Both the position numbers and the translations under genes were made by a program. DNA of 64,000 bases, taken from positions 447 to 64,446 of the forward strand of contig JAPLME010000004.1 of NCBI GenBank assembly GCA_026387175.1. Reading direction: 5' to 3'. Below are positions 1 to 64,000 of this stretch, piece by piece; positions within the stretch are counted from its first letter, which is position 1; each line of letters begins with the position of its first letter. The notes below the pieces were generated by a model. It did no database searches. It worked only from the letters and a program-made list of their open reading frames with translations, and was not told the origin of the DNA. The stretch is from Candidatus Omnitrophota bacterium. Its GTDB lineage: Bacteria > Omnitrophota > Gorgyraeia > 2-01-FULL-45-10.

Positions 1-4
1 AGCA

Positions 5-81
5 GGGCCTATAGCTCAGCTGGCTAGAGCGCCGTGCTGATAACGCGGAGGTCTCTGGTTCGACTCCAGATGGGCCCACCA
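5..81 (+). tRNA. tRNA-Ile (anticodon GAU) in the 16S-23S spacer
   Basis: Cloverleaf-compatible sequence gggcctatagctcagctggctagagcg...ctGATaacg...ggttcgactcc...gggcccacca with a GAT anticodon loop and a CCA end. This is the typical rrn spacer tRNA. Confidence 0.88.
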
Positions 82-101
82 GTTTGTACGATGAGATAAC
101 C

Positions 102-177
102 GGGGACATAGCTCAATTGGGAGAGCGCCAGCTTTGCAAGCTGGAGGTTACCGGTTCGATCCCGGTTGTCTCCACCA
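102..177 (+). tRNA. tRNA-Ala (anticodon UGC) in the 16S-23S spacer
   Basis: ggggacatagctcaattgggagagcgccagcttTGCaagctgg...ggttcgatcccggttgtctccacca. It has the G3:U70-type acceptor stem, a TGC anticodon and a CCA end. Confidence 0.88.
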
Positions 178-379
178 GCTTTTGCAATGGTCTTCAGCGG
201 CAAAAGCGTCCCGACGATCTAACTGGGGACAGCTTTTGCGCAGATAATAAACGACTTGATCATTCATTTTGTAACGATTTTGTTCCTTTATAAAAGGAAC
301 AGCTCGTTCTTTGACAACACAGGTTTAAGTGACAAAGGTAAATCGAGCATCAGCATGCCATTTTATGACGAATTAAAAT

Positions 380-3333
<2,954 letters not shown>

Positions 3334-3417
3334 TTTTATTTTTGAAAATGGCATTGATGCGATGTTCGATCGCACCCATGTTCACTTAAATCAGTGTTGT
3401 CGGAGTTTTACAGAAAT

Positions 3418-3535
3418 TCCCGGTGCTACCAGCGGAGGGGTCACACCCGTTCCCATTCCGAATACGGAAGTTAAGCCCTCCAGCGTCGATGGTACTTGCT
3501 GGGCAACTGGCTGGGAGAGTAGACCAGTGCCGGGT
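3418..3535 (+). rRNA. rrf: 5S ribosomal RNA
   Basis: Conserved 5S core ccgttcccattccgaatacggaagttaag...gtagaccagtgccggg. The ends can pair to form helix I. It lies immediately downstream of the 23S gene. Confidence 0.9.
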
Positions 3536-3543
3536 TTATTTTA

Positions 3544-3580
3544 AAAGAGCCCTGCGATTCAATGCAGGGCTCTTTTAACA
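3544..3580 (+). terminator. Rho-independent terminator of the rRNA operon
   Basis: Perfect inverted repeat agagccctgc/gcagggctct around the loop gattcaat, followed by tcttttaa. Confidence 0.8.
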
Positions 3581-3607
3581 AATCAAGATAAGGAGGTGAG
3601 ACAGGCA

Positions 3608-3715
3608 ATGAAGTGTCCTAATTGCGGCAAGAAACTGGATCACGTTGACAATGAGTGCGGATGGTGCACATTCTGCGGCACAGTCCACGAAGCCACCGGT
3701 GTATCTGCAGCATAA
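3608..3715 (+). CDS. 35-aa zinc-ribbon protein (MKCPNCGKKLDHVDNECGWCTFCGTVHEATGVSAA). It is absent from the ORF track because it is shorter than 60 aa.
   Basis: ATG is preceded by the strong SD aaggaggtg. Two CxxC pairs (CPNC, CTFC) form a 4-Cys ribbon. An in-frame TAA ends it at 3713-3715. Confidence 0.55.
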   Translation: MKCPNCGKKLDHVDNECGWCTFCGTVHEATGVSAA

Positions 3716-3751
3716 TTCAGAAAATATCATTCCCGGAATTATAGATAATTC

Positions 3752-3780
3752 TTGAAAAGAGGCGCCCTTTATACTATAAT
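3752..3780 (+). promoter_or_regulatory. Sigma70-like promoter (-35 ttgaaa, 17-nt spacer, -10 tataat)
   Basis: Motif spacing was read directly from the sequence. Downstream lie a GC-rich hairpin (gagctcccgc tttagc gggagctc, about 3840-3866) and then the 3898 ORF. Confidence 0.45.
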
Positions 3781-3897
3781 ATTTAAAATAAAGGGACGAT
3801 GATGTATTTCACGGTTATGACAGATTGATGTATTGACAGAGCTCCCGCTTTAGCGGGAGCTCTTCTTATTGTTCCGGGATACGATAAGTATTCTTAA

Positions 3898-4182
3898 ATG
3901 GGTGAGGATGATATGAGATATGAAAAGTTGGCAGTTGCTATTATGCTGATCGGAATGCCTGTTTTGGCGTACGCCGCTGATAGCGGGCAGACGGAAAAGG
4001 ATGGTTTTGTATCGAGCGCTATATCGGACGTGTTCGATAAGGTCGATAAAGTCACATCCGGAGAGAAACCTATCCTTGAGTCGGTGAATGATTATGATAT
4101 GGATTCCTCAGGGCATAAGATACCTAAGAGGCGGAGCGATAAATATAAGAAGTCGGCGCTTGAAGAGAAGCTGGGCGAATAG
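3898..4182 (+). CDS. Small secreted hypothetical protein with an N-terminal signal peptide
   Basis: ORF track. Hydrophobic N-terminus with an AYA-AD cleavage-like site. An internal ATG at 3913 is an alternative start. Confidence 0.5.
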   Translation: MGEDDMRYEKLAVAIMLIGMPVLAYAADSGQTEKDGFVSSAISDVFDKVDKVTSGEKPILESVNDYDMDSSGHKIPKRRSDKYKKSALEEKLGE

Positions 4183-4202
4183 GATAAAGAGGAGCGGGGG
4201 GT

Positions 4203-4574
4203 ATGAAGAAGATATTGATAATCGATGATGAAGAAGAGTTTGTCTCATTTATGAAGACGAACATCGAACTAAGGTACGACTACGAGGTTATCGCGGCCTT
4301 GGACGGCGAGACAGGGCTCAGGGCCGCGGAGAGCATCGGGCCGGACCTCGTGCTTCTGGATATAAATATGCCGGGGATGAACGGCTTTGAAGTGCTGAAG
4401 AAGCTCAGGGAGAACGGAAAGACAAAGGCTATTCCGGTTATTATGGTTACCGCGAGGACCGATGATGAGACTATGATGGAGGCGCTTAAACTGCATGACG
4501 ACGGTTATGTGGTAAAGCCAGTAAAGATAGAAGAATTGGAGAAAAAGATGGAAGAAGCGCTGGGGGAGGAATGA
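4203..4574 (+). CDS. Stand-alone response-regulator receiver (CheY-like REC) protein
   Basis: Carries the conserved acidic pocket (DDEEE), the phospho-acceptor region LLDINMPGMNG and the T/K region VIMVTA...VVKP. No output domain. Confidence 0.85.
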   Translation: MKKILIIDDEEEFVSFMKTNIELRYDYEVIAALDGETGLRAAESIGPDLVLLDINMPGMNGFEVLKKLRENGKTKAIPVIMVTARTDDETMMEALKLHDDGYVVKPVKIEELEKKMEEALGEE

Positions 4575-4575
4575 A

Positions 4576-5043
4576 ATGAAGAAACGGGTTAAGCCGGACA
4601 TCGCCGGTCTGATCGATAAAATGCAGCAGCAGCTGATCTCTTTAGAGAAGAAGATAGATACCCTGATCGGCCGTTCTTCGCCAAGGCCTTTCGAAGAAAA
4701 AAATTATTCAAGACCCGTCCAGCCGGCTGATCAGTCCCACCGTTATAATGAAAGAAAACAAGAGGACAGGTTCAGGGAAAGAATCTTACATAAAGCGGTA
4801 TGCGCGGACTGCCATAAGGAATGTGAGGTCCCTTTCAAGCCAAGCGGCGACCGACCGGTATACTGCAAGGAGTGCTTCTCAAAACGCAAGAATAGCGGTT
4901 CATTTAACGCGAAACCCGATAATAAGCCCGGAAAAGAAGGTATTGTTCAGGTGATTCGTCCCAATAAACATAATGTTAGCGAAACTCAAAAACCCGCCGT
5001 AAAGAAGAAACCAGGTTTACGAAATCGAAAGAAGCGGGTATGA
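4576..5043 (+). CDS. CxxC-x17-CxxC zinc-ribbon protein with a lysine/arginine-rich C-terminus
   Basis: CADCHKECEVPFKPSGDRPVYCKECF motif. Basic tail KKKPGLRNRKKRV. Translationally coupled to the REC gene (ATGA overlap). Confidence 0.6.
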   Translation: MKKRVKPDIAGLIDKMQQQLISLEKKIDTLIGRSSPRPFEEKNYSRPVQPADQSHRYNERKQEDRFRERILHKAVCADCHKECEVPFKPSGDRPVYCKECFSKRKNSGSFNAKPDNKPGKEGIVQVIRPNKHNVSETQKPAVKKKPGLRNRKKRV

Positions 5044-5073
5044 CGCGAAAGAGATAACGAAAGGGGGTCGTGT

Positions 5074-5466
5074 ATGGCGAAGAGATGCAGAAAGTGCAGG
5101 GTCCCGCTTGAAGGGATCATGTACAAGCTGATAGCATCGACGATATTCGGCGTGAGGCCGTCTGCGAAGGATCCCGGACTGTGCAACAAATGCGATGCGT
5201 CGCAGGGGAAGGGCGCGATAGAGGGGAAAGAGATAGGGAAGATAGCCCACTATTATGGGCACCTGAGCGTTGGGATCATAGAGTTAAGCGGAGAGCTCAA
5301 GGCAGGCGATAAGATTCATATCAAAGGGCATACTTCCGATTTTAAGCAAGGCGTGGCATCCATGCAGATCAATCATGAAAATGTATCGGGAGGTAAGAGC
5401 GGTGACCTCGTCGGAATAAAAGTATCGCAAAAAGTCCATCCGGGCGATAAGGTTTATAAGGTATAA
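5074..5466 (+). CDS. N-terminal zinc ribbon fused to a beta-barrel resembling EF-Tu domain 2
   Basis: CRKCRV...CNKCD ribbon. The C-terminal half has the pattern G.V..G.I..G....GD.....H..D, which resembles the translation-factor beta-barrel (domain 2) fold. Confidence 0.55.
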   Translation: MAKRCRKCRVPLEGIMYKLIASTIFGVRPSAKDPGLCNKCDASQGKGAIEGKEIGKIAHYYGHLSVGIIELSGELKAGDKIHIKGHTSDFKQGVASMQINHENVSGGKSGDLVGIKVSQKVHPGDKVYKV

Positions 5467-5501
5467 TGTTAAAAATGTTTAAAAAATAGGAGGGCGTTGA
5501 A

Positions 5502-5783
5502 GTGAAGAGACTATTGGTTATAGCTGTGACGGGAATATTTATGATGAGTCTGGTGTGCGGATGTGCGTATGCCCAGGCTAAAGAAGACAAATCGCCCGTA
5601 AACGTTGGAAATACCGTATGTCCGGTGCTCGGGACAAAGATAACGCCGGGCACTACACCGACAGTCGAATATAATGGAAAGATCTATAATGTCTGCTGCC
5701 CGATGTGCATAGGGGAATTTAAGAATAATCCGGAAAAGTATGTCGCCATCGTTGAGAAACAGATGAAGGAACAGGGCAAATAG
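5502..5783 (+). CDS. YHS/TRASH-domain metal-binding lipoprotein
   Basis: Lipobox LVCGC. CPVLG...YNGKIYNVCCPMCIGEFKNNPEKY matches the YHS/TRASH metal-binding signature. Confidence 0.7.
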   Translation: MKRLLVIAVTGIFMMSLVCGCAYAQAKEDKSPVNVGNTVCPVLGTKITPGTTPTVEYNGKIYNVCCPMCIGEFKNNPEKYVAIVEKQMKEQGK

Positions 5784-5793
5784 CGGAGTATGG

Positions 5794-6084
5794 ATGACGG
5801 CAAGATACATAGGCATAGCGGCAGCGCTGATTATCGCAGGGTTATGTTTTTCGGCGCAAGCCGAGGAGAAGGATACCGCTAAGGGATTGGATATGGTATC
5901 AGATACTGTAGCAGCCGCATTTAGTAAAGCAAATGCTCTTATTTCCGGCAATCTGGATGTCACGATGTCATTAGATAAACCGGATACTAAAGAGCAATCT
6001 ACCACAAATGCGCTCGGACAGAGAGTTCCTAAATCTACGGCAATAAAGTCGGCCGGATCATTACATAATGATGAGCCGCTATAA
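5794..6084 (+). CDS. Secreted hypothetical protein
   Basis: ORF track. Signal-peptide-like N-terminus with AQA cleavage. Confidence 0.35.
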   Translation: MTARYIGIAAALIIAGLCFSAQAEEKDTAKGLDMVSDTVAAAFSKANALISGNLDVTMSLDKPDTKEQSTTNALGQRVPKSTAIKSAGSLHNDEPL

Positions 6085-6120
6085 TGACATATTGTATTTA
6101 CTAAAAAAGGGGAGGGAAGA

Positions 6121-6195
6121 ATGCCGAAAAAATATACCCGCGCGATGAGGCGTAAAGATCTAAGGCGTAAGAAGAGAAAAGCGAGAAAGAAATAA
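6121..6195 (+). CDS. 24-aa highly basic peptide (MPKKYTRAMRRKDLRRKKRKARKK)
   Basis: Perfectly placed strong SD ggggaggg 6 nt upstream of the ATG. In-frame TAA. Composition resembles small basic ribosomal peptides (Thx/bS22-like). Confidence 0.35.
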   Translation: MPKKYTRAMRRKDLRRKKRKARKK

Positions 6196-6203
6196 GGGGG
6201 ATT

Positions 6204-6587
6204 CTATTTAAGTATATTCTCTATATCAGGCGGCAGTGAATCGGTTTTTCTTATGAAGGCCACGCCGATATTATATTTACCGTCCTCATCCTCCTCGATC
6301 CTTACCACCTTGCCTATCAGCTTATTGTCGACCGTCATCGCATTTTCTTCTATTTCATGACAGATGCCCGTAGTGCGATAATCCAGATCGAGCTCAAGTA
6401 TGCTGGAGATGTCCGGAAGATGATCGCTCTTGAAGAGCAATCCGGAGACGCTTAGGTTTTTTGAGATGCCGCTGACCAGTTTTAACGCGGATTTGCTGTG
6501 CCTGGGAGAAAGTAATATTTTAAAATTTACGGGCTTATTATAACTATATCGCACGAACTCTCTTTTGTTTTCAGGGTTTGTATTCAT
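6204..6587 (-). CDS. PilZ-domain c-di-GMP-binding protein
   Basis: Translation from the internal Met (MNTNPENKREFVRYSYNKPVNFKIL...) gives an RxxxR motif and a later (D/N)xSxxG-like motif (NLSVSGLLF). SD ggagaggcgaga lies upstream of that ATG. The longer ORF-track start runs into the neighbouring gene. Confidence 0.7.
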   Translation of the reverse strand: MNTNPENKREFVRYSYNKPVNFKILLSPRHSKSALKLVSGISKNLSVSGLLFKSDHLPDISSILELDLDYRTTGICHEIEENAMTVDNKLIGKVVRIEEDEDGKYNIGVAFIRKTDSLPPDIENILK

Positions 6588-6714
6588 TCTCGCCTCTCCT
6601 TTCTCGAGAATTTTATACCATGAATAAATCAAAATGGCAATGCAAATGTGCGTTGCGCGGTTTTGAAAATTACACTTGCTATAATCGGCCGCAGGTAATA
6701 ATATATTCCCAAGG

Positions 6715-6969
6715 ATGGACAAGTTAAATTTAATAGCCACTATAGCCGGGATCTGCACGACCGCGTCTTTTTTACCGCAGGTCGTTAAAGTATATCATAC
6801 CAGGCATACCAAGGACCTTTCGCTGCCGATGTACGTTATTTTTTCCTGCGGCGTTTTCTTATGGGTATACTACGGAGTCATGATACAGAGCTGGCCGATA
6901 ATGATCGCTAACGGGACAACGTTTATCTTGTCGGTCTATATTCTGGCGATGAAGATCAGGTACAAATAA
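6715..6969 (+). CDS. SemiSWEET / PQ-loop sugar-transporter family membrane protein
   Basis: 84 aa, three predicted TM helices, PQ motif (FLPQ) in TM1. This is typical of bacterial SemiSWEETs. Confidence 0.75.
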   Translation: MDKLNLIATIAGICTTASFLPQVVKVYHTRHTKDLSLPMYVIFSCGVFLWVYYGVMIQSWPIMIANGTTFILSVYILAMKIRYK

Positions 6970-6982
6970 GACGGGGGGAAGA

Positions 6983-7213
6983 ATGGATAAAGCAGGCCTG
7001 CTTAAAGTTGTAAATCCGCTCTTGTTCATTTCGCTTGTTATTCAGGCGCTTACCGGGGTGATCGCGGCGCTGCATCTGTTTATTTCGAATCCGAAGCTCT
7101 TTGAGGCTATTATGGAGCTTCATAAACACAACGGTTTTGTATTTGTCGCCCTTGCCGGGACGCATCTCTACCTGAACTGGAACTGGGTGAAAGTACAGTT
7201 TTTTAAAAGATAG
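6983..7213 (+). CDS. Small membrane protein (DUF4405-like)
   Basis: ORF track. Two hydrophobic helices. Confidence 0.45.
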   Translation: MDKAGLLKVVNPLLFISLVIQALTGVIAALHLFISNPKLFEAIMELHKHNGFVFVALAGTHLYLNWNWVKVQFFKR

Positions 7214-7233
7214 CCTCCCGCCCCTATATTAAC

Positions 7234-7261
7234 TTGACTTTTAAGCCATATACCATATAAT
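7234..7261 (+). promoter_or_regulatory. Sigma70-like promoter upstream of the EF-G paralog (-35 ttgact, 16-nt spacer, -10 tataat)
   Basis: Read directly from the sequence. About 50 nt before ATG 7311, which has the SD ggaggt. Confidence 0.5.
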
Positions 7262-7310
7262 ATTTTCATATAATATCTCTCTAAAACATACAAATCCCGG
7301 AGGTATAATA

Positions 7311-9377
7311 ATGGCGATATTCGAAGCAAAAGATATAAGAAATATTGTATTATTGGGTCATTCCGGATGCGGGAAGACGTCATTGGCGGAGGCGCTTCTG
7401 TTAAATTCCGGTGCCATACCGAGGATGGGATCTATAGCGGAAAAGAACACAGTTTCGGATTACAACGAAGATGAGAAAGAGCATAAGTGCTCGATAAGCT
7501 CATCGTTGATATCGCTCAATTCGCGCGATAAAAAGATCAATATAATAGATACCCCCGGCTATACGGACTTCATAGGCGAGATGATAGGTGGCCTGAGGGC
7601 GGCCGATGCCAGCATCATCGTAGTCAACGCGGCCGGAGGCGTGGAGATAGGCACGGAGAAGGCGCAGAGGATGTCATGTGAAAAGGGCGTGCCATCCATG
7701 TTCTTTATCAATAAGCTGGACCAGGAGCATGCCGATTTTACCAAGTGCATTGACGGCATAACCAGAAAATTCAGAAAGAGCTGCGTCCTCGTAGCGTATC
7801 CCATCGGCGAGAAGTCATCGTTTAAAGGCGTGGTAAACCTGGTCACCCGTAAAGGCCTGGACGCCCTATCGGATCATGATAAGGTCGCCGCAAAGGCCGC
7901 GATCGATACGCTCTCGGAGGCGGTTGCCGAGACCGATGATGCGCTCCTGGAGAAGTATCTCGATAAAGGCGAATTATCGGTAGATGAACTTACGAGTGCC
8001 CTGAGAAAGGCTGTCGATAATGGAACCATCCATCCGATAATGTGCGGTTCGTCGACAGCGAACATAGGCGTAAAAGAGCTTCTGGATTTTATCGTAGATT
8101 TTTTACCGTCTCCCGCAGAAATGCCGCAGGTCGAAGCGACCAGGCCCGGCACGGACGGCGCAGAGAGATTTGCCGTGAAATTGGACCCGAACGGGCCGTT
8201 TTCGGGATTTGTCTTCAAGACGCTGTCCGACCCGTTTCTTGGACAGCTGTCTATATTTAAAGTGTTTTCGGGTAAATTGCAATCAAACGGCGGATTCTAC
8301 AATGTGAACAGGTCGACTAAAGAGAGGATAGGCCAGATATTCACTCTACGCGGTAAGCAACAGATACCGATGGAGACGGTTCAGGCGGGCGACATCGCAT
8401 GCGTCTCAAAATTAAAGGATACGCGCACGGGTGACAGCATATGCGACGATAAGAATCAGGTGAAATTCGAGGATATAAATTTTCCGGAGCCCGCGATAGC
8501 TTTTTCGCTTAAACCTAAGACGCGCTCCGATGAAGACAAAATAGGCAATGCGCTTCACAAACTGACCGCGGAAGATCCGACATTCAAGGTGTCGCGCGAT
8601 GAGCAGACTAAAGAGGTTATCGCTAACGGGATGGGCGATCTCCATATCGGCATGATGATAAACAGGATGCGGATGCGTTACGGCGTCAATGTGGATCTGG
8701 GCACGCCGAAGGTCGCTTACAAAGAGACCATCACCGGTAAAGGCGACGCGCAGTACCGCCATAAGAAGCAGTCGGGCGGAGCCGGACAGTTTGCCGAAGT
8801 CTGGATGAGGATAGAGCCGCTCGAGAGGGGGAGAGGTTTCGAGTTTGTCGATGAAGTGGTAGGCGGCGCCATACCGAGACCGTTCGTAGTGAGCTGCGAA
8901 AAGGGCATCAAGACCGCCCTGCAGTCCGGATCTCTGGCCGGTTTCCCGGTGGTGGACGTCAGGGCCATAGTTTATGACGGCAAGACGCATCCCGTGGACT
9001 CGAAGGACATAGCGTTCCAGACGGCCGCCAAGTTTGCTTTCAGGGAGTCTTTACAAAAGGCAAGGCCCGTGATCCTGGAGCCGATAATGGATGTCGATAT
9101 CATTGTGCCGGATACGCTTGTGGGGGATATCGCGGGAAGCCTGAATTCCCGCCGCGGCAGGGTGATGGGGATGGAGCCGGGCGAGGATGTTCAGACTATA
9201 AAGGCGAAGATGCCGTTAGGGGAGATGTACAAGTATGTTAATGAGCTGAAGTCGATCACGGGCGGCCGTGGGACATATACTATGACTTTTTCGCACTATG
9301 ATGTAGTGCCGTCTAATGTGGCACAGGTGATCATTGAAAAAGCAAAGCTGACCAAGAAAGAGGAAGTGGAGGAGTAA
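7311..9377 (+). CDS. Elongation factor G paralog (EF-G2-like translational GTPase)
   Basis: Full five-domain EF-G architecture with G1 GHSGCGKTS, G4 NKLD and EF-G domains IV/V. It is not in a str-operon context. Switch II reads DTPGYTDF, so the catalytic His of DTPGH is replaced by Tyr. Confidence 0.85.
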   Translation: MAIFEAKDIRNIVLLGHSGCGKTSLAEALLLNSGAIPRMGSIAEKNTVSDYNEDEKEHKCSISSSLISLNSRDKKINIIDTPGYTDFIGEMIGGLRAADASIIVVNAAGGVEIGTEKAQRMSCEKGVPSMFFINKLDQEHADFTKCIDGITRKFRKSCVLVAYPIGEKSSFKGVVNLVTRKGLDALSDHDKVAAKAAIDTLSEAVAETDDALLEKYLDKGELSVDELTSALRKAVDNGTIHPIMCGSSTANIGVKELLDFIVDFLPSPAEMPQVEATRPGTDGAERFAVKLDPNGPFSGFVFKTLSDPFLGQLSIFKVFSGKLQSNGGFYNVNRSTKERIGQIFTLRGKQQIPMETVQAGDIACVSKLKDTRTGDSICDDKNQVKFEDINFPEPAIAFSLKPKTRSDEDKIGNALHKLTAEDPTFKVSRDEQTKEVIANGMGDLHIGMMINRMRMRYGVNVDLGTPKVAYKETITGKGDAQYRHKKQSGGAGQFAEVWMRIEPLERGRGFEFVDEVVGGAIPRPFVVSCEKGIKTALQSGSLAGFPVVDVRAIVYDGKTHPVDSKDIAFQTAAKFAFRESLQKARPVILEPIMDVDIIVPDTLVGDIAGSLNSRRGRVMGMEPGEDVQTIKAKMPLGEMYKYVNELKSITGGRGTYTMTFSHYDVVPSNVAQVIIEKAKLTKKEEVEE

Positions 9378-9378
9378 A

Positions 9379-10116
9379 ATGAGCGGACATTCAAAATGGG
9401 CTACTATTAAACACAAGAAGGCGGCGACGGACGCGAAGCGCGGCTCGCTCTTCACAAAGCTTATCAAGGAAATAACCATAGCGGCCAGGTCGGGCGGTAA
9501 GCCGGAAACCAATCCAAGACTCAGGGTGGCCATAGAGCGCGCCAAGGAAGCAAGCATGCCGGCCGACAATATAGACCGCGCGGTAAAAAAGGGCACGGGC
9601 GAGCTCGAAGGCGTAAGCTATGAAGATATAACGCTGGAGGGCTACGGTCCGGGCGGCGTGGCGATCTATATCGAGGGTGTCAGCGATAATAGGAACCGCA
9701 CCACCAGCGAGATCAGGACCATATTCTCCAAGAGAGGCAGCAATATGGCCGGCGCCGGTTCCGTAGGCTGGATGTTCGAGAAGAAGGGGTATTTCGTTAT
9801 CAATAAAAATACTATCGATGAAGACAAACTTATGAGCATAGCGCTGGATGCCGGCGCGGAGGATCTGGTGACGGAGGGTGAAAGTTATGAGGTGAAGACC
9901 GCTCCGGCCGATTTCTTTAAGGTGAAGAAAGCTCTCGAGGATAATAAGATCGCCACCGAGGATGCGGAGATAACGCTTATTCCCAAGTCTACGGTGAAAG
10001 TAGAAGGAGATGACGCTAAGAAAGTGCTGGAGCTCGTGGACGCGCTGGAAGAACACGAGGACGTCCAGCACGTTTATGCCAATTTTGATATACCGGATGA
10101 TCTGATAAAGGAATAA
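9379..10116 (+). CDS. yebC: YebC/PmpR-family transcriptional regulator
   Basis: MSGHSKWATIKHKK... canonical N-terminus. Conserved position upstream of ruvC. Confidence 0.92.
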   Translation: MSGHSKWATIKHKKAATDAKRGSLFTKLIKEITIAARSGGKPETNPRLRVAIERAKEASMPADNIDRAVKKGTGELEGVSYEDITLEGYGPGGVAIYIEGVSDNRNRTTSEIRTIFSKRGSNMAGAGSVGWMFEKKGYFVINKNTIDEDKLMSIALDAGAEDLVTEGESYEVKTAPADFFKVKKALEDNKIATEDAEITLIPKSTVKVEGDDAKKVLELVDALEEHEDVQHVYANFDIPDDLIKE

Positions 10117-10601
10117 TGCGGATACTCGGAATAGACCCGGGTTTAGGAACAACAGGATACGGCATCATAGACGGCAATAGCTTTAAAGTGATCGAGGCCG
10201 GGACCATACGGACCAGGACCGGCTCTCCGGTCCAGGAGCGCATTAAAAAGATATTCGACGAGATATCTGGTATCATCGAAGAGCATCGGCCGGGCGTTCT
10301 GGTGCTGGAGAAGATATATTCGCATTACAAGCATCCTGCCACGTCGATACTGATGGCCCACGCGCGCGCGATGGCGTGCCTTGTCTGCGGTAAGTTTAAT
10401 ATCGAACTTGTTAATTATCCCTCCACGAGGATCAAGAAAGTAATAACAGGCAACGGCCACGCTTCCAAGGTCCAGGTTCAACGGATGGTCCGGGATCTGT
10501 TGAAATTAAAAAAGACGCCTGAGCCGGTAGATGTGAGCGATGCGCTTGCGATGGCGATAACTTACTGCTTCGTAGAGAGGAGTCCGCTGGAACTGCGCTA
10601 A
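10116..10601 (+). CDS. ruvC: Holliday-junction resolvase RuvC
   Basis: MRILGIDPGL...GYG N-terminus and RNase H-like catalytic acidic residues. Synteny yebC-ruvC-ruvA-ruvB. Confidence 0.92.
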   Translation: MRILGIDPGLGTTGYGIIDGNSFKVIEAGTIRTRTGSPVQERIKKIFDEISGIIEEHRPGVLVLEKIYSHYKHPATSILMAHARAMACLVCGKFNIELVNYPSTRIKKVITGNGHASKVQVQRMVRDLLKLKKTPEPVDVSDALAMAITYCFVERSPLELR

Positions 10602-10602
10602 G

Positions 10603-11244
10603 ATGATAGCCTATATTTCGGGAAAGATACGCAAGAAGAAACAGCTGAGCGTCATCATAGACGTGGGGGGAGGCATATCCTATGAAGTGATGATGCCGTC
10701 CGCCGTTATGAAAGGGCTCGATAAGGCCAGGGCCGAAGACGGAGCGGTAACACTGATCACCTACCATTATTACCAGATGGACCCTTCCAAAGCAATACCG
10801 GTGCTTGTCGGATTTTTAAGCGAGATCGAAAAAGAGTTCTTCGAACATTTCATAACAGTTTCCGGGGTCGGGCCAAAGGCAGCCTGCAGGGCGCTGATCC
10901 AGCCGTTTTCGGTCATCGCGGGGGCGATCGATAGAGGCGACGTGGCTATGCTTAAGACTATGCCGGGAATAGGCGAACAGAGGGCCCGCGAGATCATCGC
11001 GAAACTTCAGGGCAAGATTGGAAAATTCGGGCTTATTCAGGATGGAGGCGATGAGGCGGTGTCTATGGCCAAAGAGGATATAAAAGAAGAGGCGGTCAGT
11101 CTTTTGGTGCAGTTGCTATATAAGAGAAATGAGGCGCGCGGTATGGTCGAAGCCGCTATTAAACGTAATCCGAAAGCGTCAAACTGCGAAGAGATATTAA
11201 ATGAAGTCTATAAGGGATCTAAAGTGAGGTTGAATTCCAGATGA
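10603..11244 (+). CDS. ruvA: Holliday-junction DNA helicase subunit RuvA
   Basis: MIAYISGKI... start, HhH motifs (GVGPKAA, MPGIGEQRAREI), C-terminal domain III. Confidence 0.9.
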   Translation: MIAYISGKIRKKKQLSVIIDVGGGISYEVMMPSAVMKGLDKARAEDGAVTLITYHYYQMDPSKAIPVLVGFLSEIEKEFFEHFITVSGVGPKAACRALIQPFSVIAGAIDRGDVAMLKTMPGIGEQRAREIIAKLQGKIGKFGLIQDGGDEAVSMAKEDIKEEAVSLLVQLLYKRNEARGMVEAAIKRNPKASNCEEILNEVYKGSKVRLNSR

Positions 11245-12344
11245 CAGTCTCCGGAGAGAAACCTAACAGGGGCAGGGAAAAGATAAAGCTTGAACAGGAT
11301 CTGAGCGCTGTCAGCAGGCCCGCCGGAAGGGACAAGGCGCTTATGGCGAGCGAGTCCGAAGAAGACGTTATACTCAATATATCTCTGCGCCCCTCTAAGC
11401 TTAAGGATTTTATCGGCCAGGGCACAGTGGTAGAAAATCTTAAGATATCTCTCGAGGCCGCGAAGAAGCGCGGCGAGCCCATGGAGCACACTCTCCTTTC
11501 GGGCCCTCCCGGGCTCGGCAAGACGTCGCTTGCCAATATCATGGCTCACGAGATGGGGACCCGTATCACTACGACAAGCGGTCCCGCCATAGGAAGGCCC
11601 GGAGATCTTGTGGGCATTCTCACCAATCTCGAAGCCGGGGATATACTGTTCATCGATGAGATACACCGTCTCTCAAGCACCGTAGAGGAATATATCTATC
11701 CGGCGATGGAGAATTTCGAAATAGACGTAATAATGGACAAGGGGCCGTATGCGAAGACTTACAAATTCAACCTGAAACCGTTTACACTGATCGGCGCGAC
11801 TACGCGCGCGGGGCTGTTAACGGCTCCTATGAGATCGCGTTTTGGAATATTATATCACCTGGAATTTTATGACGTCGAGGATCTTGTGAAGATAATAAGC
11901 CGTTCGGCGAAGATCCTGAACATCCCTATCGCGAAACCCGCGGCGGAGGAGCTCGCCAGGCGCGCGAGAGGCACTCCCAGGGTGGCCAATAGGCTGCTGC
12001 GTCGTGTGCGCGACTGGGTACAGGTGAAGAAGGACGGAAATATTACCGGGGACGCGGTAGAGGAAGCGCTCAAGGTGCACGGGATAGACGGGATGGGGCT
12101 TGACAGCGTTGACAGAAAGGTCATAAGCGTTATGCACGAATCGTTTGACGGCGGACCCGTGGGCATAGAGTCGATCGCCGCCACGATGAATGAAGAACCT
12201 GATACGATAGTCGATATAGTGGAGCCGTTCCTTCTGAAGATAGGATTTCTGAAGAGGACGCCGCGCGGAAGGGAGCTCACAAAACAGGCATACGCGCATA
12301 TGGGGTTTAAAAATAAATCCGGGCCCGACAAGGAATTGTTCTGA
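11241..12344 (+). CDS. ruvB: Holliday-junction DNA helicase RuvB
   Basis: AAA+ Walker A GPPGLGKTS, Walker B DEIHRL, sensor and arginine finger. Overlaps ruvA by 4 nt. Confidence 0.95.
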   Translation: MTVSGEKPNRGREKIKLEQDLSAVSRPAGRDKALMASESEEDVILNISLRPSKLKDFIGQGTVVENLKISLEAAKKRGEPMEHTLLSGPPGLGKTSLANIMAHEMGTRITTTSGPAIGRPGDLVGILTNLEAGDILFIDEIHRLSSTVEEYIYPAMENFEIDVIMDKGPYAKTYKFNLKPFTLIGATTRAGLLTAPMRSRFGILYHLEFYDVEDLVKIISRSAKILNIPIAKPAAEELARRARGTPRVANRLLRRVRDWVQVKKDGNITGDAVEEALKVHGIDGMGLDSVDRKVISVMHESFDGGPVGIESIAATMNEEPDTIVDIVEPFLLKIGFLKRTPRGRELTKQAYAHMGFKNKSGPDKELF

Positions 12345-12919
12345 TGGGCGCCGGGATGAACATATTACTGCATATTTGCTGCGCTCCATGTTCCATATAT
12401 CCGATCGCACAGCTTAAGGCAAAGTATCACCGGATCGCAGGATACTTTTACAATCCCAATGTCCATCCTTATTCGGAATACCTTAAAAGAAAAACTGAGG
12501 TCGATAAATATTCGAAAGAGGCCGGCCTGAATACCATTATCGGCGATTACGATCTCGAAAAATACTTCGAATATATAATTTATAACGAGGCATTTAAAAA
12601 GAGGTGTCCCGTCTGCTGGTGGATAAGGCTTGAGATGGCCGCTAAATTCGCGAAAGAGAACGGGTTCGAGGCCTTCACTACGACCCTTCTGGGCAGTCCT
12701 TATCAGGATCACGAGGTTATAAAGAGGATCGGTGATGAGGTGGCTGAAAAGGCCGGGCTCAAATTCTATTACGAAGATTTCAGGCCCGGCTTTAAAAAGT
12801 CGCTGGAAAACGCAAAGGCAAAAGGCATATATTGCCAGAACTATTGCGGCTGCATATTTTCTGAGAAGGAACGCTTAGAGAGGAAAGAAACGGCTAAAGG
12901 CAAGGGAAAGAAGAGATGA
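12344..12919 (+). CDS. queH: Epoxyqueuosine reductase QueH (DUF208)
   Basis: LLHICCAPCS, YNPNVHP, RCPVCW and CQNYCGCIFSE cysteine motifs are characteristic of QueH. Lysine-rich C-terminal tail KGKGKKR. Confidence 0.85.
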   Translation: MGAGMNILLHICCAPCSIYPIAQLKAKYHRIAGYFYNPNVHPYSEYLKRKTEVDKYSKEAGLNTIIGDYDLEKYFEYIIYNEAFKKRCPVCWWIRLEMAAKFAKENGFEAFTTTLLGSPYQDHEVIKRIGDEVAEKAGLKFYYEDFRPGFKKSLENAKAKGIYCQNYCGCIFSEKERLERKETAKGKGKKR

Positions 12920-14082
12920 GAAAGAGAGCGTTTTTTATTCTGGCATATCTATTTGCCATGTTCTGCGCAAGTTCCGCTGTGGCGCTTGATGCCGGGAGCG
13001 ATCCGATAGTCGTGAGAGTTTCGATAATGGATGATAAGGATTCAGTCTACCTGTCTGTGAAGGACGCGTATAAGATTTACGCCATAAATTCCGATAGAGT
13101 CTTAATGAGCGGCCCGCGGCTTGCTACAAATATCTCCGCGACAAAAGACGGGCTCATGGTCGGAGCCAAAGAACTGAAGATGGGCGGGATCAGCGTGAAG
13201 GCCGAGGGCAAGACGAGGATCTATGTCGGCGGCAGGCTATTCAGGGGAGACGTGGACATTATCAGAAAAGAGAATAATAAATTGATGCTGATAAATCACA
13301 TAGGCCTGGAAGATTATCTTTATGGAGTGTTGTACCATGAGGTATCGCACCGCTGGCCCATGGAGGCCTTGAAGTCGCAGGCCATAGCGGCGAGGACCTT
13401 CGCGTTGTATCAGGCCAGGCAGAACAAGATGCAGCCGTATGACCTTCGCAGCGATATATATTCACAGGTGTACGGAGGTTCGACATCGGAGAGATGGTCG
13501 ACAACGATGGCGGTGAATGTCACTAAAGGCAAAATTCTGGTCTACAATGGGGATATCCTGCCGGCCTATTATCATGCGACATGCGCCGGTTCCACCGAGG
13601 ACGCCGCCAATCTATGGAAAGTCGATATCCCGCCGCTAAAAGGGGTGATCTGTAATTTCTGTGTCCGGTCACCGCATTACAAGTGGACGAAGGAGGTCCC
13701 TCTGTGGTCGCTTGAGAACAAACTTCGCGAAAATAGTTATAAGATCGATAAGATTGCGTCGGTCAACATATTATCCAGGAATGAATCGGGAAGGGTGGAC
13801 AAGATGGAGATAAAGGATAGCGCCGGCGTTTCCATTCTGCTCACAGGAAAAGATTTCCGGCAGATAATGGGCCCCAATGAGTTAAGGAGCACCAAATTCG
13901 AGGCATCTATAAAATACGGCAGCCTTATGATCGAAGGCCGCGGATGGGGGCATGGAGTAGGGATGTGCCAGTGGGGAGCTTTTAGCATGGCTTCTCAGGG
14001 TAAAAAAGCGGAAGATATCCTGAAATTTTATTATCCCGGCGCCGAAATCGCTACTATAGACAGCGTAAAGAGCAAGCTATAG
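12916..14082 (+). CDS. SpoIID/LytB-domain protein (peptidoglycan remodelling)
   Basis: Signal peptide. LEDYLYGVLYHEVSHRWPMEALKSQAIAARTFAL SpoIID signature. Confidence 0.8.
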   Translation: MRKRAFFILAYLFAMFCASSAVALDAGSDPIVVRVSIMDDKDSVYLSVKDAYKIYAINSDRVLMSGPRLATNISATKDGLMVGAKELKMGGISVKAEGKTRIYVGGRLFRGDVDIIRKENNKLMLINHIGLEDYLYGVLYHEVSHRWPMEALKSQAIAARTFALYQARQNKMQPYDLRSDIYSQVYGGSTSERWSTTMAVNVTKGKILVYNGDILPAYYHATCAGSTEDAANLWKVDIPPLKGVICNFCVRSPHYKWTKEVPLWSLENKLRENSYKIDKIASVNILSRNESGRVDKMEIKDSAGVSILLTGKDFRQIMGPNELRSTKFEASIKYGSLMIEGRGWGHGVGMCQWGAFSMASQGKKAEDILKFYYPGAEIATIDSVKSKL

Positions 14083-14087
14083 AGATA

Positions 14088-14615
14088 ATGAAATCTCTTC
14101 CCGCCAGAAATTATTTTAAAACAGCGATAGCCCTTCTTGTTGTTATCCCAATCGCAGCATATCTGTATATAGCGGTTAAACAGAGCTTCAACAGGCGAAA
14201 TCCTATCGAGCTTTACGAGAGGAAATTGAAAGCCGCTCCCGAAAGCGTGAAGGCCAATAATGACATGGCCGTGGCTTATGAGAAGAAAGGCATGCACGAT
14301 AAAGCGATAAGCGTATATAACCGGATGTTGACTAAAGATTCGAACAATCCCGACCTGTATGTGAACCTCGCCGCCATTCAGATAAAAAAACGAAATCCCG
14401 AATCGGCTATAGCCTTGTGCGAAAAAGCCATAGAGCTGGAACCTGGCAATGCCACCGCTCATAACAATCTCGCCGTAGCTTATTACCTTCAAGGCGATTA
14501 CGAACTCGCTATAGAGCAATGCGATCTCGCCATCAAGTATGGCTACAAGGTAAAGTCCGAACTCCTCAATCTCCTTAAACCATACCGGGAGCAAGAAGAA
14601 ACGAATGAACATTGA
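14088..14615 (+). CDS. TPR-repeat protein with an N-terminal membrane anchor
   Basis: Several 34-aa TPR units (AVAY..KG..DKAI..Y...L repeated). Confidence 0.7.
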   Translation: MKSLPARNYFKTAIALLVVIPIAAYLYIAVKQSFNRRNPIELYERKLKAAPESVKANNDMAVAYEKKGMHDKAISVYNRMLTKDSNNPDLYVNLAAIQIKKRNPESAIALCEKAIELEPGNATAHNNLAVAYYLQGDYELAIEQCDLAIKYGYKVKSELLNLLKPYREQEETNEH

Positions 14616-16311
14616 TAAATTGAACGAGCTGCTCCTTACCGTGCAGAAGCCCGGCAGGTATGTCGGCGGAGAATGGAACGTTGCCAGGAAGGAGTGGACC
14701 GACGATAAGGTAAAGGTGCTGCTGGCGTTCCCCGACGCCTATGAAGTGGGGATGAGCTACCTCGGCATCAAGATACTTTACGGTATCCTGAATAACCGTT
14801 CCGACTGCCTGTGCGAACGTGTCTTCTCGCCATGGATCGATTTTGAGGAGGTCCTCAGAAAAAATCATATAAGCCTCTTCAGCCTGGAATCGCGCAAACC
14901 GATAAAAGAGTTCGATATAATAGGGATAAGCCTGGCCTATGAGTTGTGTTACACGAACGTATTGAATCTACTGGACCTGGGGGGCATCCCTCTGAGGAGC
15001 GCGGAGAGAACCGACTCGGACCCGCTGGTAATCGCCGGCGGACCATCCTGTTATAATCCTGAGCCGATGGCGGAGTTCATCGACGCTTTTTTAATAGGCG
15101 ACGGAGAAGACGCTATAAGCGAGATAGTGGATATATATAAAAAACTGCGCTTATCCGGAAACCGGTCCCGAAAAGATGTCTTGAGGGAGATGGCCAACAT
15201 AAAAGGTGTTTATGTTCCCTTCCTCTACAGAGTTGATTACAACGAAGACGGCACGATTGAAAGTTTTGAACCTTGCGAGAAGGGCATTCCGGAAAAAATT
15301 GAAAAAAGGATAGTCAGGGACCTGGACAAGGCCTTCTATCCCGTAGATCAGATAGTGCCGAATATCGGTATAATACACGACCGCGCCGCTATAGAGATCA
15401 TGAGGGGGTGTAAGCATGCCTGCAAGTTTTGCCAGGCCACGATTGCGTACAGACCGGTGCGGGAGCGTTCGCGAAATACTATTTTAGAACTTGCTAAAAA
15501 GACACACAGCTCGACCGGGTACGATGAAATATCCCTCTTATCGTTATCGAGCGTGGACCATTCCGAACTTCACGATACTATCAGGGATCTCAATAAAGAG
15601 TTTTGCCGTAATGCCGTGTCGCTTTCTATTCCGTCGCTTCGCATAGAGGATTCACTTAAGGATTTACCGGCGCTGATATCGGAAATAAAAAAAACCGGGC
15701 TCACATTCGCGCCGGAGGCAGGAAGCGACAGCCTTAGAAAATCACTTAACAAGAATATAAAGATAGAGAGGCTGTTCGAGGCCGCGTCAGAGTCGTTTAG
15801 AAAAGGCTGGCGCAAAGTCAAGCTGTACTTCATGATAGGGCTTCCGGGCGAGACCGAAGAAGATCTGGCCGGTATAACCGATCTGATGCGCAAGATCTCA
15901 AATCTTAAGAAAGAGATCGACGGCCATCCGGCCCAGATAACGGCGAGCATTAATGCGTTCGTGCCGAAACCTCATACGTTCTTTGAGCGTTCGGCAATGG
16001 CGGATGTTGAGTCGCTGGAGAAGAAGAGAGAGATTCTGCGGAGCGGTTTTCGGTCTAAGCTGATCGACCTGGATTTCCATTCATTCAACAGAAGTTATCT
16101 TGAAGCGATACTGACCAGGGGAGACAGAAGGCTGGCGAATGTCATATATGAGTCCTGGCGCTCAGGCGCGAGATTTGACGGGTGGCAGGAACTTTTTAGA
16201 TTCGAGACCTGGTTATCATCGCTTAAAGAACTTGGAATAGACGGATCGTTTTATGCCTTGAGGGCCAGAAAAGAAAATGAGCTGCTGCCATGGGATTTTA
16301 TCGAAATTTGA
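14605..16311 (+). CDS. B12-binding-domain radical SAM protein of the TIGR03960 type
   Basis: N-terminus LLLTVQKPGRYVGGEWN and KVLLAFPDAYEVGMSYLGIKILYGILN match this uncharacterised radical SAM family. Radical SAM core with a CxxxCxxC-type cluster site CKHACKFC. Confidence 0.8.
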   Translation: MNIDKLNELLLTVQKPGRYVGGEWNVARKEWTDDKVKVLLAFPDAYEVGMSYLGIKILYGILNNRSDCLCERVFSPWIDFEEVLRKNHISLFSLESRKPIKEFDIIGISLAYELCYTNVLNLLDLGGIPLRSAERTDSDPLVIAGGPSCYNPEPMAEFIDAFLIGDGEDAISEIVDIYKKLRLSGNRSRKDVLREMANIKGVYVPFLYRVDYNEDGTIESFEPCEKGIPEKIEKRIVRDLDKAFYPVDQIVPNIGIIHDRAAIEIMRGCKHACKFCQATIAYRPVRERSRNTILELAKKTHSSTGYDEISLLSLSSVDHSELHDTIRDLNKEFCRNAVSLSIPSLRIEDSLKDLPALISEIKKTGLTFAPEAGSDSLRKSLNKNIKIERLFEAASESFRKGWRKVKLYFMIGLPGETEEDLAGITDLMRKISNLKKEIDGHPAQITASINAFVPKPHTFFERSAMADVESLEKKREILRSGFRSKLIDLDFHSFNRSYLEAILTRGDRRLANVIYESWRSGARFDGWQELFRFETWLSSLKELGIDGSFYALRARKENELLPWDFIEI

Positions 16312-16317
16312 CAAAAG

Positions 16318-16346
16318 GATATCCTTATAGTATACTTTGGTCAATA
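16318..16346 (+). promoter_or_regulatory. Consensus sigma70 promoter (-35 ttgaca, 17-nt spacer, -10 tatact) for the GGDEF-domain gene
   Basis: Perfect -35 and near-consensus -10. The same gtatact -10 recurs at other strong promoters in this window. Confidence 0.6.
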
Positions 16347-16391
16347 TAATATATAACGATATTATTGCCAATATACGGGAGGGAGATAACG

Positions 16392-17777
16392 ATGGCCACC
16401 CTTAAGGGGTTGTTTATAAGCAGCAAAGGCTTAAGGCACAAACTTATGGTTGCGTTCAGCCTGATGACCATCATACCTCTTCTGGCCTGTGTATACCTGC
16501 TTTCCCCATATCTGAATCCCGGATTTCAGAACCTTGTAAATCTCGCTGTAATAATCTTAGCGTCGCTGGTCATTTCGATCCTGGGCCTTATCATTGCCGG
16601 AAGCATCATAAACGCTGTCGTCGAACTTTCTGCTGAAACAAAAAAGATATCCGCCGGCGACTACGACAGGCGCATAGACATACCGGGTGACGACGAACTC
16701 GGTAATCTCGGCCAGTCGATTAATATGATGACCAGGAGGATAAAATCCAACCTGGATGAACTGAAGAACTACGGGCAGAGCATGAAAGCGATAAACGCGG
16801 AGATACAGAAGAAAGTGACCGCGCTTTCGAGCTTGTTGCAGATAGATGAAGTGATTTCGGCCGGTTCGCTGCAGATAGATTCGCTTTTGGAGCTTGGGGT
16901 GGGCAAAGCATCCGGTATGTTCGATATGGGTTTCGGCGCTCTGTATATGTCCAGGGAAGAGGACGGGGATTTTATCGCGAAAGTGTGCTATAACGCCGAT
17001 AAGGAGAAGCTTGCGGAGATCGTAATAAGAAGAGGCGGTCATGGCGTCCTGGAGAAAGCTATCGAAAATAAGAAGATGTTCCAGGTCACTGATGGTATGA
17101 AGCTTCCTGATGATCTGGATGATTTTAAGAGAGCGCATAATCTGAAGAATTTTATTGTGATCCCGTTGTATTCCGACAGGATAGCGTTCGGGCTTCTTTT
17201 GCTTGGTAATCGTCTGAGTGATTTCAGCTACACCAGCGATGATATTGAACTAGCTACGGTATTCGCCAAACATATCACGATCGCCATCGAAAGCGACCTG
17301 TTGGAAAAGAAGAACAAAGAGCTTGCCATAATGGACGACCTGACAGGGCTGTATAACAAGCGTTATCTGCTTATACGGCTCGAAGAAGAGATAAAGAGGT
17401 CCATATTTTATCAGAGACCCTGCGCGTTCATAGTCTTCAGGGTGGATAATTTCAGGGCATTCCGCGAAACAAACGGCGAGCTGGCTTCGGAAGAGGCTCT
17501 TAAACGTATAGCCAAGGTCATAAGGGACAATAATATTCCGGTTGGCAGGGCCGCGCGTATAGGGGGAAGTGAGTTTGCTATGCTCCTTCCTGAGAAGAAT
17601 AAAAAAGAGGCCACCCGCATCGCCGAAGATGTACGCAGGAAGATTGAAAACGTCAATGTGCTGAAAGCGGGTAAGGTCAGCCTTGAGGTGAAGATGGGCT
17701 TGAGCGAAAACCCGATAGACGGCGCGACGAGCGAAGAGCTATTTAAAAAAGCTGTGGCTTCATTGGAAAAAGAATGA
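16392..17777 (+). CDS. Membrane HAMP-GAF-GGDEF protein with a degenerate (GGSEF) diguanylate-cyclase motif
   Basis: TM helices, HAMP (DELGNLGQSINMMTRRIK), GAF-like middle region and a GGDEF fold where the signature reads RIGGSEFAMLL. There is no RxxD I-site. The start at 16392 has SD gggaggga; the ORF-track start 16365 is the upstream alternative. Confidence 0.8.
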   Translation: MATLKGLFISSKGLRHKLMVAFSLMTIIPLLACVYLLSPYLNPGFQNLVNLAVIILASLVISILGLIIAGSIINAVVELSAETKKISAGDYDRRIDIPGDDELGNLGQSINMMTRRIKSNLDELKNYGQSMKAINAEIQKKVTALSSLLQIDEVISAGSLQIDSLLELGVGKASGMFDMGFGALYMSREEDGDFIAKVCYNADKEKLAEIVIRRGGHGVLEKAIENKKMFQVTDGMKLPDDLDDFKRAHNLKNFIVIPLYSDRIAFGLLLLGNRLSDFSYTSDDIELATVFAKHITIAIESDLLEKKNKELAIMDDLTGLYNKRYLLIRLEEEIKRSIFYQRPCAFIVFRVDNFRAFRETNGELASEEALKRIAKVIRDNNIPVGRAARIGGSEFAMLLPEKNKKEATRIAEDVRRKIENVNVLKAGKVSLEVKMGLSENPIDGATSEELFKKAVASLEKE

Positions 17778-17789
17778 AAGGAATATTAA

Positions 17790-18854
17790 ATGCCTCATAA
17801 TATGAAAGACCTCTTAAGCCTGATGGTTCAGAAGAGCGCCTCAGATCTTCATATAACCTCCGGGTCTCCGGTCCATTTAAGGGTGGACGAGAACCTTATT
17901 CCCGTGGACCGGAATATTTTGTCCGATAATGATACGAAGGCCCTTGTCTTCAGTATGCTGACCGAAACGCAGATAGAAAAATTTGAGCGGGAGCTGGAGC
18001 TCGATGTGGCGTTCAGCATGGAAGATTTTGGCCGATTCAGGGTTAACGTTTTTAAGCAGAGGGGCTCAGTCGCCTCATCAATAAGGCTCATACCCGGTAA
18101 TTTATGGTCTTTCGAAAAGTGTGGCTTGCCGGCGGATGTGGCGATCGACCTTTGCAACAGGCCCAAAGGCCTTGTGCTGATCACGGGCTCGACGGGAAGC
18201 GGTAAGTCCACAAGCCTTGCCTCGATGATAGACTGGATAAACACTAACCGCTCATGCCATATTGTTACGATCGAGGACCCTGTGGAATTTGTTCATAAGA
18301 ATAAGAAGTCGATAGTCAATCAGCGCGAAGTATACAGCGATACGCACTCTTTCAACGCTTCGCTGAAACATATTTTAAGGCAGGACCCGGACGTTATCCT
18401 GATAGGAGAGATGAGGGACCTGGAGACGATCGAGTCGGCTTTAATAATCGCCGAAACGGGCCACCTGGTTTTCGCGACTCTGCATACGTCAGACTGCGTC
18501 CAGACCATTAACAGGATTGTAGATGTCTTCCCCTCTCATCAGCAGGAACAGACACGTACTCAGCTTTCGTTTGTTCTGGTCGGGGTCCTGTCCCAGCAGC
18601 TTATTCCTAAAGCGGAAGGGCCGGGACGTGTATTGGCTACCGAAATCCTTATGGTGACGCCTCCGGTGCGCAGCATGATAAGGGAATCGAAGGCGCACCA
18701 GCTGTATTCTGTGATACAGACGTCGAAGAAAGAGGGTATGAAGACGATGAACCAGTCTCTCTATGAGCTTTATAGCAAGAAGCTGATCACTTATGAAGAA
18801 GCTTTCGACCGATCCACGGATATCGAGGATCTAGGAAGGCTGTTTAAAAAATAG
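17790..18854 (+). CDS. pilT: Twitching-motility retraction ATPase PilT
   Basis: Walker A GSTGSGKST, Asp box, His box, ~350 aa with no N-terminal extension. Classic PilT. Confidence 0.92.
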   Translation: MPHNMKDLLSLMVQKSASDLHITSGSPVHLRVDENLIPVDRNILSDNDTKALVFSMLTETQIEKFERELELDVAFSMEDFGRFRVNVFKQRGSVASSIRLIPGNLWSFEKCGLPADVAIDLCNRPKGLVLITGSTGSGKSTSLASMIDWINTNRSCHIVTIEDPVEFVHKNKKSIVNQREVYSDTHSFNASLKHILRQDPDVILIGEMRDLETIESALIIAETGHLVFATLHTSDCVQTINRIVDVFPSHQQEQTRTQLSFVLVGVLSQQLIPKAEGPGRVLATEILMVTPPVRSMIRESKAHQLYSVIQTSKKEGMKTMNQSLYELYSKKLITYEEAFDRSTDIEDLGRLFKK

Positions 18855-18870
18855 AAATATAAGAAAGCCA

Positions 18871-19320
18871 ATGTCCAACGCTAAGAGAGTCGTATCTAAA
18901 CAATTGGGCGAGCTTTTGCTGGAGCGGGGCGTGATCAGCGAAGAACAGCTGAATAAAGCCCTGAAGGCCCAGGAGATTAACGGAGGCCTGATAGGTTATA
19001 TCCTTGTTTCGCTGGGTTACGCAAAAGAAGAGGAGATAGCTCAGGCGCTTACCGTGCAGTATGGTTTTCCGTATTTACCGCTTGAGTATTATGAGATAAA
19101 TACTGAGGCGATGAAGCTGATACCGCGGAACGTCGCCGAACAATACAATCTTATTGCGATAGATAAGATGGGCAACCTGTTGACTATAGCTATGTCGAAC
19201 CCCCTGAATGCTCAGGCGGTAGAGGATATTGAAATGATATCGAATTGCACGGTGCAGGTATTCGTGAGCACGATGTCCGACGTAACTAACGCGATAACCA
19301 AATACTACCAGAAAAAATAA
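18871..19320 (+). CDS. Stand-alone T2SS-E N-terminal (MshEN-like) domain protein, a putative c-di-GMP receptor
   Basis: KQLGELLLERGVISEEQLNKALKAQ fits the 24-residue MshEN motif RLGxxLxxxGxIxxxQLxxALxxQ. The rest is the GspII_E_N fold. There is no ATPase domain. Confidence 0.75.
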   Translation: MSNAKRVVSKQLGELLLERGVISEEQLNKALKAQEINGGLIGYILVSLGYAKEEEIAQALTVQYGFPYLPLEYYEINTEAMKLIPRNVAEQYNLIAIDKMGNLLTIAMSNPLNAQAVEDIEMISNCTVQVFVSTMSDVTNAITKYYQKK

Positions 19321-19328
19321 TCCTTTAA

Positions 19329-21062
19329 ATGACGCCCGGACTAAAAGAGAAACTTACAAAGATCCTGATAGATAAGAACCTCATAAAAGAGGATGACCTT
19401 CAGAAGGCCCTCGCGCTGCAGAAGGAAAAGGGCGGATCTTTAAGCGACGTGCTGATAGCCCTCAAGCTGATATCGAAGAATGACCTGATGATGGTAATCA
19501 GCGAGCATCTGGGTATCCCGCCCATAAATCTGAGCCGTTTTAAGATAGATCCCGCAGTTCTTAAACTTGTTTCCAGAAAAACCGCAAAGCATTATAAGAT
19601 AATGCCGATCGCTAAGATGGGTAATGTGCTGACGCTTGCTATAGCGGACCCTCTTAATATATTTGCCATCGATGATATAAAAGCCCTTACAGGGTTTAAG
19701 ATAGCCCCTATAGTTACTACCGAAAACGATATAAATTACGCTATAGGCCACTATTATGAGGAAGATACCTATGCCGCTATAGACAAGATAGTCACCGGTA
19801 TAAAAGGCGCTGATGGGGACGTGAAATTCATGGATGGCGCCGGCTCAGACGTCGGTGTGGAAGACATGACGGAGATCGCGCAGGAAGTTCCTGTAGTGAA
19901 GATAACGAATATGCTTGTCGCCGAGGGTCTAAAGATGCGCGCCAGCGATATACTTATCGAGCCGATGGAAAGAGAGCTGCGTGTCAGGTACAGGGTCGAC
20001 GGCATTTTGCAGGAGGGGCGAAGGCCCCCGAAGGTATTGCATAGCTCTATCGTGTCCAGGCTAAAGATTATATCGGATCTTGATATCGCGGAGCACCGCT
20101 TGCCCCAAGACGGCAGGTTTAAGATTAAGGTGTCCGGAAGGGAGGTCGACTTCAGGATATCGATCCTGCCATCGCGTATGGGAGAGAAGGTCGCGATCAG
20201 GATACTGGATAAGGCTCAGGCTACACTTGATATAAATAAACTTGGGATCGACCCGATATCCCTCGACAAGATAAAGAAATCAGCCGAGAGGCCGCATGGC
20301 ATGATACTCGTCTGTGGTCCGACGGGATGCGGAAAAACCACAACCCTCTATTCGATACTGCAGCTTATAAATTATCCGACGGACAACATAGTGACTGTCG
20401 AGGACCCGGTAGAGTATCTCATAGAAGGCATAAGCCAGGTGACCGCGCGGCCTGAAATAGGCCTCACCTTCGCCGCCGCGCTTCGTTCGATATTGAGACA
20501 GGACCCCGACTCAATAATGATAGGCGAAATACGTGATTTCGAAACCGTAGACATAGCTATAAAAGCGGCCCTTACGGGGCACCTCGTCTTAAGCACGCTG
20601 CATACGACGACGGCAACGGGCTCAATCATAAGGCTTGTCAATATGGGCCTTGAACCGTTCCTGATAGCGTCATCCCTGATAATGGTGGCCGCGCAGCGGC
20701 TTGTCCGAAAGATATGCCCCGGCTGCAAAGAGTCTTACGATCTCGATAAGGATATTGCCAGAAAAATCAACCTGGCGCCGGCATCCGGTAAAATTACTCT
20801 GTATCGGGGCAAGGGATGCCCTGACTGTCTGGGGACGGGATACAAGGGCCGGACCGCGTTGATAGAGGTCCTTATGCTTACTCCGAAGATAAAAGAGCTG
20901 GTCCTGGCAGGCGAGCAGGAGCATATTATAAGGGAAGCGGCAAGGCGCGAGGGCATGAAGACGCTTCGCGAAAATGGAATACAGAACGTGCTCGACGGTA
21001 TAACTACCCTCGACGAGGTAGTGCGCGTTACTGTCGGCGATCAGGACATGGATACGGTATAA
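19329..21062 (+). CDS. pilB: Type IV pilus assembly ATPase PilB (copy 1) with an N-terminal MshEN-like domain
   Basis: N-terminal LTKILIDKNLIKEDDLQKALALQ motif, Walker A GPTGCGKTTT, tetracysteine CPGC...CPDC zinc motif, GspE-family boxes. Confidence 0.9.
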   Translation: MTPGLKEKLTKILIDKNLIKEDDLQKALALQKEKGGSLSDVLIALKLISKNDLMMVISEHLGIPPINLSRFKIDPAVLKLVSRKTAKHYKIMPIAKMGNVLTLAIADPLNIFAIDDIKALTGFKIAPIVTTENDINYAIGHYYEEDTYAAIDKIVTGIKGADGDVKFMDGAGSDVGVEDMTEIAQEVPVVKITNMLVAEGLKMRASDILIEPMERELRVRYRVDGILQEGRRPPKVLHSSIVSRLKIISDLDIAEHRLPQDGRFKIKVSGREVDFRISILPSRMGEKVAIRILDKAQATLDINKLGIDPISLDKIKKSAERPHGMILVCGPTGCGKTTTLYSILQLINYPTDNIVTVEDPVEYLIEGISQVTARPEIGLTFAAALRSILRQDPDSIMIGEIRDFETVDIAIKAALTGHLVLSTLHTTTATGSIIRLVNMGLEPFLIASSLIMVAAQRLVRKICPGCKESYDLDKDIARKINLAPASGKITLYRGKGCPDCLGTGYKGRTALIEVLMLTPKIKELVLAGEQEHIIREAARREGMKTLRENGIQNVLDGITTLDEVVRVTVGDQDMDTV

Positions 21063-21063
21063 A

Positions 21064-22800
21064 ATGAAAACAGCGGACCCGCTTAAAGAAAAACTGATAG
21101 ATATTTTGATAAACGGCAAACTCATAACCCAGGAGCAGCTGGCTACCGCGCTCGATGTGCAGAGGAATATAGGCGGATCTCTCGGGAAGATCCTCGTCTG
21201 GCAGGGTTATGTCTCTCAGAAAGATATCGTGATAGCGATGAGCCAGCAACTAAACATTCCGCCGATAAATCTGTCTAAATATCAGATAGACAAGACGTTG
21301 ATAGATATTATCCCTGAACGGATAGTAAAGCAGTACTTGATAATGCCGATATCCAAGATCGGCAATGTGCTCACCGTCGCTATGGTGGATCCGCTTAATA
21401 TATTTGCCATCGATGACATAAAGACGCTGACCAATTATCGGATCCAGCCGATACTGGCCACTGAGAATGATATAAAAGAGGCTATAGGCACCTACTATAG
21501 CAGCGCGGCCATTGAGGACATCTCTGATATGCTCGATCAGGCTGAGGCCTCGGATGTCTCGGAGGTGGAAAAAGCAGAAGGGGAAGAGGAGATAAATGTA
21601 AGCGAGGTGGCTGAAGAATCGAAGAAGGCGCCGATAGTTAAAATAGTCAATCTGATATTGAATGAAGCGATGAAGAAGCGTTCGAGCGATATCCATATCG
21701 AACCGCGCGAAAAAAACTTGATGGTGCGCTATAGAATTGACGGTAATCTGGAAGATGCTCTTACTCTCCCTAAGAAAAATCAGAATGCGGTCATTGCGAG
21801 ATTAAAGATCATATCCGGCCTGGACATCACCGAGACCAGAATTCCGCAGGACGGGCGGTTTAAAGTAAACTTCGAAGGAAGAGAGATAGATTTCAGAGTG
21901 TCGATCCTGCCGGTGGCGTTTGGCGGCAAGATAGTTTTACGCGCGCTTGACAAGTCGAACCTGAGCATAGGCCTGGATGAACTCGGATTTTTACCGGGCC
22001 CTTTAAGCACTTTTAAGGCCGCTCTCGCGAGGCCTTACGGACTGATCCTTGTGACCGGTCCTACGGGCAGCGGAAAGTCCACGACATTATACTCAATCAT
22101 AAATCAGATTAACACGCCGGACAAGAACATAATTACCCTGGAAGATCCGGTAGAATACGAGGTCGACGGTATTACGCAGATTCAGGCCAGACCCGACATA
22201 GGATTGACCTTCGCCACGGGGCTAAAGTCCGTCTTAAGGCAGAGCCCTGATATTGTGATGGTCGGAGAGATAAGGGATTTTGAGACTGCGGATATTTCCA
22301 TCAAGGCATCGCTGACCGGCCAGCTTATATTAAGTACTCTTCATACCAATGACGCAGCGGGCGCGATAACGAGGCTTATAGACATGGGAGTGGAACCATT
22401 TCTTGTGGCATCCAGTCTCGTCCTCTCTTCGGCGCAAAGGCTCATGAGAAAAATCTGTCCGTTCTGTACGGAGGAGGTAGATATACCGAAAAACATTCTG
22501 GAAAAAGCGGGGATAAGCCTTGATGAGATATCTAAAAAAGGCGTTAAACATTTTCATCAAGGTAAGGGTTGCCAGAGATGCAATAATACCGGATATCACG
22601 GCAGGTTCGGTATCCTTGAGGCGCTTTTGATCGATGATAATGTGCGGGATATGATAATGAAGAAGACCTCGAGCGGCGATATAAAAGATTATGCCATAAA
22701 AGAACAGCATATGCTGACATTGAGAGATAACGCGGTAGAGAATTTTATTAACGGGACCACTGCGCTTGAGGAGGTTTTAAGGGTGACCTCGGAGGACTAG
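21064..22800 (+). CDS. Second PilB/GspE-family assembly ATPase (tandem paralog) with an MshEN-like N-domain
   Basis: KEKLIDILINGKLITQEQLATALDVQ N-motif, Walker A GPTGSGKSTT, CPFC...CQRC tetracysteine motif. About 45 percent identical to copy 1 by eye. It has an acidic linker (EASDVSEVEKAEGEEE) that copy 1 lacks. Confidence 0.88.
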   Translation: MKTADPLKEKLIDILINGKLITQEQLATALDVQRNIGGSLGKILVWQGYVSQKDIVIAMSQQLNIPPINLSKYQIDKTLIDIIPERIVKQYLIMPISKIGNVLTVAMVDPLNIFAIDDIKTLTNYRIQPILATENDIKEAIGTYYSSAAIEDISDMLDQAEASDVSEVEKAEGEEEINVSEVAEESKKAPIVKIVNLILNEAMKKRSSDIHIEPREKNLMVRYRIDGNLEDALTLPKKNQNAVIARLKIISGLDITETRIPQDGRFKVNFEGREIDFRVSILPVAFGGKIVLRALDKSNLSIGLDELGFLPGPLSTFKAALARPYGLILVTGPTGSGKSTTLYSIINQINTPDKNIITLEDPVEYEVDGITQIQARPDIGLTFATGLKSVLRQSPDIVMVGEIRDFETADISIKASLTGQLILSTLHTNDAAGAITRLIDMGVEPFLVASSLVLSSAQRLMRKICPFCTEEVDIPKNILEKAGISLDEISKKGVKHFHQGKGCQRCNNTGYHGRFGILEALLIDDNVRDMIMKKTSSGDIKDYAIKEQHMLTLRDNAVENFINGTTALEEVLRVTSED

Positions 22801-22823
22801 AGCGAAAGCTTGAAAGGGACGAT

Positions 22824-24041
22824 ATGCCGAATTTTAAATATGTTGCCAAGGACCGCGCCGGCAAGGCTTTGAGCGCAAGTCTGGATGCCAAGGACCGCGC
22901 GGCGGCCGTGGATGTCCTGAGAAAAAAGGATCTCATTATCATATCGGTGATTGAAGAGACGCCGAAAACCGGCATATCGCTTGCCATGTTCGGAGGGGCG
23001 AAGAAGATCAAGCTGGATGATATCGCCATGTTCGCCAGGCAGCTGGCCACGATGGTCGACGCGGGAATTACGCTGGTAGCCGCTCTCGATATACTGGGAG
23101 AACAGATGGACAATAAGGCATTCGGCGCGATAATATTGACCGTTCGTAATGATGTTGAGACGGGTTCGAGCCTTTCGGCGGCGCTGGCCAAACACAAAAA
23201 GGTATTTTCGCCTTTATTCGTTAATATGGTAAGGGCGGGTGAGTCCAGCGGTATGCTTGACGACATACTGGACCGGCTGTCTCAATATCTCGAAAAGACC
23301 AGCAGCCTTCAGAAGAAAGTACAGTCCGCTATGATCTATCCGGCCATTGTAAGCAGTATGGCGATAGGGATAACCCTCATATTACTCTTGAAAGTAGTGC
23401 CGATATTCAAAGATATATTTTCCGGCTTCGGCGCCAAACTTCCTACGCCCACACTCATCCTGATAACTATCAGCAATACCCTGCAAAAATATTTTTTAAT
23501 GGTTGTGTTATGCGTTGCCGGCATGGTTTTTCTGCTGCGCAAATATCTGAACACCGAAAAAGGCAGGGTAAAATTTGACGGATTCGTGCTGAATGTGCCA
23601 ATATTCGGGACCCTTCTCACAAAAGTCGCGATAAGTAAATTTTCCAGGACGCTCTCGACTCTCGTAAAATCAGGGGTTCCGATATTATCCGCGCTGGAGA
23701 TAGTAGGCAAAACAGCCGGCAATAAAGTGGTCGAAAATGCTGTAGATGAAGTGAGGAAGAATGTCAGGGAAGGCGAGGGTATAGCGGCTCCTCTGGCTAA
23801 GTCCAAAATATTTCCGACTATGATGACTAGAATGGTTTCAGTGGGCGAACAATCCGGAGAGCTGGAGAAGATGCTTTCAAAGATAGCCGATTTCTATGAT
23901 GATCAGGTAAGTATAGCCGTAAGCGGGTTAACCAGCATGATAGAGCCGCTTATAATAGCATTCCTGGGCATAGTCATAGGATCCGTTGTTATAGCCATGT
24001 TCCTTCCGATCTTTAAACTTACCACAGTTGTAAGCATGTAA
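22824..24041 (+). CDS. pilC: Type IV pilus platform protein PilC (GspF family)
   Basis: Two GspF repeats and three TM segments. Conserved position after pilB. Confidence 0.9.
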   Translation: MPNFKYVAKDRAGKALSASLDAKDRAAAVDVLRKKDLIIISVIEETPKTGISLAMFGGAKKIKLDDIAMFARQLATMVDAGITLVAALDILGEQMDNKAFGAIILTVRNDVETGSSLSAALAKHKKVFSPLFVNMVRAGESSGMLDDILDRLSQYLEKTSSLQKKVQSAMIYPAIVSSMAIGITLILLLKVVPIFKDIFSGFGAKLPTPTLILITISNTLQKYFLMVVLCVAGMVFLLRKYLNTEKGRVKFDGFVLNVPIFGTLLTKVAISKFSRTLSTLVKSGVPILSALEIVGKTAGNKVVENAVDEVRKNVREGEGIAAPLAKSKIFPTMMTRMVSVGEQSGELEKMLSKIADFYDDQVSIAVSGLTSMIEPLIIAFLGIVIGSVVIAMFLPIFKLTTVVSM

Positions 24042-24106
24042 ATCACCCCAGAAAGCCGCTCTCATTCCTGCGGAGATAGACAGTAAGATTTATTGCTTTC
24101 GCGCTC

Positions 24107-24135
24107 TTGACAACGGGTAATTCATAACGTATACT
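24107..24135 (+). promoter_or_regulatory. Consensus sigma70 promoter (-35 ttgaca, 17 nt, -10 tatact) for the major pilin gene
   Basis: tcttgacaacgg...gtatact. The identical 12-mer tcttgacaacgg recurs at 24631 ahead of the mini-pilin/pilM operon. Confidence 0.6.
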
Positions 24136-24188
24136 TTTATTGAAGGTCTGGAATATGCCCAATTCTGGGAGAAAGCGGGGTGATTTAT

Positions 24189-24530
24189 ATGATGACAAAG
24201 ATGAACAAGAAAGGCTTTACGCTTGTTGAAATAATGATTGTTGTCGCAATTATAGGTCTATTAGCTGCGATAGCCATTCCAAACTTCATCAAAGCGAGGG
24301 AGACTGCGCAGAGAAACGCGTGTATCGCTAACCTGAAACAGATTCAGGGAGCGGCTCAGGTATGGGCCATAGATACCGGCGCGGCGTCAGACGCTACAGC
24401 TACATCGGCGGCTCTGGTGCCTAATTATCTGAAGGGGTGGCCGAAGTGCGGTACGAATTCTTATGCAGAAACGACCGTGAGCGGCACTCCAACGTGTCCG
24501 ACCACAGGCAGTGTTGGCCACACTATATAG
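24189..24530 (+). CDS. pilA: Type IVa major pilin (PilA-like prepilin)
   Basis: Class III signal: short basic leader ending KKG, then FTLVEIMIVVAIIGLLAAIAIPNF (Gly-1, Phe+1, Glu+5). C-terminal Cys pair WPKCG...TPTCP forms a disulfide loop. The ORF-track start 24180 is GTG; an ATG at 24189 or 24201 is likelier. Confidence 0.88.
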   Translation: MMTKMNKKGFTLVEIMIVVAIIGLLAAIAIPNFIKARETAQRNACIANLKQIQGAAQVWAIDTGAASDATATSAALVPNYLKGWPKCGTNSYAETTVSGTPTCPTTGSVGHTI

Positions 24531-24573
24531 CCGACAGGTTCATAAGTGTTGATTAATGTAAACCTAGGATCAG

Positions 24574-24607
24574 CCCCGCGTCCAAATTAATGGGCGCGGG
24601 GTTTTTC
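24574..24607 (+). terminator. Rho-independent terminator after pilA
   Basis: ccccgcg/cgcgggg stem with a 14-nt loop followed by ttttt. Confidence 0.75.
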
Positions 24608-24668
24608 TATACATTTTGTCCATGCCATTATCTTGACAACGGTTTTTTTATATGATAATCTGACTATA

Positions 24669-24809
24669 ATGAATCTAAAAAATAACGCTGGTCTGACATT
24701 AGTTGAAAATCTAGTAGCGATACTTTTGGTAAGCACCCTATTGATAGGCATAATGGGTGCTTTTTTTGTTTCAAGTTACGCATCTCCCGCGATAGGCATG
24801 GAGAGGTGA
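24669..24809 (+). CDS. 46-aa mini-pilin (prepilin leader plus N-terminal alpha-1 helix only). It is absent from the ORF track because it is shorter than 60 aa.
   Basis: MNLKNNAG|LTLVENLVAILLVSTLLIGIMGAFFV has a class III cleavage/methylation motif (G, then L-T-L-V-E with Glu+5). The stop overlaps the pilM start. Preceded by the tcttgacaacgg promoter box. Confidence 0.5.
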   Translation: MNLKNNAGLTLVENLVAILLVSTLLIGIMGAFFVSSYASPAIGMER

Positions 24810-25852
24810 TGGCCGGATTTAACCTGCAATTAAAGCGTCCCGGAAAAATCAGGAGCATCACCGCGCTCGATATCGGCAGCCACTCGATAAAGATGATCGA
24901 GATTTCCGTTGGAGCGGAAAGGCCGTCTCTTGTCTCATTCGGTATAAAAAAGATACAGGGGCTTTCGAGCGGATCGGTAGCGGACGCCGTGAGAACGCTA
25001 TCTGAAGATCTTAAGATAGCGGGGAGAGACCTTAATATATCTCTTGCCGGATCGTCCATAGTGGCCCGTGTCATATCGATGCCGGATATGGGGGATGAGG
25101 ACCTGAAGAACGCCATCAGGTTTGAGACGGAAAAGTTTATCCCGTTCGATATCAATGAATGCACGCTCGATTTTCATATTCAGGGAAAGAGCGCGAGAGA
25201 AAAGAATAATTTAGACATACTTCTGGCGGCCGCCAAAAAAGACTATGTTCTCGCGAAGATAAAGATCGTGGAGGATGCGGGTTTCAGCGTCAATGTGGTC
25301 GATGTGGACAGTTTTGCCCTCACAAACGCGTTTCTTAAGAATTTCACCTCCATAGAGCCGGCTAAAACCATAGCTCTTATCAATGTGGGGGCTGTATATA
25401 CGAATCTTGTAATATTGAGGGGAGGAGTCATATCGTTCGTCAGGGATCTGGCGATAGGCGTGAATGACTTTTGCCAGACGATTTCTAAAAAGTGCGGCGT
25501 CAACCTGGAACTCTCCGACTGGTCTAAAGGCGTTTCGGCCGAGAAATCGGCCGAAGTCGCTCTTTCGGCGAAGTCCGCTCTCGCAGGTCTTGTAGATGAG
25601 ATAAAACTCTCTTTCGGATATCATGAAAACCAGAGCGGCAGAGGCATAGATGAGATACATATATCCGGCGGAGGCGCGGGTTTTATCGGACTGGAAGAGG
25701 CATTTAACGACACTTTCGGGTCCAAGCCGGCGCGGTGGAACCCTTTTCAGTTTCTAAATATAGATCCCTCCATAGTCAACGCTGATGAAATAGCCGGGAC
25801 AAACGGCTCTTTTGCCGTTTGCGCCGGACTTGCGCTGAGAGGAGGCCTATGA
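24806..25852 (+). CDS. pilM: Type IV pilus assembly protein PilM (actin-like ATPase fold)
   Basis: ALDIGSHSIKMIE N-terminus and FtsA/actin-like fold. Conserved pilMNOPQ order. Confidence 0.9.
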   Translation: MMAGFNLQLKRPGKIRSITALDIGSHSIKMIEISVGAERPSLVSFGIKKIQGLSSGSVADAVRTLSEDLKIAGRDLNISLAGSSIVARVISMPDMGDEDLKNAIRFETEKFIPFDINECTLDFHIQGKSAREKNNLDILLAAAKKDYVLAKIKIVEDAGFSVNVVDVDSFALTNAFLKNFTSIEPAKTIALINVGAVYTNLVILRGGVISFVRDLAIGVNDFCQTISKKCGVNLELSDWSKGVSAEKSAEVALSAKSALAGLVDEIKLSFGYHENQSGRGIDEIHISGGGAGFIGLEEAFNDTFGSKPARWNPFQFLNIDPSIVNADEIAGTNGSFAVCAGLALRGGL

Positions 25853-26472
25853 TAGAGATAAATCTGCTTCCGCAGGAACTCAGGAAGAAACCTCCGATTT
25901 TTTCCGGGCTGGATTTTAAAGGAATCGATATAAAGAGCATCCCGATACTCAAGATAGCCGCCGGCATAGGCGCTGGGCTAGTCCTGATGCAACTGGCGGT
26001 TTTTCTGTTCGGGATAATTTCAAGCATTGAGCTTGCTTCGACTACCAAAAAATACAACGCGATATTGCCGGAAAAGAGAGAGGCGGACATATTGAAGGCG
26101 AAAGTAGCCGATATCAATAAGAGATCCGGCGCTATCGACGAGCTGATGGTGAAGCGGTTTAGCTGGGCCAGGAAGATCAATCTCTTAAGCGATTGCATGA
26201 CCCCCGGGATATGGCTCTCGGAGCTTTACTATGATGAACGTCCGGTTCCAGGCCAGGCCAAGACGGCTATGCCCGGAGCGCTTGTGATGAGCGGATACGC
26301 TTCCGGAGTTGGCGAGCAGGGAGCCGCCCTTATAGGAAAATTTATAAAAAGTCTGCAGGATAATAAAGATTTCTATTCAGATGTCGCCAGCGTGGAACTG
26401 GTCTCCACGAAGAGCGACAAAGTGGACAAGCAGGACGTGATGAGTTTCAGGATAAACTGTTTATTTAAATAG
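25849..26472 (+). CDS. pilN: Type IV pilus assembly protein PilN
   Basis: MIEINLLPQELRKK canonical PilN N-terminus, single TM, coiled coil. ATGA overlap with pilM. The ORF-track start 25819 is probably too long. Confidence 0.85.
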   Translation: MIEINLLPQELRKKPPIFSGLDFKGIDIKSIPILKIAAGIGAGLVLMQLAVFLFGIISSIELASTTKKYNAILPEKREADILKAKVADINKRSGAIDELMVKRFSWARKINLLSDCMTPGIWLSELYYDERPVPGQAKTAMPGALVMSGYASGVGEQGAALIGKFIKSLQDNKDFYSDVASVELVSTKSDKVDKQDVMSFRINCLFK

Positions 26473-26478
26473 GTTAAG

Positions 26479-27078
26479 ATGCGGACGATATTGAACAACA
26501 TAATCGCTATTTTCACGAACCTTAAGAAGAGCCCGAAGCAGATGATAATTGTGATATCCGCGGGCTGCGCCTTTGCGCTCTTATTGTATTTTAATTTTTT
26601 GCTGAAACCTCAGGTTATCAACATATCCGGCATTAGAAGCAATCTCGGTAAAGTCAGCGCGGATCTGAGGGCCGCAAAATCTGATATCGCCAAAATCAAC
26701 AGCATGAGAAGCGCGGTCGAAGCATACAACAAGAAGCTGGACAAATATGAGAAGACGCTTCCCACGGAAGAGGGCATACCTGACCTGTTGGAAAGCCTTT
26801 CCGAGATGGCGAAGAGCTCTAATATGCGCATAGCCGGCATAGTGCCGGTCGATCAACAAAAAGGGGCCGGGTCCGGAAATCGTGTTTACAAAGAGATACC
26901 TATAATGATAACCGCCAAGGCCGGATATCATGGGGTGGGACGGTTTCTTTCCAGCCTGGAGAATTCCGACCGGTTTATGAAGGTGGTCGATATGCAGATA
27001 AAAGCCGATCCGGCTTCGCCGAAGAAGCACGATGTGGAACTGCTGGTGGTTACATATGTTTTGCTGGGGGGCCGATGA
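26479..27078 (+). CDS. pilO: Type IV pilus assembly protein PilO
   Basis: Single TM then coiled coil. Position between pilN and pilP. Confidence 0.8.
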   Translation: MRTILNNIIAIFTNLKKSPKQMIIVISAGCAFALLLYFNFLLKPQVINISGIRSNLGKVSADLRAAKSDIAKINSMRSAVEAYNKKLDKYEKTLPTEEGIPDLLESLSEMAKSSNMRIAGIVPVDQQKGAGSGNRVYKEIPIMITAKAGYHGVGRFLSSLENSDRFMKVVDMQIKADPASPKKHDVELLVVTYVLLGGR

Positions 27079-27464
27079 AATTCCATTTCGGGAAACAGGC
27101 GCACCTTATCTTTTTTTCGCTGGCAGCTATGGTTATTTTTATATTGCCCTGCGCCGGTGACGACTATAAATATGATTCTCACGGTAAGCGCGACCCTTTC
27201 GTGCCCCTGGTGAGCATAGACAGGCCCGCGGTGTCGAGATTAGAGGATGTGACATCGGTCGCGGATGTGAAACTGGAAGGCGTGGCCAGCACCCCTCGGG
27301 GAAAAATAGCCGCGATATTGAACGGTGAGATCGTGAAGGAAGGCGACAAGTTCGGGGATATAGAAATCAAAAAAATCACAAAAAAGACCGTCACGATAAT
27401 AATGGGCGGTAAAAATTATAATATCGATTTAGCCGAAGAGGGGGGAACAAAGAGTGGGTTATAA
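27075..27464 (+). CDS. pilP: Type IV pilus assembly lipoprotein PilP
   Basis: Lipobox LPCAG, small beta domain, overlaps pilO and pilQ. Confidence 0.75.
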   Translation: MKFHFGKQAHLIFFSLAAMVIFILPCAGDDYKYDSHGKRDPFVPLVSIDRPAVSRLEDVTSVADVKLEGVASTPRGKIAAILNGEIVKEGDKFGDIEIKKITKKTVTIIMGGKNYNIDLAEEGGTKSGL

Positions 27465-29148
27465 AAGAGCCGCAAGGCTATCAAGAAAGCTCCTGATCAT
27501 GGTATTGGTGATTATATTTATCGCACCGCCTTTAGCTCTTATCCAGGCGTTTGCCGAAGAAGGGAAAGCGGAGACGCTTCCTGAGAAGCCTGCGTCTGCG
27601 GTCAGCGTCCCGGCAGAGAAAGCTCAGGATGTTTCCGCGCAACCTGTTGCTAAATCCGGAGTGGCCCCGGCCCTGCCAGAGCCGCCGGCGCAGGAAGAAG
27701 CTAAGCCTGTGGAGGTCCTTCCGGTCGAGCCCGGCAACGTCACTGTCAATTTTAAGGGCGCTGAGATAAAAACGGTCCTGGCCTATATATCGGAAGTGGC
27801 AGGCGTCGATATAGTGTCGGCTCCCGATGTTAAAGGTATTATAGATCTTAGGCTGACCAATAAGCCATGGAAGGCGGCGCTCGATATCATCGTAAGAAAT
27901 TATGGATTCGCTTACGAGAGGGAAGGTGACATCATAAGGGTCGTGACGCTTGATAAGTTGAAACAGGAAGAGCTTACGACCCAGGCTTTTAGCCTTAACT
28001 ACTCAAAATCGAAGGAAGTCGTCGCGGCGCTAAAGAATATAGTAGGTGAGAGGGGCAATATAGTGTTTGACGATAGGACCAATACTGTTATAGTCACGGA
28101 TATCCCCACTAACATATACAGGATAGGCCAGATAATCGGAAGGCTCGATAAGAGGACGGAGCAGGTTCTTATAGAGGCGAGGATAATAGAGACGGTGCTG
28201 GGTAATGACGAGAAGCTGGGGATAGACTGGACCGCAAAGATGACAGTCAGCGGCGCTAGTCGTCCGACTACAATGCCGTTCAATTTCTTTAATAACGATG
28301 ACTGGAAATTTTTAGATAAAATGATCCCTTGGGACCAGACAAATGCACCAACGGTTATCGCATTACCGGGTACGCAAGGTACACAGACTGTAACGCCTGC
28401 GAATTTCCCTGTATCTAATGCTGGTATCAATGTGAAATCATTTCCTCTTGCGCTCGCTGACAGTTTCAGTTTTGGGACGCTAGATTTCAGCCAGTTTAAA
28501 GCGGTATTGGAGTTATTGAAATCGCGGGCCGACACAGATACCATATCAAATCCGCGCATAGCCACTCTTAATAATAATAAAGCTACTATAAATGTTGGCG
28601 AAATTATCTACATTCCTAAGTTTGAAAGAAACTCCACAACCGGAAAGATGGAGATCACCGGATATGACCAGACAAATTCCGGCATTGTGCTGGATGTCAC
28701 TCCTCATATTAACGATGTCGGCGAGATAGCGCTGGATCTGGTTCCCCAGATAAAAGAATACCTGGGGACTTCGCCCATAGCTCCGGGCAGTGATATATTC
28801 GCGCCATTATTCAGGACCAGAGAAGCAAAGACGCAGGTGATGGTGAAAAACAGCCAGACAATATTTATCGGCGGCCTGATAAGCGAGAAAGAAGTTGATA
28901 AGCGCACTAAGCTGCCGTTCATCGGGGACATGCTTGGCGATGTTCCGTATCTGGGGCTCCTGGTCTCCCATAAAGACATAGTTAAGCAGAGGGTGGAGTT
29001 GATATTTTTCATCACAGTTAATATAATGTCTCCCGGAACTGCGATAGAAGGTGCGCCGTTAGCCAGTAAAGCGTATGTGCCCGTATTTACCGATACCCAG
29101 CGTGGTAACACAGCCGCCGATAAGAAGAGATTGAAAAAAACATATTAA
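27454..29148 (+). CDS. pilQ: Type IV pilus secretin PilQ
   Basis: Signal peptide, N0/N1 domains (VNFKGAEIKTVLAYISEVAGVDIV), C-terminal secretin domain with GGLISEKEVDKRTKLPFIGDMLGDVPYLG. GTG start in the ORF track. Confidence 0.9.
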   Translation: MGYKRAARLSRKLLIMVLVIIFIAPPLALIQAFAEEGKAETLPEKPASAVSVPAEKAQDVSAQPVAKSGVAPALPEPPAQEEAKPVEVLPVEPGNVTVNFKGAEIKTVLAYISEVAGVDIVSAPDVKGIIDLRLTNKPWKAALDIIVRNYGFAYEREGDIIRVVTLDKLKQEELTTQAFSLNYSKSKEVVAALKNIVGERGNIVFDDRTNTVIVTDIPTNIYRIGQIIGRLDKRTEQVLIEARIIETVLGNDEKLGIDWTAKMTVSGASRPTTMPFNFFNNDDWKFLDKMIPWDQTNAPTVIALPGTQGTQTVTPANFPVSNAGINVKSFPLALADSFSFGTLDFSQFKAVLELLKSRADTDTISNPRIATLNNNKATINVGEIIYIPKFERNSTTGKMEITGYDQTNSGIVLDVTPHINDVGEIALDLVPQIKEYLGTSPIAPGSDIFAPLFRTREAKTQVMVKNSQTIFIGGLISEKEVDKRTKLPFIGDMLGDVPYLGLLVSHKDIVKQRVELIFFITVNIMSPGTAIEGAPLASKAYVPVFTDTQRGNTAADKKRLKKTY

Positions 29149-29200
29149 TCCCGAAAACGTAAATTATAAGTTAAGAGCGGTATTTTCCAAGACCGGCGAT

Positions 29201-29473
29201 ATGCGTTTCATATCGCACCTGGATCTTATGAGGCTTTTCCATAGGGCATTGCGCAGGGCAGGCCTGCCGGCTGTCATAACCAAAGGATTCAGTCCTCATA
29301 TAAAAATGAGCGTAATGAAGGCTCTGAAGCTGGGCGTGGAGAGCGCCTCCGAAGAGGCCGTATTTTACATGACCGAGAAGCTCCCGCCTCAGAGTTTTGT
29401 GGATGCAATTAACGCTAAATTACCCGACGGAGTAAAAGTAGTGAGCGCTAGAGGAGATGACTTGAATGCATAA
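29201..29473 (+). CDS. DUF2344 (TIGR03936-like) radical-SAM-associated protein, N-terminal ~90 aa only
   Basis: MRFISHLDLMRLFHRALRRAGLP...GFSPHIKMS...LGVES matches the start of the DUF2344 family that normally partners the TIGR03960 radical SAM gene. Full-length members are roughly twice this size. Confidence 0.6.
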   Translation: MRFISHLDLMRLFHRALRRAGLPAVITKGFSPHIKMSVMKALKLGVESASEEAVFYMTEKLPPQSFVDAINAKLPDGVKVVSARGDDLNA

Positions 29474-30980
29474 AGAGATATTTATAAATGTTACTCAACA
29501 CGAAAAAAGGATAGCTGTCCTTGAGAATAAGCGTATCGAAGAGTTTTACACGGAGCGTCTCGACGATGTGAACCTCGTAGGAAATATTTATAAGGGCAGG
29601 GTCGAATCCGTATTGCCGGGTATGGGCGCGGCATTTGTCGACATCGGTTTAGAGAAGAACGGTTTTCTGTATGTAACGGATGTAGTGCCCGGCATGGGGA
29701 GCTATGAGAAGCTTCTGGAAGAGGGCGTGGGAGAGGAAGACGTTAAGAAGGCCGAGAGACAGAAGAAACTTCCGCCGATAAACCAGCTGTTGAAAAAAGG
29801 CGACGAGGTGCTTACCCAGATAGTGAAGGAACCCATAAGCACAAAAGGCGCGCGCCTGACGACCCATATAAGCATACCGGGCAGGTTCCTGGTCCTTATG
29901 CCATTCGACAACCATATAGGCCTTTCGAAGCGGATCGAATCGCGGGAAGAGCGCGACAGGATAAGGGCCATCATCGAAAATTTGAAGCTGCCTAAGGATC
30001 TCGGTTTCATCGTGAGGACAGCCGCGCAAGGGGCGAGCGATAAAGATTTCTTCAGGGAGTCCAGGTATCTTATCAATCTCTGGAACAATATAAAGTCTAA
30101 GACAAGAAAGGCGAAAGCTCCCGCCCTCATACATCCCGAATATGACCTGATATTGAGAGTTGCCAGGGACATATTTACAAGCGATGTGGGCAGGCTGGAG
30201 GTGGATTCAAAAGACGATTTCAGAAGGATCTCGCGCTTTTTAAATATACTGGCGCCTCACTTAAAGTCCAGGTTGAAGCTTTATCAGGACAAGGAGCCTA
30301 TATTCGAGAAGTTCGAGATAGAGAAACAGATCGAGAAGATATACGATAGGATCGTGCAATTAAAGAGCGGCGGCTATCTCATATTCGAGCAGACGGAGAG
30401 CCTTGTCGCGATAGATGTTAACTCGGGTAAATTCATCGGCAGGAAGAACCTGGAAGACACGGCATTCAAGACCAATATAGAGGCTGCGGAGGAGGTGCCA
30501 CGGCAGTTGAAGCTGAGGGACCTCGGAGGCATAATAATAATCGATTTCATAGATATGGATTATGCCGACCACAGAAAGTCAGTATTCAAGACGCTTGAAA
30601 GGCGCCTTGAGGATGATAAGGCCAAGACGAATATTCTGAACATTTCAAGCATAGGGCTTGTTGAGATGACGCGCCAGAGGGTGCGCGAGTCGATCGAGTC
30701 GAAGAGCTATCAGAAATGCCCGTATTGCAACGGCCGCGGCATCGTGAAGTCGATATCGACTATATCTATCGAGCTCATCAGGAAACTCGAGTATGTGCTG
30801 CAGAATACAAGGTCGAGGGAGCTGTTCGTTTCGATGCATCCGGAAGTGGCATATTATGTCTCAAGCCCTGAAAAAAATATGGTAAAATCACTAGAAAGGC
30901 GCTTCAGGAAGAGTATAAGGATAATAGAAGACCCCAATATCCATATCGAAGAGATAAAGATAGAGCAACGGAACGCTTGA
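29466..30980 (+). CDS. rng: Ribonuclease G/E family endoribonuclease
   Basis: S1 domain NIYKGRVESVLPGMGAAFVDIG, DNase I-like and Zn-link CPYCNGRG motifs. About 500 aa, so RNase G-like rather than Rne. Confidence 0.9.
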   Translation: MHKEIFINVTQHEKRIAVLENKRIEEFYTERLDDVNLVGNIYKGRVESVLPGMGAAFVDIGLEKNGFLYVTDVVPGMGSYEKLLEEGVGEEDVKKAERQKKLPPINQLLKKGDEVLTQIVKEPISTKGARLTTHISIPGRFLVLMPFDNHIGLSKRIESREERDRIRAIIENLKLPKDLGFIVRTAAQGASDKDFFRESRYLINLWNNIKSKTRKAKAPALIHPEYDLILRVARDIFTSDVGRLEVDSKDDFRRISRFLNILAPHLKSRLKLYQDKEPIFEKFEIEKQIEKIYDRIVQLKSGGYLIFEQTESLVAIDVNSGKFIGRKNLEDTAFKTNIEAAEEVPRQLKLRDLGGIIIIDFIDMDYADHRKSVFKTLERRLEDDKAKTNILNISSIGLVEMTRQRVRESIESKSYQKCPYCNGRGIVKSISTISIELIRKLEYVLQNTRSRELFVSMHPEVAYYVSSPEKNMVKSLERRFRKSIRIIEDPNIHIEEIKIEQRNA

Positions 30981-31055
30981 CCGATGCTTGATATTATGCT
31001 ATATTATCCGGTCTGTAACCCTTATAATCAACTACAAAAGATCCGGAGGTATTAA

Positions 31056-31382
31056 ATGTTCGCTGTAATCAGTGCTGGCGGTAAGCAGTATAAAGTAACG
31101 AAGAATGACGTTTTCTCCGTGGAGAGAATGGATGTGAAGGCCGGCGAAGAGATCAAACTTGATAAGGTGCTTCTGTCCAAAGAGGGGAACTCCACTCATA
31201 TAGGCAATCCTTATCTTAAGGGTTCGCATGTGGTATGCGAGGTCCTGCGCCAGGAGAGAGAAGCCAAGGTAATAGCTTATAAATATAAGAAACGAAAGAG
31301 CGAGAAGAAGAAGATAGGCCACAGGCGCGATGTCACAGTGCTCAAAGTGAAAGAAATCGAGATAGCGAAAGGCGACAAATAA
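31056..31382 (+). CDS. rplU: 50S ribosomal protein L21
   Basis: [14 protein letters not shown] canonical start. rplU-rpmA-obg synteny. Confidence 0.95.
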
Positions 31383-31612
31383 TGGCACACATGGTAAATG
31401 GCCGCGACGGTCAACCTAAGACCCGAAGCGTAAAAAAATATAAAGGCGAGGTCGTTAAGGCCGGTAATATAATCGTAAGGCAGAAGGGCCGGCGTTTCAG
31501 GCCCGGAGCCAATGTAGGGATAGGCAGGGACGATACGCTCTTCGCGCTGGTTTCCGGCGTGGTGAATTTCAAGCCCAATAAAGTAGTAAGCGTAATTCCT
31601 AACGAGAAATAA
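31382..31612 (+). CDS. rpmA: 50S ribosomal protein L27
   Basis: [13 protein letters not shown]... 76 aa, conserved L27 family sequence. Confidence 0.93.
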
Positions 31613-32598
31613 TGTTCATAGATGAGGCTAGGATATATGTCAAGGCCGGTAACGGCGGTGACGGCTGCAGCAGCCTCTATAAGGATATATTCAATAGAAT
31701 AGGCAAACCCGACGGCGGCTTCGGCGGAGCAGGCGGGGACGTCGTCTTCGTCGTAGATCAGAATGTCCAGACCCTTCTGGACTTTCAATACAGGCAGCAT
31801 CACGAAGCGGAGCGCGGATACCACGGCAGCTCTAACCACAAAAAAGGCGCGCGGGGCAAGGACCTCATAATAAAAGTTCCTCCGGGCACCCTCATCAAGG
31901 ACTCCGACAGCGGCCTCGTCATACGCGATCTCACAATTATAGGCGATAAAGTAATAGTGGCAAAAGGCGGCGCCGGCGGCAGGGGAAATTCCCGTAACCA
32001 CGATGCGACAAAGGGAATTCCGGGTGAGGCCAAGACCGTGCTGCTCGAATTGAAGCTGATAGCGGATGCCGGGATAATAGGTTACCCCAATGCCGGAAAA
32101 TCCACGCTTATCTCCAGGATATCGAGCGCGCATCCCAAGATAGCAGGTTACCCGTTCACGACCAAGGAGCCCGTCCTGGGTGTGGTCAAGATCCATGAAG
32201 GGACCTCTTTCGTGGTCGCCGAGATACCCGGACTGATAGAGGGCGCGCATGAAGGCAGGGGCTTGGGTGACAAATTCCTCAGGCATATCGAGAGGACCAG
32301 GATCCTTATACATATGGTCGATATTTCGGCCTTCGAAGGCCGGGATCCTGTGCAGGATTACAGGAAATTAAATTACGAACTCAAGTCTTACAGTAAAGAG
32401 CTTTCGAAGAAGTTTCAGTTCATAGCATTGAACAAGATAGACAATCCCGATGCTGAGATTCATTTAAAGAAGTTCAGGAAGGCTTATCCGAAAAAGAAAG
32501 TTTACCCGATATCCGCGATCACGGGAAAAGGGGTGAAGGAGCTTCTGGGAGCTGCATATAAAAAAGCGATGAGCGTGAAGTGCGCCGCGAAAGAATAA
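31612..32598 (+). CDS. obg: GTPase Obg/CgtA
   Basis: Obg fold N-terminal glycine-rich domain (GGDGCSS, GGFGGAGGDV). G motifs GYPNAGKST, DIPGLIEGA, NKID. Confidence 0.93.
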   Translation: MFIDEARIYVKAGNGGDGCSSLYKDIFNRIGKPDGGFGGAGGDVVFVVDQNVQTLLDFQYRQHHEAERGYHGSSNHKKGARGKDLIIKVPPGTLIKDSDSGLVIRDLTIIGDKVIVAKGGAGGRGNSRNHDATKGIPGEAKTVLLELKLIADAGIIGYPNAGKSTLISRISSAHPKIAGYPFTTKEPVLGVVKIHEGTSFVVAEIPGLIEGAHEGRGLGDKFLRHIERTRILIHMVDISAFEGRDPVQDYRKLNYELKSYSKELSKKFQFIALNKIDNPDAEIHLKKFRKAYPKKKVYPISAITGKGVKELLGAAYKKAMSVKCAAKE

Positions 32599-32602
32599 GA
32601 CG

Positions 32603-33682
32603 ATGAGAATAGTAATAAAGATAGGGACCAAGGTCATAACGTCCAAGGACAGGGCTCTCGATAAAGAGCGCGTAAAGGATATGGTGTCTCAGATATCCGC
32701 TATACGTAAAAAAGGTATAGACGTGCTTATAGTGACGAGCGGCGCGATAGGTGCGGGAATGTGGCTCCTCGGTATCAAGAAGAGGCCGGCCGATCTTTCG
32801 GAACTGCAGGCCGTAGCCGCGATAGGGCAGAATTATCTGATGAAACTCTACGGTGAATATTTCAAGGCGCACGGTTCCCTCACAGGCCAGATACTGCTGA
32901 CGCAGGACGATTTCAATGACAGGAAAAGATATCTCAATATCAAACATACTATAGGCGCGCTTTTGAAATACAACGCGGTACCGATAATAAACGAGAACGA
33001 TACAGTAGCCACCGAAGAGATAAAATGCGGCGACAATGATCGTTTATCAAGCCTTGTAGCGGATATCGCAGGGTGCGATAAACTCATCCTTCTTACCGAC
33101 GTGGATGGCCTATTGGACGAGCATGGCTCTGTCATAGGCATGGTCGGCGAGGTGAATCAGAAGATACTGAAACTTGGCGGAAGGAGCGTTTGCGACCTGG
33201 GGACGGGCGGGATGGCGACTAAGCTTCAGTCCGCCAGGGCTGCCCAAAAAGCCGGCATCGAATGCATCATAGCTAACGGTAAGGCCAAGGACATACTTTC
33301 CAGGTTAGTTCTGGATGGTGATAGAGTCGGCACCAGGATCCTCAGCGCAAATAAAAAGTTCGACGCTAAGAAGCGCTGGATAGCTTACTCATCCATGTCC
33401 AGGGGGGCGATCAGGATCGATGACGGCGCCAGGACGGCGCTTATTCATCGCAATAAGAGTTTGCTGGCCTCCGGCATAGTCGAAGTCAGCGGCGATTTTG
33501 TGTCGGGCGACGTTATCAGCATATCGGATAAGGATGGGCATGAGTTCGCGAAGGGTCTTTCTAATTATTCGGCCGATGAGGTGGAGAAACTGAAAGGATT
33601 GAAATCCGTCGATTTCAAAAACGTGCTGGGATATAAAGCTAAGGACGAGATCGTCCATAAAGACAATCTGGTGATACTATGA
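32603..33682 (+). CDS. proB: Glutamate 5-kinase with a C-terminal PUA domain
   Basis: Amino-acid kinase fold VIKIGTKVIT, PUA domain at the C-terminus, proB-proA operon. Confidence 0.92.
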   Translation: MRIVIKIGTKVITSKDRALDKERVKDMVSQISAIRKKGIDVLIVTSGAIGAGMWLLGIKKRPADLSELQAVAAIGQNYLMKLYGEYFKAHGSLTGQILLTQDDFNDRKRYLNIKHTIGALLKYNAVPIINENDTVATEEIKCGDNDRLSSLVADIAGCDKLILLTDVDGLLDEHGSVIGMVGEVNQKILKLGGRSVCDLGTGGMATKLQSARAAQKAGIECIIANGKAKDILSRLVLDGDRVGTRILSANKKFDAKKRWIAYSSMSRGAIRIDDGARTALIHRNKSLLASGIVEVSGDFVSGDVISISDKDGHEFAKGLSNYSADEVEKLKGLKSVDFKNVLGYKAKDEIVHKDNLVIL

Positions 33683-34935
33683 TGTCCGCATATAATATAA
33701 AAAAAATATGCAGCGAAGTGAAGTCCGCATCGAGAGAGCTTGCTGTTACCGGTACGGAGGCCAAGAATAAGGCCCTCATCGCGATGAGTAAGGCCCTGAC
33801 GATAAGAGCTCCCTATATCATCAGGGAAAACAAAAAAGATCTTTCAACAGCCGTGCGAAAAGGGTTGTCGCCGGCGCTTATAGACCGGCTGCGGCTCACC
33901 GAATCAAGGATAGCCGGCATGGCGAAATCCCTGTCCGCGATCGCCCGGCTGAAAGACCCCATCGGCGAGGTCACCGAGACCAGGGGAAGGCCCAATGGTT
34001 TACTGATAAAAAAGATCAGGGTTCCTATTGGCGTGATACTGATAATCTACGAGGCGCGGCCCAACGTCACGAGCGACTGTATAGGGCTCTGTCTTAAATC
34101 TTCCAATGCTGTTATCTTGCGGGGCGGAAGCGAGGCGGTTAATTCCAATATAGCGATATTCAATGTCCTGAACGAAGTCGCGGTAGATGCCGGGTTACCG
34201 GACCATTCGATCGCGATAATTAAAGACACCGACAGGCGGGTCGTGGACGAGCTTCTTATACAAGAGGGCCTTATAGACCTTGTTATACCCAGAGGCGGCG
34301 AATCGCTTATACGCGAGGTCACCAGGAAGTCGAGGATACCCGTTATAAAACATTATAAGGGTGTCTGCCATACCTATGTCGATTCCGACGCGGACCTGAA
34401 GATGGCGGAAGATATCTGTTTTAATGCGAAAGTTCAGAGGCCCGGCGTATGCAACGCGATGGAGACGATGCTGGTCCACAGAAAAGTGGCGAAGAAGTTC
34501 CTTTTGCCTATGATAAAGCGTTTTATTGCCGCGGGCGTTGAGATCAGGGGATGTCCCGAGACGCGCCGCATTGTTCCTGGCTTAAAGAGAGCGGCGGAGA
34601 AGGACTGGTACACCGAGTATCTGGACCTTGTTTTATCCGTGAAGGTGGTGAAGGATGTCGATGAGGCTATCGCGCATATAATGAAATACGGCTCATACCA
34701 CTCGGACGCGATAGTGACTGAAAACAAGAAAAACGCCGGGAAATTCTTAAGCGAGGTCGATTCCGCATGTGTCTATCTGAACGCTTCGACAAGATTTACC
34801 GACGGCGGAGAGTTCGGCAAGGGCGCCGAGATGGGCATATCCACGGATAAGCTGCATGCGCGCGGCCCCATGGGCCTCGAGGAGCTGGCCTCATATAAGT
34901 ACGTGGTCTTCGGCACGGGACAGATCAGAAAATAG
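33679..34935 (+). CDS. proA: Gamma-glutamyl phosphate reductase
   Basis: Aldehyde dehydrogenase superfamily with catalytic Cys in NASTRFTDGGEFG context. Overlaps proB by 4 nt. Confidence 0.92.
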   Translation: MMSAYNIKKICSEVKSASRELAVTGTEAKNKALIAMSKALTIRAPYIIRENKKDLSTAVRKGLSPALIDRLRLTESRIAGMAKSLSAIARLKDPIGEVTETRGRPNGLLIKKIRVPIGVILIIYEARPNVTSDCIGLCLKSSNAVILRGGSEAVNSNIAIFNVLNEVAVDAGLPDHSIAIIKDTDRRVVDELLIQEGLIDLVIPRGGESLIREVTRKSRIPVIKHYKGVCHTYVDSDADLKMAEDICFNAKVQRPGVCNAMETMLVHRKVAKKFLLPMIKRFIAAGVEIRGCPETRRIVPGLKRAAEKDWYTEYLDLVLSVKVVKDVDEAIAHIMKYGSYHSDAIVTENKKNAGKFLSEVDSACVYLNASTRFTDGGEFGKGAEMGISTDKLHARGPMGLEELASYKYVVFGTGQIRK

Positions 34936-35038
34936 GCCGATGCCAGAGACATCGGCACTTAGCCTGCAATACGGCTGAATAAACTAGGCCGATATCAGAG
35001 ATATCGGCACTTAGCCTACAATGCGGCTGAATAAACTA
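34935..35038 (+). repeat. Tandem direct repeat, 2 x 52 bp, each unit containing a stem-loop
   Basis: Unit 1 ggccgatgccagagacatcggcacttagcctgcaatacggctgaataaacta and unit 2 ggccgatatcagagatatcggcacttagcctacaatgcggctgaataaacta. Differences in the hairpin stem are compensatory (gccgatg/catcggc versus gccgatat/atatcggc). Confidence 0.8.
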
Positions 35039-35049
35039 GGAGTTTAGGC

Positions 35050-35622
35050 ATGATGAGAATCGGGATACTCGGAGGGACATTTAATCCGATCCATATAGGG
35101 CATCTTATACTGGCTGATGAAGCTCTCTCAAAGTTAAAGCTGGATAAGGTGGTCTTCGTCCCGTCGTATATGCCGCCCCACAAGAGTGTCGAAACCGGCA
35201 TTAAGCCTCAGGACCGCCTCAAGATGGTCGAACTTGCGATAGGGGATAATCCGTCTTTCGAGGTCTCGAATTTTGAAATAGGCCGGAAGAAGACATCATA
35301 TTCCATTGATACCCTGAAAGAGTTTCGCGCCAAACATGGCGACGACGTCCAGCTATATTTCATAACGGGCTCGGACCTTCTAAAGGACCTGTTCTCATGG
35401 AAGAGCGTTAACGATATATTCAAGATATCTAAATTCATAGTCGCCAACCGCCCGGGATATCCCGTGAAGGATGTTCCTAAAGAGGTGGAGACCGTAGTGA
35501 TAACGCCCATCGAGGTGTCGTCCGAGGATATACGGAGGCGCCTCAAGGCCGGAAAGTCCATAAGATACCTTGTGCCGGAAAAGGTGCGCAGTTATATCAT
35601 TGAGCGGGGGTTGTATAAATAA
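35050..35622 (+). CDS. nadD: Nicotinate-nucleotide adenylyltransferase
   Basis: GILGGTFNPIHIGHL (HxGH motif), ISSTxIR-like C-terminal SSEDIRRR. Confidence 0.9.
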   Translation: MMRIGILGGTFNPIHIGHLILADEALSKLKLDKVVFVPSYMPPHKSVETGIKPQDRLKMVELAIGDNPSFEVSNFEIGRKKTSYSIDTLKEFRAKHGDDVQLYFITGSDLLKDLFSWKSVNDIFKISKFIVANRPGYPVKDVPKEVETVVITPIEVSSEDIRRRLKAGKSIRYLVPEKVRSYIIERGLYK

Positions 35623-35635
35623 GTAGCAGTTTCCC

Positions 35636-35664
35636 TTGACGATAGCGGCGTTTAAGGTTATAAT
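35636..35664 (+). promoter_or_regulatory. Sigma70-like promoter (-35 ttgacg, 17 nt, -10 tataat) for the small zinc-ribbon gene
   Basis: Read directly from the sequence. About 45 nt upstream of ATG 35713. Confidence 0.5.
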
Positions 35665-35712
35665 TGAATAAAATTTAAGTATCAAGCTCAATTTTTAAGG
35701 GGGTGATATCAG

Positions 35713-35856
35713 ATGGCCGAGATAGGATATTGCGTAAAGTGTAAATCCAAGAAAGAGATGAAAGATACTCAACAAGTCACGATGAAGAATAAGAGAACAG
35801 CGATGAAGGGGAAGTGCACGACTTGTAATACCGGAATGTATAAGATAATGAAGTAA
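35713..35856 (+). CDS. 47-aa zinc-ribbon protein (MAEIGYCVKCKSKKEMKDTQQVTMKNKRTAMKGKCTTCNTGMYKIMK). It is absent from the ORF track because it is shorter than 60 aa.
   Basis: Own promoter, in-frame stop, two CxxC pairs 25 residues apart, lysine-rich. Followed by a strong terminator. Confidence 0.55.
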   Translation: MAEIGYCVKCKSKKEMKDTQQVTMKNKRTAMKGKCTTCNTGMYKIMK

Positions 35857-35863
35857 TGCCACG

Positions 35864-35916
35864 ATTACACAGATTAGAAGTAAGCTTTGCAGCTAGCTGA
35901 TCTGTGTAATCTTTTT
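35864..35916 (+). terminator. Rho-independent terminator (12-bp stem gattacacagat/atctgtgtaatc, then ttttt)
   Basis: Perfect 12-bp inverted repeat followed by a T5 run. It overlaps the first 30 nt of the ORF-track rsfS call, which argues for a downstream start. Confidence 0.75.
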
Positions 35917-35967
35917 ATGGGCCAAAAAAGGAGCATAGCGATCGACTCTAAACGTAAAGCGTTAATT

Positions 35968-36399
35968 ATGGCTGAAGCTGCTTCGGATAAAAAAGGCATC
36001 GATATAATCACTATAAAGATGAGGAAGGTGTCAGGTATATGCGATTATTTCGTGATAGCCACCGGTACTTCCACTACACATGTTCGCGCGATCTCCGATA
36101 ACATTATCAAGCAGTTAAGGGAGAAAGGCGCTAAACTCAGGCATATAGAGGGCGAGAGAGAAGCTTCGTGGATACTGGCGGACTTCGGCGACGTGGTCGG
36201 CCATATATTCCTGAAAGATACGCGTAAGTTCTACGATCTCGAGAAGCTTTGGGCCAAGGCTCCCCAAACCAGGTTCGAGGAACCGGAGCCCTCGAAGCGA
36301 AAACCCCTAAAAAAAGTAGTAAAGAAAGCCGTAAAGAAACCCGTGCGTAAAGCCGCGAAGAAGCCCAGGAAAAAGGCCCGAAAGAAGAACAAAAAATAG
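35968..36399 (+). CDS. rsfS: Ribosome silencing factor RsfS (Iojap family) with a ~45-aa lysine-rich C-terminal extension
   Basis: Core DKKGIDIITIKM...CDYFVIATGTSTTHVRAISDNI matches RsfS. The tail PLKKVVKKAVKKPVRKAAKKPRKKARKKNKK is histone H1-like. The true start is uncertain (35917 or 35968) and neither has a good SD. Confidence 0.8.
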   Translation: MAEAASDKKGIDIITIKMRKVSGICDYFVIATGTSTTHVRAISDNIIKQLREKGAKLRHIEGEREASWILADFGDVVGHIFLKDTRKFYDLEKLWAKAPQTRFEEPEPSKRKPLKKVVKKAVKKPVRKAAKKPRKKARKKNKK

Positions 36400-36403
36400 A
36401 TCA

Positions 36404-38086
36404 ATGCATTATGGCGAGATTGAAAAAAATATAACGTTGGTTTTAGAGAGCTCTCTTCAATCGGTGCTCTCGCGCCTCAGTGTCCAGCCCCCGTCACCCC
36501 AGGAAATAAAGATCGAATTAGAGATACCTAAAGAGAGGTCCCATGGCGACCTCTCTTCAAATATCGCCTTAAGGATCTCCAAGCTTGCCTCAAAACCGCC
36601 GGTTGAATTCGCGAATCTGTTAAAGGCAAAACTCGAAGAGTCTATCCCGTCATCGCCTTTAAAAGGCGCTATCGACCGGGTCGAGGTGAAGGGGCCCGGT
36701 TTTATAAACTTTTTTGTCAGCAAGGATTTTTTATCGGGTATTCTGCTGGAGATCCTGAAAGAAGATAGTAATTTCGGCAGTTCGAATATCGCCGGGCCCG
36801 TAAAGATGCAGATAGAGTTTGTCAGCGCGAACCCGACGGGCCCGCTTACGATAGCGCATGCCAGGCAGGCCGCGTTAGGCGACAGCCTTGCGAACATTAT
36901 GACCTTCCTCGGATACGATGTGACCAGGGAATATTATCTTAACGATGAAGGCAATCAGATGAATATGCTCGGGCTCTCCATACGCTCGCGATACCTGAGC
37001 CTCTGCGGAGTCGATGAACCGCTGCCCGATGACGGCTATAAAGGGTCTTATGTGATCGATATAGCGAAAGATTTCATGAAGGAACACGGAAAAGATCACG
37101 TAAAGACGAAAGAGACAGATATATTCAGGGAGTTCGGACTCCAGTGGATACTGGAGGGTATAAAGAAGGACCTTGACGATTTCGGCGTAAAGTTCGATGT
37201 CTGGTACAGCCAGAAGTCCCTGAGGGAATCCGGAAAAGTTGAGAAAGCTATCGACACCCTTAGGGGTAAGGGCTTCATATATGAAAGCGAAGGGGCGGTA
37301 TGGTTTAAGTCGACTCTTTTCGGCGACGATAAAGACAGGGTTATATATAAATCCGATGGAAGCGCTACTTACCTTACACCCGATATAGCGTATCACCTGG
37401 AAAAGTTCAACAGGGGATTCAAAAAGTTGATCGATATATGGGGCCCGGACCATCATGGCTATATCCCCAGGATCAAGGCCGCCATAAAGGCTCTGGGATA
37501 CCCCGAAGACTCTCTTTCGGTGCTGATAGTGCAGCTCGCCACTTTGTACAGGAACGGCCAGGTGGCCTCTATGTCGACGAGGGCCGGGGAATTCGTGACC
37601 CTAAGAGAGGTCATGGACGAGGTCGGTAAGGACGTCTCCAGGTTCTGTTTCATAATGAGGAGGATGTCGAGCCATCTGGAGTTCGACCTGGACGTGGTCA
37701 AGAAGGAATCCGCGGAGAACCCCGTCTATTACATCCAGTACGCGCACGCGCGCATCTGGTCGATACTGGAGTATGGCAAAGGCGCCGACATATCCGCCGA
37801 ATTCGATCCGGGCCTGCTGAAGTCTCCGGAAGAGATAGAGATCATGCGCATGCTCAGACAATTCCCCTTGATAGTGGTATCGAGCGCCAGGACCCTTGAG
37901 CCCTATGTGGTCCTGCAGTATCTTCAGGACCTGGCAGGATCGTTCCATTCTTTTTATAATAAACACAGGGTTGTGAGTGACGACCCGCGCCTGACGAAGT
38001 CCAGGGTAGTGCTGGTCGATTGCGTCAGGGTAGTGCTCGCCAACGGTTTACGTTTATTGGGAGTTTCGCTTCCCAAGAAGATGTAA
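36404..38086 (+). CDS. argS: Arginine--tRNA ligase
   Basis: Class I HIGH (ANPTGPLTIAHAR) and KMSK-like (MSTRAG) motifs. DALR anticodon-binding domain at the C-terminus. Confidence 0.93.
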   Translation: MHYGEIEKNITLVLESSLQSVLSRLSVQPPSPQEIKIELEIPKERSHGDLSSNIALRISKLASKPPVEFANLLKAKLEESIPSSPLKGAIDRVEVKGPGFINFFVSKDFLSGILLEILKEDSNFGSSNIAGPVKMQIEFVSANPTGPLTIAHARQAALGDSLANIMTFLGYDVTREYYLNDEGNQMNMLGLSIRSRYLSLCGVDEPLPDDGYKGSYVIDIAKDFMKEHGKDHVKTKETDIFREFGLQWILEGIKKDLDDFGVKFDVWYSQKSLRESGKVEKAIDTLRGKGFIYESEGAVWFKSTLFGDDKDRVIYKSDGSATYLTPDIAYHLEKFNRGFKKLIDIWGPDHHGYIPRIKAAIKALGYPEDSLSVLIVQLATLYRNGQVASMSTRAGEFVTLREVMDEVGKDVSRFCFIMRRMSSHLEFDLDVVKKESAENPVYYIQYAHARIWSILEYGKGADISAEFDPGLLKSPEEIEIMRMLRQFPLIVVSSARTLEPYVVLQYLQDLAGSFHSFYNKHRVVSDDPRLTKSRVVLVDCVRVVLANGLRLLGVSLPKKM

Positions 38087-38088
38087 CA

Positions 38089-39978
38089 GTGTTCGAATCC
38101 ATAAAGATCTATCTAAACGAAGAGATAGACGTAGAGAAGATATCGACGAGGCTTGTCGAGTACGGCTATCACGCCCGAAAGAGGGTCGCCGAAGAGGGGG
38201 ATTACTCCCGGCTCGGGGACACCATCACAGTATATCCGCTTACATTCGAATACCCGCTCAGAATAGAGCTCCTGGATAATAAAGTCGAGAGAATAAGAAG
38301 CGTCGATCCTGTCACATACCAGAATGTCGACGAACACTCCGCCGCTATAATCCTTCCAATAAAGGGCATACAGAGAAAGAGGATCCGGCGCAAAGAGCCC
38401 TTGGCCGGGGAAGAGTCCCCGATAGATAATTTTGTCGATATAGAGCCGGGGGATTACGTCGTACATATCGACCACGGCATAGGAAAGTATCTCGGTATAG
38501 AGAAGCTGAAGATAGAGGGTAAATATGTTGAGCATCTAGCGCTGGAATACGCTGACGGCGAAAAGCTCTTCGTTCCTTTCGACGATGTCGGCAAGATACA
38601 TAAATACCTGGGATTCGAGAGAAGGCTGCCGAAACTGCACAAGATCGGGTCGAAACTGTGGAACGCCGCCAAGGAGAGGGTGAAGAGCGGCGTATCGAAG
38701 ATAGCGATCGATCTTCTGGACCTGCAGGCAAAACGCGCGGCCGCCGGAGGGTTCAAATTTTCGCCGGATACGGAGTGGCAGAAAGAGCTGGAAGGCAGTT
38801 TCCCGTATAAAGAGACAGCCGACCAGCTGCGCGCGACGGCCGAGGTAAAAAAGGATATGGAATCCCCGAAGCCGATGGACAGGCTCCTATGCGGCGATGT
38901 GGGTTACGGAAAGACCGAGGTCGCGCTCCGGGCGGCGTTTAAGGCCGTGATGGACAATAAGCAGGTGGCGATACTTGTGCCGACGACGATCCTCGCCGAG
39001 CAGCATTTCAATACATTCCGGAACAGGATGCGGGCCTTTCCCGTGGCCGTAGAGATGCTGTCGCGTTTCAGGACATCCAGGGAACAGGGAAGAATAGTCA
39101 AGGATGTGGCTGAAGGTAAAGTCGATATAATAATCGGCACGCACAGGCTTTTGTCGAGCGACATGGCTTTCAAAGACTTGGGCCTGGTAATAATAGACGA
39201 GGAGCAGAGGTTCGGCGTGCGGCATAAAGAGCGCCTGAAGAAACTCCGCGTCAATACGGACGTGCTCACATTGACAGCGACCCCGATCCCGCGAACGTTA
39301 TACTTTGCCCTCATGGGCGGCCGCGACATCTCCATTATAAATACTCCGCCGTCCGAGAGGCAGCCCGTAGAGACTAAAGTCGTTCATTACGATGAAGCGT
39401 TGATAAAAGACGCGATATTGGCCGAGAAGGCCAGGGGAGGCCAGGTATTCTTTGTCCATAACAGGGTCAAGGGCATCGAGCTTATAGCCGAGAAGATCTC
39501 AAGCCTTGTTCCCGGGATCAGGCTGGTCGTAGCTCACGGCCAGATGCCGGAGAGGATGCTCGAAGAAACGATGATCAATTTTATAAAGGGGAACATAGAC
39601 TGCCTAGTATCGACCACGATCATCGAATCCGGCATAGATATACCGAACGCCAACACTATTATCATAAACAGGGCCGATGCCTTCGGGCTATCCGAACTTT
39701 ATCAGCTCCGCGGAAGGGTAGGCAGGTTTACGCGCGCGGCGCATGCTTATCTTATGATACCGAAAAAATTTGTCTTGAGTGCGGAGTCCGAGAAGAGGCT
39801 CCAGGCGATAAAGAAATTTCAGGAGCTGGGCAGCGGGTTCAAGCTCGCGATGGAGGACCTGCAGATAAGGGGAGCGGGAAACCTCCTCGGCGTTGAACAG
39901 CATGGTTATATAAGCTCGGTCGGGTTCGACTTATATTGCCGTCTCCTGAAGTCCGCTGTGGACTCATATAAGAGCTGA
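38089..39978 (+). CDS. Compact Mfd-like transcription-repair coupling factor: RNAP-interacting (CarD/TRCF) domain plus SF2 translocase, lacking the UvrB-homology N-terminus and the C-terminal D7 domain
   Basis: CarD_TRCF segment GDYVVHIDHGIGKYLGIEKLKIEGKYVEHLALEYADGEKLFVPFD. Helicase motifs I (GDVGYGKTEVAL), II (DEEQRFG), III (TATPIPRT), VI (QLRGRVGR) and TRG region. Ends with GFDLYCRLLKSAVDSYKS, immediately after the translocase. The likely start is GTG 38089, 3 nt after the argS stop. Confidence 0.75.
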   Translation: MFESIKIYLNEEIDVEKISTRLVEYGYHARKRVAEEGDYSRLGDTITVYPLTFEYPLRIELLDNKVERIRSVDPVTYQNVDEHSAAIILPIKGIQRKRIRRKEPLAGEESPIDNFVDIEPGDYVVHIDHGIGKYLGIEKLKIEGKYVEHLALEYADGEKLFVPFDDVGKIHKYLGFERRLPKLHKIGSKLWNAAKERVKSGVSKIAIDLLDLQAKRAAAGGFKFSPDTEWQKELEGSFPYKETADQLRATAEVKKDMESPKPMDRLLCGDVGYGKTEVALRAAFKAVMDNKQVAILVPTTILAEQHFNTFRNRMRAFPVAVEMLSRFRTSREQGRIVKDVAEGKVDIIIGTHRLLSSDMAFKDLGLVIIDEEQRFGVRHKERLKKLRVNTDVLTLTATPIPRTLYFALMGGRDISIINTPPSERQPVETKVVHYDEALIKDAILAEKARGGQVFFVHNRVKGIELIAEKISSLVPGIRLVVAHGQMPERMLEETMINFIKGNIDCLVSTTIIESGIDIPNANTIIINRADAFGLSELYQLRGRVGRFTRAAHAYLMIPKKFVLSAESEKRLQAIKKFQELGSGFKLAMEDLQIRGAGNLLGVEQHGYISSVGFDLYCRLLKSAVDSYKS

Positions 39979-40030
39979 GGCAGTTCGAGATTGAATATGC
40001 TCGCTTTTAATGGTAATATATAATCCAATT

Positions 40031-40909
40031 ATGAATATACGGCATATTCTTATAGTAATATTAAGCGCCTCATTAACATTGGCCTTCGGCTGCGCGAAAG
40101 AGCCTTCCCCGGATGATAAGGTCCTTGTAAAGATCAGTAACAGCACCATCACTCTTAAGGATTTTAAGACAAGGATCGAGAAGCTTCCGCCTTACTACCG
40201 GAATATGGTCGAGAAGGACAGGAAGCGTTATCTGGAAGAGATGATCGCTGAAAAATTATTCTACGAGGAAGCCCTGCGAAGAGGGCTGAATAATGATAAA
40301 GAAGTCGCTGAGATAGTGATGGAGGCCAAGAGGAAGATCGTTATAGCGAAGCTTATCAAGAATGACGTGGAAGACAAGGTGAAAGTGAGCGAGGATGAGA
40401 TCGCTAGCTTTTACGCAGCGAACAAGGATAAGCTGAAGACGCCGGAAATGTGGCGCGCGTCGCAAATACTGGTGCCGACCGAACAGGAAGCGAAGGAAAT
40501 TCTGCAGAAATTAAATAGCGGCGGCAATTTTGAGGATATCGCCAGAGCTCAGTCAAAGGACGCTACCGCATCCAGGGGCGGCGATATCGGGTACTTCAGG
40601 GCCGGCCAGCTGGTGCCCGATTTCGAGAAAGCAGCCCTCAGCCTGGACGTGGGCCAGTTGAGCGACGTCGTGCACACAAAATTCGGCTACCATATAATAA
40701 AGCTCACCGATAATAAGGCCCCCGATATGCAGACTTATGAAAAAGCGAAGCCGCTGATAGAGAATGAGCTCAGGAAGAAGAAGAAGGCGGAACTCTTCTA
40801 CGAGCTTGTGATGGCATTAAAAAAGAAATATGGCGTAAATATAGATGAGAGCGCGTTCAGTTCCAAAGACCCATTAAAAAAAGAAGACAAACCGGACGGT
40901 GAGATATGA
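40031..40909 (+). CDS. SurA-like periplasmic chaperone / PpiC-type peptidyl-prolyl isomerase lipoprotein
   Basis: Lipobox LAFGC. Parvulin domain GGDIGYFRAGQLVPDFEKAA...FGYHIIKL. Synteny with pdxA-rsmA as in the surA operon. Confidence 0.8.
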   Translation: MNIRHILIVILSASLTLAFGCAKEPSPDDKVLVKISNSTITLKDFKTRIEKLPPYYRNMVEKDRKRYLEEMIAEKLFYEEALRRGLNNDKEVAEIVMEAKRKIVIAKLIKNDVEDKVKVSEDEIASFYAANKDKLKTPEMWRASQILVPTEQEAKEILQKLNSGGNFEDIARAQSKDATASRGGDIGYFRAGQLVPDFEKAALSLDVGQLSDVVHTKFGYHIIKLTDNKAPDMQTYEKAKPLIENELRKKKKAELFYELVMALKKKYGVNIDESAFSSKDPLKKEDKPDGEI

Positions 40910-41859
40910 AAAAAATACGCTTACTATTTTTAGCGCTTGTCTTCATGGCCTCGGCGTCGGCAGTTTTATACGCGGCGGTAGTGGATAAGATAGTGGTTGT
41001 GATCAATAACGAGGTCATTACTCAGGGCGAGATAGACAGGATACTCGCTCCCGCATATGAGCAATATAAGAGCATGCTTCCCGAGGATCAGCTTATTAAG
41101 AAGCTGGATGATGCCAGACAGGCCGTTATGGCCCAGTTGATAGAAGAGAAGCTCATCCTGAGTGAGGCGAAGAAGCAGAATATCGAAGTCGATGAGAAGG
41201 ATGTGGACGCGAAGGTCCAGGAGTCCAAAAAACGCTTTCCTTCGAACGAGTTGTTCGAGGAGGCGCTCGCCGCGCAGCATCTGACTCTGAAGGATTTGAG
41301 GGCTAAATTTAAAGAGCAGCTTATGACGAAGAAGCTGATAGATCAGAAAGTCGGCTCAAAAGTTTTCATAACTCCGAACGAGGTAATTGAATATTACGGG
41401 AAGCATGCAGAGGAATTTTCCAAACCGGAGGCGCTCCGGTTAAGCAACATACTGATAAAGCCTAAAGAGAATGTGAAGATTGAGAAGACGGTGGAGCTGG
41501 TCGCCGAGATAGGCAAGCGCCTTAAAGGGGGCAGCGATTTTGCCGAACTTGCGAAGATCTATTCCGAGGGCCCGGGCGCCAAAGAAGGCGGCGCTATGGG
41601 ATATGTGAGAAGAGGGGATCTCTTACCCGAGATAGAGAAAGTGGTATTCAGTATGAAGGAGGGAGAGATCTCCGACGTGATACGGACTAAGGTCGGATTT
41701 CATTTTATCAAGGTGGATGAGAAGAAGGCTCCCGAGAGCGTTAGCATGGCTGACGCGCGCCAATCTATCGAGCAGACGCTCTGGATGAGCAAGATGAGGG
41801 AAAAATCAAAGGGGTGGATCGAGGAACTGAGAAAGCATGCCTACATCGCGTTCAAGTAA
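40906..41859 (+). CDS. surA: Second SurA-like chaperone with a parvulin PPIase domain
   Basis: Signal peptide, SurA N-domain. Parvulin GGAMGYVRRGDLLPEIEKVVF...VGFHFIKV. Confidence 0.8.
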   Translation: MKKIRLLFLALVFMASASAVLYAAVVDKIVVVINNEVITQGEIDRILAPAYEQYKSMLPEDQLIKKLDDARQAVMAQLIEEKLILSEAKKQNIEVDEKDVDAKVQESKKRFPSNELFEEALAAQHLTLKDLRAKFKEQLMTKKLIDQKVGSKVFITPNEVIEYYGKHAEEFSKPEALRLSNILIKPKENVKIEKTVELVAEIGKRLKGGSDFAELAKIYSEGPGAKEGGAMGYVRRGDLLPEIEKVVFSMKEGEISDVIRTKVGFHFIKVDEKKAPESVSMADARQSIEQTLWMSKMREKSKGWIEELRKHAYIAFK

Positions 41860-42802
41860 GCAGCGAATTGTTATAACCATGGGGGATCCCTCCGGTATAG
41901 GTCCCGAAGTTACTTTAAAAGCTCTGGCAAGTCCTCAGATCAAGGGGCTTGCCGATTTTATTGTTGTGGGCAATCGGTTTACCATAGAGAAAACCTCGCG
42001 TGAGCTGGGGCTGAAATTTTCGGCGTCTCTAATGGATATAGATAATGTCCCGCAGGAAATATTCAGATATGGCAAATCTCATCCGGCTTTCGGCAAAGCG
42101 TCAATACAGTATATCGATAAAGCCCTGGATATTATAGATAGTGATGACGCGGATTCGCTCGTCACGGCTCCGATAAACAAGGCCTCCATAAACTCCGCGG
42201 GCTATAAGGGATTCGAAGGCCATACCGAATATCTGGCTAAAAAGACCCATGCGAGTAATTTCGCGATGATGTTCGTAGGCAAAGAGCTTAAGATAACGCT
42301 TGTAACGCGCCATATAGCGCTCAGGGACCTGCCGAAAAAACTCTCGGAGGCAAATATCCTTTCGGCAATAGAGCTCACAGATAGATATCTAAAAAAATTC
42401 TTCAGGATTTCGGCTCCCAGGATCGGCGTGGCGGGATTAAACCCGCATGCAGGCGAGGGCGGCATGTTCGGAGACGAAGAGGAGCTAGTCATAGCTCCAG
42501 CTATAAAGAAAGCGGCCAAACACGTTAAATGCCTCACCGGCCCGGTGAGCCCCGACGTCATATTCAATATGGCGCTTGACGGAAAATTCGACGCGGTGAT
42601 ATCCATGTATCACGACCAGGCGCTTATACCGTTCAAGCTCCTCTATTTTAATACGGGCGTGAATCTCACGCTCGGCCTTCCGTTTGTCCGCACCTCGCCG
42701 GATCACGGCACGGCATTCGATATAGCGGGAAAGGGAATTGCCGACCCGTCGTCGATGATCGAGGCCATAAAGCTCGCATGCCGTCTGTCCGGCAAAGCGT
42801 GA
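41837..42802 (+). CDS. pdxA: 4-hydroxythreonine-4-phosphate dehydrogenase PdxA
   Basis: RIVITMGDPSGIGPEV N-terminus, metal-binding His residues (HTEYL, NPHAGEGG). Confidence 0.9.
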   Translation: MPTSRSSKQRIVITMGDPSGIGPEVTLKALASPQIKGLADFIVVGNRFTIEKTSRELGLKFSASLMDIDNVPQEIFRYGKSHPAFGKASIQYIDKALDIIDSDDADSLVTAPINKASINSAGYKGFEGHTEYLAKKTHASNFAMMFVGKELKITLVTRHIALRDLPKKLSEANILSAIELTDRYLKKFFRISAPRIGVAGLNPHAGEGGMFGDEEELVIAPAIKKAAKHVKCLTGPVSPDVIFNMALDGKFDAVISMYHDQALIPFKLLYFNTGVNLTLGLPFVRTSPDHGTAFDIAGKGIADPSSMIEAIKLACRLSGKA

Positions 42803-42811
42803 CTTAAGGCC

Positions 42812-43645
42812 ATGCTCACCATCTCACAGCTTAAAGAGATCTTCGCAAAATACGATTTCCATCCGCTGAAACGCCTCGGCGAAAACTACCTGATCGATTC
42901 AAATATCAAAGATAAGATAATCGCCGAGAGCCGTCTCTTAAAAGAGGACATAGTCCTGGAGATAGGGCCCGGCCTGGGTGCCGTCACAATGGACCTGGCG
43001 AAATCCGGCGCCGGGGTCTTTGCCGTAGAAAAAGATAGGAAAGCGTTCGCGATCCTTGGCAAATTGTCCGCAGACATTCCAAATCTGAAACTCATCCAGG
43101 GCGACATACTGGAATTCGATATAAGAGACATAGGAGCTTCTAAAAGGATAAAGGTTATCGGAAATCTGCCTTATTATATAACGACGCCGATCATGGAATA
43201 TCTGATCAGGAATAAAGCAGACATAGAGTCGGCGATCGTCATGGTCCAGAGGGAATTCGCTAACCGGCTGCTTGCCTTGCCGGGGACAAAAGATTACAGC
43301 TCATTAAGCTGCTTCATTCAATACCATATGAAGCCGAGTTACATTTACACGGTCAAGAGGGCCTCTTTTTATCCCGAGCCCGATGTCGACACAGGCCTGA
43401 TAAGGCTGGATGTGCTGGAGACGCCTTCGGTCGATGTGAAGGATGAGGACCTCTTATTTAAGGTCATACGAAGCTCGTTTAACCAGCGGCGCAAGTCGAT
43501 AATAAACTCACTATCCCGCGAAGAGGCCCTCAATATGCCTAAGAAGGACCTTTCGGACATTTTGGCCGGCTTAAAGATAGATCCTTCCATTCGCCCTGAG
43601 ATGCTGAGCCTGTCCGAATTTGCGAAGATCGCCAACGCCCTTTAG
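42812..43645 (+). CDS. rsmA: 16S rRNA (adenine1518/1519-N6)-dimethyltransferase RsmA/KsgA
   Basis: SAM motif LEIGPGLGAVT. NLPY catalytic motif. surA-pdxA-ksgA operon order. Confidence 0.92.
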   Translation: MLTISQLKEIFAKYDFHPLKRLGENYLIDSNIKDKIIAESRLLKEDIVLEIGPGLGAVTMDLAKSGAGVFAVEKDRKAFAILGKLSADIPNLKLIQGDILEFDIRDIGASKRIKVIGNLPYYITTPIMEYLIRNKADIESAIVMVQREFANRLLALPGTKDYSSLSCFIQYHMKPSYIYTVKRASFYPEPDVDTGLIRLDVLETPSVDVKDEDLLFKVIRSSFNQRRKSIINSLSREEALNMPKKDLSDILAGLKIDPSIRPEMLSLSEFAKIANAL

Positions 43646-43730
43646 TACCGTATTAGACCCCCAGGGTCTAGGAGGTAGGCGAATTGACAAATAGCTACTC
43701 CTATGGTAACTTATACTGAAATAAGGATTT

Positions 43731-44030
43731 GTGATGAAAATAGATAAAGAGACTGTAAGGCGCGTCGCGGCTCTCTCGCGGCTGTCTTTAGCCGATGACG
43801 AGCTCCTGGCATACAGCTCCCAGCTGGCGACTATCATTGACTATATATCAAAATTAAATGAAATAGATACTAAGGATGTCCCTCCTACGAGCCATGCCTT
43901 GTCCACTCTCAAGAATGTATATCGCAAGGATCTGCTGAAACCCTCGTTAAAGACCGAAGAAGCGCTCGCGAACGCGCCTTCAAAAGACGGCGATTTTTTC
44001 AAAGTGCCTCAGGTGGTCGAGAACAAATGA
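43731..44030 (+). CDS. gatC: Glu/Asp-tRNA amidotransferase subunit C
   Basis: ~95 aa, [17 protein letters not shown]..., gatCAB order. Confidence 0.88.
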
Positions 44031-45451
44031 TGGAAAATCTACATCAATTAACCGGCCACGAAATCAGAAAACTGCGAAGCGCTCTTGAAGGCGCTAAGGT
44101 ATTGGATGCCATATATAAGCGCATTGAGGCTATCGACCCAAAGATCAAAGCGTTTGCTTTTGTGAATAAGAAGGCCGGCCAGCATAATGGCGGGGGTAAA
44201 TTGGCCGGCGTTCCGGTGCTGGTCAAAGATAACATCTGTGTGAAGGATGAGGCGACTACCTGTTCATCAAAGATATTGAAAGACTTCAAGCCGCCTTATG
44301 ACGCTACAGTAGTCAGGAAACTTAAGGAGGAGGGGGCCTTTCTAATCGGAAAAGCCAATATGGATGAGTTCGCGTTCGGGTCATCATGCGAGACGTCCTG
44401 TTACGGGCCTACGAGGAATCCATGGGATCTCGACAGGATCCCCGGCGGATCGTCCGGTGGTTCCGCCGCGGCGGTCGCCGGCGATGAGACTATAATGGCG
44501 CTCGGCTCGGATACGGGCGGATCTATAAGGCAGCCGGCCGCGCTCTGCGGAGTGGTGGGGTTGAAACCCACATACGGCAGGGTCTCAAGGTACGGGTTGA
44601 TCGCGTTCGCCTCAAGTCTCGACCAGATTGGGCCGATAACAAAGGACGTCGAGGATTCTGCGCTCCTCCTCAGCGTGATAGCCGGTTATGATGAGATGGA
44701 CTCGACATCTGTGGACATTCCGGTTCCTGATTACGCCAAGTCGCTCGTCAAGGATGTCAAGGGACTGCGCATAGGCGTTCCGAAAGAATATTTTGTTAAG
44801 GGGATAGACGAAGAGGTGGAGGCCGCTGCCAGACGTTCGATCGCTGTATTCAAAGATCTCGGCGCCTCTATAGTCGACATAAGCTTGCCTCACACAGAGT
44901 ACGCCGTGAGCGCATATTATATAATCGGCCCCGCGGAGGCGAGCTCGAACCTCGCGCGATTTGACGGCGCGCATTACGGCTACAGGGTGCCCGACGCTAA
45001 AGATATCATAGATATGTACACCCGGACCCGCTCGCAAGGGTTCGGCAATGAAGCGAAGCGCAGGATACTTCTCGGCACATATTGCCTTTCAGCCGGATAC
45101 TATGACGCGTATTACCTGAAGGCCCTGAAGGTTCGCACGAAGATAAAAGAGGATTTCGATAACGCTTTTCAGTCCTGCGATCTGATAGTCACGCCGACAT
45201 CTCCGACGCCCGCGTTCAAGATAGGGGAGAAGGCCAATGATCCGCTCGCTATGTACCTCTCGGACATATTTACGATACCGGCGAACCTTGCGGGGCTGCC
45301 GGGGATATCCATCCCATGCGGATTTTCTTCGCTCGGCCTTCCGATAGGGTTGCAGATAATGGCAAGGCCGTTCGCCGAGGAGACGATATTCAGGGCCGCT
45401 TACGCTTTTGAGCAGAGCACGGATTTCCATAAGAGAAAGCCGAAACTATGA
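44027..45451 (+). CDS. gatA: Glu/Asp-tRNA amidotransferase subunit A (amidase)
   Basis: Amidase signature [12 protein letters not shown] with the Ser-cisSer-Lys triad. Confidence 0.93.
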
Positions 45452-46884
45452 CCTATGAAACCGTGATAGGGCTTGAGGTCCACCTGCAGCTCTCGACCGT
45501 GACGAAGGCCTTCTGCGGATGTTCGACAAAGTTTGGTCAGAAGCCGAACAGCCAGACATGCCCCGTATGCCTGGGGCTTCCGGGCAGCCTGCCCGTATTG
45601 AACGAGCAGGCGTTCCTTTATGCGATCAAAGTCGCCCTCGCGCTCAATTGCAAGATCCAGAACCTGATAAAGTTTGACAGGAAAAATTATTATTATCCGG
45701 ACCTTCCCAAGAACTACCAGATATCGCAATACGATATGCCCCTCTCATACGATGGTTTTGTCGATATTCCGGAGGCCGGCGCCAAGCTTCCGAAACGTAT
45801 CCGTATATTGCGCGTTCATCTCGAAGAGGACGCGGGAAAGCTCATCCATTCGGAAGGAGAAGGGTACAGTCTGGTGGACCTTAACAGGACGGGCCTGCCT
45901 CTACTCGAGATAGTAACCGAACCCGATATGAATTCGCCGCAGGAAGCATATGACTATCTGACAAAATTGAAATCCATTCTCGAGTATCTGAAGGTCTCGG
46001 ATTGCGATATGGAGAAGGGCTCTCTCAGATGCGACGCGAACATATCGATCCGCCCTAAAGGCGAGAGTAAGCTGGGCACCAAGGTCGAACTGAAAAATAT
46101 GAATTCATTTAAAGGCGTAAAGGCCTCCCTGGAATACGAAGTTAAACGCCAGACAGCCGCTGTTACGGATGGGGAGAAGATCATACAGGAGACGAGGCTG
46201 TGGGACGCGGATAAGCTGGTAACTATCTCAATGCGTAATAAAGAAGAGGCTACTGACTACAGATATTTCCCAGAGCCGGACCTCGTGCCTTTTATTGTGG
46301 ATAAATCGCTCATCCAGAAGATAAGGAGCGGCCTGCCGGAGCTTCCTGAAGCCAAGGTCAACAGGTTCATTAAAGATTTCGATCTGTCGGAATACGATTC
46401 TAATGTGCTCGCGAGCCAGTCGGAACTTGCGGAATATTTCGAGAAGTGCGCGAAGATTTATGGAAACAAGAAGGCCATAGCTAATTGGATAATGGGCGAC
46501 ATTATGGCCTATCTTAATACTAACGGTATCGCGCCGGCGGATCTGGGTGTATCTCCGGAAGGCCTTATAGCGCTCCTGAAGATGATAGATGAGGGCGCTG
46601 TAAGCGGTAAGATGGCAAAAGAGATATTGATCGAAGCCATTAAGACGAAGACCAGCCCCGCTGAGATAGTCGCCAAAAAAGGCCTGTCGCAAATAAGTGA
46701 TTCCGGCAAACTCGAAGAGGTAGTGGCGCTGACTATCTCCAGAAATGAGAAATCGGTGAATGATTATAAACTCGGGAAGAAGAACGCTCTCGGATATTTG
46801 GTGGGCCAGATAATGAAAGAGACCAAGGGCGCGGCCAATCCTGAAATGGTCAATCGGATATTGAAGAAGAAGCTGGGAGAATAA
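45448..46884 (+). CDS. gatB: Glu/Asp-tRNA amidotransferase subunit B
   Basis: [15 protein letters not shown] canonical start. GatB/YqeY C-terminal domain. Confidence 0.93.
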
Positions 46885-46889
46885 AGATA

Positions 46890-48167
46890 ATGAGAAGATG
46901 GCTGGGCGTTTTAGCTGTTCTTGCAGTATTTATTTTCGGCGTCGCGCTCGCCTCCGGTGTGGGTGAAAAAGCCGCTGAAAAGAGCAAATCTAAGGAAAAT
47001 CTGTACGACCAGCTCGAGCTCTTCGCGGACGCGGTGAGCATACTAAGAAACGAGTATGTGGACGAAGTCGATTCGAAGAAGCTCATATACGGCGCGATGC
47101 AGGGCATGCTCGGGTCCCTCGATGACTACAGCCAGTTCATGGATCCGGATGAATATAACGAGATAAAGATCGAGACAAAGGGCGAGTTCGGCGGCATTGG
47201 CATAGAGATAACCCTGAAGGACGGCGTACTTACGGTCATAACGCCGATGGTCGGCACTCCCGCGGACTTAGGCGGAGTGAAAGCCGGCGATAAGATCGTC
47301 AAGATAGACGGTAAGGTCACGAAGAACATAACTCTTAATGAGGCGGTGAAGCAGATGAGGGGTAAGCCCGGCAGTACCGTGACGCTGACGGTATGGCGCG
47401 AAGGTCTGCCCAATATCCTCGATATTCCGATAAAGCGGGACATGATAAAGGTTCACAGCATAAAGAGGGCCGATATGATCGAGGATAATATCGGGTACAT
47501 AAAATTAGTTGAGTTCCAGGAAAACACTCCCCGCGATCTGGATGACGCCCTGAAGAAGCTGAAGGCCGATGGTATGGATTCGCTGATACTCGATCTCAGA
47601 AACAACCCCGGTGGGCTCCTGGACGGCGCGGTAGACGTGTCGGAGAGATTTTTATCAAAAGATAAAGCCATAGTATCGATAAAATCCAGGACCCAGAGCC
47701 AGAATGCGTCGTTCAAGTCCAGCGGCAAGACCGCGCATACGGATTTCCCGCTCATAGTGATGGTGAACGAAGGTTCGGCAAGCGCCTCGGAGATAGTGGC
47801 CGGCGCCGTGAAGGACAATAAGCGCGGGATAGTCCTTGGCATGAAGACGTTCGGCAAGGCATCGGTCCAGACGGTCATACCGTTAAAAGACGGGTCCGCT
47901 CTCAGATTCACCACCGCGTATTATCTTACGCCGAGCGGTAAGCTGATAAAGAACGAAGGCATTATGCCCGATGTGACCGTCGAAAGAACGGACCATTCCC
48001 GCAAGAAGAAGGACCACAGCGCGGATATATTCGAAAACCTGGAAGAAGGGAAAGACCTGACGGGCGCGAAAGAGAAACCCGAACTCGAAAAAGATAATCA
48101 GCTGGATGCGGCTGTAAATTTAATGAAAGCCATAAAGATCTATAAACGGATGGAAGTTAATAAATGA
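46890..48167 (+). CDS. ctpA: Carboxy-terminal processing protease (S41 family, PDZ-containing)
   Basis: PDZ domain (GIGIEI...KAGDKIVKIDG). S41 catalytic Ser/Lys (GSASASEIVAGA, K in TFGK). Confidence 0.88.
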   Translation: MRRWLGVLAVLAVFIFGVALASGVGEKAAEKSKSKENLYDQLELFADAVSILRNEYVDEVDSKKLIYGAMQGMLGSLDDYSQFMDPDEYNEIKIETKGEFGGIGIEITLKDGVLTVITPMVGTPADLGGVKAGDKIVKIDGKVTKNITLNEAVKQMRGKPGSTVTLTVWREGLPNILDIPIKRDMIKVHSIKRADMIEDNIGYIKLVEFQENTPRDLDDALKKLKADGMDSLILDLRNNPGGLLDGAVDVSERFLSKDKAIVSIKSRTQSQNASFKSSGKTAHTDFPLIVMVNEGSASASEIVAGAVKDNKRGIVLGMKTFGKASVQTVIPLKDGSALRFTTAYYLTPSGKLIKNEGIMPDVTVERTDHSRKKKDHSADIFENLEEGKDLTGAKEKPELEKDNQLDAAVNLMKAIKIYKRMEVNK

Positions 48168-49270
48168 AATCAAAATCTGTAACTATTTTATTCCTGGCGG
48201 TTATTCTGGTCACGGGGTTCTTCTATTGGCGGGCCAATTACGGCAAGGTCGATAAGTCCGCCGCGCTTAAAAAAGTCCTCTCGCCGGTATTTTTAAAGTT
48301 CGGCCTTACCGATGACAAGCTTGTCAAGAAGGCCGTGGAAGAGAATAAGCTGGGTGGGGCCAGGTATATAAGCACATACATAGAATATGAGGTGCCGAAG
48401 TCATTCGCGTGGAGAAACTTTGACCCGGCTTTAAGGGCGGCGCTGAAGCGTACGGGATTTATTGTCTTCGATGTCGAACAGACGTTTGAGAAGGATAAGG
48501 AATGTTACGCGGTCATTATAAATTACGGAAAGTTCGATGTGCTCACATTGAAGATAAACCGCAGAGGAAGGCCCGTAGCTATTCCGGTGACCGAGAAAGT
48601 ATATGCTAAACCAAAGGTCGCGATAGTGGTGGATGACTTTGGTTACAGCAAGAACAACCTGGACGCGTTTTTAGGATTGAAGCAGCCCATCACATTATCG
48701 ATCCTTCCGGAACAGCGTTATACCCGTGAGGTCGCGCTACAGGCCAGGGCCCACGGATTCGAGACGATACTTCACCTTCCCCTCGAACCCGGTAGGGATG
48801 ATGTGGGGCAGGAGGTCGATACTATAAAGACCAACATGGGCGAAAAAGAGATAGCGTTAATACTTAAAAAAGAGATAGCTCTGGTGCCGGGGATAGACGG
48901 GGTGTCCAATCATATGGGATCGAAGGCCACCGCGGACAGGGCGACGATGACCTCGATAATAAAACATCTGAAATCCGAAAGCCTGTACTATTTCGACAGC
49001 CTTACCTCGAGCAAATCTGTTTGCGTCGATGTGGCAAGATCGCTTGGCGTCAAATGCGCGAAGCGCGACCTATTTTTAGATAACTCAAACAATACCGCCG
49101 CGATCGAAAAACAATTAGCGGATCTCGAGGCTCTGGCGTTTAAACGCGGCGAAGCGATCGCCATATGTCATGATCGTAAGAATACCGCCGCGGTATTGAT
49201 TAAAGAGCTGCCCAGGATGGCCAAGGACGGGATCGAGTTCGTGCGGCTTTCCGAGCTGGTGAAGAAATGA
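48164..49270 (+). CDS. Divergent polysaccharide deacetylase (YibQ-like)
   Basis: KVAIVVDDFGYS...LSILP and HLPLEP motifs of the divergent polysaccharide deacetylase family. N-terminal TM anchor. Confidence 0.7.
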   Translation: MKSKSVTILFLAVILVTGFFYWRANYGKVDKSAALKKVLSPVFLKFGLTDDKLVKKAVEENKLGGARYISTYIEYEVPKSFAWRNFDPALRAALKRTGFIVFDVEQTFEKDKECYAVIINYGKFDVLTLKINRRGRPVAIPVTEKVYAKPKVAIVVDDFGYSKNNLDAFLGLKQPITLSILPEQRYTREVALQARAHGFETILHLPLEPGRDDVGQEVDTIKTNMGEKEIALILKKEIALVPGIDGVSNHMGSKATADRATMTSIIKHLKSESLYYFDSLTSSKSVCVDVARSLGVKCAKRDLFLDNSNNTAAIEKQLADLEALAFKRGEAIAICHDRKNTAAVLIKELPRMAKDGIEFVRLSELVKK

Positions 49271-50265
49271 TCACGCTGGGCATTGAGACCTCATGCGACG
49301 AGACGAGCGTCTCTGTTACCAGCTCCAGGACCGTGCTTTCTAATGTGGTAACGTCCAGCGTCCATCTTCATAAAAAATACGGCGGCGTGGTGCCGGAGAT
49401 AGCGTCCCGTTACCATGTGGAATATATAGCGGAGGTTCTTTCTAAGGCGCTGGAGCGGTCCGGGAGAAAATTAAAGGATGTGGACCTGGTGGCGGTCACA
49501 AACGGCCCCGGCCTTGTAGGCGCGCTTCTGACAGGTATTTCGCTGGCGAAGGCGCTGAGTTATGCCATGGATGTGCCGATCATAGGCGTAAACCACATAC
49601 TCGCGCACCTCTATAGCTCATTTTTAACCGAGGAAGGCCTGTCGTTCCCGTTCGTCGGCCTCGTGGTATCCGGCGGGCATACGGCGCTATTCTATTGCAA
49701 GGATATAAATGACCAGGAAGTGCTGGGGCAGACACAGGACGACGCCGTAGGAGAGGCGTATGATAAGGTGGCTAAGCTTCTGGGCCTGGGATATCCGGGC
49801 GGGCCGATAATAGAGAAGATGGCCGCGCGCGCCACCGGAAAGAATAAGATAACGTTTCCCAGGAGCTATCTTGGCAAGGATTCGCTGGACTTCAGCTTCA
49901 GCGGCGTAAAGACAGCGGTACTATATTATATGCAGAAGGTAAAGAATCCGGACGCTGTCCTTATCAGCGATGTCTGTTATGCTTTTCAGGAAGCGGCGCT
50001 CGATGTGCTGGTCGAGAAGGCGTGCCTTGCCTGCGATATGAAAAAGGCGAAGAGGATAGTAATAGGGGGAGGCGTGGCGGCCAACTCCGGACTCAGGCGG
50101 AAGCTCTTGAGTCGCTCGGCGCTCTCCGGGATCAAAGCCTATTTTCCCGAGATGAAATATTGCATGGATAACGCGGCAATGGTCGGAGCGCTGGGAGAAG
50201 CGCTCTATAAAAAGGGATGCAGGTCCGATATGTATTTAACTGCGGAACCGAATTTGAGGGCTTAA
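49267..50265 (+). CDS. tsaD: tRNA N6-adenosine threonylcarbamoyltransferase TsaD
   Basis: ITLGIETSCDETSV N-terminus. HxxxH metal motif (VNHILAHL). Kae1/Gcp family. Confidence 0.92.
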   Translation: MITLGIETSCDETSVSVTSSRTVLSNVVTSSVHLHKKYGGVVPEIASRYHVEYIAEVLSKALERSGRKLKDVDLVAVTNGPGLVGALLTGISLAKALSYAMDVPIIGVNHILAHLYSSFLTEEGLSFPFVGLVVSGGHTALFYCKDINDQEVLGQTQDDAVGEAYDKVAKLLGLGYPGGPIIEKMAARATGKNKITFPRSYLGKDSLDFSFSGVKTAVLYYMQKVKNPDAVLISDVCYAFQEAALDVLVEKACLACDMKKAKRIVIGGGVAANSGLRRKLLSRSALSGIKAYFPEMKYCMDNAAMVGALGEALYKKGCRSDMYLTAEPNLRA

Positions 50266-50283
50266 CTCACACGGAGGATCTTT

Positions 50284-50955
50284 ATGGTAAATGACTGGAT
50301 GATAATATGGAGGCTTATACTGGCGGCGGTACTGAGCGGAGCGATAGGTTTTGAACGTGAGTTTCACGGACGCTCGGCCGGATTCAGGACGCACATCCTG
50401 CTCTGCATAGGCTCGACGCTCATAATGCTTACATCGATGCACATGTTCGATCTATATGCCGGGAAGGTGGTCGTGGACCCGGGCAGGATAGCGGCAGGCG
50501 TTATCACCGGCATAGGATTCCTGGGGGCCGGCACGATAATGCATTTTAAGTCGTCTATAAGGGGTCTCACCACCGCGGCGAGCCTATGGGTGGTGGCGGG
50601 CATAGGCCTTGCGGTAGGGTCGGGGCTTTATTTTGGGGCGATCATCACTACAGCTATTACGATGGTGGCCCTGATGATATTCGCGAAATTAGAGCATGCC
50701 ATGATAAGAAAAGACTGGTATAAGACCATAATAGTAGAGGCGAAAGAAGGCGTTGACCAGTTAAGGTCCGTGCGTGGTATACTGGAAGAGTGGCATGCGG
50801 AGATAACCGATTTCGAGATCGATCACGCGAAAGAGAGCGGTAATATGCTGCTCAAGCTAGGGCTGAAGTTAAAGTCGCCGAAACACGCCGACCGCTTAGT
50901 GGAGGACATAGGTTCTATCAAAGGCATAAATAGCGTAAAGTGGGATTGGGAATAA
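50284..50955 (+). CDS. mgtC: MgtC/SapB family membrane protein
   Basis: Four to five TM helices with the conserved MgtC N-domain and ACT-like C-terminus. Confidence 0.8.
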   Translation: MVNDWMIIWRLILAAVLSGAIGFEREFHGRSAGFRTHILLCIGSTLIMLTSMHMFDLYAGKVVVDPGRIAAGVITGIGFLGAGTIMHFKSSIRGLTTAASLWVVAGIGLAVGSGLYFGAIITTAITMVALMIFAKLEHAMIRKDWYKTIIVEAKEGVDQLRSVRGILEEWHAEITDFEIDHAKESGNMLLKLGLKLKSPKHADRLVEDIGSIKGINSVKWDWE

Positions 50956-50968
50956 GAGGATAATTTAA

Positions 50969-51367
50969 ATGTCCGAAAAATTATTATCGATAAAAGAAGT
51001 CGCGGATCATCTGAAGATATCGGAAGAGGAAGTGAAGCGGCTCGTGGACATAGGCGAGATCCCGGCTTATAAGATAGGCGGGACATTCCTGCGGTTCAGG
51101 AAAGAGCATATAGACGCTATAAAAGACGAGATAGAGGCGGTGGAATGGATGTTCCCTGAGCATGCCGCTCCGGTCCTCGACGAGCATGGTAAGCCTACGC
51201 ATCATTTGACGGAGCTTGAGGTAGAGATAAAGGCCCGCGAGCCCGCCGTAAGGCAGTACGATTATTCGCCGATCGAGAGGATAAAGGATTTTATCTATTT
51301 TTACGATTTTTATATATTATCGATTATCGTGATAAGCGTATTGTTATTTTTGATATTTAAAAAATAA
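50969..51367 (+). CDS. Excisionase-family (MerR-like) HTH protein with a C-terminal transmembrane anchor
   Basis: LSIKEVADHLKISEEEVKRLVDIGEIPAYKIGGTFLRFRKEHIDAI matches the excisionase-family DNA-binding domain. The last ~30 residues are strongly hydrophobic (FYILSIIVISVLLFLIF). Confidence 0.65.
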   Translation: MSEKLLSIKEVADHLKISEEEVKRLVDIGEIPAYKIGGTFLRFRKEHIDAIKDEIEAVEWMFPEHAAPVLDEHGKPTHHLTELEVEIKAREPAVRQYDYSPIERIKDFIYFYDFYILSIIVISVLLFLIFKK

Positions 51368-51368
51368 A

Positions 51369-52109
51369 ATGTCCGAAAAAACAGCTAAAATATTAAAAGG
51401 CGTCCGCCATGGACGAATATCCGTCCATAAGGCGCTCTTATCGCTAAGGGATATGCCTTACAAGGATATCGGGTTCGCGAAGATCGACAGTCACAGGACC
51501 CTGAGGCGCGGTTTTCCGGAAGTGGTGTTTGGTAAAGGTAAGACCGTAGATCAGATAGTCGAAATATCAAAACGAATAATAGCCCATGACGGCATACTTC
51601 TTGTGACCCGCGCCCCGAAGGCAGCTTATCTGAAGCTTAGGCGGGCCTATCCAAAAGTTAAGTATGACGAGAGGGCCTCCTGCTTAAGTTACAGAGAAGA
51701 TCGTCCCATTCCGAAGAAAGGCCCGGTCCTGGTGATAACAGCGGGCACGGCCGATCTGCCTGTCGCGGAAGAGGCGCGCATAACTCTGGAGTTAATGGGA
51801 AACTCGGTCGAGATATTATGCGATGTCGGAGTCGCGGGAATACACAGGATACTCGATAAAAGGCACATTCTGGATAAGGCGAATGTCATAATAGTGATAG
51901 CGGGTATGGAGGGGGCGCTTGCGAGCGTAGTCAGCGGGCTAGTATCGAAGCCGGTGATAGCTGTTCCCACGAGCGTCGGCTACGGCGCAAGTTTCGAAGG
52001 GATAGCCCCGCTCCTTACGATGATGAATTCATGCTCGCCCGGAGTTTCGGTAGTCAATATCGATAACGGTTTCGGCGCGGGATATTTCGCATCCCTTATA
52101 AACAGATAG
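51369..52109 (+). CDS. larB: LarB-like PurE-family carboxylase/hydrolase (nickel-pincer cofactor biosynthesis)
   Basis: PurE-like fold with a LarB-specific N-terminal extension. GMEGALASVVSGL...VIAVPTSVGYGA. Confidence 0.75.
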   Translation: MSEKTAKILKGVRHGRISVHKALLSLRDMPYKDIGFAKIDSHRTLRRGFPEVVFGKGKTVDQIVEISKRIIAHDGILLVTRAPKAAYLKLRRAYPKVKYDERASCLSYREDRPIPKKGPVLVITAGTADLPVAEEARITLELMGNSVEILCDVGVAGIHRILDKRHILDKANVIIVIAGMEGALASVVSGLVSKPVIAVPTSVGYGASFEGIAPLLTMMNSCSPGVSVVNIDNGFGAGYFASLINR

Positions 52110-52115
52110 GATGCC

Positions 52116-53294
52116 ATGAAGATAGCGTATTTAGATTGTTTCAGCGGTATCAGCGGAGATATGACGATAGCCGCGTTTTTAGACGCGGGCTTAAAACTAC
52201 CCGTATTATCGGACGAGCTGAGTAAATTGAAGATAAAAGGCTATCGGCTTAAAGCCGGCAAGGTTAAGCGCGGAGCGATAGTCGGAACTAAATTTGATTG
52301 TATTGTCACAAAAGATTACAGCGGCCACAGGTCGTTAAAAAGCATAATCTCGATTATAGATAAGAGTTCGTTAAACCCCCGGATTAAAGCCATCTCTAAA
52401 GAGATGTTCAAAAATATAGGAAAGGCCGAAGCGAAGATACACGGGTCCGGAAAGAACGAAACTGTCTGGCTCCATGAGCTCGGCGACATAGATTCCATAA
52501 TAGATATCGTGGGCATCGCGATCGCGGTAGATTCGCTCGGCATCGACGAGGTTTACGCCTCGCGCGTAAATATGGGCAGGACATTCGTAAATACGGCCCA
52601 CGGGACCCTTCCGATACCGGCCCCCGCGGCGCTTGAGTTATTGAAGGGGGTGCCCACAAATATTCTGGACGTAGAAGCGGAACTTGTCACTCCTACCGGC
52701 GCAGGTTTATTAAAGACGCTTTCGAAAGGCTTCGGCGCGATGCCGTCGATGAAAATATCCGATATAGGCTACGGAGCGGGAACCAAAATAATTAAAGAGA
52801 TGCCTAATATGCTGCGTCTTATCATAGGGACGACGAGCGTGCCCTCGCCTAAAGAGGACAAGGTCCTGGTGGTCGAGACGAACATCGACGATATGAACCC
52901 GCAGTATTTCGAATATATTTTCGAGAGGCTGTTTTCCGCCGGAGCCCTCGACGTATATTCCACTCATATTCAGATGAAGAAGACGAGGCCTGCCTACAAG
53001 CTTACGGTGATATGCGAGCCGAAAGATCTGGATAAGATATCGTCGATAATATTCAGCGAAACCACGACGATCGGTATCAGGTTTTATGAGACGCTCAGGA
53101 TTAAGCTCGAAAGAAGGACAGTGAAGGCGAAGACGAAATATGGTAATATCCGGGTAAAGGTTAGCGCGCGCCCCGGTGAAATATTAACGGCTACGCCTGA
53201 ATACGATGATTGCCGTAAGGCCGCGCGCTCTAAGAAAGTACCGCTAAGAGAGGTTTCCGACAGGGCAAGGGAGGCCGCGTATGAAAACAGTTAA
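52116..53294 (+). CDS. larC: LarC-like (DUF111) nickel-insertion protein
   Basis: MKIAYLDCFSGISGDM N-terminus typical of LarC/DUF111. ~390 aa. Confidence 0.75.
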   Translation: MKIAYLDCFSGISGDMTIAAFLDAGLKLPVLSDELSKLKIKGYRLKAGKVKRGAIVGTKFDCIVTKDYSGHRSLKSIISIIDKSSLNPRIKAISKEMFKNIGKAEAKIHGSGKNETVWLHELGDIDSIIDIVGIAIAVDSLGIDEVYASRVNMGRTFVNTAHGTLPIPAPAALELLKGVPTNILDVEAELVTPTGAGLLKTLSKGFGAMPSMKISDIGYGAGTKIIKEMPNMLRLIIGTTSVPSPKEDKVLVVETNIDDMNPQYFEYIFERLFSAGALDVYSTHIQMKKTRPAYKLTVICEPKDLDKISSIIFSETTTIGIRFYETLRIKLERRTVKAKTKYGNIRVKVSARPGEILTATPEYDDCRKAARSKKVPLREVSDRAREAAYENS

Positions 53295-54273
53295 ATCCGT
53301 TATTTTAATTTTAATATCCGCCGCTTGCGCGATTATTTACGCCGCTGACGCGCCTGCGGATACAATTATCACTAATGACGGGAAAGAGATCAAGGGTATA
53401 GTAGTCGAAGATTACAGGGACAGGGTGATATTCTCCACGGCAGACGGCGAGATCACAGTGATGAAGTCCGACATGCGGGAGCTTTCGTTTGACAGCGATG
53501 AGGACAATCTGATAAAACTCGCTGAGCAAACCCTGGAGCGGCGCGACTATTCCCGTGCCATGAGTTATTATGATATGGCGCTAAAAGCGAACCCTGATTC
53601 CTCGGCGGTAAAACAGGGTATGGCATACTTACGCGGCAGTTTTTTTAGAAAAGAAGAATCTTTGAAAGCAGCTGATATAAAGAGACAGCAGGATATAGAG
53701 CTTTACGGCGGCCAGGCTCCGGAGGCCCAGAAATCCGACGAGACCGGCGATATGACCAGGATGCTGGAAAAGTTGACCGGAATGAGGATCGCGGTAGTGG
53801 ATAATATGCCAAAGATAGAGGCCCTCAGGTCACCTTCGCCGGCATATGAGGCGGGATTGAGGAGGGGGGATATCCTGGTTTCGGTATGGGGCAAGCTTAC
53901 CGGCTATCTGTCACTTAAAGAGATACTGGACCTACTCATCAATAAATCGGCCATAGAGATAAGATGCACAATAGAGCGCGAATCCGATGTAGAGATTAAT
54001 CCGAATAAGACTATCATCTCAGGGATCGAAGACCTCATAGGAGCTTCATTTGCCATGGAGATAGACGGTCTTACGGTATCGGCTGTTAAGGAATCAGGAT
54101 ATGCCGCCCAAGCCGGCCTGCAGAAGGAAGATCTCATAATGGCCATTGACGGCAAACAGACCAGGTATATGCCGCTTAAAAAAGCGGTCGAGCTGATAAG
54201 GAATTTAAAGGAAGGGGCAGTTAAACTGGTTATTAGAAGAAAGACCATAATCTGGAGGACTAACGAGCGATGA
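53281..54273 (+). CDS. Secreted TPR plus tandem PDZ-domain protein
   Basis: Signal peptide, TPR-like RRDYSRAMSYYDMALKANP. Two PDZ-like segments (GLRRGDILVSV, GLQKEDLIMAIDG). Confidence 0.6.
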   Translation: MKTVKSVILILISAACAIIYAADAPADTIITNDGKEIKGIVVEDYRDRVIFSTADGEITVMKSDMRELSFDSDEDNLIKLAEQTLERRDYSRAMSYYDMALKANPDSSAVKQGMAYLRGSFFRKEESLKAADIKRQQDIELYGGQAPEAQKSDETGDMTRMLEKLTGMRIAVVDNMPKIEALRSPSPAYEAGLRRGDILVSVWGKLTGYLSLKEILDLLINKSAIEIRCTIERESDVEINPNKTIISGIEDLIGASFAMEIDGLTVSAVKESGYAAQAGLQKEDLIMAIDGKQTRYMPLKKAVELIRNLKEGAVKLVIRRKTIIWRTNER

Positions 54274-54872
54274 CGCAATTTTCGAAACCTAAGTTCAAGA
54301 GGACGAAATACCTTGTTTCAACGAAGCTTCAGCTGAGGTACGTCGGAATAATATTATTGCTGATGCTTGTGACGGCCCTGATATGCTCGTATATCATATA
54401 TTACACGGTTATGATACTGATGGGCGAGAAGTTATCCAATGTTTATCCTCAGGGGCGCCTTATAGCGATCATCAATACCGTAAACTTGCGGATATTATTC
54501 AGCTTACTCTTAATTACGCCTGTGGTCGCGGTAATCGGCATATTTCTATCGCATAAGATAGCGGGACCTATATACAGGATAGAAAAATTCCTCGGCGACA
54601 TGGCCACAGGAAATTTCGCGGCTCGTATCGTCCTGAGAAAAGGCGACGAGCTTATGTCGGTGGCCGATAAGATAAACGTATTGAATGACAGCTTAAAGAC
54701 TACCATCGGCAGCCAGAAGTCCAGCATGGGAAGGATAGTTGCCGAACTCGATGAACTTAAAAAGATGATTAGCTCAAAACCCGGCGATGTCTTATCGCTG
54801 GATAAGAATGTAGAAAGGCTGCAGGGCGAGATTAGGAATTTAGAGGCGCAGCTCGGAAAATATAAAGTTTAA
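54270..54872 (+). CDS. Two-TM HAMP-domain membrane protein with a C-terminal coiled coil
   Basis: TM1/TM2, HAMP (IAGPIYRIEKFLGDMATGNFAARI) and heptad-repeat tail. No kinase, MCP or GGDEF output domain. Confidence 0.6.
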   Translation: MTQFSKPKFKRTKYLVSTKLQLRYVGIILLLMLVTALICSYIIYYTVMILMGEKLSNVYPQGRLIAIINTVNLRILFSLLLITPVVAVIGIFLSHKIAGPIYRIEKFLGDMATGNFAARIVLRKGDELMSVADKINVLNDSLKTTIGSQKSSMGRIVAELDELKKMISSKPGDVLSLDKNVERLQGEIRNLEAQLGKYKV

Positions 54873-54895
54873 TTCGAATATCTATTTCCTAACAC

Positions 54896-54923
54896 TTGAC
54901 AATCGCGGATTATCGGGTATACT
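54896..54923 (+). promoter_or_regulatory. Consensus sigma70 promoter P1 (-35 ttgaca, 16 nt, -10 tatact) for the FadL-like gene
   Basis: cctaacacttgacaatcgcggattatcgggtatactt. Paralogous to P3 at 56828 (about 34 of 42 positions identical). Confidence 0.6.
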
Positions 54924-54951
54924 TACCTCGATTTACTAAAAAAGGAGAGGT

Positions 54952-56229
54952 ATGACTAAAAAGCTTGACGCAATTATTTTTATTTTAATCGTAACAGTCG
55001 CGATGTGCGTGGTTTCGAGCGATTACGCTTATGCCGGTAACGCTTCACGTATGCTGGGATTTAGCGCGAGAGATGAAGCAATGGCCGGCGCTACCACTGC
55101 TTCCTCGGAGGATACATCATGCTTGGTGAGAAACCCCGCCGGACTTGTAAGGATAGGAAATAGGATCGACGCTTCGTATGAAAATCTTCTTTTTCACGAT
55201 GTAACGTTGAATACCACGGGGACCTCTCTTATACCAGGAGTGCCTTTTACAAACGCGGGTTTAACCCAGACCAGTAATATAAATTACATCCCCGGAGGTA
55301 ACGCAGGTGTTAGTTATCGCATACCGGGAACTGACAAATACCCGATATCTGTCGGTATGGGAGCATTTACAATAGGCGGGATGGCAGGTAACTACGCAAG
55401 TTCCAGGCTCAATACCGCATTATTGGCTAACGGGGGCAATTACGACAAGATGGTAGATTTAAGGACCATGAGATTTGCGCCGGGCATAGCGGCCGCATTT
55501 AACGATAAACTCTCTTTTGGTATGACAGCCAACATAGATCTTCAGGCATTACGCACCAATTTAGCTCACAGCATTACTCCTGCCGGGCTTACGCTTTTTT
55601 CAGAAACAGCGGGCGGAGGAAAATGGGATTTTACAGTTGGCGGAGGTTTCACCGCAGGCCTCCTATACGAGATTAATGATATGGTAAGCCTGGGAGCTTC
55701 CTACGAAAGCCACAACTGGCAGCAGGACCATTATAAATACAAAGATGTTCTGCCATATATAGATGAGCCGCCTATAATAAACTTGGGAGTATCTTTTAAG
55801 CCTATAAAGGATTTAGAGCTTACGTATGATACCCGCTATATTAACTGGACAGATGTGAAGCTTGCGAGGCTTGCTCCCAGACAAGGCGGTTTTGGGTGGA
55901 GGGACCAGTGGGTATTTGCTGTTGGTTCCGAATACACTACCTTTAAAGATAAGTTAAAACTCCGGCTTGGCTATAATTATGGAAGATCTCCTATTCAGCC
56001 GAATGTAGTCTTTGCCAATGCTCTTATGCCGGTAATTGTAGAGCACCATCTTACTACAGGCTTTTCATATTTTATCACGAAAGCCCTGTCTTTAGACTTT
56101 GCGTGGGAGCATCATTTTAGAAATACGATGGTGGACGATGGTGGCGATAGCGCGGATCTTATCGGCACAGGCACACAGGTTACAGGGGCATTGGATGTGC
56201 TAAGCATCGGATTAGGATATAAGTTTTAG
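54952..56229 (+). CDS. FadL/OmpP1/TodX-family outer-membrane hydrophobic-compound channel
   Basis: Signal peptide. Conserved N-terminal hatch NPAGL. Alternating amphipathic beta-strands. C-terminal aromatic residue (LGYKF). Lower GC and different codon usage than upstream genes. Confidence 0.75.
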   Translation: MTKKLDAIIFILIVTVAMCVVSSDYAYAGNASRMLGFSARDEAMAGATTASSEDTSCLVRNPAGLVRIGNRIDASYENLLFHDVTLNTTGTSLIPGVPFTNAGLTQTSNINYIPGGNAGVSYRIPGTDKYPISVGMGAFTIGGMAGNYASSRLNTALLANGGNYDKMVDLRTMRFAPGIAAAFNDKLSFGMTANIDLQALRTNLAHSITPAGLTLFSETAGGGKWDFTVGGGFTAGLLYEINDMVSLGASYESHNWQQDHYKYKDVLPYIDEPPIINLGVSFKPIKDLELTYDTRYINWTDVKLARLAPRQGGFGWRDQWVFAVGSEYTTFKDKLKLRLGYNYGRSPIQPNVVFANALMPVIVEHHLTTGFSYFITKALSLDFAWEHHFRNTMVDDGGDSADLIGTGTQVTGALDVLSIGLGYKF

Positions 56230-56261
56230 ATAACAGATCAGTTGTCAGGATTGTTTTCGAA

Positions 56262-56294
56262 ATAGGGGAGACATAAAACCTCCCCTATTTTTTC
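56262..56294 (+). terminator. Rho-independent terminator after the FadL-like gene
   Basis: ataggggag/ctcccctat 9-bp stem, 9-nt loop, then tttttt. Confidence 0.8.
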
Positions 56295-56333
56295 TGCATA
56301 CTGTTAATCCATTAAATATTAAGATATCATCTA

Positions 56334-56362
56334 TTGACAATCTAAAAAGTGTAGTGTATACT
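56334..56362 (+). promoter_or_regulatory. Perfect consensus sigma70 promoter P2 (ttgaca, 17 nt, tatact)
   Basis: Read directly from the sequence. Drives the 56.47-56.72 kb small-ORF region. Confidence 0.55.
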
Positions 56363-56477
56363 TTATGTAATAATAAAAGAAAGTTAGATAAAACTTAATA
56401 GCTCATCATTTTTATAGTGGTGGGCTATAATTGTCTCTGGCAAAATATAGATCTTTAATAAGAGGGAGGTGGTATGT

Positions 56478-56717
56478 GTGAGAGTGCTAGTGCTTCTTTC
56501 GAGTAATCCGGGAGATGGATTTTTGGTGAAGCTTCATACTGAAGAACTTGTGCGCGAGATTAAGAACCTTATCAGCAAGCGCAGTAATTCGAAAGCCATG
56601 GTAACAGCCCTTACTAAGGGGCGGATCGAGAGGGAGGTTGGGCACCACGATTCAAATGCTGTCGATGCCGAACTTGTTCTGACCCAAGATAGGGTTTGCT
56701 GGAATCCGGCTAAATAA
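56478..56717 (+). CDS. Hypothetical small protein (~79 aa from a GTG start)
   Basis: ORF-track ORF 56469-56717. A GTG at 56478 is 8 nt downstream of the strong SD gggagg. No recognisable domain. The alternative reading is a 10-codon ORF from ATG 56474 (MCESASASFE). Confidence 0.35.
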   Translation: MRVLVLLSSNPGDGFLVKLHTEELVREIKNLISKRSNSKAMVTALTKGRIEREVGHHDSNAVDAELVLTQDRVCWNPAK

Positions 56718-56827
56718 TCTTAAGCGATTTCAGAAAAATGCGTAAAATATTTAATTATTCCTATTTCTGCAACACATCCAATTCCAATAAGTTATATCAA
56801 TTTTTCCAAGTATTTAATTCCTAACTC

Positions 56828-56855
56828 TTGACAACCCCTAATTATCGTGTATACT
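56828..56855 (+). promoter_or_regulatory. Consensus sigma70 promoter P3 (ttgaca, 16 nt, tatact), paralogous to P1
   Basis: cctaactcttgacaacccctaattatcgtgtatactt. Followed by a 9-bp 5'UTR hairpin gtgccctta...taagggcac (about 56879-56908). Confidence 0.6.
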
Positions 56856-56963
56856 TTGCAGCACATTAGCGAAGTGTATGTGCCCTTATATAAAGCTATG
56901 TAAGGGCACAATAGTCTATACCAAAATAGTATAAACTATATAAATCAGAAGGTGGTGTTAGTT

Positions 56964-57161
56964 ATGGCAGATGATACCGTCTTCACTGTGCAGGAATTAT
57001 CCACTTACCTAAGGATGAAACCGGTAACTATTTACAAGCACGCAAAGGCTGGTAAATTGCCCGCATTCAAGGTTGGTGCGAGCTGGCGGTTTAAGAAATC
57101 GACTATAGACCGCTGGATTTCTAATCAGGAAGACAAAGAAAATAACGGCGGTTCAAATTAG
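56964..57161 (+). CDS. Excisionase-family helix-turn-helix DNA-binding protein (~65 aa)
   Basis: FTVQELSTYLRMKPVTIYKHAKAGKLPAFKVGASWRFKKSTIDRWI matches the excisionase/MerR-like HTH family. SD aaggtgg. ORF-track start 56952 (GTG); ATG 56964 is preferred. Confidence 0.7.
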   Translation: MADDTVFTVQELSTYLRMKPVTIYKHAKAGKLPAFKVGASWRFKKSTIDRWISNQEDKENNGGSN

Positions 57162-57164
57162 CGC

Positions 57165-57205
57165 CTGACTGTAATAATTAATAGTCAGGCGTTTTTATTT
57201 TAACT
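57165..57205 (+). terminator. Rho-independent terminator after the HTH gene
   Basis: gcctgact/agtcaggc stem with a 13-nt loop followed by tttttatttt. Confidence 0.7.
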
Positions 57206-57242
57206 AATAATGTCTATAAAAAAGATATGAGAGAAATATAGT

Positions 57243-57665
57243 ATGCTTAATATAGAAGAGATAAAGAGTCTTATACCGCAAAGATACCCTTTTCTTATGA
57301 TAGATAGGGTAATTGATATTAAATATGGGGAATATATAAAGGCTTATAAGAATATAAGCATGAATGAAGAGTATTTTAAGGGACATTTTCCTGATTCCGC
57401 GATCTTCCCCGGCGTCCTTACCACTGAGGCTATGGCCCAGGCCGTATGTGTACTGGTGAAGAAGAGCATTAAGGATTTTACCCCTACGCAGTTTTATATC
57501 ACTAATATGAAGATACGCTTTCTAAAGGCTATAGTGCCGGGGGACAGGCTTTATATTACCGCAAAAGTCGTCAAGATGGCGCAGATAGGCGGCATATTTG
57601 AGACGGAGGCTACCGTAGAGAATGACATTGTGGCCAAGGGAGAGATGACCTTTGCCTGCAAATAA
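57243..57665 (+). CDS. FabZ-like hotdog-fold 3-hydroxyacyl-ACP dehydratase
   Basis: LIPQRYPFLMIDRV, catalytic His in GHFP, catalytic Glu in TTEAMAQ. Low GC (~35 percent). Confidence 0.85.
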   Translation: MLNIEEIKSLIPQRYPFLMIDRVIDIKYGEYIKAYKNISMNEEYFKGHFPDSAIFPGVLTTEAMAQAVCVLVKKSIKDFTPTQFYITNMKIRFLKAIVPGDRLYITAKVVKMAQIGGIFETEATVENDIVAKGEMTFACK

Positions 57666-58902
57666 GAGAGTGGTTGTTACGGGAATAGGTATCATATCTT
57701 CAATAGGTACCGGCAAGGACGTGTTCTGGCAATCGCTAAGGGCCGGTAAGTCCGGAATAAGGCCGATCACATTATTCGATACCTCGACAACCAGAGCCAA
57801 AACAGCCGGAGAGATAACCGATTTCAAAGCGGAGAGTTTCTTGGGCGAAAGAGGATTAAGGACATTCGACAGGGTTACAAAACTGGTCCTGTCAGCGGCA
57901 AAGCTTGCGCTTGACGATACTGGTTTTAAATATCCGCTGGATGAGGATCTGTCGGTAAGGACAGGCGTATCTCTCGGGTCCACTCTCGGCAGTGTATGGT
58001 CCATAAGCGAATTTGATAAACAGGGATTAAGGGAAGGGCCAAGCACGGTGAATCCTGCGTTATTTCCAAATACTGTTATAAATGCCCCCGCAAGCCAGAT
58101 ATCTATTAAATATAATATAAAAGGCTTTAATACCACTATATCGACAGGATTTGCCTCAAGCTTAGACGCAATTGATTACGCGGCTAATTTCATTAAGTTA
58201 TATGACTATGACGTTGTCCTGGCGGGCGGGGTTGAAGAATTGTGTTTGCAGACATTCCTTGGGTTTCATAAGATAGGCCATCTGGCCGGCTCAAGAGAAG
58301 GTAAGGCGGAAGTGAATTGTCCTTTCGATAAGAGACGAAACGGCATAATCCTCGGAGAAGGCGCCTGTATATTTATACTGGAGGAGATGGAGCATGCCAG
58401 GAAAAGAGGCGCCAATATTTATGCCGAGATTTTAGGATACGGCGCGAGTTTTGATCCTAAGAGTAAGAATGTATACAGCCCTAAGGCTGATGGCGCGACA
58501 AGGGCGATAAAGCTTGCGCTGGAGGAATCCGGCACCGCGCCCGATGAGATCGATTATATATCGGCATGCGCTAACTCTACACTCGATTGCGATGTGATGG
58601 AGACGCGCGCGGTCAATCGTGTCTTTAGCGATAATGCGAAGAAGATACCGGTAAGCTCTATTAAATCCATGATAGGCGACACCTTCAGCGCGAGCGGCGC
58701 GATGAACGTCGCCGCTTCGATAGGCGCGATAAAAGAAAACTTCATACCGCCCACGATCAATTACGAGGTAAAGGATATACGATGTGACTTGGACTACGTG
58801 CCGAATAACTCTAGAGACAAAAAAGTAGCGAAAGTCCTGATAAACTCATTTACGCCCACGGGCGCGAACTCGAGCCTGGTAGTGGGAAAGGTCGCGGGAT
58901 AG
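57652..58902 (+). CDS. Ketosynthase-fold protein lacking the Cys-His-His triad (chain-length-factor / KS-beta-like partner)
   Basis: Thiolase/KAS fold throughout. The active-site TACxxG is replaced by STGFAS. HGTGT is replaced by CANST. The second His (GHT) is replaced by GDT. TTG start overlaps the FabZ-like gene. Confidence 0.8.
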   Translation: MPANKRVVVTGIGIISSIGTGKDVFWQSLRAGKSGIRPITLFDTSTTRAKTAGEITDFKAESFLGERGLRTFDRVTKLVLSAAKLALDDTGFKYPLDEDLSVRTGVSLGSTLGSVWSISEFDKQGLREGPSTVNPALFPNTVINAPASQISIKYNIKGFNTTISTGFASSLDAIDYAANFIKLYDYDVVLAGGVEELCLQTFLGFHKIGHLAGSREGKAEVNCPFDKRRNGIILGEGACIFILEEMEHARKRGANIYAEILGYGASFDPKSKNVYSPKADGATRAIKLALEESGTAPDEIDYISACANSTLDCDVMETRAVNRVFSDNAKKIPVSSIKSMIGDTFSASGAMNVAASIGAIKENFIPPTINYEVKDIRCDLDYVPNNSRDKKVAKVLINSFTPTGANSSLVVGKVAG

Positions 58903-58906
58903 AGAC

Positions 58907-60010
58907 ATGAGAAATGTTTTCATCACAGGCGCGACGGGATTTTTGGGTAGCTACTTATTGAAACGTATACTGGATGACGGTGATACGCGGCCGATTGTTC
59001 TGGCGAGGGGCAAAAAGACAGGATCGGCAGCCGAGAGAGTTAAAAATATAGCGAAATATTTTTACGGTGGCAATTACGCTACGGCACTTAAAAGGATCAG
59101 GGTGGTAGAGGGCGAGGTAGATAAAGAATTTCTCGGTATAGATAATGCGATTAGGAAGCCTCTCATTAAAGAGGTAGATGAGATTTATCATTCAGCGGCT
59201 ATAGCCGAGTTTCGCATACCGCTCGATAGGATACGAAGATCAAATGTTATCGGCACTGAAAATGTCCTTAAATTCGCGATGGAATGTAAGGCTTCCGGCC
59301 ATATGAAAAAACTGAATCATATAAGCACAACGTTTGTTGCCGGCAAAAAAAGCGGCGTATTTTATGAAAAGGATCTTGATGTTGGGCAGAAATTCAATAA
59401 TACATACGAGCAGAGTAAATTTGAGGCGGAAATCCTGGTGCATAAGTATATGAAAAAAGGACTTACCGCGGCCATATTCCGGCCCAGCATACTAACCGGC
59501 GATTACGTTGCAGGGAGAACTTCAAATTTTAAAATGCTTTATCAACCTCTGCGGTTCTTTGTTAGAGAGCTTTTTGATGCTATTCCGGCTGATAGATCGA
59601 CGTGTTTTAATATGATACCCGTAGATTTTACGGCGGAAGCTATTTGCGCTATCACCAAAGAGAATGAGTCCATAGGCGGAACGTATCACATAGCGAATAC
59701 GCGTATAATGCCATTGGGCAGCTTTATTGATGTAGCCAGTGATTTCTTTGGTTTTAAAAAGCCGGAATTCGTTCCCTTAAAAGACTTTAGCATGAATACG
59801 CTTACGACAGTTCAGAAAAACCTTATAGAGCCATATATTCCGTATTTTAATTACAAGACTATATTTGATTCAGTAAATACGATGGATATGCTAGAAGAAA
59901 AGGGCTTTCAGTGTCCGATTGTTGATACAGATTTTCTGGTTAAGCTATTTAAGTTTTGCGATGAGACTGGATTTATGAAAAGAAAGAAGCGATATGTTAC
60001 TGCAGGGTAA
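58907..60010 (+). CDS. Thioester-reductase-type (NAD_binding_4 / fatty acyl reductase-like) SDR protein
   Basis: ITGATGFLGSYLL Rossmann motif, catalytic YEQSK (YxxxK). ~370 aa with the C-terminal substrate domain typical of terminal R domains and acyl-ACP/CoA reductases. Confidence 0.75.
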   Translation: MRNVFITGATGFLGSYLLKRILDDGDTRPIVLARGKKTGSAAERVKNIAKYFYGGNYATALKRIRVVEGEVDKEFLGIDNAIRKPLIKEVDEIYHSAAIAEFRIPLDRIRRSNVIGTENVLKFAMECKASGHMKKLNHISTTFVAGKKSGVFYEKDLDVGQKFNNTYEQSKFEAEILVHKYMKKGLTAAIFRPSILTGDYVAGRTSNFKMLYQPLRFFVRELFDAIPADRSTCFNMIPVDFTAEAICAITKENESIGGTYHIANTRIMPLGSFIDVASDFFGFKKPEFVPLKDFSMNTLTTVQKNLIEPYIPYFNYKTIFDSVNTMDMLEEKGFQCPIVDTDFLVKLFKFCDETGFMKRKKRYVTAG

Positions 60011-60731
60011 AGTCGTAATAGTTACGGGCGGCACCCGCGGTATTGGCAGGGCTACTGTTTTTGAGTTCATCCAAAGTGGGGCCAAAGTGGTTTTTACATA
60101 TTTAAAGAGTGATGAATCAGCCGGAATAATATTGGATGAGATAAAGGAGATGGGTGGTGAGGCTGTGGCATTAAAGGCTGATACTCGCGATTACAAAGAA
60201 GCGAAAAGGGTTATTGAGGAAACAATTAATAAGTTTGGCACGGTCGATATCCTGGTCAACAACGCGGGGATAATTAAAGATAAAGCGCTTATGATGATGG
60301 ATCCTACAGAATGGCAAGAGGTTATCGACACTAATCTTACCGGTTATTTTAATATGGCAAAGGCATGCATCGTCACTATGCTGAAGCAGAAAAGCGGTAA
60401 CATTGTAAACATATCTTCTATCGCCGGTGTTGTGGGCACGCCGCGCCAGGTAAATTATTCGAGTGCTAAGGCCGGTATAATAGGTCTCACGAAGTCACTT
60501 GCAAAGGAAGTGGGCCCGTATAATATCAGGGTAAACGCTGTGGCGCCCGGCTATATCGAGACAGACATGACTAAAGATTTGAAGCAGAAAGAGAATCTTT
60601 TGAAGATGATACCCTCCGCAAGGTTCGGAAGGCCGGAAGATGTCGCAAAAGTTGTTTTATTTTTAGCAAGCAGCAAGGCAGGTTATATAACCGGACAAGT
60701 TATTAAAGTTGATGGCGGTTTAGCAATCTAA
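59994..60731 (+). CDS. 3-oxoacyl-ACP reductase (FabG-like ketoreductase)
   Basis: TGGTRGIGRA cofactor motif. NAG, S...YSSAK (S-Y-K triad). ~245 aa classical SDR. Confidence 0.88.
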   Translation: MLLQGKVVIVTGGTRGIGRATVFEFIQSGAKVVFTYLKSDESAGIILDEIKEMGGEAVALKADTRDYKEAKRVIEETINKFGTVDILVNNAGIIKDKALMMMDPTEWQEVIDTNLTGYFNMAKACIVTMLKQKSGNIVNISSIAGVVGTPRQVNYSSAKAGIIGLTKSLAKEVGPYNIRVNAVAPGYIETDMTKDLKQKENLLKMIPSARFGRPEDVAKVVLFLASSKAGYITGQVIKVDGGLAI

Positions 60732-60755
60732 TTTTAAATTAAGGAGACAGTATAA

Positions 60756-61010
60756 ATGGCTATTCAATCCGAAAATATTGAAAAAGAGATGCGCTCGCTT
60801 GTAGCTGAGATACTTGAGATACAAGAAGACAAGATAAAGCCGAGTATGAAATTTGTTGAGGAGCTCGGCATGGACTCTATGATGGCTCTTGAAATTCTTG
60901 CTTCGGCTGAGAAGAAATATAAGATTAAAATACCGGAAGAACATCTTACGAAAGTGACGACGCTTAAGAACCTGATCGAGGTAGTGCAGAATATCATGGA
61001 GAAGAAGTAA
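60756..61010 (+). CDS. Dedicated acyl carrier protein
   Basis: 84 aa. Phosphopantetheine attachment site LGMDSMMALE (DS motif). Acidic helix II. Confidence 0.85.
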   Translation: MAIQSENIEKEMRSLVAEILEIQEDKIKPSMKFVEELGMDSMMALEILASAEKKYKIKIPEEHLTKVTTLKNLIEVVQNIMEKK

Positions 61011-61015
61011 AACGC

Positions 61016-62227
61016 GTGCACAATAACAGAGTGGTGGTAACAGGTTTAGGGGTTGTAAGTTCTATCGGAATCGGCAAGGATAAATTTTGGAATAATCTAA
61101 TAGCTGGTAAATCGGGGGTAAGCAAGGTAGAGTCTTTTGACACCTCAAAATATGAAAATCATATGGGTGGGGAAATAAAAGATTTTGACCCGAATGATTT
61201 TATTAAAAAAGATAAAATCAAGAGATTGGGACGCGGATCTCAATTTGCTATTGCGGCAACGAAACTAGCCCTTTCTGATTCAGGAGTAGAATTCGAAAAG
61301 ATAGATAAGAATAGAATTGGTGCGATAATTGGCACAACAATGGCAGATTCTCAGAGACTGGAAGAGATGGATAAGACGTGGGTTGAAAGTAGCGAGAAAG
61401 ATGTGGATGCGAAATTGATACCGCAGTATCCCGGAAGCATTATCGCATCGAGCATAGGATTTGAGCTGGGTGTTCAAAATCTTGTATATTCTATACCGAC
61501 TGCCTGCTCAGCAGGTAATTATTGCATAGGGTATTCTTATGATATGATCAGGACAGGGAAAGCAGACTTTATGTTGGCAGGCGGCTCGGATTCTTTTTCA
61601 AGAGTTGCTTTTACTGGATTTAATCGCCTCTTTGCTGTGGCCCCAGAAAAGTGCCAGCCATTTGATAGGAATAGAAAAGGTATGATGGTCGGAGAGGGAT
61701 CCGGAGTTTTAGTTTTAGAATCATTAGATAGTGCGCGGAAAAGAAGAGCAAATATATATGCGGAAGTATTGGGATATGCCTTGAGCTGCGATGCTCATCA
61801 CATGACGGCTCCTTCGGTTGAAGGTATTTCACGTGTTATGAAGAAAGCGATAAAGAATGCGGATATTCATTCAGAAGATGTCGATTATATCTCGGCACAT
61901 GGAACGGGAACGCCGGCGAACGATAAGGCAGAGTGCGCGGCAGTGAAAGAAGTATTTGGCGATGGGTATAAAGAGGTGCCCGTTAGCTCTATTAAATCTA
62001 TGCTTGGCCATACAATGGGCGCCGCAAGCGCTATAGAAGCAATTACATGTTGCCTTGCGATAAAAGAAGGATCTATTCCGCCTACGATAAATTATGAAAC
62101 ATCGGATCCGGAGTGTGATATCGATTGCGTTCCCAACATTGCGAAAAAAAAGACCGTGCGAATCGCGCTGAATAACTCTCTTGCTTTCGGTGGGAACGAT
62201 GCATGCCTTGTACTGGGAAAGCTATAA
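61016..62227 (+). CDS. Beta-ketoacyl-ACP synthase (active KS, FabF-like)
   Basis: Active-site Cys in PTACSAGN. His in SAHGTGT. His in GHTMGAA. ~400 aa. Confidence 0.88.
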   Translation: MHNNRVVVTGLGVVSSIGIGKDKFWNNLIAGKSGVSKVESFDTSKYENHMGGEIKDFDPNDFIKKDKIKRLGRGSQFAIAATKLALSDSGVEFEKIDKNRIGAIIGTTMADSQRLEEMDKTWVESSEKDVDAKLIPQYPGSIIASSIGFELGVQNLVYSIPTACSAGNYCIGYSYDMIRTGKADFMLAGGSDSFSRVAFTGFNRLFAVAPEKCQPFDRNRKGMMVGEGSGVLVLESLDSARKRRANIYAEVLGYALSCDAHHMTAPSVEGISRVMKKAIKNADIHSEDVDYISAHGTGTPANDKAECAAVKEVFGDGYKEVPVSSIKSMLGHTMGAASAIEAITCCLAIKEGSIPPTINYETSDPECDIDCVPNIAKKKTVRIALNNSLAFGGNDACLVLGKL

Positions 62228-62230
62228 GAA

Positions 62231-63631
62231 ATGAAAAATAAATACGATGCGATTATAATCGGTGCTGGGATAAGCGGTCTTATTTGTGGAACATATCTTG
62301 CGAAAAATGGCCTAAAGGTGTTAATGCTGGAGAAAAATAAAAATGCTGGAGGTTGTTGTGCATCTTTTTATAGGAAAGGCATAAAATTTGACGCGGGCGC
62401 ACACATTATAGGAGAATGCGGTAAGGGTGGGATGTTGCGCACAATATTAACTTATCTTGGCGTTAATCAAAAATTTTATCAACCAAAATTTACTGATCGC
62501 ATATTTTTTCCAGAGGATATCGTTGAAATACCTAACGATTTAGCTGGGTATGCAGCTTTATTACAGCAAAAATTTAAAAAAGAGCGGAATAATATATCGC
62601 GATTTTTTAATAAATTCATCAGTTGTTCAAATATCGCAAATATAGCGCTGATTCAAAAAAATTATTCCGGCATTACCTACCAAGAATTGTTAAATAAATA
62701 TTTTATAAGTAACAGGTTGAAAGCGATTTTATCGGCTCAAAGCGGCTATTTAGGAGTAGCACCAAATAAAGTCAACGCGGCAGCTATGTGCGCAATGTTG
62801 TCCAGTTATTTGGCAAAGGGAGCATATTATCCGGTCGGGGGGTCTCAATCTTTTGCAGATAATATTATGAAAAGATTTATTTATTATGGTGGAGAGCTAA
62901 AGCTTGCATCACGCGTAAGTAGGATACTGCTAAGTAATGGTGCGGCTGAAGGCGTTGCAGTGAATGAAAAAGAAATCTTTAAAACAAATAAAATAGTCTC
63001 AAGCATAGATTTGCATACTACTTTATTCGAACTCCTAAAAAATGAAAAAATAAAATCTCAAGTTAAGACACGCTTAACTTTATCTAAAGAAACACCGTCA
63101 TTATTTGTTCTGTATTTAGGGGTAGCCGCTGATACAAAGTTAATAGAAAGAAGTGTCGGTTGGCATTACGCGCATTATGAAATAAATAAGTTTGAGTTTG
63201 ATGATTGTGTATATATAACGGCACCTACTTTATATGATAGCTCCTTGTCGCCAAAAGGTATACATGCTGTTCAACTATTTATAAAATCACGTTATGATTT
63301 TAATAGTATGCGGAATTGGCATGCTGCGAAAGACATCTTTATAAAAGAAGCGTTATTAAAACTTGATATGTTAATTCCAGGGGTGAAGGAAAAGATTACA
63401 GTTATTGAAAGCGCTTCTCCGGAAACTATCCGGCGATTTACAAATAATAAAAATGGAGCCGCTTATGGATGGATGCTTACAACGGGGCAATATGAACGAA
63501 ATAAAATAATTGCGCAAAATGTCAATGATGGTTTATTTTTAACAGGGCATTGGACAAACCCTGGCGGGGGTATAGTCGCTGTAGGTATTTCAGGATGCGC
63601 TGCGGCAAAAAAAATATTGAAAAGTTTATGA
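62231..63631 (+). CDS. CrtI/phytoene-desaturase-family FAD-dependent oxidoreductase
   Basis: N-terminal dinucleotide fold AIIIGAGISGLICGTYLAKNG...LEKNKNAGG. C-terminal HWTNPGGGIVAVGISG typical of the CrtI/amine oxidase family. Very low GC (~33 percent). Confidence 0.8.
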   Translation: MKNKYDAIIIGAGISGLICGTYLAKNGLKVLMLEKNKNAGGCCASFYRKGIKFDAGAHIIGECGKGGMLRTILTYLGVNQKFYQPKFTDRIFFPEDIVEIPNDLAGYAALLQQKFKKERNNISRFFNKFISCSNIANIALIQKNYSGITYQELLNKYFISNRLKAILSAQSGYLGVAPNKVNAAAMCAMLSSYLAKGAYYPVGGSQSFADNIMKRFIYYGGELKLASRVSRILLSNGAAEGVAVNEKEIFKTNKIVSSIDLHTTLFELLKNEKIKSQVKTRLTLSKETPSLFVLYLGVAADTKLIERSVGWHYAHYEINKFEFDDCVYITAPTLYDSSLSPKGIHAVQLFIKSRYDFNSMRNWHAAKDIFIKEALLKLDMLIPGVKEKITVIESASPETIRRFTNNKNGAAYGWMLTTGQYERNKIIAQNVNDGLFLTGHWTNPGGGIVAVGISGCAAAKKILKSL

Positions 63632-64000
63632 AAAATTCGATACTTGCAATAATTAAACATCGAAGAACTATCAGGACTTTTAATAATCGAAAAGTTACTA
63701 AAAATGTGCTTAAGAATATTTTAGAAGCTGGCAGATGGGCGCCCTGTCCTAATAATGTGCAACCATGGATTTTTTATGTCACAAAAAGAAATAATTTTTA
63801 TACTCAAAAAATCATAAAAATTATTCAAAAAGAATCAAAAAACGAAAGTATCGGGGTTTCCGTTTTTTTAAATGACTCGATCAAAATTTTTAAATCCGCA
63901 CCAATCATGATTTATATATTTAAAAAATGTATTTTAGCAAAAAGATACGCTGTTTTAGGGCCCTCTTATCAACAAAAAGGGGAGTTGTTTGAGCATCAAG
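63628..64000 (+). CDS. Nitroreductase-family protein (partial, runs off the window end)
   Basis: MKNSILAIIKHRRTIRTFNNRKVTKNVLKNILEAGRWAPCPNNVQPW matches the nitroreductase N-terminus (RRxxR, then AxxAPS-like). ATGA overlap with the upstream gene. Confidence 0.65.
   Translation, partial: MKNSILAIIKHRRTIRTFNNRKVTKNVLKNILEAGRWAPCPNNVQPWIFYVTKRNNFYTQKIIKIIQKESKNESIGVSVFLNDSIKIFKSAPIMIYIFKKCILAKRYAVLGPSYQQKGELFEHQ

Follow-up and report, generated by a model that had tools for sequence, protein, structure and literature searches.

The B12-binding radical SAM (rSAM) proteins of family TIGR03960 are described as fused to, or encoded directly before, a member of family TIGR03936 (DUF2344, PF10105). 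The best 150 representatives of the latter include both stand-alone proteins and three fusions to TIGR03960; among the matches listed, each aligns to the short form described below in one stretch, lying in the N-terminal part where the protein is stand-alone. Of 81 metagenome loci with a full-length DUF2344 gene, 27 have the order rSAM-DUF2344-rng(-L21-L27-obg) uninterrupted, as does L089, which encodes the full-length protein that, among those matches, comes nearest to the short form; hence the contiguity elsewhere to which an earlier note on this DNA had pointed is genuine. DUF2344 has been placed within the pseudouridine synthase domain of an analysed Pfam clan, a domain described as a tandem duplication (PMC7955657). 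Literature searches found no function for the TIGR03960 or TIGR03936 families.

The window analysed here, a stretch of 64,000 nt from a Candidatus Omnitrophota bacterium, carries a conserved, lineage-specific variant of this neighbourhood.

Layout of the locus

The earlier note had placed a type IV pilus locus between an rSAM gene and a DUF2344 gene followed by rng, and every gene was found where it had been put (Table 1). The TIGR03936 partner does not directly follow the rSAM gene: it is on the same strand, but approximately 12.8 kb separate the end of the rSAM gene (16311) from its start (29144). Composition is even across the region, with a GC content of 0.46-0.52 and an unchanged skew. 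The description of the interval as a GGDEF gene and a pilT-pilB-pilB-pilC-pilA-pilMNOPQ set was largely accurate, but a 149 aa MshEN-only gene lies there too. The type IVa core is complete, with domain matches for two PilB proteins, PilT, PilC, a pilin, PilM, PilO and PilQ, whilst PilN and PilP were identified from position only. The hairpin following the pilin gene has a 13-pair stem, including nine G-C pairs, with a T run after it.

Table 1. Features of the locus and of the genes immediately downstream
Feature	Coordinates	Strand	Evidence
TIGR03960-family B12-binding radical SAM protein, 568 aa	14605..16311	+	TIGR03960; Radical_SAM_N2 and Radical_SAM (Pfam)
HAMP-GAF-GGDEF membrane protein, degenerate signature GGSEF	16365..17777	+	Pfam and sequence
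PilT-type retraction ATPase, 354 aa	17790..18854	+	T2SSE, E 2.7e-45, without MshEN domain; position conserved (five relatives)
Stand-alone MshEN domain protein, 149 aa	18871..19320	+	PF05157, E 2.2e-17
PilB-type assembly ATPase, paralogue 1	19329..21062	+	MshEN and T2SSE
PilB-type assembly ATPase, paralogue 2	21064..22800	+	MshEN and T2SSE
PilC platform protein	22824..24041	+	T2SSF, two copies, E 5.3e-68
Type IV pilin (N-methylation motif)	24180..24530	+	PF07963, E 2.2e-9
Terminator-like hairpin, strong, immediately 3' of pilin gene	24572..24603	+	Consensus match only
PilM	24806..25852	+	PilM_2, E 1.6e-46
PilN-position gene	25819..26472	+	No Pfam match; by position; homologue in same place in most related loci
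PilO	26479..27078	+	PF04350, E 4e-18
PilP-position gene	27075..27464	+	Sub-threshold T2SSB match only; conserved position
PilQ secretin	27454..29148	+	Secretin, Secretin_N and STN domains
Half-length TIGR03936/DUF2344 protein, probably 109 aa	29144..29473	+	First ATG 29201; PF10105 and TIGR03936
RNase G/E-family ribonuclease (rng)	29466..30980	+	TIGR00757, 511 bits
rplU (L21), rpmA (L27), obg, proB, proA	31056..34935	+	Pfam; block continuation downstream, same order in most related loci

The MshEN-only protein matches the c-di-GMP-binding motif NF053729 (61.6 bits; cut-off 38), and each of the five relatives examined has an orthologue of 149-150 aa. In these five, the GGDEF gene also follows the rSAM gene. 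Its GG[DE]EF active-site signature reads GGSEF in the window, bearing out the earlier description of this gene as degenerate; the signatures of the orthologues are GGDEF in two cases, DGAEF in one and GVDEF in two.

The rSAM protein, identical throughout (100%) to the Omnitrophota MAG protein MCX5677747.1 at NCBI, scores 731 bits against TIGR03960 (cut-off 462.3), matches PF19864 (Radical_SAM_N2; E 8.5e-65) and PF04055 (Radical_SAM; E 1.4e-18), and has the CxxxCxxC cluster motif as CKHACKFC at residue 269. It covers positions 2-564 of the 605 in the TIGR03960 model, leaving the C-terminal tail (565-605) unmatched. In the metagenome loci, all 19 of the 19 rSAM proteins adjoining a full-length DUF2344 run 41-55 aa beyond the end of the window protein, whereas the Omnitrophota proteins (n=120) extend only 0-25 aa past it. 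Hence the rSAM proteins of Omnitrophota lack the C-terminal tail of around 45 aa found in other lineages. At the other end of the locus, the first 8 nt of rng overlap the end of the DUF2344 gene; the encoded ribonuclease exceeds the TIGR00757 (Rne/Rng family) cut-off of 326 bits, whilst falling below that of the RNase G equivalog model NF008689 (482.7 against 594 bits).

The half-length DUF2344 gene

From its first ATG, the DUF2344 reading frame (29201-29473) aligns to positions 12-95 of the 176 in PF10105 (E 1.7e-30). The 11 in-frame codons 5' of this ATG fit positions 1-11, raising the score from 106.7 to 122.6 bits (cut-off 23.8) and giving coverage of positions 1-95; the match to TIGR03936 likewise spans positions 1-95 of 209 (129.5 bits; cut-off 71.9), so that only the first 95 positions of either family model are represented. 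None of these upstream codons is a canonical start (ATG, GTG or TTG). The NCBI annotation, MCX5677761.1, is a 109 aa product beginning MNPENV and starting at ATT 29144, which overlaps the pilQ stop. Six related loci also have ATT here; in six more, ATA occupies the very position at which others carry ATG or TTG. Given the match of the upstream codons to the start of the profile, and the NCBI start, the gene most likely begins at ATT 29144 and encodes a protein of 109 aa with a complete N terminus. The earlier estimate of 90 aa is therefore too low, although the protein does correspond to half of the family, and the PF10105 alignment proposed as a measure of truncation confirms this.

The short form is the rule amongst relatives. 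The best 120 homologues are all 87-120 aa long, and in 80 of 80 related species loci the stop codon falls 79-94 codons past the FISHLD motif, giving a protein of around 100 aa; all ends coincide in an alignment of the short form (A1), 30 columns of which are invariant. The dN/dS of 0.05-0.25 indicates that the gene is under purifying selection, and hence not a decaying fragment. It is a conserved half-size version of the family rather than a broken remnant.

The earlier note had proposed looking for remnants of the C-terminal half in other frames. A C-half HMM, run over six frames of the window and 88 loci (approximately 1 Mb of Omnitrophota sequence), gave no match at E <= 10, and there is no room for such remnants after the short gene. 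The second moiety might instead be encoded elsewhere, or have diverged past recognition, and associate with the first in trans: in the full-length model both moieties make up one fold, conservation of the C half is low even amongst full-length members, and the HMM, whose positive control works, misses around a quarter of held-out long members. However, besides the empty search, the alignments show that nearly all the family-invariant residues lie in the retained N half. The window protein has K, S-H-L-D, R, R, G-F-x-P, G and E, none of which varies in A1, and R218 is the sole invariant or near-invariant column of the family that clearly falls in the C-terminal half. Judging from the window and these loci, a gene split in this way is therefore unlikely.

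Origin of the pilus-containing order

The arrangement is widely shared. pilQ is found 5' of the short DUF2344 gene in 59 of 64 loci, the other five having no pilus genes upstream and no pilQ within 4 kb, and rng is immediately 3' in 76 of 77, these five included, with gaps mostly of -23 to +10 nt. The order rSAM-GGDEF-pilT-MshEN-pilB-pilB-pilC recurs in L006, L007, L008, L170 and L171 (rSAM identity 63-76%), and persists where the genes upstream of rSAM switch from ruvABC-queH-spoIID to mreBCD-pbp2-rodA; a further locus, L077, has the order rSAM-secretin-94 aa ORF-DUF2344-rng. How deep the arrangement goes within the phylum was gauged from identities (DUF2344 47-80%, rSAM 63-100%), and at 47-80% identity the related loci do not represent near-identical strains. 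As relatives have the same pilus-containing order, it appears to be ancestral to a broad clade rather than the product of an event in this genome; as rSAM, full-length DUF2344 and rng are contiguous elsewhere, the split is real but old.

The earlier note was thus correct that a conserved pair had been separated, but had suspected an insertion or rearrangement that may also have truncated one member. A reading in which a recent event in this genome left a truncated and decaying fragment draws on the contiguity of the pair in other lineages, the coverage of only half the DUF2344 profile and the lack of a canonical start before the conserved first strand. It is at odds with the occurrence of the same order and DUF2344 length in dozens of species-level genomes, with the low dN/dS, with the uniform composition and with the finding of no C-terminal remnants in the window or the 88 loci. 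Furthermore, the pilus junction is at the intact 5' end of the gene, whilst the missing 3' half adjoins rng; given this geometry and the purifying selection, there is no support for truncation by the insertion. Both the synteny and the family length in the lineage, which the note itself had named as decisive, turned out against it, the short form and the pilus arrangement being common to relatives. A recent insertion is refuted on these grounds, and we regard it as highly improbable. That the contig is a chimera of assembly or binning might be suspected of any metagenome-assembled genome, as this is, but is refuted by the presence of the same junctions on both sides in independent JGI, ENA, NCBI and Logan assemblies, and is scarcely credible.

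The persistence of rSAM and DUF2344 on either flank would be explained if both had been recruited into the pilus system, for instance in the modification or regulation of pilins or other pilus proteins. The rSAM gene stays directly 5' of the GGDEF-pilT set despite changes in the genes that precede it, L077 retains rSAM and DUF2344 around a secretin gene, and the short gene's start codon overlaps the end of pilQ. However, DUF2344 remains coupled to rng even in the five loci lacking a nearby pilQ, the flanking rSAM ... DUF2344-rng-L21-L27-obg is simply the order of other lineages plus an insert, and no known biochemistry links the rSAM to pilins; we consider recruitment very unlikely.

The explanation we favour, and consider likely as a whole, is that a broad clade of Candidatus Omnitrophota has inherited this as its standard chromosomal organisation. 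Other lineages have the housekeeping block rSAM(TIGR03960)-DUF2344-rng-rplU-rpmA-obg. Early in Omnitrophota, an ancestor would have acquired, between rSAM and DUF2344, a complete type IVa pilus locus with a c-di-GMP module (HAMP-GAF-GGDEF, pilT, the MshEN-only gene, two pilB, pilC, pilins and pilMNOPQ), and the nested arrangement would have been inherited since. The short DUF2344 would be a functional product, still serving a role linked to rSAM and RNase G that is presumably RNA-related, perhaps as a homodimer or with the second moiety dispensable. It would be expressed by translational coupling, through the overlaps of its ATT start with the pilQ stop and of its own stop with the rng start.

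Fold and comparison with known systems

An AF2 model of the short protein (pLDDT 83, pTM 0.74) consists of one beta-alpha-beta-beta-alpha-beta unit, the best structural matches of which are TruA, Pus1 and Pus3 (TMq 0.58-0.66, at a sequence identity of only 10-18%). The model of a full-length relative, P0245 (pLDDT 92), has 33 structural matches at E <= 1e-3 and matches whole pseudouridine synthase catalytic domains. Hence the model of the short protein corresponds to the N-terminal moiety of a fold like that of pseudouridine synthases, the two-moiety catalytic fold of the TruA family being found only in full-length relatives. By eye, the DUF2344 motif N-A-x-L-P-x-G-[IV]-x-[IV] resembles the TruA sequence N-A-N-L-P-G-D-I-A-V. 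The loop after helix 1, which by eye is equivalent to that bearing the TruA catalytic Asp, reads TKGFSPHIK in the window and contains no Asp; on this reading, the DUF2344 family is probably not a pseudouridine synthase. Going by its fold and its gene neighbours, the short protein presumably has an RNA-related role.

It is also possible, albeit doubtful, that the single-moiety protein forms a homodimer recreating the two-moiety fold and acts with the tail-less TIGR03960 protein, or that rSAM and the half-length DUF2344 have been drawn into pilus function. Were the former true, the short protein would be a present-day model of an ancient RNA-enzyme fold as it was before duplication.

As an inherited variant, the locus can be set against four described systems. 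Relative to the rSAM-DUF2344-rng-rplU-rpmA-obg neighbourhood of other lineages, it agrees in gene content, order and strand on both sides; it differs in that c-di-GMP and type IV pilus genes fill approximately 12.8 kb between rSAM and DUF2344, and in lacking the rSAM tail and the C-terminal half of DUF2344. With type IVa pilus sets that have MshE-type c-di-GMP-binding ATPases it shares the core parts, the MshEN domain and the c-di-GMP motif, whereas here these form one contiguous, co-oriented block nested in a housekeeping gene string, with two pilB paralogues, a separate MshEN-only protein (149 aa) and a GGDEF protein that is often degenerate.

Full-length TIGR03936/PF10105 proteins are commonly around 200-310 aa, or around 850-880 aa when fused to TIGR03960. 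The N-terminal 95 residues of the family align end to end with the Omnitrophota form, above curated cut-offs, and both are encoded directly upstream of rng; however, the latter lacks the whole C-terminal moiety of around 110-130 residues, is not adjacent to its rSAM partner and, in this genome, has an ATT start. Finally, compared with the catalytic domain of TruA, Pus1 and Pus3, the short protein fits one moiety and the full-length relative the whole domain, whilst the family loop, GF(S/N)P(H/R)xK as read by eye rather than from a computed superposition, differs from that of TruA in having no Asp.

Gene order around the pilus locus

All large ORFs from approximately 7.3 kb to 56 kb lie on the forward strand, and over the region of interest both the GC content (0.43-0.54) and the positive GC skew are even. 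Profile searches bore out, with small corrections, the layout described in an earlier note, including the degenerate signature of the GGDEF gene (see table). The B12-binding radical SAM protein (rSAM) has Radical_SAM_N2 and Radical_SAM domains (Pfam), with a CxxxCxxC motif at residue 269; an NCBI protein of a Candidatus Omnitrophota metagenome-assembled genome shows 100% identity to it.

Features of the rSAM to proA region, with positions in the window
Feature	Position	Strand	Detail
SpoIID-domain gene	12916-14082		between queH and the TPR gene
TPR gene	14088-14615		just upstream of rSAM; 175 aa
TIGR03960 B12-binding radical SAM	14605-16311	+	731 bits against a cut-off of 462; model positions 2-564 of 605
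Promoter-like matches	16308-16336, 24107-24135, 28999-29027		11 of 12 consensus positions
HAMP-GAF-GGDEF protein	16365-17777	+	after rSAM; signature GGSEF
PilT, MshEN-only protein, two PilB paralogues, PilC, pilin	18871-19320 (MshEN-only)	+	in this order after the GGDEF gene; MshEN-only protein 149 aa; profile searches
Terminator-like hairpin	24572-24603		13 pairs, 9 of them G-C
PilM, PilN-position gene, PilO, PilP-position gene, PilQ secretin	PilQ ends at 29148	+	in this order after the pilin
PF10105 match (short DUF2344)	29201-29473	+	model positions 12-95 of 176
Rne/Rng-family ribonuclease (rng)	29466-30980	+
L21, L27, Obg, ProB, ProA		+	downstream of rng

The earlier note proposed that the pilus locus had split a gene pair found together elsewhere, and this premise holds. 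The full-length DUF2344 protein nearest to the short form among the matches listed is encoded at a locus (L089) with the order rSAM, DUF2344 (213 aa), rng, L21, L27 and obg; similarly, rSAM is directly upstream and rng directly downstream in 27 of 81 metagenome loci with a full-length DUF2344, often with L21-L27-obg after rng. The Omnitrophota order is therefore best read as an rSAM-DUF2344-rng block in which the pilus locus lies between rSAM and DUF2344.

The view of this as an event in the present genome is wrong, as relatives carry the same pilus-containing arrangement. A scan of species-representative genomes gave 80 loci, nearly all labelled Omnitrophota, most of which have, by tblastn with the window proteins, the order pilM-N-O-P-Q, short DUF2344, rng, L21, (L27), obg, proB, proA; gene tables with Pfam labels give the same order in L001-L005. 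In 59 of the 64 loci having enough upstream sequence, pilQ is at most 4 kb upstream, and rng immediately follows the short DUF2344 in 76 of 77 cases, the spacing between the two being mostly -23 to +10 nt. Five loci have unrelated upstream genes, yet the short DUF2344-rng pair is kept. At the other end of the pilus locus, each of five rSAM homologues (63-76% identity; L006, L007, L008, L170 and L171) is followed by genes for a HAMP-GAF-GGDEF protein, PilT, a 149-150 aa MshEN-only protein, two PilB proteins, PilC and pilins. In two of these five, mreBCD-PBP2-RodA is found upstream of rSAM instead of ruvCAB-queH-spoIID-TPR, hence the link of rSAM to the pilus genes is tighter than that to its upstream neighbours.

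Because the composition is uniform, we rejected a recent acquisition of the pilus locus from a foreign source; nor is the locus to be taken as a recent mobile insertion.

Length and 5' end of the short DUF2344 gene

It had also been suggested that the insertion may have truncated DUF2344. However, the pilus locus abuts the gene at its 5' end, which is intact, whilst the absent half is the 3' end, so the insertion cannot directly have caused the shortening. An HMM of the C-terminal half, built from 85 full-length representatives, detected 22 held-out long members, among them all three fusion proteins, and had no match in the window or in 88 loci, each read in six frames; the C-terminal remnants envisaged in the earlier note are thus not found by this model.

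Nor is the short gene a truncated remnant. The homologues of its product number over 1,100, the best 120 of which are all 87-120 aa long, with the named ones among them belonging to Omnitrophota. Twenty of these, sharing 58-100% identity with the window protein, form an alignment free of internal gaps, with a common end and 30 invariant columns. In all 80 loci the stop codon comes 79-94 codons after the FISHLD motif, and dN/dS, calculated for pairs over 90 codons, is 0.05-0.25 (0.147 between the window and L011). The short DUF2344 gene is therefore a conserved gene under selection, encoding about 100 aa as is typical of the lineage, and should not be annotated as a pseudogene or fragment. Omnitrophota-type loci also occur in metagenome-assembled genomes labelled Planctomycetia, Dehalococcoidia, Patescibacteria and Deltaproteobacteria (L024, L028, L030, L033, L055, L064 and others); these labels are probably coarse or wrong.

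The gene extends further 5' than the ATG at 29201 at which it had been thought to begin. Upstream of this codon the frame is open, and the preceding codons (NYKLRAVFSKTGD) align to PF10105 and TIGR03936 at positions 1-11 of each profile, raising the score from 106.7 to 122.6 bits. No ATG, GTG or TTG is present between the upstream stop codon and 29201. The NCBI product for the contig, MCX5677761.1, is 109 aa long with the N-terminus MNPENVNYKL, corresponding to a start at an ATT at 29144, which has one base in common with the pilQ stop codon TAA (29146-29148). An ATT is kept at the start position in six related loci, with variable adjacent codons; besides the window, it is recorded in L009, L010, L011, L012 and L015. 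In six other species (L020, L025, L028, L033, L035 and L036), an ATA preceded by GGA/GAG-rich sequence lies 14 codons before the FISHLD motif, the same site as ATG or TTG elsewhere. Hence, judging from sequence, the short DUF2344 gene appears to begin at a near-cognate codon, where initiation may be aided by translational coupling. A frameshift fusion of DUF2344 to rng was also considered and rejected because the overlap is not constant, ranging among genomes from -23 nt to more than +100 nt.

Pilus and c-di-GMP genes

The MshEN-only protein encoded between pilT and the first pilB, 149-150 aa long in all five relatives examined, matches the c-di-GMP-binding motif in sequence, and possibly acts as a distinct c-di-GMP receptor of the pilus motor. 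The signature of the HAMP-GAF-GGDEF protein varies between orthologues, being GGSEF in the window, where no RxxD I-site precedes it, GGDEF in L006 and L007, DGAEF in L008, and GVDEF in L170 and L171; this protein may act as a cyclase in some species and, in others, as a sensor or receptor. That pilus and c-di-GMP genes form so compact a cluster across the phylum is consistent with pili being central to Omnitrophota cells, which are very small and possibly host-associated.

A number of smaller features were observed. The terminator-like hairpin, a strong one, directly follows the pilin gene, in an otherwise tightly packed, co-oriented string of genes. In L170 (18270-20784), a DDE_Tnp_1 transposase gene on the opposite strand splits pilC, and the two T2SSF parts that are left measure 137 and 271 aa. 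A compact variant, L077 (6407-11805), consists of rSAM, a secretin, a 94 aa ORF without a family match, the short DUF2344 and rng, with a PilZ gene two genes upstream of rSAM. The length of the TPR protein differs greatly among relatives: against 175 aa in the window, L008 encodes one of 146 aa and L006 (8361-9962) one of 533 aa. The SpoIID-domain gene is conserved in relatives, again between queH and the TPR gene; this phylum is not known to form spores.

Two absent segments and relation to known folds

Searching 50%-identity representatives exhaustively with HMMER yielded 8,392 matches. In each of the 150 listed, the short form was matched as one continuous segment; many of these proteins stand alone, with lengths of around 200-310 aa, and are matched in their N-terminal part, whilst three are fusions of around 850-880 aa matched near residues 610-765. 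A word-based homologue search from P0245, the closest full-length protein among those listed, found only seven proteins.

The rSAM protein is also shorter in this phylum: in 19 of 19 metagenome loci the rSAM beside a full-length DUF2344 extends 41-55 residues beyond the end of the window protein, compared with 0-25 residues in 120 Omnitrophota rSAMs, and TIGR03960 positions 565-605, left uncovered by the window protein, agree with an absent tail. The tail may have been lost together with the second moiety of DUF2344, hinting at an interaction between these two in other bacteria. R218 is the only invariant or near-invariant column of the DUF2344 family that clearly belongs to the C-terminal half; that nearly all conserved residues are N-terminal, and that a phylum lacks both pieces, suggests that the two pieces act in concert and that the core activity can do without them.

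The arrangement is thus a phylum-level variant, consisting of a TIGR03936 protein of half size, a TIGR03960 enzyme without the tail and, nested between their genes in a housekeeping string, a complete pilus/c-di-GMP locus. The proteins already carry family-name annotation in NCBI. We found no paper describing this arrangement and no functional paper on DUF2344, TIGR03960 or TIGR03936, and the locus is not dealt with in papers on Omnitrophota pili. TIGR03960 and TIGR03936 form a widespread pair, to the function of which the short form gives clues.

An AlphaFold2 model from an alignment of short homologues (A1) is a beta-alpha-beta-beta-alpha-beta unit (pLDDT 83, pTM 0.74). A PDB search by sequence gave no significant match; by structure, the unit is best matched by TruA of E. 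coli and of Thermus and by human Pus1 and Pus3 (TMq 0.58-0.66), about half of each chain being covered. The model of the full-length P0245 (pLDDT 92) matches complete pseudouridine synthase catalytic domains, which account for nearly all of its 33 structure matches at E <= 1e-3. DUF2344 has been counted within the pseudouridine synthase domain of the Pfam clan analysed, which is described as two tandemly duplicated moieties that resemble each other little in sequence (PMC7955657). The idea of an internal duplication in DUF2344 comes from the fold and that analysis, not from sequence; comparison of the N and C halves by hhalign (probability 4.7%) detected no similarity. In TruA the catalytic aspartate is found in a loop, whereas the equivalent loop in the short DUF2344, judged by eye, has no aspartate; hence we do not file the short protein as a pseudouridine synthase. 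The link to the pseudouridine synthase fold, with the fixed coupling to rng-rplU-rpmA-obg, points to RNA or ribosome substrates as candidates.

Follow-up and report, generated by a model that had tools for sequence, protein, structure and literature searches.

The c-di-GMP-binding GSPII domains of pilus extension ATPases are represented by MshEN of V. cholerae (5HTL) and GSPII-B of T. thermophilus PilF (8PDK), in both of which two 24-residue motifs are separated by a 5-residue spacer. In VcMshEN, binding of c-di-GMP was undetectable with the substitution G11L and 72-fold weaker with G40I (PMC5013675). Position 1 of the motif, stacking on guanine, is expected to be Arg or, in the extended set, Arg, Lys, or Leu, and the relaxed set of Wang is [RKPN]; in motif II of PilF GSPII-B this position is L196 (KD, 6 nM; 2 nM with K167L), and the extended consensus is (R/K/L)LG (PMC11731258). 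Prediction of binding from motifs is fallible, as exemplified by PilF GSPII-A, in which motif I is close to the consensus but c-di-GMP is not bound, even after the consensus has been restored (PMC12002112). In multi-MshEN ATPases of the forms (MshEN)2-T2SSE and (MshEN)3-T2SSE, e.g., Cthe_1107 and PilF, an extra distal MshEN is placed ahead of the copy next to the ATPase, and some of the copies are non-binding (Wang 2016, Supplementary Table 4). The N-domains of PilB from Pseudomonas and Xanthomonas are non-binding, and c-di-GMP input is provided in trans via FimX/PilZ bound to that N-domain (PMC8389850, PMC11656802; PDB 7LKM and related structures). P. aeruginosa PA3740, a protein of beta- and gammaproteobacteria that is listed as an experimentally tested binder of c-di-GMP and has been connected with swarming motility, has no ATPase domain and consists of MshEN_N and a highly divergent T2SSE_N1. 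In A. baylyi, two distinct extension ATPases, PilB and TfpB, serve one T4P machine (PMC11656802).

The window, i.e., the whole stretch of 64,000 nucleotides that was analysed, originates from a Candidatus Omnitrophota MAG and carries a single tight type IVa pilus operon on the plus strand, in the order HAMP-GAF-GGDEF (GGSEF), pilT, stand-alone MshEN, pilB1, pilB2, and pilC, followed by pilA and pilMNOPQ. A promoter-like site ahead of the operon (TTGACA-17-TATACT, 16308..16336, plus strand) agrees with the consensus at 11 of 12 positions, which is a consensus match only and not functional evidence, and the same hexamer pair recurs ahead of pilA (24107-24135). The gene for the membrane HAMP-GAF-GGDEF protein with a degenerate cyclase domain (16365..17777; Pfam HAMP, GAF, and GGDEF) is separated by 12 nt after its stop codon from a complete pilT for the retraction ATPase (17790..18854; TIGR01420 pilT_fam, 467.5 bits against a cut-off of 319.1; Pfam T2SSE). 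An earlier sequence-only reading of the window had correctly recognised the GGSEF signature, but it overlooked pilT and placed the GGSEF protein immediately upstream of the MshEN genes. These are the gene for a stand-alone MshEN protein of 149 aa, a putative trans c-di-GMP sensor (18871..19320), pilB1 (19329..21062; 577 aa) after a gap of 8 nt, and pilB2 (21064..22800; 578 aa) after a gap of 1 nt (TAAAATG), and the three peptides quoted in that reading are encoded by these three ORFs. They are followed by the gene for the platform protein PilC (22824..24041; Pfam T2SSF twice; NF052606/NF052607, approximately 425 bits), that for the major pilin with a prepilin N-methylation motif (24180..24530; Pfam N_methyl), and pilM, pilN, pilO, a pilP-like gene, and the secretin gene pilQ (24806..29148; Pfam PilM_2, PilO, and Secretin/Secretin_N/STN), a set whose orthologues occur in related loci. 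By a terminator scan, a terminator-like hairpin was found 3' of the major pilin gene (24572-24603). The GFTLVE of the major pilin is the sole canonical motif of this kind within the window, and the finding of one canonical pilin gene, one pilC, and one pilMNOPQ set speaks against the two filament types that had been suggested.

The stand-alone MshEN protein, which as previously noted contains no ATPase domain, scored 61.6 bits against NCBIfam NF053729 ('cyclic di-GMP-binding domain, MshE-related'; cut-off, 38 bits) and 63.3 bits against Pfam MshEN PF05157 (cut-off, 23.1 bits), a model that spans the C-terminal subdomain only and leaves the binding motif outside. The AF2 model (pLDDT, 92.8) comprised helices at residues 12-18, 24-37, 41-47, and 53-64, forming a four-helix bundle, and then an alpha/beta part, and its best match in Foldseek was 5HTL, MshE with c-di-GMP (TM, 0.77-0.82; E, 2e-12). 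The two 24-residue motifs and the spacer read QLGELLLERGVISEEQLNKALKAQ / EINGG / LIGYILVSLGYAKEEEIAQALTVQ, i.e., QLG...Q / EINGG / LIG...Q, with Leu, Ile, or Val at the hydrophobic positions 2, 17, and 21. Among 89 distinct orthologues from the 93 close Omnitrophota loci from which all motif counts were drawn, Gly at position 3 was found in both motifs of every sequence, Gln24 in motif I of 87 and motif II of 89, Gln at position 1 of motif I in 80, and Leu at position 1 of motif II in 88. Gly3, Leu2, Leu17, Leu21, and Gln24 of both motifs and the 5-residue spacer were near-invariant across about 40% sequence divergence. The Gln at position 1 of motif I lies outside both the (R/K/L) and the [RKPN] sets, and more distant members of the family have Lys or Arg there.

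PilB1 and PilB2 are 48% identical over their full length, and by inspection all catalytic motifs were seen in both, those of PilB1 including Walker A (GPTGCGKTT), Walker B/Glu, the His box, and CxxC...CxxC. Pfam T2SSE (445 bits for PilB1 and 430 bits for PilB2) and MshEN were matched by both, and the scores against TIGR02538, the type IV-A PilB equivalog, were 617 and 626 bits against a cut-off of 675.65, with pilT, pilC, pilA, and pilMNOPQ as flanking genes. Neither paralogue is a TfpB-type second extension ATPase according to NF053534 (423 and 426 bits against a cut-off of 850). As the HMM search proposed in the sequence-only reading could confirm, all three N-domains passed NF053729 (47.7 bits for PilB1 and 50.8 bits for PilB2; E, 4e-17 to 1e-12 over the three) and matched PF05157. 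The motifs of the PilB proteins were degenerate: PilB1 of the window reads KLT in motif I and SLS in motif II, and PilB2 reads KLI in motif I. In the orthologues, Gly at position 3 of motif I was present in 0/81 PilB1 and 0/40 PilB2 sequences and that of motif II in 3/81 and 37/40, respectively, with Gln24 of motif II in 2/81 PilB1, counts that are non-independent events and probably go back to a single ancestral loss. The same pattern of an intact stand-alone protein and degenerate PilB proteins was seen in 8 divergent loci. Judged from these sequences, the PilB1 and PilB2 N-domains belong to the family but have degenerate sites, and they may bind c-di-GMP weakly or in a non-canonical manner, motif II being intact in PilB2 and the cut-off of NF053729 being exceeded by both. 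The description of three genes beginning with c-di-GMP-binding motifs thus stood as to the family but was overstated, because the PilB N-domains have no position-3 glycine in motif I, and the assignment of a c-di-GMP-binding N-domain to each PilB is not supported, given the systematic loss of this glycine across orthologues.

The stand-alone gene is conserved in relatives, a point that the sequence-only reading had proposed to check, and in all fetched loci whose flank was checked (93 close and 7 divergent, down to about 40% identity) it immediately precedes pilB, with the order PilT-MshEN-PilB1-PilB2-PilC in every close locus with a flank. Members of only about 35-45% identity were still directly upstream of pilB, with gaps ranging from a 17-nt overlap to 52 nt, and pilB adjacency was retained in four divergent loci (L012, L014, L096, and L100) whose neighbourhood has no pilT. 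In one contig only (P0134/L098), an MshEN domain like the stand-alone one (44% identity) is fused through a linker of 40 aa to PilB1 (46% identity), with PilB2 and PilC coming next, and a related small MshEN protein was found outside any pil locus (P0206/L097).

On alignment of the HAMP-GAF-GGDEF protein with PleD, the changes D327R, N335R, and GGEEF to GGSEF were observed, and the RxxD I-site was absent. The protein ends about 12 aa earlier than its orthologues and is without their C-terminal AKxxGKNRV segment; the orthologues read GGDEF, yet have Asn or Arg at D327 and Arg at N335. An active diguanylate cyclase is expected to have GG[D/E]EF, the metal-binding Asp (D327 of PleD), the guanine-binding Asn (N335), and a C-terminal Lys/Arg, and this protein lacks them, so that it is very probably not a cyclase, in agreement with the inactivity first proposed for it. 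The GGDEF gene occurs upstream of pilT in the closer clade. In other lineages, c-di-GMP turnover genes are recruited into the same operon: in L014, a near-canonical GGDEF gene and the MshEN gene have 4 nt in common, and in L096 and L100, pilB2 and pilC are separated by a REC/HD-GYP gene. The PilZ protein reported at 6.2-6.6 kb is present (6204-6758, minus strand; PF07238, 31.9 bits against a cut-off of 22.5) with the canonical RxxxR (REFVR) and NxSxxG (NLSVSG), but its gene lies outside the operon, 10 kb away on the opposite strand amid unrelated genes (REC and EF-G). This canonical PilZ protein shows that the organism uses c-di-GMP, and a link of the pilus locus to c-di-GMP is supported.

On balance, it is somewhat probable that c-di-GMP sensing was separated from the extension motor and is now carried out in trans by the small protein, the motors' own N-domains having become degenerate. 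The sensor domain, normally N-terminal on the extension ATPase, would here be a separate 149-aa protein within the core type IVa pilus operon of Omnitrophota, a reading built on the gene content, motif states, conservation, synteny, one fusion, and fold that were observed. From these we infer binding of c-di-GMP by the stand-alone protein, its contact with PilB, and the sign of the regulation. One c-di-GMP would be bound in the four-helix bundle, and the occupied protein would dock onto the PilB1/PilB2 motor, or onto the PilM/PilC docking site of the motor, in a ligand-dependent manner and so gate pilus assembly. The PilB1 and PilB2 N-domains, with their motif glycines lost, would serve only as structural or platform-contact domains, both paralogues would power one machine, possibly as a mixed hexamer, and the HAMP-GAF-GGDEF protein would be a non-catalytic sensor or scaffold in the lineage of the window. 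More tentatively, detachment may be Omnitrophota-wide, with a reversibly docking sensor common to the two 'blind' PilB proteins of one heteromeric motor and with an operon-borne source or sink of c-di-GMP (GGDEF or HD-GYP).

Alternatively, the stand-alone protein could be a ligand-independent structural adaptor, a non-binder like GSPII-A, that connects PilB1/PilB2 with PilM or the platform or aids assembly of a mixed hexamer. The failure of GSPII-A to bind despite good motifs and the Gln in place of Arg, Lys, or Leu are consistent with this adaptor, but the near-invariance of every ligand-contacting position across about 40% sequence divergence and the recruitment of GGDEF and HD-GYP genes into the same operons make it unlikely. 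Clearly unlikely is the model of the sequence-only reading, in which the free MshEN is a sink for c-di-GMP or a competitor of two c-di-GMP-binding PilB ATPases. The NF053729 matches of all three N-domains, the intact motif II of most PilB2 orthologues, and co-expression of the stand-alone protein from the same operon could be accommodated by it; however, the motif I glycine that is missing from every PilB1 and PilB2 is the equivalent of the one whose replacement in G11L abolishes VcMshEN binding, and a pure buffer needs no conserved C-terminal subdomain, strict pilB adjacency, or fusion to PilB1. A division of labour between a trans sensor and blind motors is preferred to a sink or competitor because the PilB domains have lost the motif glycine.

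It is very unlikely that the stand-alone protein sets an extension/retraction switch by competing with or recruiting PilT at the platform rather than by acting on PilB: pilT is directly upstream of the stand-alone gene in the clade of the window and PilT has no N1 domain of its own, but adjacency to pilB persists where pilT is absent nearby, and the sole fusion seen joins PilB1 and not PilT. The stand-alone ORF can be aligned with the N-terminal part of full-length PilB proteins, as a pseudogenised 5' fragment of a third ATPase would, but the probability of such a fragment is negligible. The search for an ATPase remnant downstream, also proposed earlier, found none, the 8 nt before pilB1 leaving no space for it; the length is conserved at 147-156 aa, with at least 75% identity, among the best 120 of 2467 homologues (E <= 1e-5); and the protein shares only 30-36% identity with the N-domains of the adjacent PilB proteins and has ends that coincide with domain boundaries. 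This candidate was refuted by the conservation and anatomy of the gene, which is real and selected.

The putative split sensor shares with MshEN and GSPII-B the fold (Foldseek TM, 0.7-0.8), the motifs and spacer, and the pilus-assembly context, and with GSPII-B the Leu at position 1 of motif II; unlike them, it is a separate polypeptide with Gln at position 1 of motif I and with degenerate copies on the neighbouring ATPases. The separate c-di-GMP receptor proposed here would signal in trans, as FimX/PilZ does by binding the PilB N-domain, but the receptor of that system belongs to the EAL/GGDEF proteins, works with a PilZ adaptor, and has no relation to MshEN, whereas the putative receptor here is an operon-encoded paralogue of the PilB N-domain. 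In contrast to the multi-MshEN ATPases, the distal domain is a gene of its own in the window and about 100 related loci, P0134 being a fused multi-MshEN form colinear with the stand-alone gene and pilB1 of the window. PA3740, compared here by description only, has a divergent C-terminal subdomain, and no mention was found of its being encoded beside pilB. The two PilB proteins resemble the A. baylyi pair as two extension ATPases of one machine, but they are encoded in tandem and neither scores as TfpB. No description of a detached MshEN sensor beside degenerate PilB motors was found in the literature searched, in line with the earlier remark that the arrangement is not a described feature of pil loci.

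Little is understood of how c-di-GMP at the N-terminal MshEN/N1 domain alters PilB activity, full-length structures resolve this domain poorly, and the phenotypes of its mutants conflict between species (review, PMC11656802). If detachment is true, the separate, co-encoded 149-aa sensor and the degenerate motor copies form a natural split system for how MshEN/N1D occupancy passes to PilB, in which each part can be purified, titrated, and mutated alone. Counts of c-di-GMP receptors based on HMM-level 'MshEN' calls will be too high unless the motif glycines are inspected. The uncultivated Omnitrophota are for the most part ultra-small bacteria that may rely on pili to attach or to interact with hosts, and the detached sensor would provide a marker of pilus regulation that is nearly phylum-wide in Omnitrophota.

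The small protein, a 149-aa stand-alone MshEN protein encoded at 18871-19320, belongs to a tightly packed forward-strand gene set starting with a radical-SAM gene (14605-16311) and continuing with the genes for a HAMP-GAF-GGDEF protein (16365-17777), PilT (17790-18854), the small protein itself, the tandem extension ATPases PilB1 (19329-21062) and PilB2 (21064-22800), PilC (22824-24041), the pilin PilA (24180-24530), and finally PilM, PilN, PilO, a PilP-like protein and the PilQ secretin, ending at 29148. Between the GGDEF gene and pilC, successive genes are separated by 12, 16, 8, 1, and 23 nt; pilT was overlooked in the sequence-only reading, in which the GGDEF gene had been placed directly 5' of the small gene. 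By consensus match only, a sigma-70-like site (11/12 match; TTGACA, 17 nt, TATACT) lies ahead of the GGDEF gene (16308-16336), the same element lies ahead of pilA (24107-24135), and pilA is followed by a strong GC-rich hairpin of 13 bp and its T-tract (24572-24603). An unannotated short reading frame between pilA and pilM (in 24670-24806) starts with MNLKNNAGLTLVENLVAILLV, which resembles the N-terminal methylation motif of a minor pilin. Divergent Omnitrophota, too, have the radical-SAM gene conserved directly 5' of their pilus operon; in related loci it is of the Radical_SAM_N2 type and often follows mreBCD-PBP2-rodA. An Rfam scan at gathering thresholds, run over the entire window, gave no c-di-GMP riboswitch; its only hits were the 23S rRNA (complete), the 5S rRNA and two tRNA genes, all within 5-3535.

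The three N-domain peptides quoted in the sequence-only reading were found in the window, and the N-termini of the small protein, PilB1 and PilB2 scored 61.6, 47.7, and 50.8 bits with NF053729 (NCBIfam model of the MshE-type c-di-GMP motif, cut-off 38 bits); all three pass the cut-off, and they are therefore not merely generic GspII_E_N domains. The Pfam 'MshEN' model covers the C-terminal subdomain alone (residues about 61-148) and is uninformative on the binding site.

In VcMshEN, the reference domain from Vibrio cholerae MshE, each 24-residue motif holds half of the c-di-GMP molecule, and the glycine at position 3 forms backbone hydrogen bonds to guanine; G11L abolished binding, G40I weakened it 72-fold, and XpsE, a known non-binder, has G11V and G40L (PMC5013675). 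Motif residues were tabulated for 10 Omnitrophota genome loci, 80 metagenome loci and the further loci L012, L013 and L015; the metagenome scan used a closer alignment (A2), so that every locus it gave shares at least 63% identity with the query. Among 89 distinct sequences of the stand-alone protein, Gly3 was invariant in motif I (89/89) and motif II (89/89), Gln24 was present in 87/89 and 89/89, respectively, and the hydrophobic positions 2, 17 and 21 were conserved. None of the 81 distinct PilB1 sequences had Gly3 in motif I (T, L, I, A, V, N, S or M instead), and motif II had it in 3/81, with Ser in 74; Gln24 was found in 77/81 (motif I) and 2/81 (motif II). PilB2, with 40 distinct sequences, had Gly3 in 0/40 in motif I (I, V, T or L instead) and in 37/40 in motif II, with Gln24 in 38/40 and 35/40. 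The same split was seen in 8 further divergent loci, where the small protein has Gly in both motifs and the adjacent PilBs have no Gly in motif I. The contrast with canonical PilBs was based on the literature and on alignments to the PDB entries for PilB from Geobacter and Myxococcus.

At position 1 the small protein has Gln (motif I) and Leu (motif II), with Arg in neither. The corresponding residues of PilF GSPII-B, which binds with a KD of 6 nM, are Lys and Leu; its K167L variant has a KD of 2 nM, and L196R is 4-fold weaker (PMC11731258). Leu at position 1 is therefore compatible with tight c-di-GMP binding. The reading of PilF GSPII-C (motif read 'RLE') as conflicting with the glycine requirement was dropped, as two of the three motifs in this domain do have Gly.

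The possibility that the small gene is a pseudogenised ATPase fragment was ruled out, because the 8-nt gap to pilB1 leaves no space for an ATPase remnant, the length is conserved, and identity to the adjacent N-domains is only 30% (PilB1) and 36% (PilB2). The C-terminal end of the protein is an exact domain boundary. The AF2 model (pLDDT 92.8) matched MshE with c-di-GMP (5HTL) best, followed by c-di-GMP-bound PilF GSPII-B. The gene is old and kept in relatives, with 2467 homologues at E <= 1e-5; the best 120 of the 2467 range from 147 to 156 aa and share 75% identity or more, and one of them, a hypothetical protein by annotation from a Candidatus Omnitrophica MAG, matches at 100%. Two '[bacterium]' entries are unassigned; the named homologues are Omnitrophota, including Ca. 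Makaraimicrobium, except for three MAGs, one of which is labelled Deltaproteobacteria and the other two Planctomycetia, each with an Omnitrophota-type neighbourhood. Searching 50%-identity representatives exhaustively yielded dozens more single-MshEN clusters (145-215 aa, 38-68% identity), and Gly13 of motif I was invariant in an alignment of 28 of them.

The order (rSAM)-(GGDEF)-PilT-MshEN-PilB1-PilB2-PilC was found in all close loci with enough flank, and members at about 35-45% identity still lie directly upstream of pilB, with spacings from a 17-nt overlap to a 52-nt gap. Loci L099, L101 and L102 are arranged as in the window, L012 and L013 read REC-MshEN-PilB-PilB-PilC, and L096 and L100 read MshEN-PilB-PilB-HD-GYP-PilC. 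The inserted gene between pilB2 and pilC gives HD_5 and HD Pfam matches in L096 (10821-11861; HHERYDGKGYP, HD-GYP type) and Response_reg (REC), HD_5 and HD matches in L100 (10003-11073). P0125, P0144, P0272-P0287 and the product of L101:6001-6633, all related proteins, share the operon position of the small protein. A related 154-aa MshEN protein (P0206, L097:7001-7465) is encoded outside pil loci, with the gene of a Rex-like regulator on one side and ndk/aconitase genes on the other. In MAG RIFCSPHIGHO2_02_FULL_46_20 (L005:10452-12123), pilB1 is present as two overlapping ORFs of 329 and 264 aa, through a frameshift or an assembly error.

In one contig, a 765-aa protein (P0134, L098:6001-8298) joins an MshEN part (residues 4-150, 44% identity to the small protein) to a PilB1-type ATPase (residues 194-761, 46% to PilB1) through a 40-residue low-complexity linker rich in Gly, Asn and Lys, and is followed by PilB2 and PilC genes. 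It is a Rosetta-stone fusion, known from this single contig and colinear with the split small gene and pilB1. Some close relatives of the small protein (41-52% identity) are fused to PilZ as MshEN-PilZ or X-MshEN-PilZ (P0153, P0156, P0202, P0213, P0222, P0228, P0264), placing two different types of c-di-GMP receptor domain in one chain; this architecture has no entry in Wang 2016 Supplementary Table 4 and recalls the PilB(N)-PilZ complex 7LKM. P0164 (454 aa) combines an MshEN domain (49% identity to the small protein) with a DnaA-type ATPase domain (Bac_DnaA), and may be a genuine fusion or a gene-calling artefact.

The sequence-only reading took the GGSEF protein to be likely inactive, and comparison with PleD agrees: the protein also shows D327R and N335R, lacks the RxxD I-site, and is shorter than its five orthologues by about 12 residues at the C-terminus (17740-17790), with loss of the AKxxGKNRV segment. 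The orthologues keep GGDEF and yet have N or R at D327 and R at N335, so that the group as a whole is probably non-catalytic, judged from these residues. The early stop and GGSEF versus GGDEF suggest a cyclase domain decaying in the lineage of the window, and the HAMP-GAF-GGDEF protein may serve as a membrane sensor or scaffold. The TM-GGDEF gene of L014 (7090-8447) is near-canonical, with the DIDNFK...ND...GGDEF residues kept and Asn at the equivalent of PleD D344, and scored 122 bits against solved cyclases versus 72 bits for the window copy. In this locus (GGDEF-MshEN-PilB-PilC-PilS/R-like-pilin) the small gene overlaps both neighbours by 4 nt, so that cyclase, receptor and motor seem to form one compact module. 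The PilZ protein listed in the sequence-only reading is real (6204-6758, canonical RxxxR and NxSxxG) and is encoded on the opposite strand among unrelated neighbours.

PilB1 and PilB2 share 48% identity from end to end, and both have Walker A, Walker B, His box and tetracysteine motifs; TfpB identity was ruled out for either copy. The tandem is kept in all sampled divergent clades but one (L014, single pilB). Only a single pilC, a single canonical pilin and a single pilMNOPQ set were found. Two motors on one machine are more likely than the two filament types suggested earlier, and a mixed PilB1/PilB2 hexamer is possible.

The small protein is proposed to be the c-di-GMP receptor of the system. 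It would act in trans, with either the PilB1/PilB2 motor or the motor's platform contact as its target, and c-di-GMP may either activate or inhibit assembly. The foremost of three rivals is a ligand-independent adaptor. PilF GSPII-A is a non-binder though its motif I is near-consensus, and consensus restoration gave no rescue (PMC12002112), which is a caveat on motif-based binding calls in both directions; against the adaptor stand the invariant glycines of the small protein. Next comes the sink or competitor of the sequence-only reading, which takes all three N-domains as binders, including the two PilBs with no motif I glycine. A PilT-directed switch was ranked last; the small gene follows pilT in the window and directly precedes pilB there and in divergent loci.

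As the putative receptor, the small protein is proposed to be the functional equivalent of the distal MshEN in multi-MshEN ATPases, and an analogue of FimX/PilZ, which act on the non-binding N-domain of PilB in Pseudomonas and Xanthomonas (PMC8389850, PMC11656802). The architecture table of Wang et al. lists MshEN fused to many domains, as well as PA3740, in which MshEN is joined to a divergent N1 domain; none of its rows is for a plain MshEN protein of one domain next to pilB. Neither full-text searches (stand-alone MshEN; Omnitrophota pili and c-di-GMP) nor a recent review on the cofactors of PilB gave a description of the arrangement. The domain, its ligand and its target are already known, and what is new is their arrangement, which is split, encoded in the operon and phylum-wide, and in which degeneration is complementary.

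Follow-up and report, generated by a model that had tools for sequence, protein, structure and literature searches.

The spacer between proA and nadD in the DNA analysed here (a stretch of 64,000 nucleotides from a Candidatus Omnitrophota bacterium, hereafter the window) contains two contiguous, nearly identical 52-nt sequences, which raises the question of whether they represent a purely local duplication or copies of a more widespread element. An earlier note, made from the sequence alone, had considered a REP-like element, a protein-binding palindrome and a processing or stability signal for the proBA or nadD transcripts as candidate roles. Its description of a 2 x 52-bp tandem repeat between these genes is borne out: Tandem Repeats Finder (TRF) and a separate repeat search both recover the pair, the covariance model of the family described below places the two units at the coordinates that it gave, and the flanking genes are those that it named (Table 1). 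TRF delineates a period-52 array at 34929-35040 (2.2 copies, 90% matches, score 182), and the covariance model detects units 1 and 2 with E-values of about 1e-19 and 1e-22, the best score in the rest of the window being no more than 12.4 bits. Patterns for the hairpin and for the tail each match exactly twice in the 64-kb window, with respective chance expectations of 0.02 and 0.00, and patterns, the repeat finder, nhmmer and an unfiltered covariance-model search disclosed no further copy in it. The proA stop codon TAG (34933-34935) directly adjoins unit 1, and the 3' tail of unit 2 continues into the Shine-Dalgarno (SD) sequence of nadD, which is made at the junction of unit 2 with its flank and has the ATG 7 nt downstream. 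The units are contiguous and no unique spacers separate them, as the earlier note had recognized in setting CRISPR aside.

Table 1. Features of the proA-nadD region, in coordinates of the window
Feature	Position	Strand	Basis
proA, gamma-glutamyl phosphate reductase	33679..34935	+	ORF list; Pfam Aldedh; synteny with relatives
Repeat unit 1, 52 nt	34935..34986	+	Covariance model R1, 64.3 bits; nhmmer profile; TRF
Hairpin 1 of unit 1, GCCGAUGCC-AGA-GACAUCGGC	34936..34956	+	Sequence; fold; family covariation
Hairpin 2 of unit 1, UUAGCC-loop-GGCUGA	34959..34978	+	Alignment A2 columns 26-48; weak support
Repeat unit 2, 52 nt, head-to-tail with unit 1	34987..35038	+	Covariance model R1, 72 bits
Hairpin 1 of unit 2, GCCGAUAUC-AGA-GAUAUCGGC	34988..35008	+	Sequence; fold
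Hairpin 2 of unit 2	35011..35030	+	Alignment A2
A/U-rich 3' tail of last unit, AAUAAACUA	35030..35038	+	Family columns 49-56 nearly invariant
Shine-Dalgarno AGGAG of nadD	35038..35042	+	Sequence; family-wide downstream consensus GGAGG from +1
nadD, nicotinate-nucleotide adenylyltransferase	35050..35622	+	ORF list; Pfam CTP_transf_like; homologue names; junction comparison

The window array is a copy of a short repeat family scattered through Omnitrophota genomes, which is apparently undescribed until now, literature searches for an Omnitrophota repeat family having returned nothing relevant. The unit comprises a GC-rich hairpin 1 of about 9 bp (7-9 bp in the window), ACUUAGCC, a small hairpin with a variable loop and then AAUAAACUU. 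Its ends read GGCC... and ...AAACTT, with CTAGG/AAACTWGG as a recurrent end variant, and the upstream flank of arrays is 55-69% A at positions -6 to -1 without being fixed. Units lie in intergenic DNA, singly or in head-to-tail arrays of 2-4, and a census of metagenome loci yielded 128 units in 89 arrays (55 single, 30 double, 3 triple and 1 quadruple), with all 34 multi-unit arrays running head-to-tail on one strand. The metagenome search, the pattern of which fixed part of the unit, returned 110 stretches, and profile-positive units were present in all 80 loci loaded. Scores of the covariance model, R1, which spans 52 positions, are bimodal, with true units at 52-81 bits and noise at or below 15.5 bits. 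Whole units occur at unrelated loci on three contigs of one Omnitrophota MAG and two contigs of another, and a single 830-kb contig bears at least 10 family sites under the strict pattern; the 64-kb window has one array. Public sources give Omnitrophota or Omnitrophica names to proteins on the unit-bearing contigs, and the family is, as far as sampled, restricted to Candidatus Omnitrophota. A phage origin was rejected, a search of viral contigs for the family having given no matches.

These distributions settle the fate of the simplest explanation, namely that slippage recently duplicated the sequence here and nowhere else, the paired changes in the stem being mere coincidence. The presence of only two copies in the window, and the absence of the array at this locus from every relative examined, are what such an event would produce. 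The earlier note had linked this explanation to the unit being unique in the genome. Instead, dozens of unrelated loci across other genomes of Omnitrophota carry the unit, each window variant of the hairpin recurs as a subtype of the family, and the covariation is family-wide, by which the explanation is refuted.

Comparison of the two window copies reveals five differences in the register of the earlier note (columns 8, 9, 17, 35 and 41 of alignment A2) rather than the six that it counted, the sixth arising only in the TRF register through an A/C difference at the proA stop-codon flank (88% of 52). One true compensatory pair, G to A at column 8 with C to T at column 17, is among them, and the remaining three are of other kinds: the C to T change at column 9 converts a C.A mismatch to a U-A pair, and those at columns 35 and 41 fall in the small second hairpin, where they alter the loop without compensation. 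In unit 1, hairpin 1 has a 7-bp stem, the C.A mismatch and then a closing C-G pair; in unit 2 it is a perfect 9-bp stem, and nine units at several other loci carry the identical hairpin. The stem of hairpin 2 in unit 1 is short and mostly invariant, includes a G.U pair and encloses a variable loop. Since both window variants of hairpin 1 (GAUGYC/GACAUC and GAUAUC/GAUAUC) recur as family subtypes, the compensatory pair may represent two pre-existing subtypes rather than compensation in place.

Evidence for selection on structure comes from the family at large rather than from these two copies. Across 104 distinct units, three inner pairs of hairpin 1 switch GC/UA, GC/AU and UA/CG, in 14-25 units each and with 1-2 broken cells, and cells changed on both sides number 77 vs 22 in shuffles (counts that ignore phylogeny). 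The covariation score of hairpin 1 was reached by none of 500 shuffles, and controls with slid partners collapse. This strong covariation argues that hairpin 1 is probably kept by selection on structure at the family level, to which extent the earlier note's suggestion stands. In hairpin 2, G.U pairs outnumber A.C pairs 49 to 6, and this excess favours folding of the sense strand. For the majority subtype of hairpin 1, which has a UC/UC internal mismatch in 66 of the 104 units, prediction allows another fold; the alternative, a nested three-helix arrangement, was rejected because covariation does not favour it (score 0.089 vs 0.082), its pairs being broken in 23-56 of the 104 units. A CsrA-type GGA loop was likewise dropped because the loop varies (GGA, AGA, UAAA, AGG, GGU and GCCA).

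The same data bear on a DNA-level protein-binding site, be it a palindromic operator, a nucleoid-protein site or an UP-element-like module close to promoters or gene starts. Such a site would be consistent with the subtypes that form perfect 9-3-9 palindromes (GCCGATATC-AGA-GATATCGGC), with the strand symmetry of hairpin 1, in which G.U and A.C pairs are equally frequent (6 vs 6), and with six or seven arrays in which the AAACTTG of the last unit runs into a -35 hexamer (TTGACA or TTGCAA), followed after 17 nt by TATAAT or a near match. However, a sequence that is free to change while its pairing is kept points to a folded single strand and not to base-specific recognition of a duplex, and the majority subtype is an imperfect palindrome. 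About half of the arrays lie between co-oriented genes, right after a stop codon and with no promoter, and the strict orientation lock to a downstream SD argues against a symmetric operator. A protein-binding palindrome, as entertained in the earlier note, is hence improbable.

The most distinctive regularity of the family is its position. In about 90% of arrays the last unit adjoins GGAGG-N5-9-ATG of a co-oriented gene, and the start of a co-oriented long ORF lies within 20 nt of the array in 73 of 84 cases, mostly at 9-12 nt, as against 19% for random positions. Positions +3 to +5 downstream of the unit, which are outside the constraint of the search pattern, read A/G-G-G, and loci ascertained by the hairpin alone show SD adjacency in 5 of 6 cases. 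Arrays have two settings: in one, that of the window, the array directly follows the stop codon of an upstream gene in the same orientation, and in the other it lies a few nucleotides past a sigma-70-type promoter. Such a stop codon precedes 39 of 82 arrays, and among arrays lacking a co-oriented gene before them, promoter-like sites ending 5-22 nt upstream were detected in 9 of 42, compared with 2 of 72 control segments. The rplU promoter, for instance, is conserved in the window and at two family loci (L117 and L164), at both of which a doublet is situated between the -10 box and the SD. The exceptions are the six or seven arrays that adjoin a -35 box and not an SD, and two arrays in reverse orientation; the only inverted pair of arrays seen (L092) flanks an RNase P RNA gene. 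Doublets are not enriched at intercistronic sites (38% vs 35%, p = 0.82), implying no special link to processing between cistrons, and their interpretation as an intercistronic processing device was rejected. A promoter inside the unit (TTAGCC-15 nt-TAAACT) was also discarded on inspection, being a poor match that would place the transcription start on the SD.

The genes downstream of arrays are unrelated, encoding 89 Pfam families across 65 proteins, and are of housekeeping type, including EF-Tu, L21 (rplU), L35 (rpmI), GAPDH, SSB, MreB, pilins and biosynthetic genes. This breadth is relevant to a tandem-aptamer riboswitch or other regulator specific to nadD or NAD. The NAD+-I (nadA) riboswitch has two similar tandem domains, and the window likewise has two similar hairpin domains directly upstream of an NAD-biosynthesis gene. 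Yet no Rfam family reaches threshold in the window region, where the only hit is a sub-threshold match to P26 on the minus strand (21.4 bits vs a gathering score of 36, E = 0.06), and no Rfam family matches the element at 12 family loci. The element is also absent upstream of nadD in six relatives, and the family precedes genes of 89 unrelated Pfam families, so that this reading too is refuted.

A further possibility is that the element is an intrinsic terminator of antisense transcription, in which minus-strand hairpin 1 is followed by a U-rich stretch complementary to the A-rich flank or to AAUAAACUU. On the minus strand, both hairpins of the window are picked up by a terminator scan, with 9-bp stems followed by CTATTTTCTG and CTAGTTTATT, and the A-richness of the upstream flank is family-wide. 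Against this, the tails begin C(A/U)AG and are interrupted, making them poor U-tracts, and no gene converges on the window site. The regularity that defines the family is adjacency to an SD and start codon on the sense strand, the strand on which hairpin 2 also has its G.U excess. We therefore consider this function very improbable. Folding predictions similarly offer no support for a simple role in keeping the ribosome-binding site open: predicted accessibility from SD to start is 0.48 with the element, barely above that with shuffled elements (0.43) and below that with no element (0.59), and this candidate was rejected. Pairing of CCUC with the SD was dropped as well, the predicted partners of the SD being diffuse, with no position above about 0.1.

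The history of the locus can be reconstructed from six relatives with NadD identities of 95, 92, 87, 85, 84 and 82%, in which the proA-nadD spacer measures 18, 9, 4, 103, 10 and 1 nt, respectively, the 103-nt spacer being of unrelated sequence. The covariance model detects no unit at this junction in any of the six; this, together with the 1-10 nt spacers of four of them, shows that the window array is a derived state, a recent, lineage-specific gain. In three of the four relatives with 1-10 nt spacers the nadD SD lies inside the end of proA, and such an SD is gone in the window. The closest relative (L010) has a separate AGGAG SD in its 18-nt spacer, which is degraded to AGGC in the window, where the SD is now supplied by the unit junction ahead of a new ATG 3 nt upstream of the one used in relatives. 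The earlier note had overlooked the absence of the array at this locus in close relatives, its adjoining and supplying of the nadD SD, and the normality of doublets in the family.

Elsewhere, presence and copy number of arrays vary among orthologous loci (1 vs 2 units in L132/L160, 2 vs 3 in L122/L137), and within the same operon the element occupies different junctions in different lineages. Orthologous units are 88-92% identical where four-fold sites are 26% identical (85% vs 65% when pooled), so that in several orthologous groups the copies have outlasted synonymous saturation; in two orthologous pairs, conservation does not exceed that of four-fold sites. In hairpin 1, neighbouring units are nearly as divergent as units from unrelated arrays, although the tails are shared, which suggests templated replacement.

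Several known elements invite comparison. MIRUs (mycobacterial interspersed repetitive units), according to Supply et al., are reportedly about 50 nt long and occur in dispersed head-to-tail arrays of variable number (VNTR). The Omnitrophota family resembles them in its unit of about 50 nt, its many loci and its head-to-tail arrays of variable number (1 to 4) between co-oriented genes. MIRUs are also co-oriented, apparently mobile elements between genes that insert at gene starts and preserve downstream expression via an internal ORF translationally coupled to the downstream start (PMC12548453). Such a coupled ORF is absent from the Omnitrophota unit, which, unlike MIRU, has no consistent ORF (stops in all three frames in 47 of 104 units, ATG in 43 of 104) and a length, 52 nt, that is not a multiple of 3. 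It further differs in adjoining or supplying the SD, in its covarying GC-rich hairpin, in its phylum and in its presumably unrelated sequence.

REPs (repetitive extragenic palindromes) are palindromic units of 20-40 bp, located for the most part downstream of coding regions, where the neighbouring ORFs are unidirectional or convergent (PMC3733652). Their palindrome bears an unpaired GTAG (GT[A/G]G) or CGTC tag on one side, and they are commonly paired in opposite or alternating orientation (PMC2817692, PMC3733652). They number more than 100 copies per genome, with a cognate RAYT gene flanked by two inverted REPs, and their palindromy is kept by complementary changes around a non-complementary stem middle (PMC2817692); an influence on mRNA stability, exerted as RNA elements, has been proposed for them (PMC3733652). 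The present family is like REP/BIME in consisting of small GC-rich intergenic hairpins in many copies, with complementary changes and a non-complementary stem middle, and can be called REP-like if the term is taken broadly, for any hairpin repeat dispersed between genes. Formal REP features are lacking: the unit is 52 nt long, with the palindrome confined to the first 21-23 nt and the other 30 nt forming a conserved non-palindromic tail, no GTAG/CGTC tag is seen in the consensus on either strand (the sense flanks are ...CTTG/CTAG|G and ACTTAG, with the complement CTAAGT before the stem), and the arrays are uniformly head-to-tail rather than opposite or alternating. Location between unidirectional ORFs is common to both (39/82), but the site directly upstream of an SD and start is unlike REP. 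The family is thus outside both REP and MIRU, and is not in Rfam. As to MITE features, the unit ends are not inverted repeats and the flanks show no duplicated target; a TAG resembling a target-site duplication in the window was rejected as such because CTAGG is a recurrent unit-end variant.

The pneumococcal BOX element (boxA-boxB(n)-boxC) has an internal module that is tandemly repeated in variable copy number. Like the present family, BOX elements are interspersed intergenic repeats with extensive secondary structure; unlike it, they are composites of three module types, with no reported SD lock and with unrelated sequence and taxon. At the level of functional analogy only, the E. coli ompA 5' UTR, reportedly a stabilizer leader (Emory, Bouvet and Belasco 1992), is similar in having a 5'-proximal stem-loop, a second stem-loop and a single-stranded A/U-rich segment with the ribosome-binding site, but it is a single-locus leader that is neither dispersed nor tandemly amplifying.

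The principal rival to a host function is a selfish, non-autonomous mobile element (REP-, MITE- or PATE-like), with the hairpin conserved as a single-stranded-DNA target of a trans-acting transposase or nuclease, and with SD adjacency and orientation reflecting an insertion target (the complement of GGAGG, or an A-rich/GG junction) and the purging of harmful insertions. The variable presence among close relatives, the different junctions per lineage in one operon, the varying copy number at orthologous loci, the sharp boundary of the family with its highly similar members and the hint of templated replacement of hairpin 1 all accord with this, as do the flanks, A-rich but not fixed upstream and GGAGG downstream. 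The non-complementary stem middle recalls REP architecture (PMC2817692), and the pneumococcal BOX, RUP and SPRITE repeats, of which BOX is structured and likely to affect expression, were judged parasitic despite being co-transcribed with neighbouring genes (PMC3049150). On the other hand, resident copies in several orthologous groups are conserved well past four-fold saturation, whereas neutral decay of dead insertions predicts otherwise, and terminal inverted repeats, target-site duplications, a GTAG/CGTC tag, alternating units and matches in viral contigs were not seen. The G.U excess of hairpin 2 on the sense strand is also unexpected for a purely DNA-level signal. A selfish element is accordingly a possible but less probable explanation.

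The reading that we favour, with a rough probability of 55%, is that the family is an RNA-level 5'-leader or intercistronic module that affects stability, processing or translation context; the grounds for an RNA-level role are position and strand bias. The processing or stability signal of the earlier note is thereby the best functional guess, in a form shared by dozens of unrelated genes rather than tied to proBA or nadD. The element would exert its effect in the sense-strand RNA, serving as a portable module in leaders or between cistrons. Hairpin 1 would give transcripts, whether primary or processed, a stable structure at their 5' end or close to it, and likewise at the 3' end of the upstream cistron, guarding against exonucleases or 5'-end-dependent decay or binding a common factor; the SD would be presented by the single-stranded AAUAAACUU tail. 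Slippage or unequal exchange would lengthen and shorten the arrays, with hairpin 1 apparently replaced or converted between copies. A bolder version, in which the host maintains a genome-wide portable leader that brings dozens of housekeeping genes under common post-transcriptional control, by way of an RNA-binding protein or RNase that acts in trans and recognizes hairpin 1, is at present doubtful.

Short interspersed repeats are common in bacteria; to our knowledge, families locked in orientation and position to the ribosome-binding sites of many unrelated housekeeping genes are rare. MIRUs are the nearest case, and they operate by a different device. For an uncultivated phylum, the family furnishes a concrete, searchable RNA/DNA motif in the form of the covariance model, and it explains recurrent assembly breaks at array loci in short-read metagenomes. 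At the proA-nadD junction, translational coupling was replaced by an SD that the element supplies. Even if purely selfish, the family would illustrate clearly how a repeat can occupy a niche, of insertion or of survival, right at the SD. The natural compensatory variants offer a test of whether it serves as a shared leader co-regulating core genes. Were the bolder version, a host-maintained genome-wide leader, true, array length and hairpin subtype would tune output, and a bacterial regulon would have been wired by a repeat element rather than by independently evolved sites.

The repeat lies in the window within the gene order obg, proB, proA, repeat, nadD, DUF5679, rsfS and argS, and is recovered by TRF as a period-52 tandem repeat (34929-35040, 2.2 copies, 90% matches, score 182). 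Each half of the unit matches exactly twice within the 64-kb window, against chance expectations of 0.02 and 0.00, and a profile of the repeat family places the two units precisely where the earlier note had located them, so that the repeat is real. In this register the units differ at five positions; the six counted in that note hold only for the TRF register, which extends into the flank of the proA stop. Within hairpin 1 of the unit, a G to A and a C to T change form the compensatory pair that had been proposed, and a further C to T change replaces a C.A mismatch by U-A; the stem is a perfect 9-bp helix in unit 2 and 7 bp plus the mismatch in unit 1. Both strands of the array region are predicted to fold more stably as RNA than shuffled sequences do (z = -4.1 and -3.9). 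Elsewhere in the window, a conserved 47-aa DUF5679 ORF between nadD and rsfS is present in all relatives examined, and a 172-nt direct repeat (73% identity, copies 1.7 kb apart) is probably paralogous coding sequence.

Coordinates and features of the repeat arrays and their surroundings in the window and in related loci (L handles)
Sequence	Feature	Position	Strand	Remark
Window	proA	33679-34935		TAG stop directly before array
Window	unit 1	34935-34986		register of family profile
Window	unit 2	34987-35038		register of family profile
Window	nadD Shine-Dalgarno (SD) AGGAG	35038-35042		7 nt before ATG at 35050
Window	nadD start region	35040-35055		MMRI..., MRI... in relatives
Window	nadD	35050-35622		downstream of array
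Window	DUF5679 ORF	35713-35856		
Window	172-nt direct repeat	19586-19757, 21327-21498		
L010	proA-nadD spacer			18 nt; NadD identity 95%
L199	proA-nadD spacer			9 nt; NadD identity 92%
L205	proA-nadD spacer			4 nt; NadD identity 87%
L015	proA-nadD spacer (insert)	2898-3000		103 nt; NadD identity 85%
L204	proA-nadD spacer			10 nt; NadD identity 84%
L019	proA-nadD spacer			1 nt; NadD identity 82%
L117	proA-nadD insert	about 1992-2146	minus	about 155 nt
L092	whole region	249-1089		
L092	single unit	249-300	minus	
L092	RNase P RNA	426-974	minus	RF00010, 174.7 bits
L092	doublet	986-1089	plus	
L102	reverse-oriented array	2190-2241		
L149	reverse-oriented array	3694-3744		
L109	array	28-340	minus	contig ends inside array

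A hairpin-only scan of GTDB species-representative genomes gave 64 matches, mostly scattered singles in unrelated phyla and presumably chance background. Two Omnitrophota MAGs are conspicuous: their matches fall on 3 contigs in one and 2 in the other, and both carry the full 52-nt unit at unrelated loci. With the conserved tail (TCGGCACTTAGC-N12-18-ATAAACTWGG) as query, JGI metagenomes yielded 110 stretches, with profile-positive units in 80/80 loaded loci, and long single contigs carry many sites in both orientations (at least 10 on one 830-kb contig). The catalogue comprises 128 units in 89 arrays, namely 55 singletons, 30 doublets, 3 triplets and 1 quadruplet, making a doublet like that of the window a normal state. 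The unit is therefore not confined to a single locus, the case in which the earlier note would have favored a recent slippage duplication, but belongs to a dispersed family. Under a covariance model built on 104 distinct units, true units score 52-81 bits and are clearly set apart from noise, which does not exceed 15.5 bits. Array-adjacent proteins from different contigs fall into clusters in which every named member belongs to Candidatus Omnitrophota or Omnitrophica, and several family loci share synteny with the window, at 62-87% amino-acid identity. No matches were found in the viral contigs scanned or among Rfam families, and literature searches found no account of such a repeat family in Omnitrophota. 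Short-read assemblies from several independent samples break within the window array: in at least 7 samples (loci L001-L009), all public Logan (k=31) contigs encoding the exact ProA end at 34963 and all those encoding the exact NadD begin at 34993. As the two window copies have no 31-mer in common, near-identical units elsewhere or copy-number variants must occur in those samples, and we infer that the breaks reflect k-mers shared with other family copies, copy-number variants, or both.

The consensus unit (GGCCUCGGUC-GGA-GACCUCGGC ACUUAGCC AACACCGU GGCUUAAUAAACUU) has a 9-pair hairpin 1, six pairs of which show changes on both sides. Its inner pairs switch between GC and UA (78/25), GC and AU (78/23), and UA and CG (87/14), with 1-2 broken cells each, at three positions left unconstrained on both sides by the search pattern. 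Among the 104 distinct units, taken irrespective of kinship and with part of the unit fixed by ascertainment, both partners are changed in 77 cells, compared with 22 in shuffles (none of 500 reaches 77), and the covariation score is 0.183 against 0.097, the signal being lost when partners are slid. Rare variants are also fully compensated (GCAUAGGUC/GACCUAUGC, GUCGAUAUC/GAUAUCGAC, GCCUAUAUC/GAUAUAGGC). The selection on structure suggested earlier thus finds support in the family, while the compensatory pair of the window itself probably reflects family subtypes. Pairs 5-20 and 6-19 set UC against UC in the majority subtype (66/104 units), forming a symmetric internal loop, whereas minority subtypes are perfectly paired; in the unit alignment this loop (columns 5-6, 19-20) places a direct repeat CCUCGG in both arms. 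An alternative nested fold, preferred by ViennaRNA for the UC/UC subtype, has no covariation support. Hairpin 2 is short and mostly invariant, and hence uninformative; its excess of G.U over A.C pairs (49 vs 6, mainly from two column pairs) favors the sense strand as the one that folds.

To judge by the names of its NadD homologues, the window organism is a Candidatus Omnitrophota bacterium, and proA-nadD junctions were taken from relatives at graded NadD identity (82-95%). The covariance model detects no unit at this junction in any of the six. Comparison of the closest relative, L010 (...aggaaaTAG|aagtttAGGAGcgtgataATG), with the window (...agaaaaTAG|[2 x 52]|gagtttaggcATGATG) shows that the 104 bp were inserted directly behind the proA stop codon. 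In L010 the nadD SD is a separate AGGAG inside the spacer; in L199 (AGGAGGtag), L205 (GGGGAGttga) and L204 (AAGGAGAtaa) it lies within the last proA codons, a predicted translational-coupling layout. In the window the L010-type AGGAG has degraded to tttAGGc, the sole good SD arises at the junction of unit 2 and flank, and the nadD start is shifted 3 nt upstream. The array, with an independent, element-supplied SD, has replaced a short junction with its SD in the spacer (L010) or in the proA end (more distant relatives). L015 and L117 carry AT-rich palindromic inserts at this junction that are unrelated to the array and possibly derive from a second repeat family; small insertions appear to have a hotspot here.

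Across the family, 73 of 84 arrays with enough flank have a co-oriented long ORF starting within 20 nt of the array end, mostly at 9-12 nt, compared with 19% in a crude random-position control. Adjacency to SD and start also holds at 5/6 loci ascertained by the hairpin alone, and downstream positions +3 to +5, left free by the search pattern, read A/G-G-G, completing GGAGG. Of the other arrays, most have either a short ORF opened by an SD and ATG, or a sigma-70-type promoter, whose -35 hexamer starts in the terminal CTTG of the unit at five loci (L034, L092, L129, L142, L168). The orientation lock has two exceptions, L102 and L149, which lack an SD past the unit 3' end and whose 5' ends adjoin the start region of an opposite-strand gene. 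At L092 an RNase P RNA gene lies between a single unit and a doublet, the only inverted array pair seen. The arrays occupy intercistronic and sense-leader positions: 39/82 follow a co-oriented stop codon, 17 of these 39 within 1 nt as in the window, and among the 42 without a co-oriented gene upstream, 9 have a strict promoter match with the -10 box ending 5-22 nt before the first hairpin, against 2/72 control segments. The rplU operon is the most telling example. Its promoter TTGAC(C/G)-17-TATA(T/G)T is shared, in conserved form, by the window and loci L117 and L164; these two loci carry a doublet between its -10 box and the SD, where the element is part of the transcribed leader, and the window leader has no unit, indicating that the element occupies different junctions of one operon by lineage. 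The genes that follow the arrays are housekeeping genes with no functional relation to one another (65 proteins with 89 Pfam families), among them those for EF-Tu, MreB, GAPDH, IlvC, PanB, HisB, FolD, SSB, L21 and L35, which excludes a riboswitch or pathway-specific signal and, with it, the previously suggested signal particular to proBA or nadD.

The main rival to a function in the host is a selfish REP/MITE-like element that needs its hairpin for mobilization and occupies the SD-proximal site as a niche. Gain/loss polymorphism of arrays favors it, as does replacement of hairpin 1 between units. At orthologous loci array size varies (1 vs 2, 2 vs 3, 1 vs 4 or more), as does hairpin subtype (L089, L101, L125), and L109 holds at least 5 units with subtypes alternating in a higher-order pattern. 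Tails differ by 1.6 positions between adjacent units and 4.2 between arrays, whereas hairpin 1 differs by 3.65 between neighbors, nearly as much as between unrelated arrays (4.40); 8/37 adjacent pairs combine at least 4 hairpin 1 differences with at most one in the tail. Duplication plus drift alone does not predict such neighbors, and templated replacement or selection for non-identical neighbors is possible. Against a selfish element, units show no tag, terminal inverted repeats or target-site duplication, and resident copies are conserved. Orthologous copies outlast synonymous saturation, with unit identity of 88-92% against 26% at four-fold sites in the L112/L143/L161 group and 85% against 65% for pooled copies, although two orthologous pairs show no excess. 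Selection or conversion therefore maintains the resident copies, which are not decaying neutrally.

We infer that the element is an RNA-level module affecting stability, processing or initiation. It would place a stable hairpin close to the 5' end of transcripts, whether primary or processed, and the same hairpin on the 3' side of the upstream cistron, while the single-stranded A/U-rich tail would present the SD, possibly with a common binding factor mediating the effect. Predicted SD-to-start accessibility is 0.48 with the element against 0.43 with shuffled elements (p = 1.6e-4), but 0.59 without it, which weakly backs the SD-presenting version; doublets are not enriched between cistrons. An RNA-level module and a selfish element are not exclusive.

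Among known repeats, the element can be called REP-like, as suggested earlier, if the term is taken broadly, but it departs from REPs in size, in the GTAG or CGTC tag, in their alternating orientation and in their location downstream of genes (PMC3733652, PMC2817692). It resembles MIRU in the size and tandem variability of its units, in lying co-oriented inside operons and in preserved downstream expression, but lacks the coupled internal ORF that is a MIRU device (PMC12548453). With pneumococcal BOX elements it has co-transcription and secondary structure in common (PMC3049150). The element is a short interspersed intergenic repeat, unusual in being tied so strictly to the ribosome-binding sites of many core genes.
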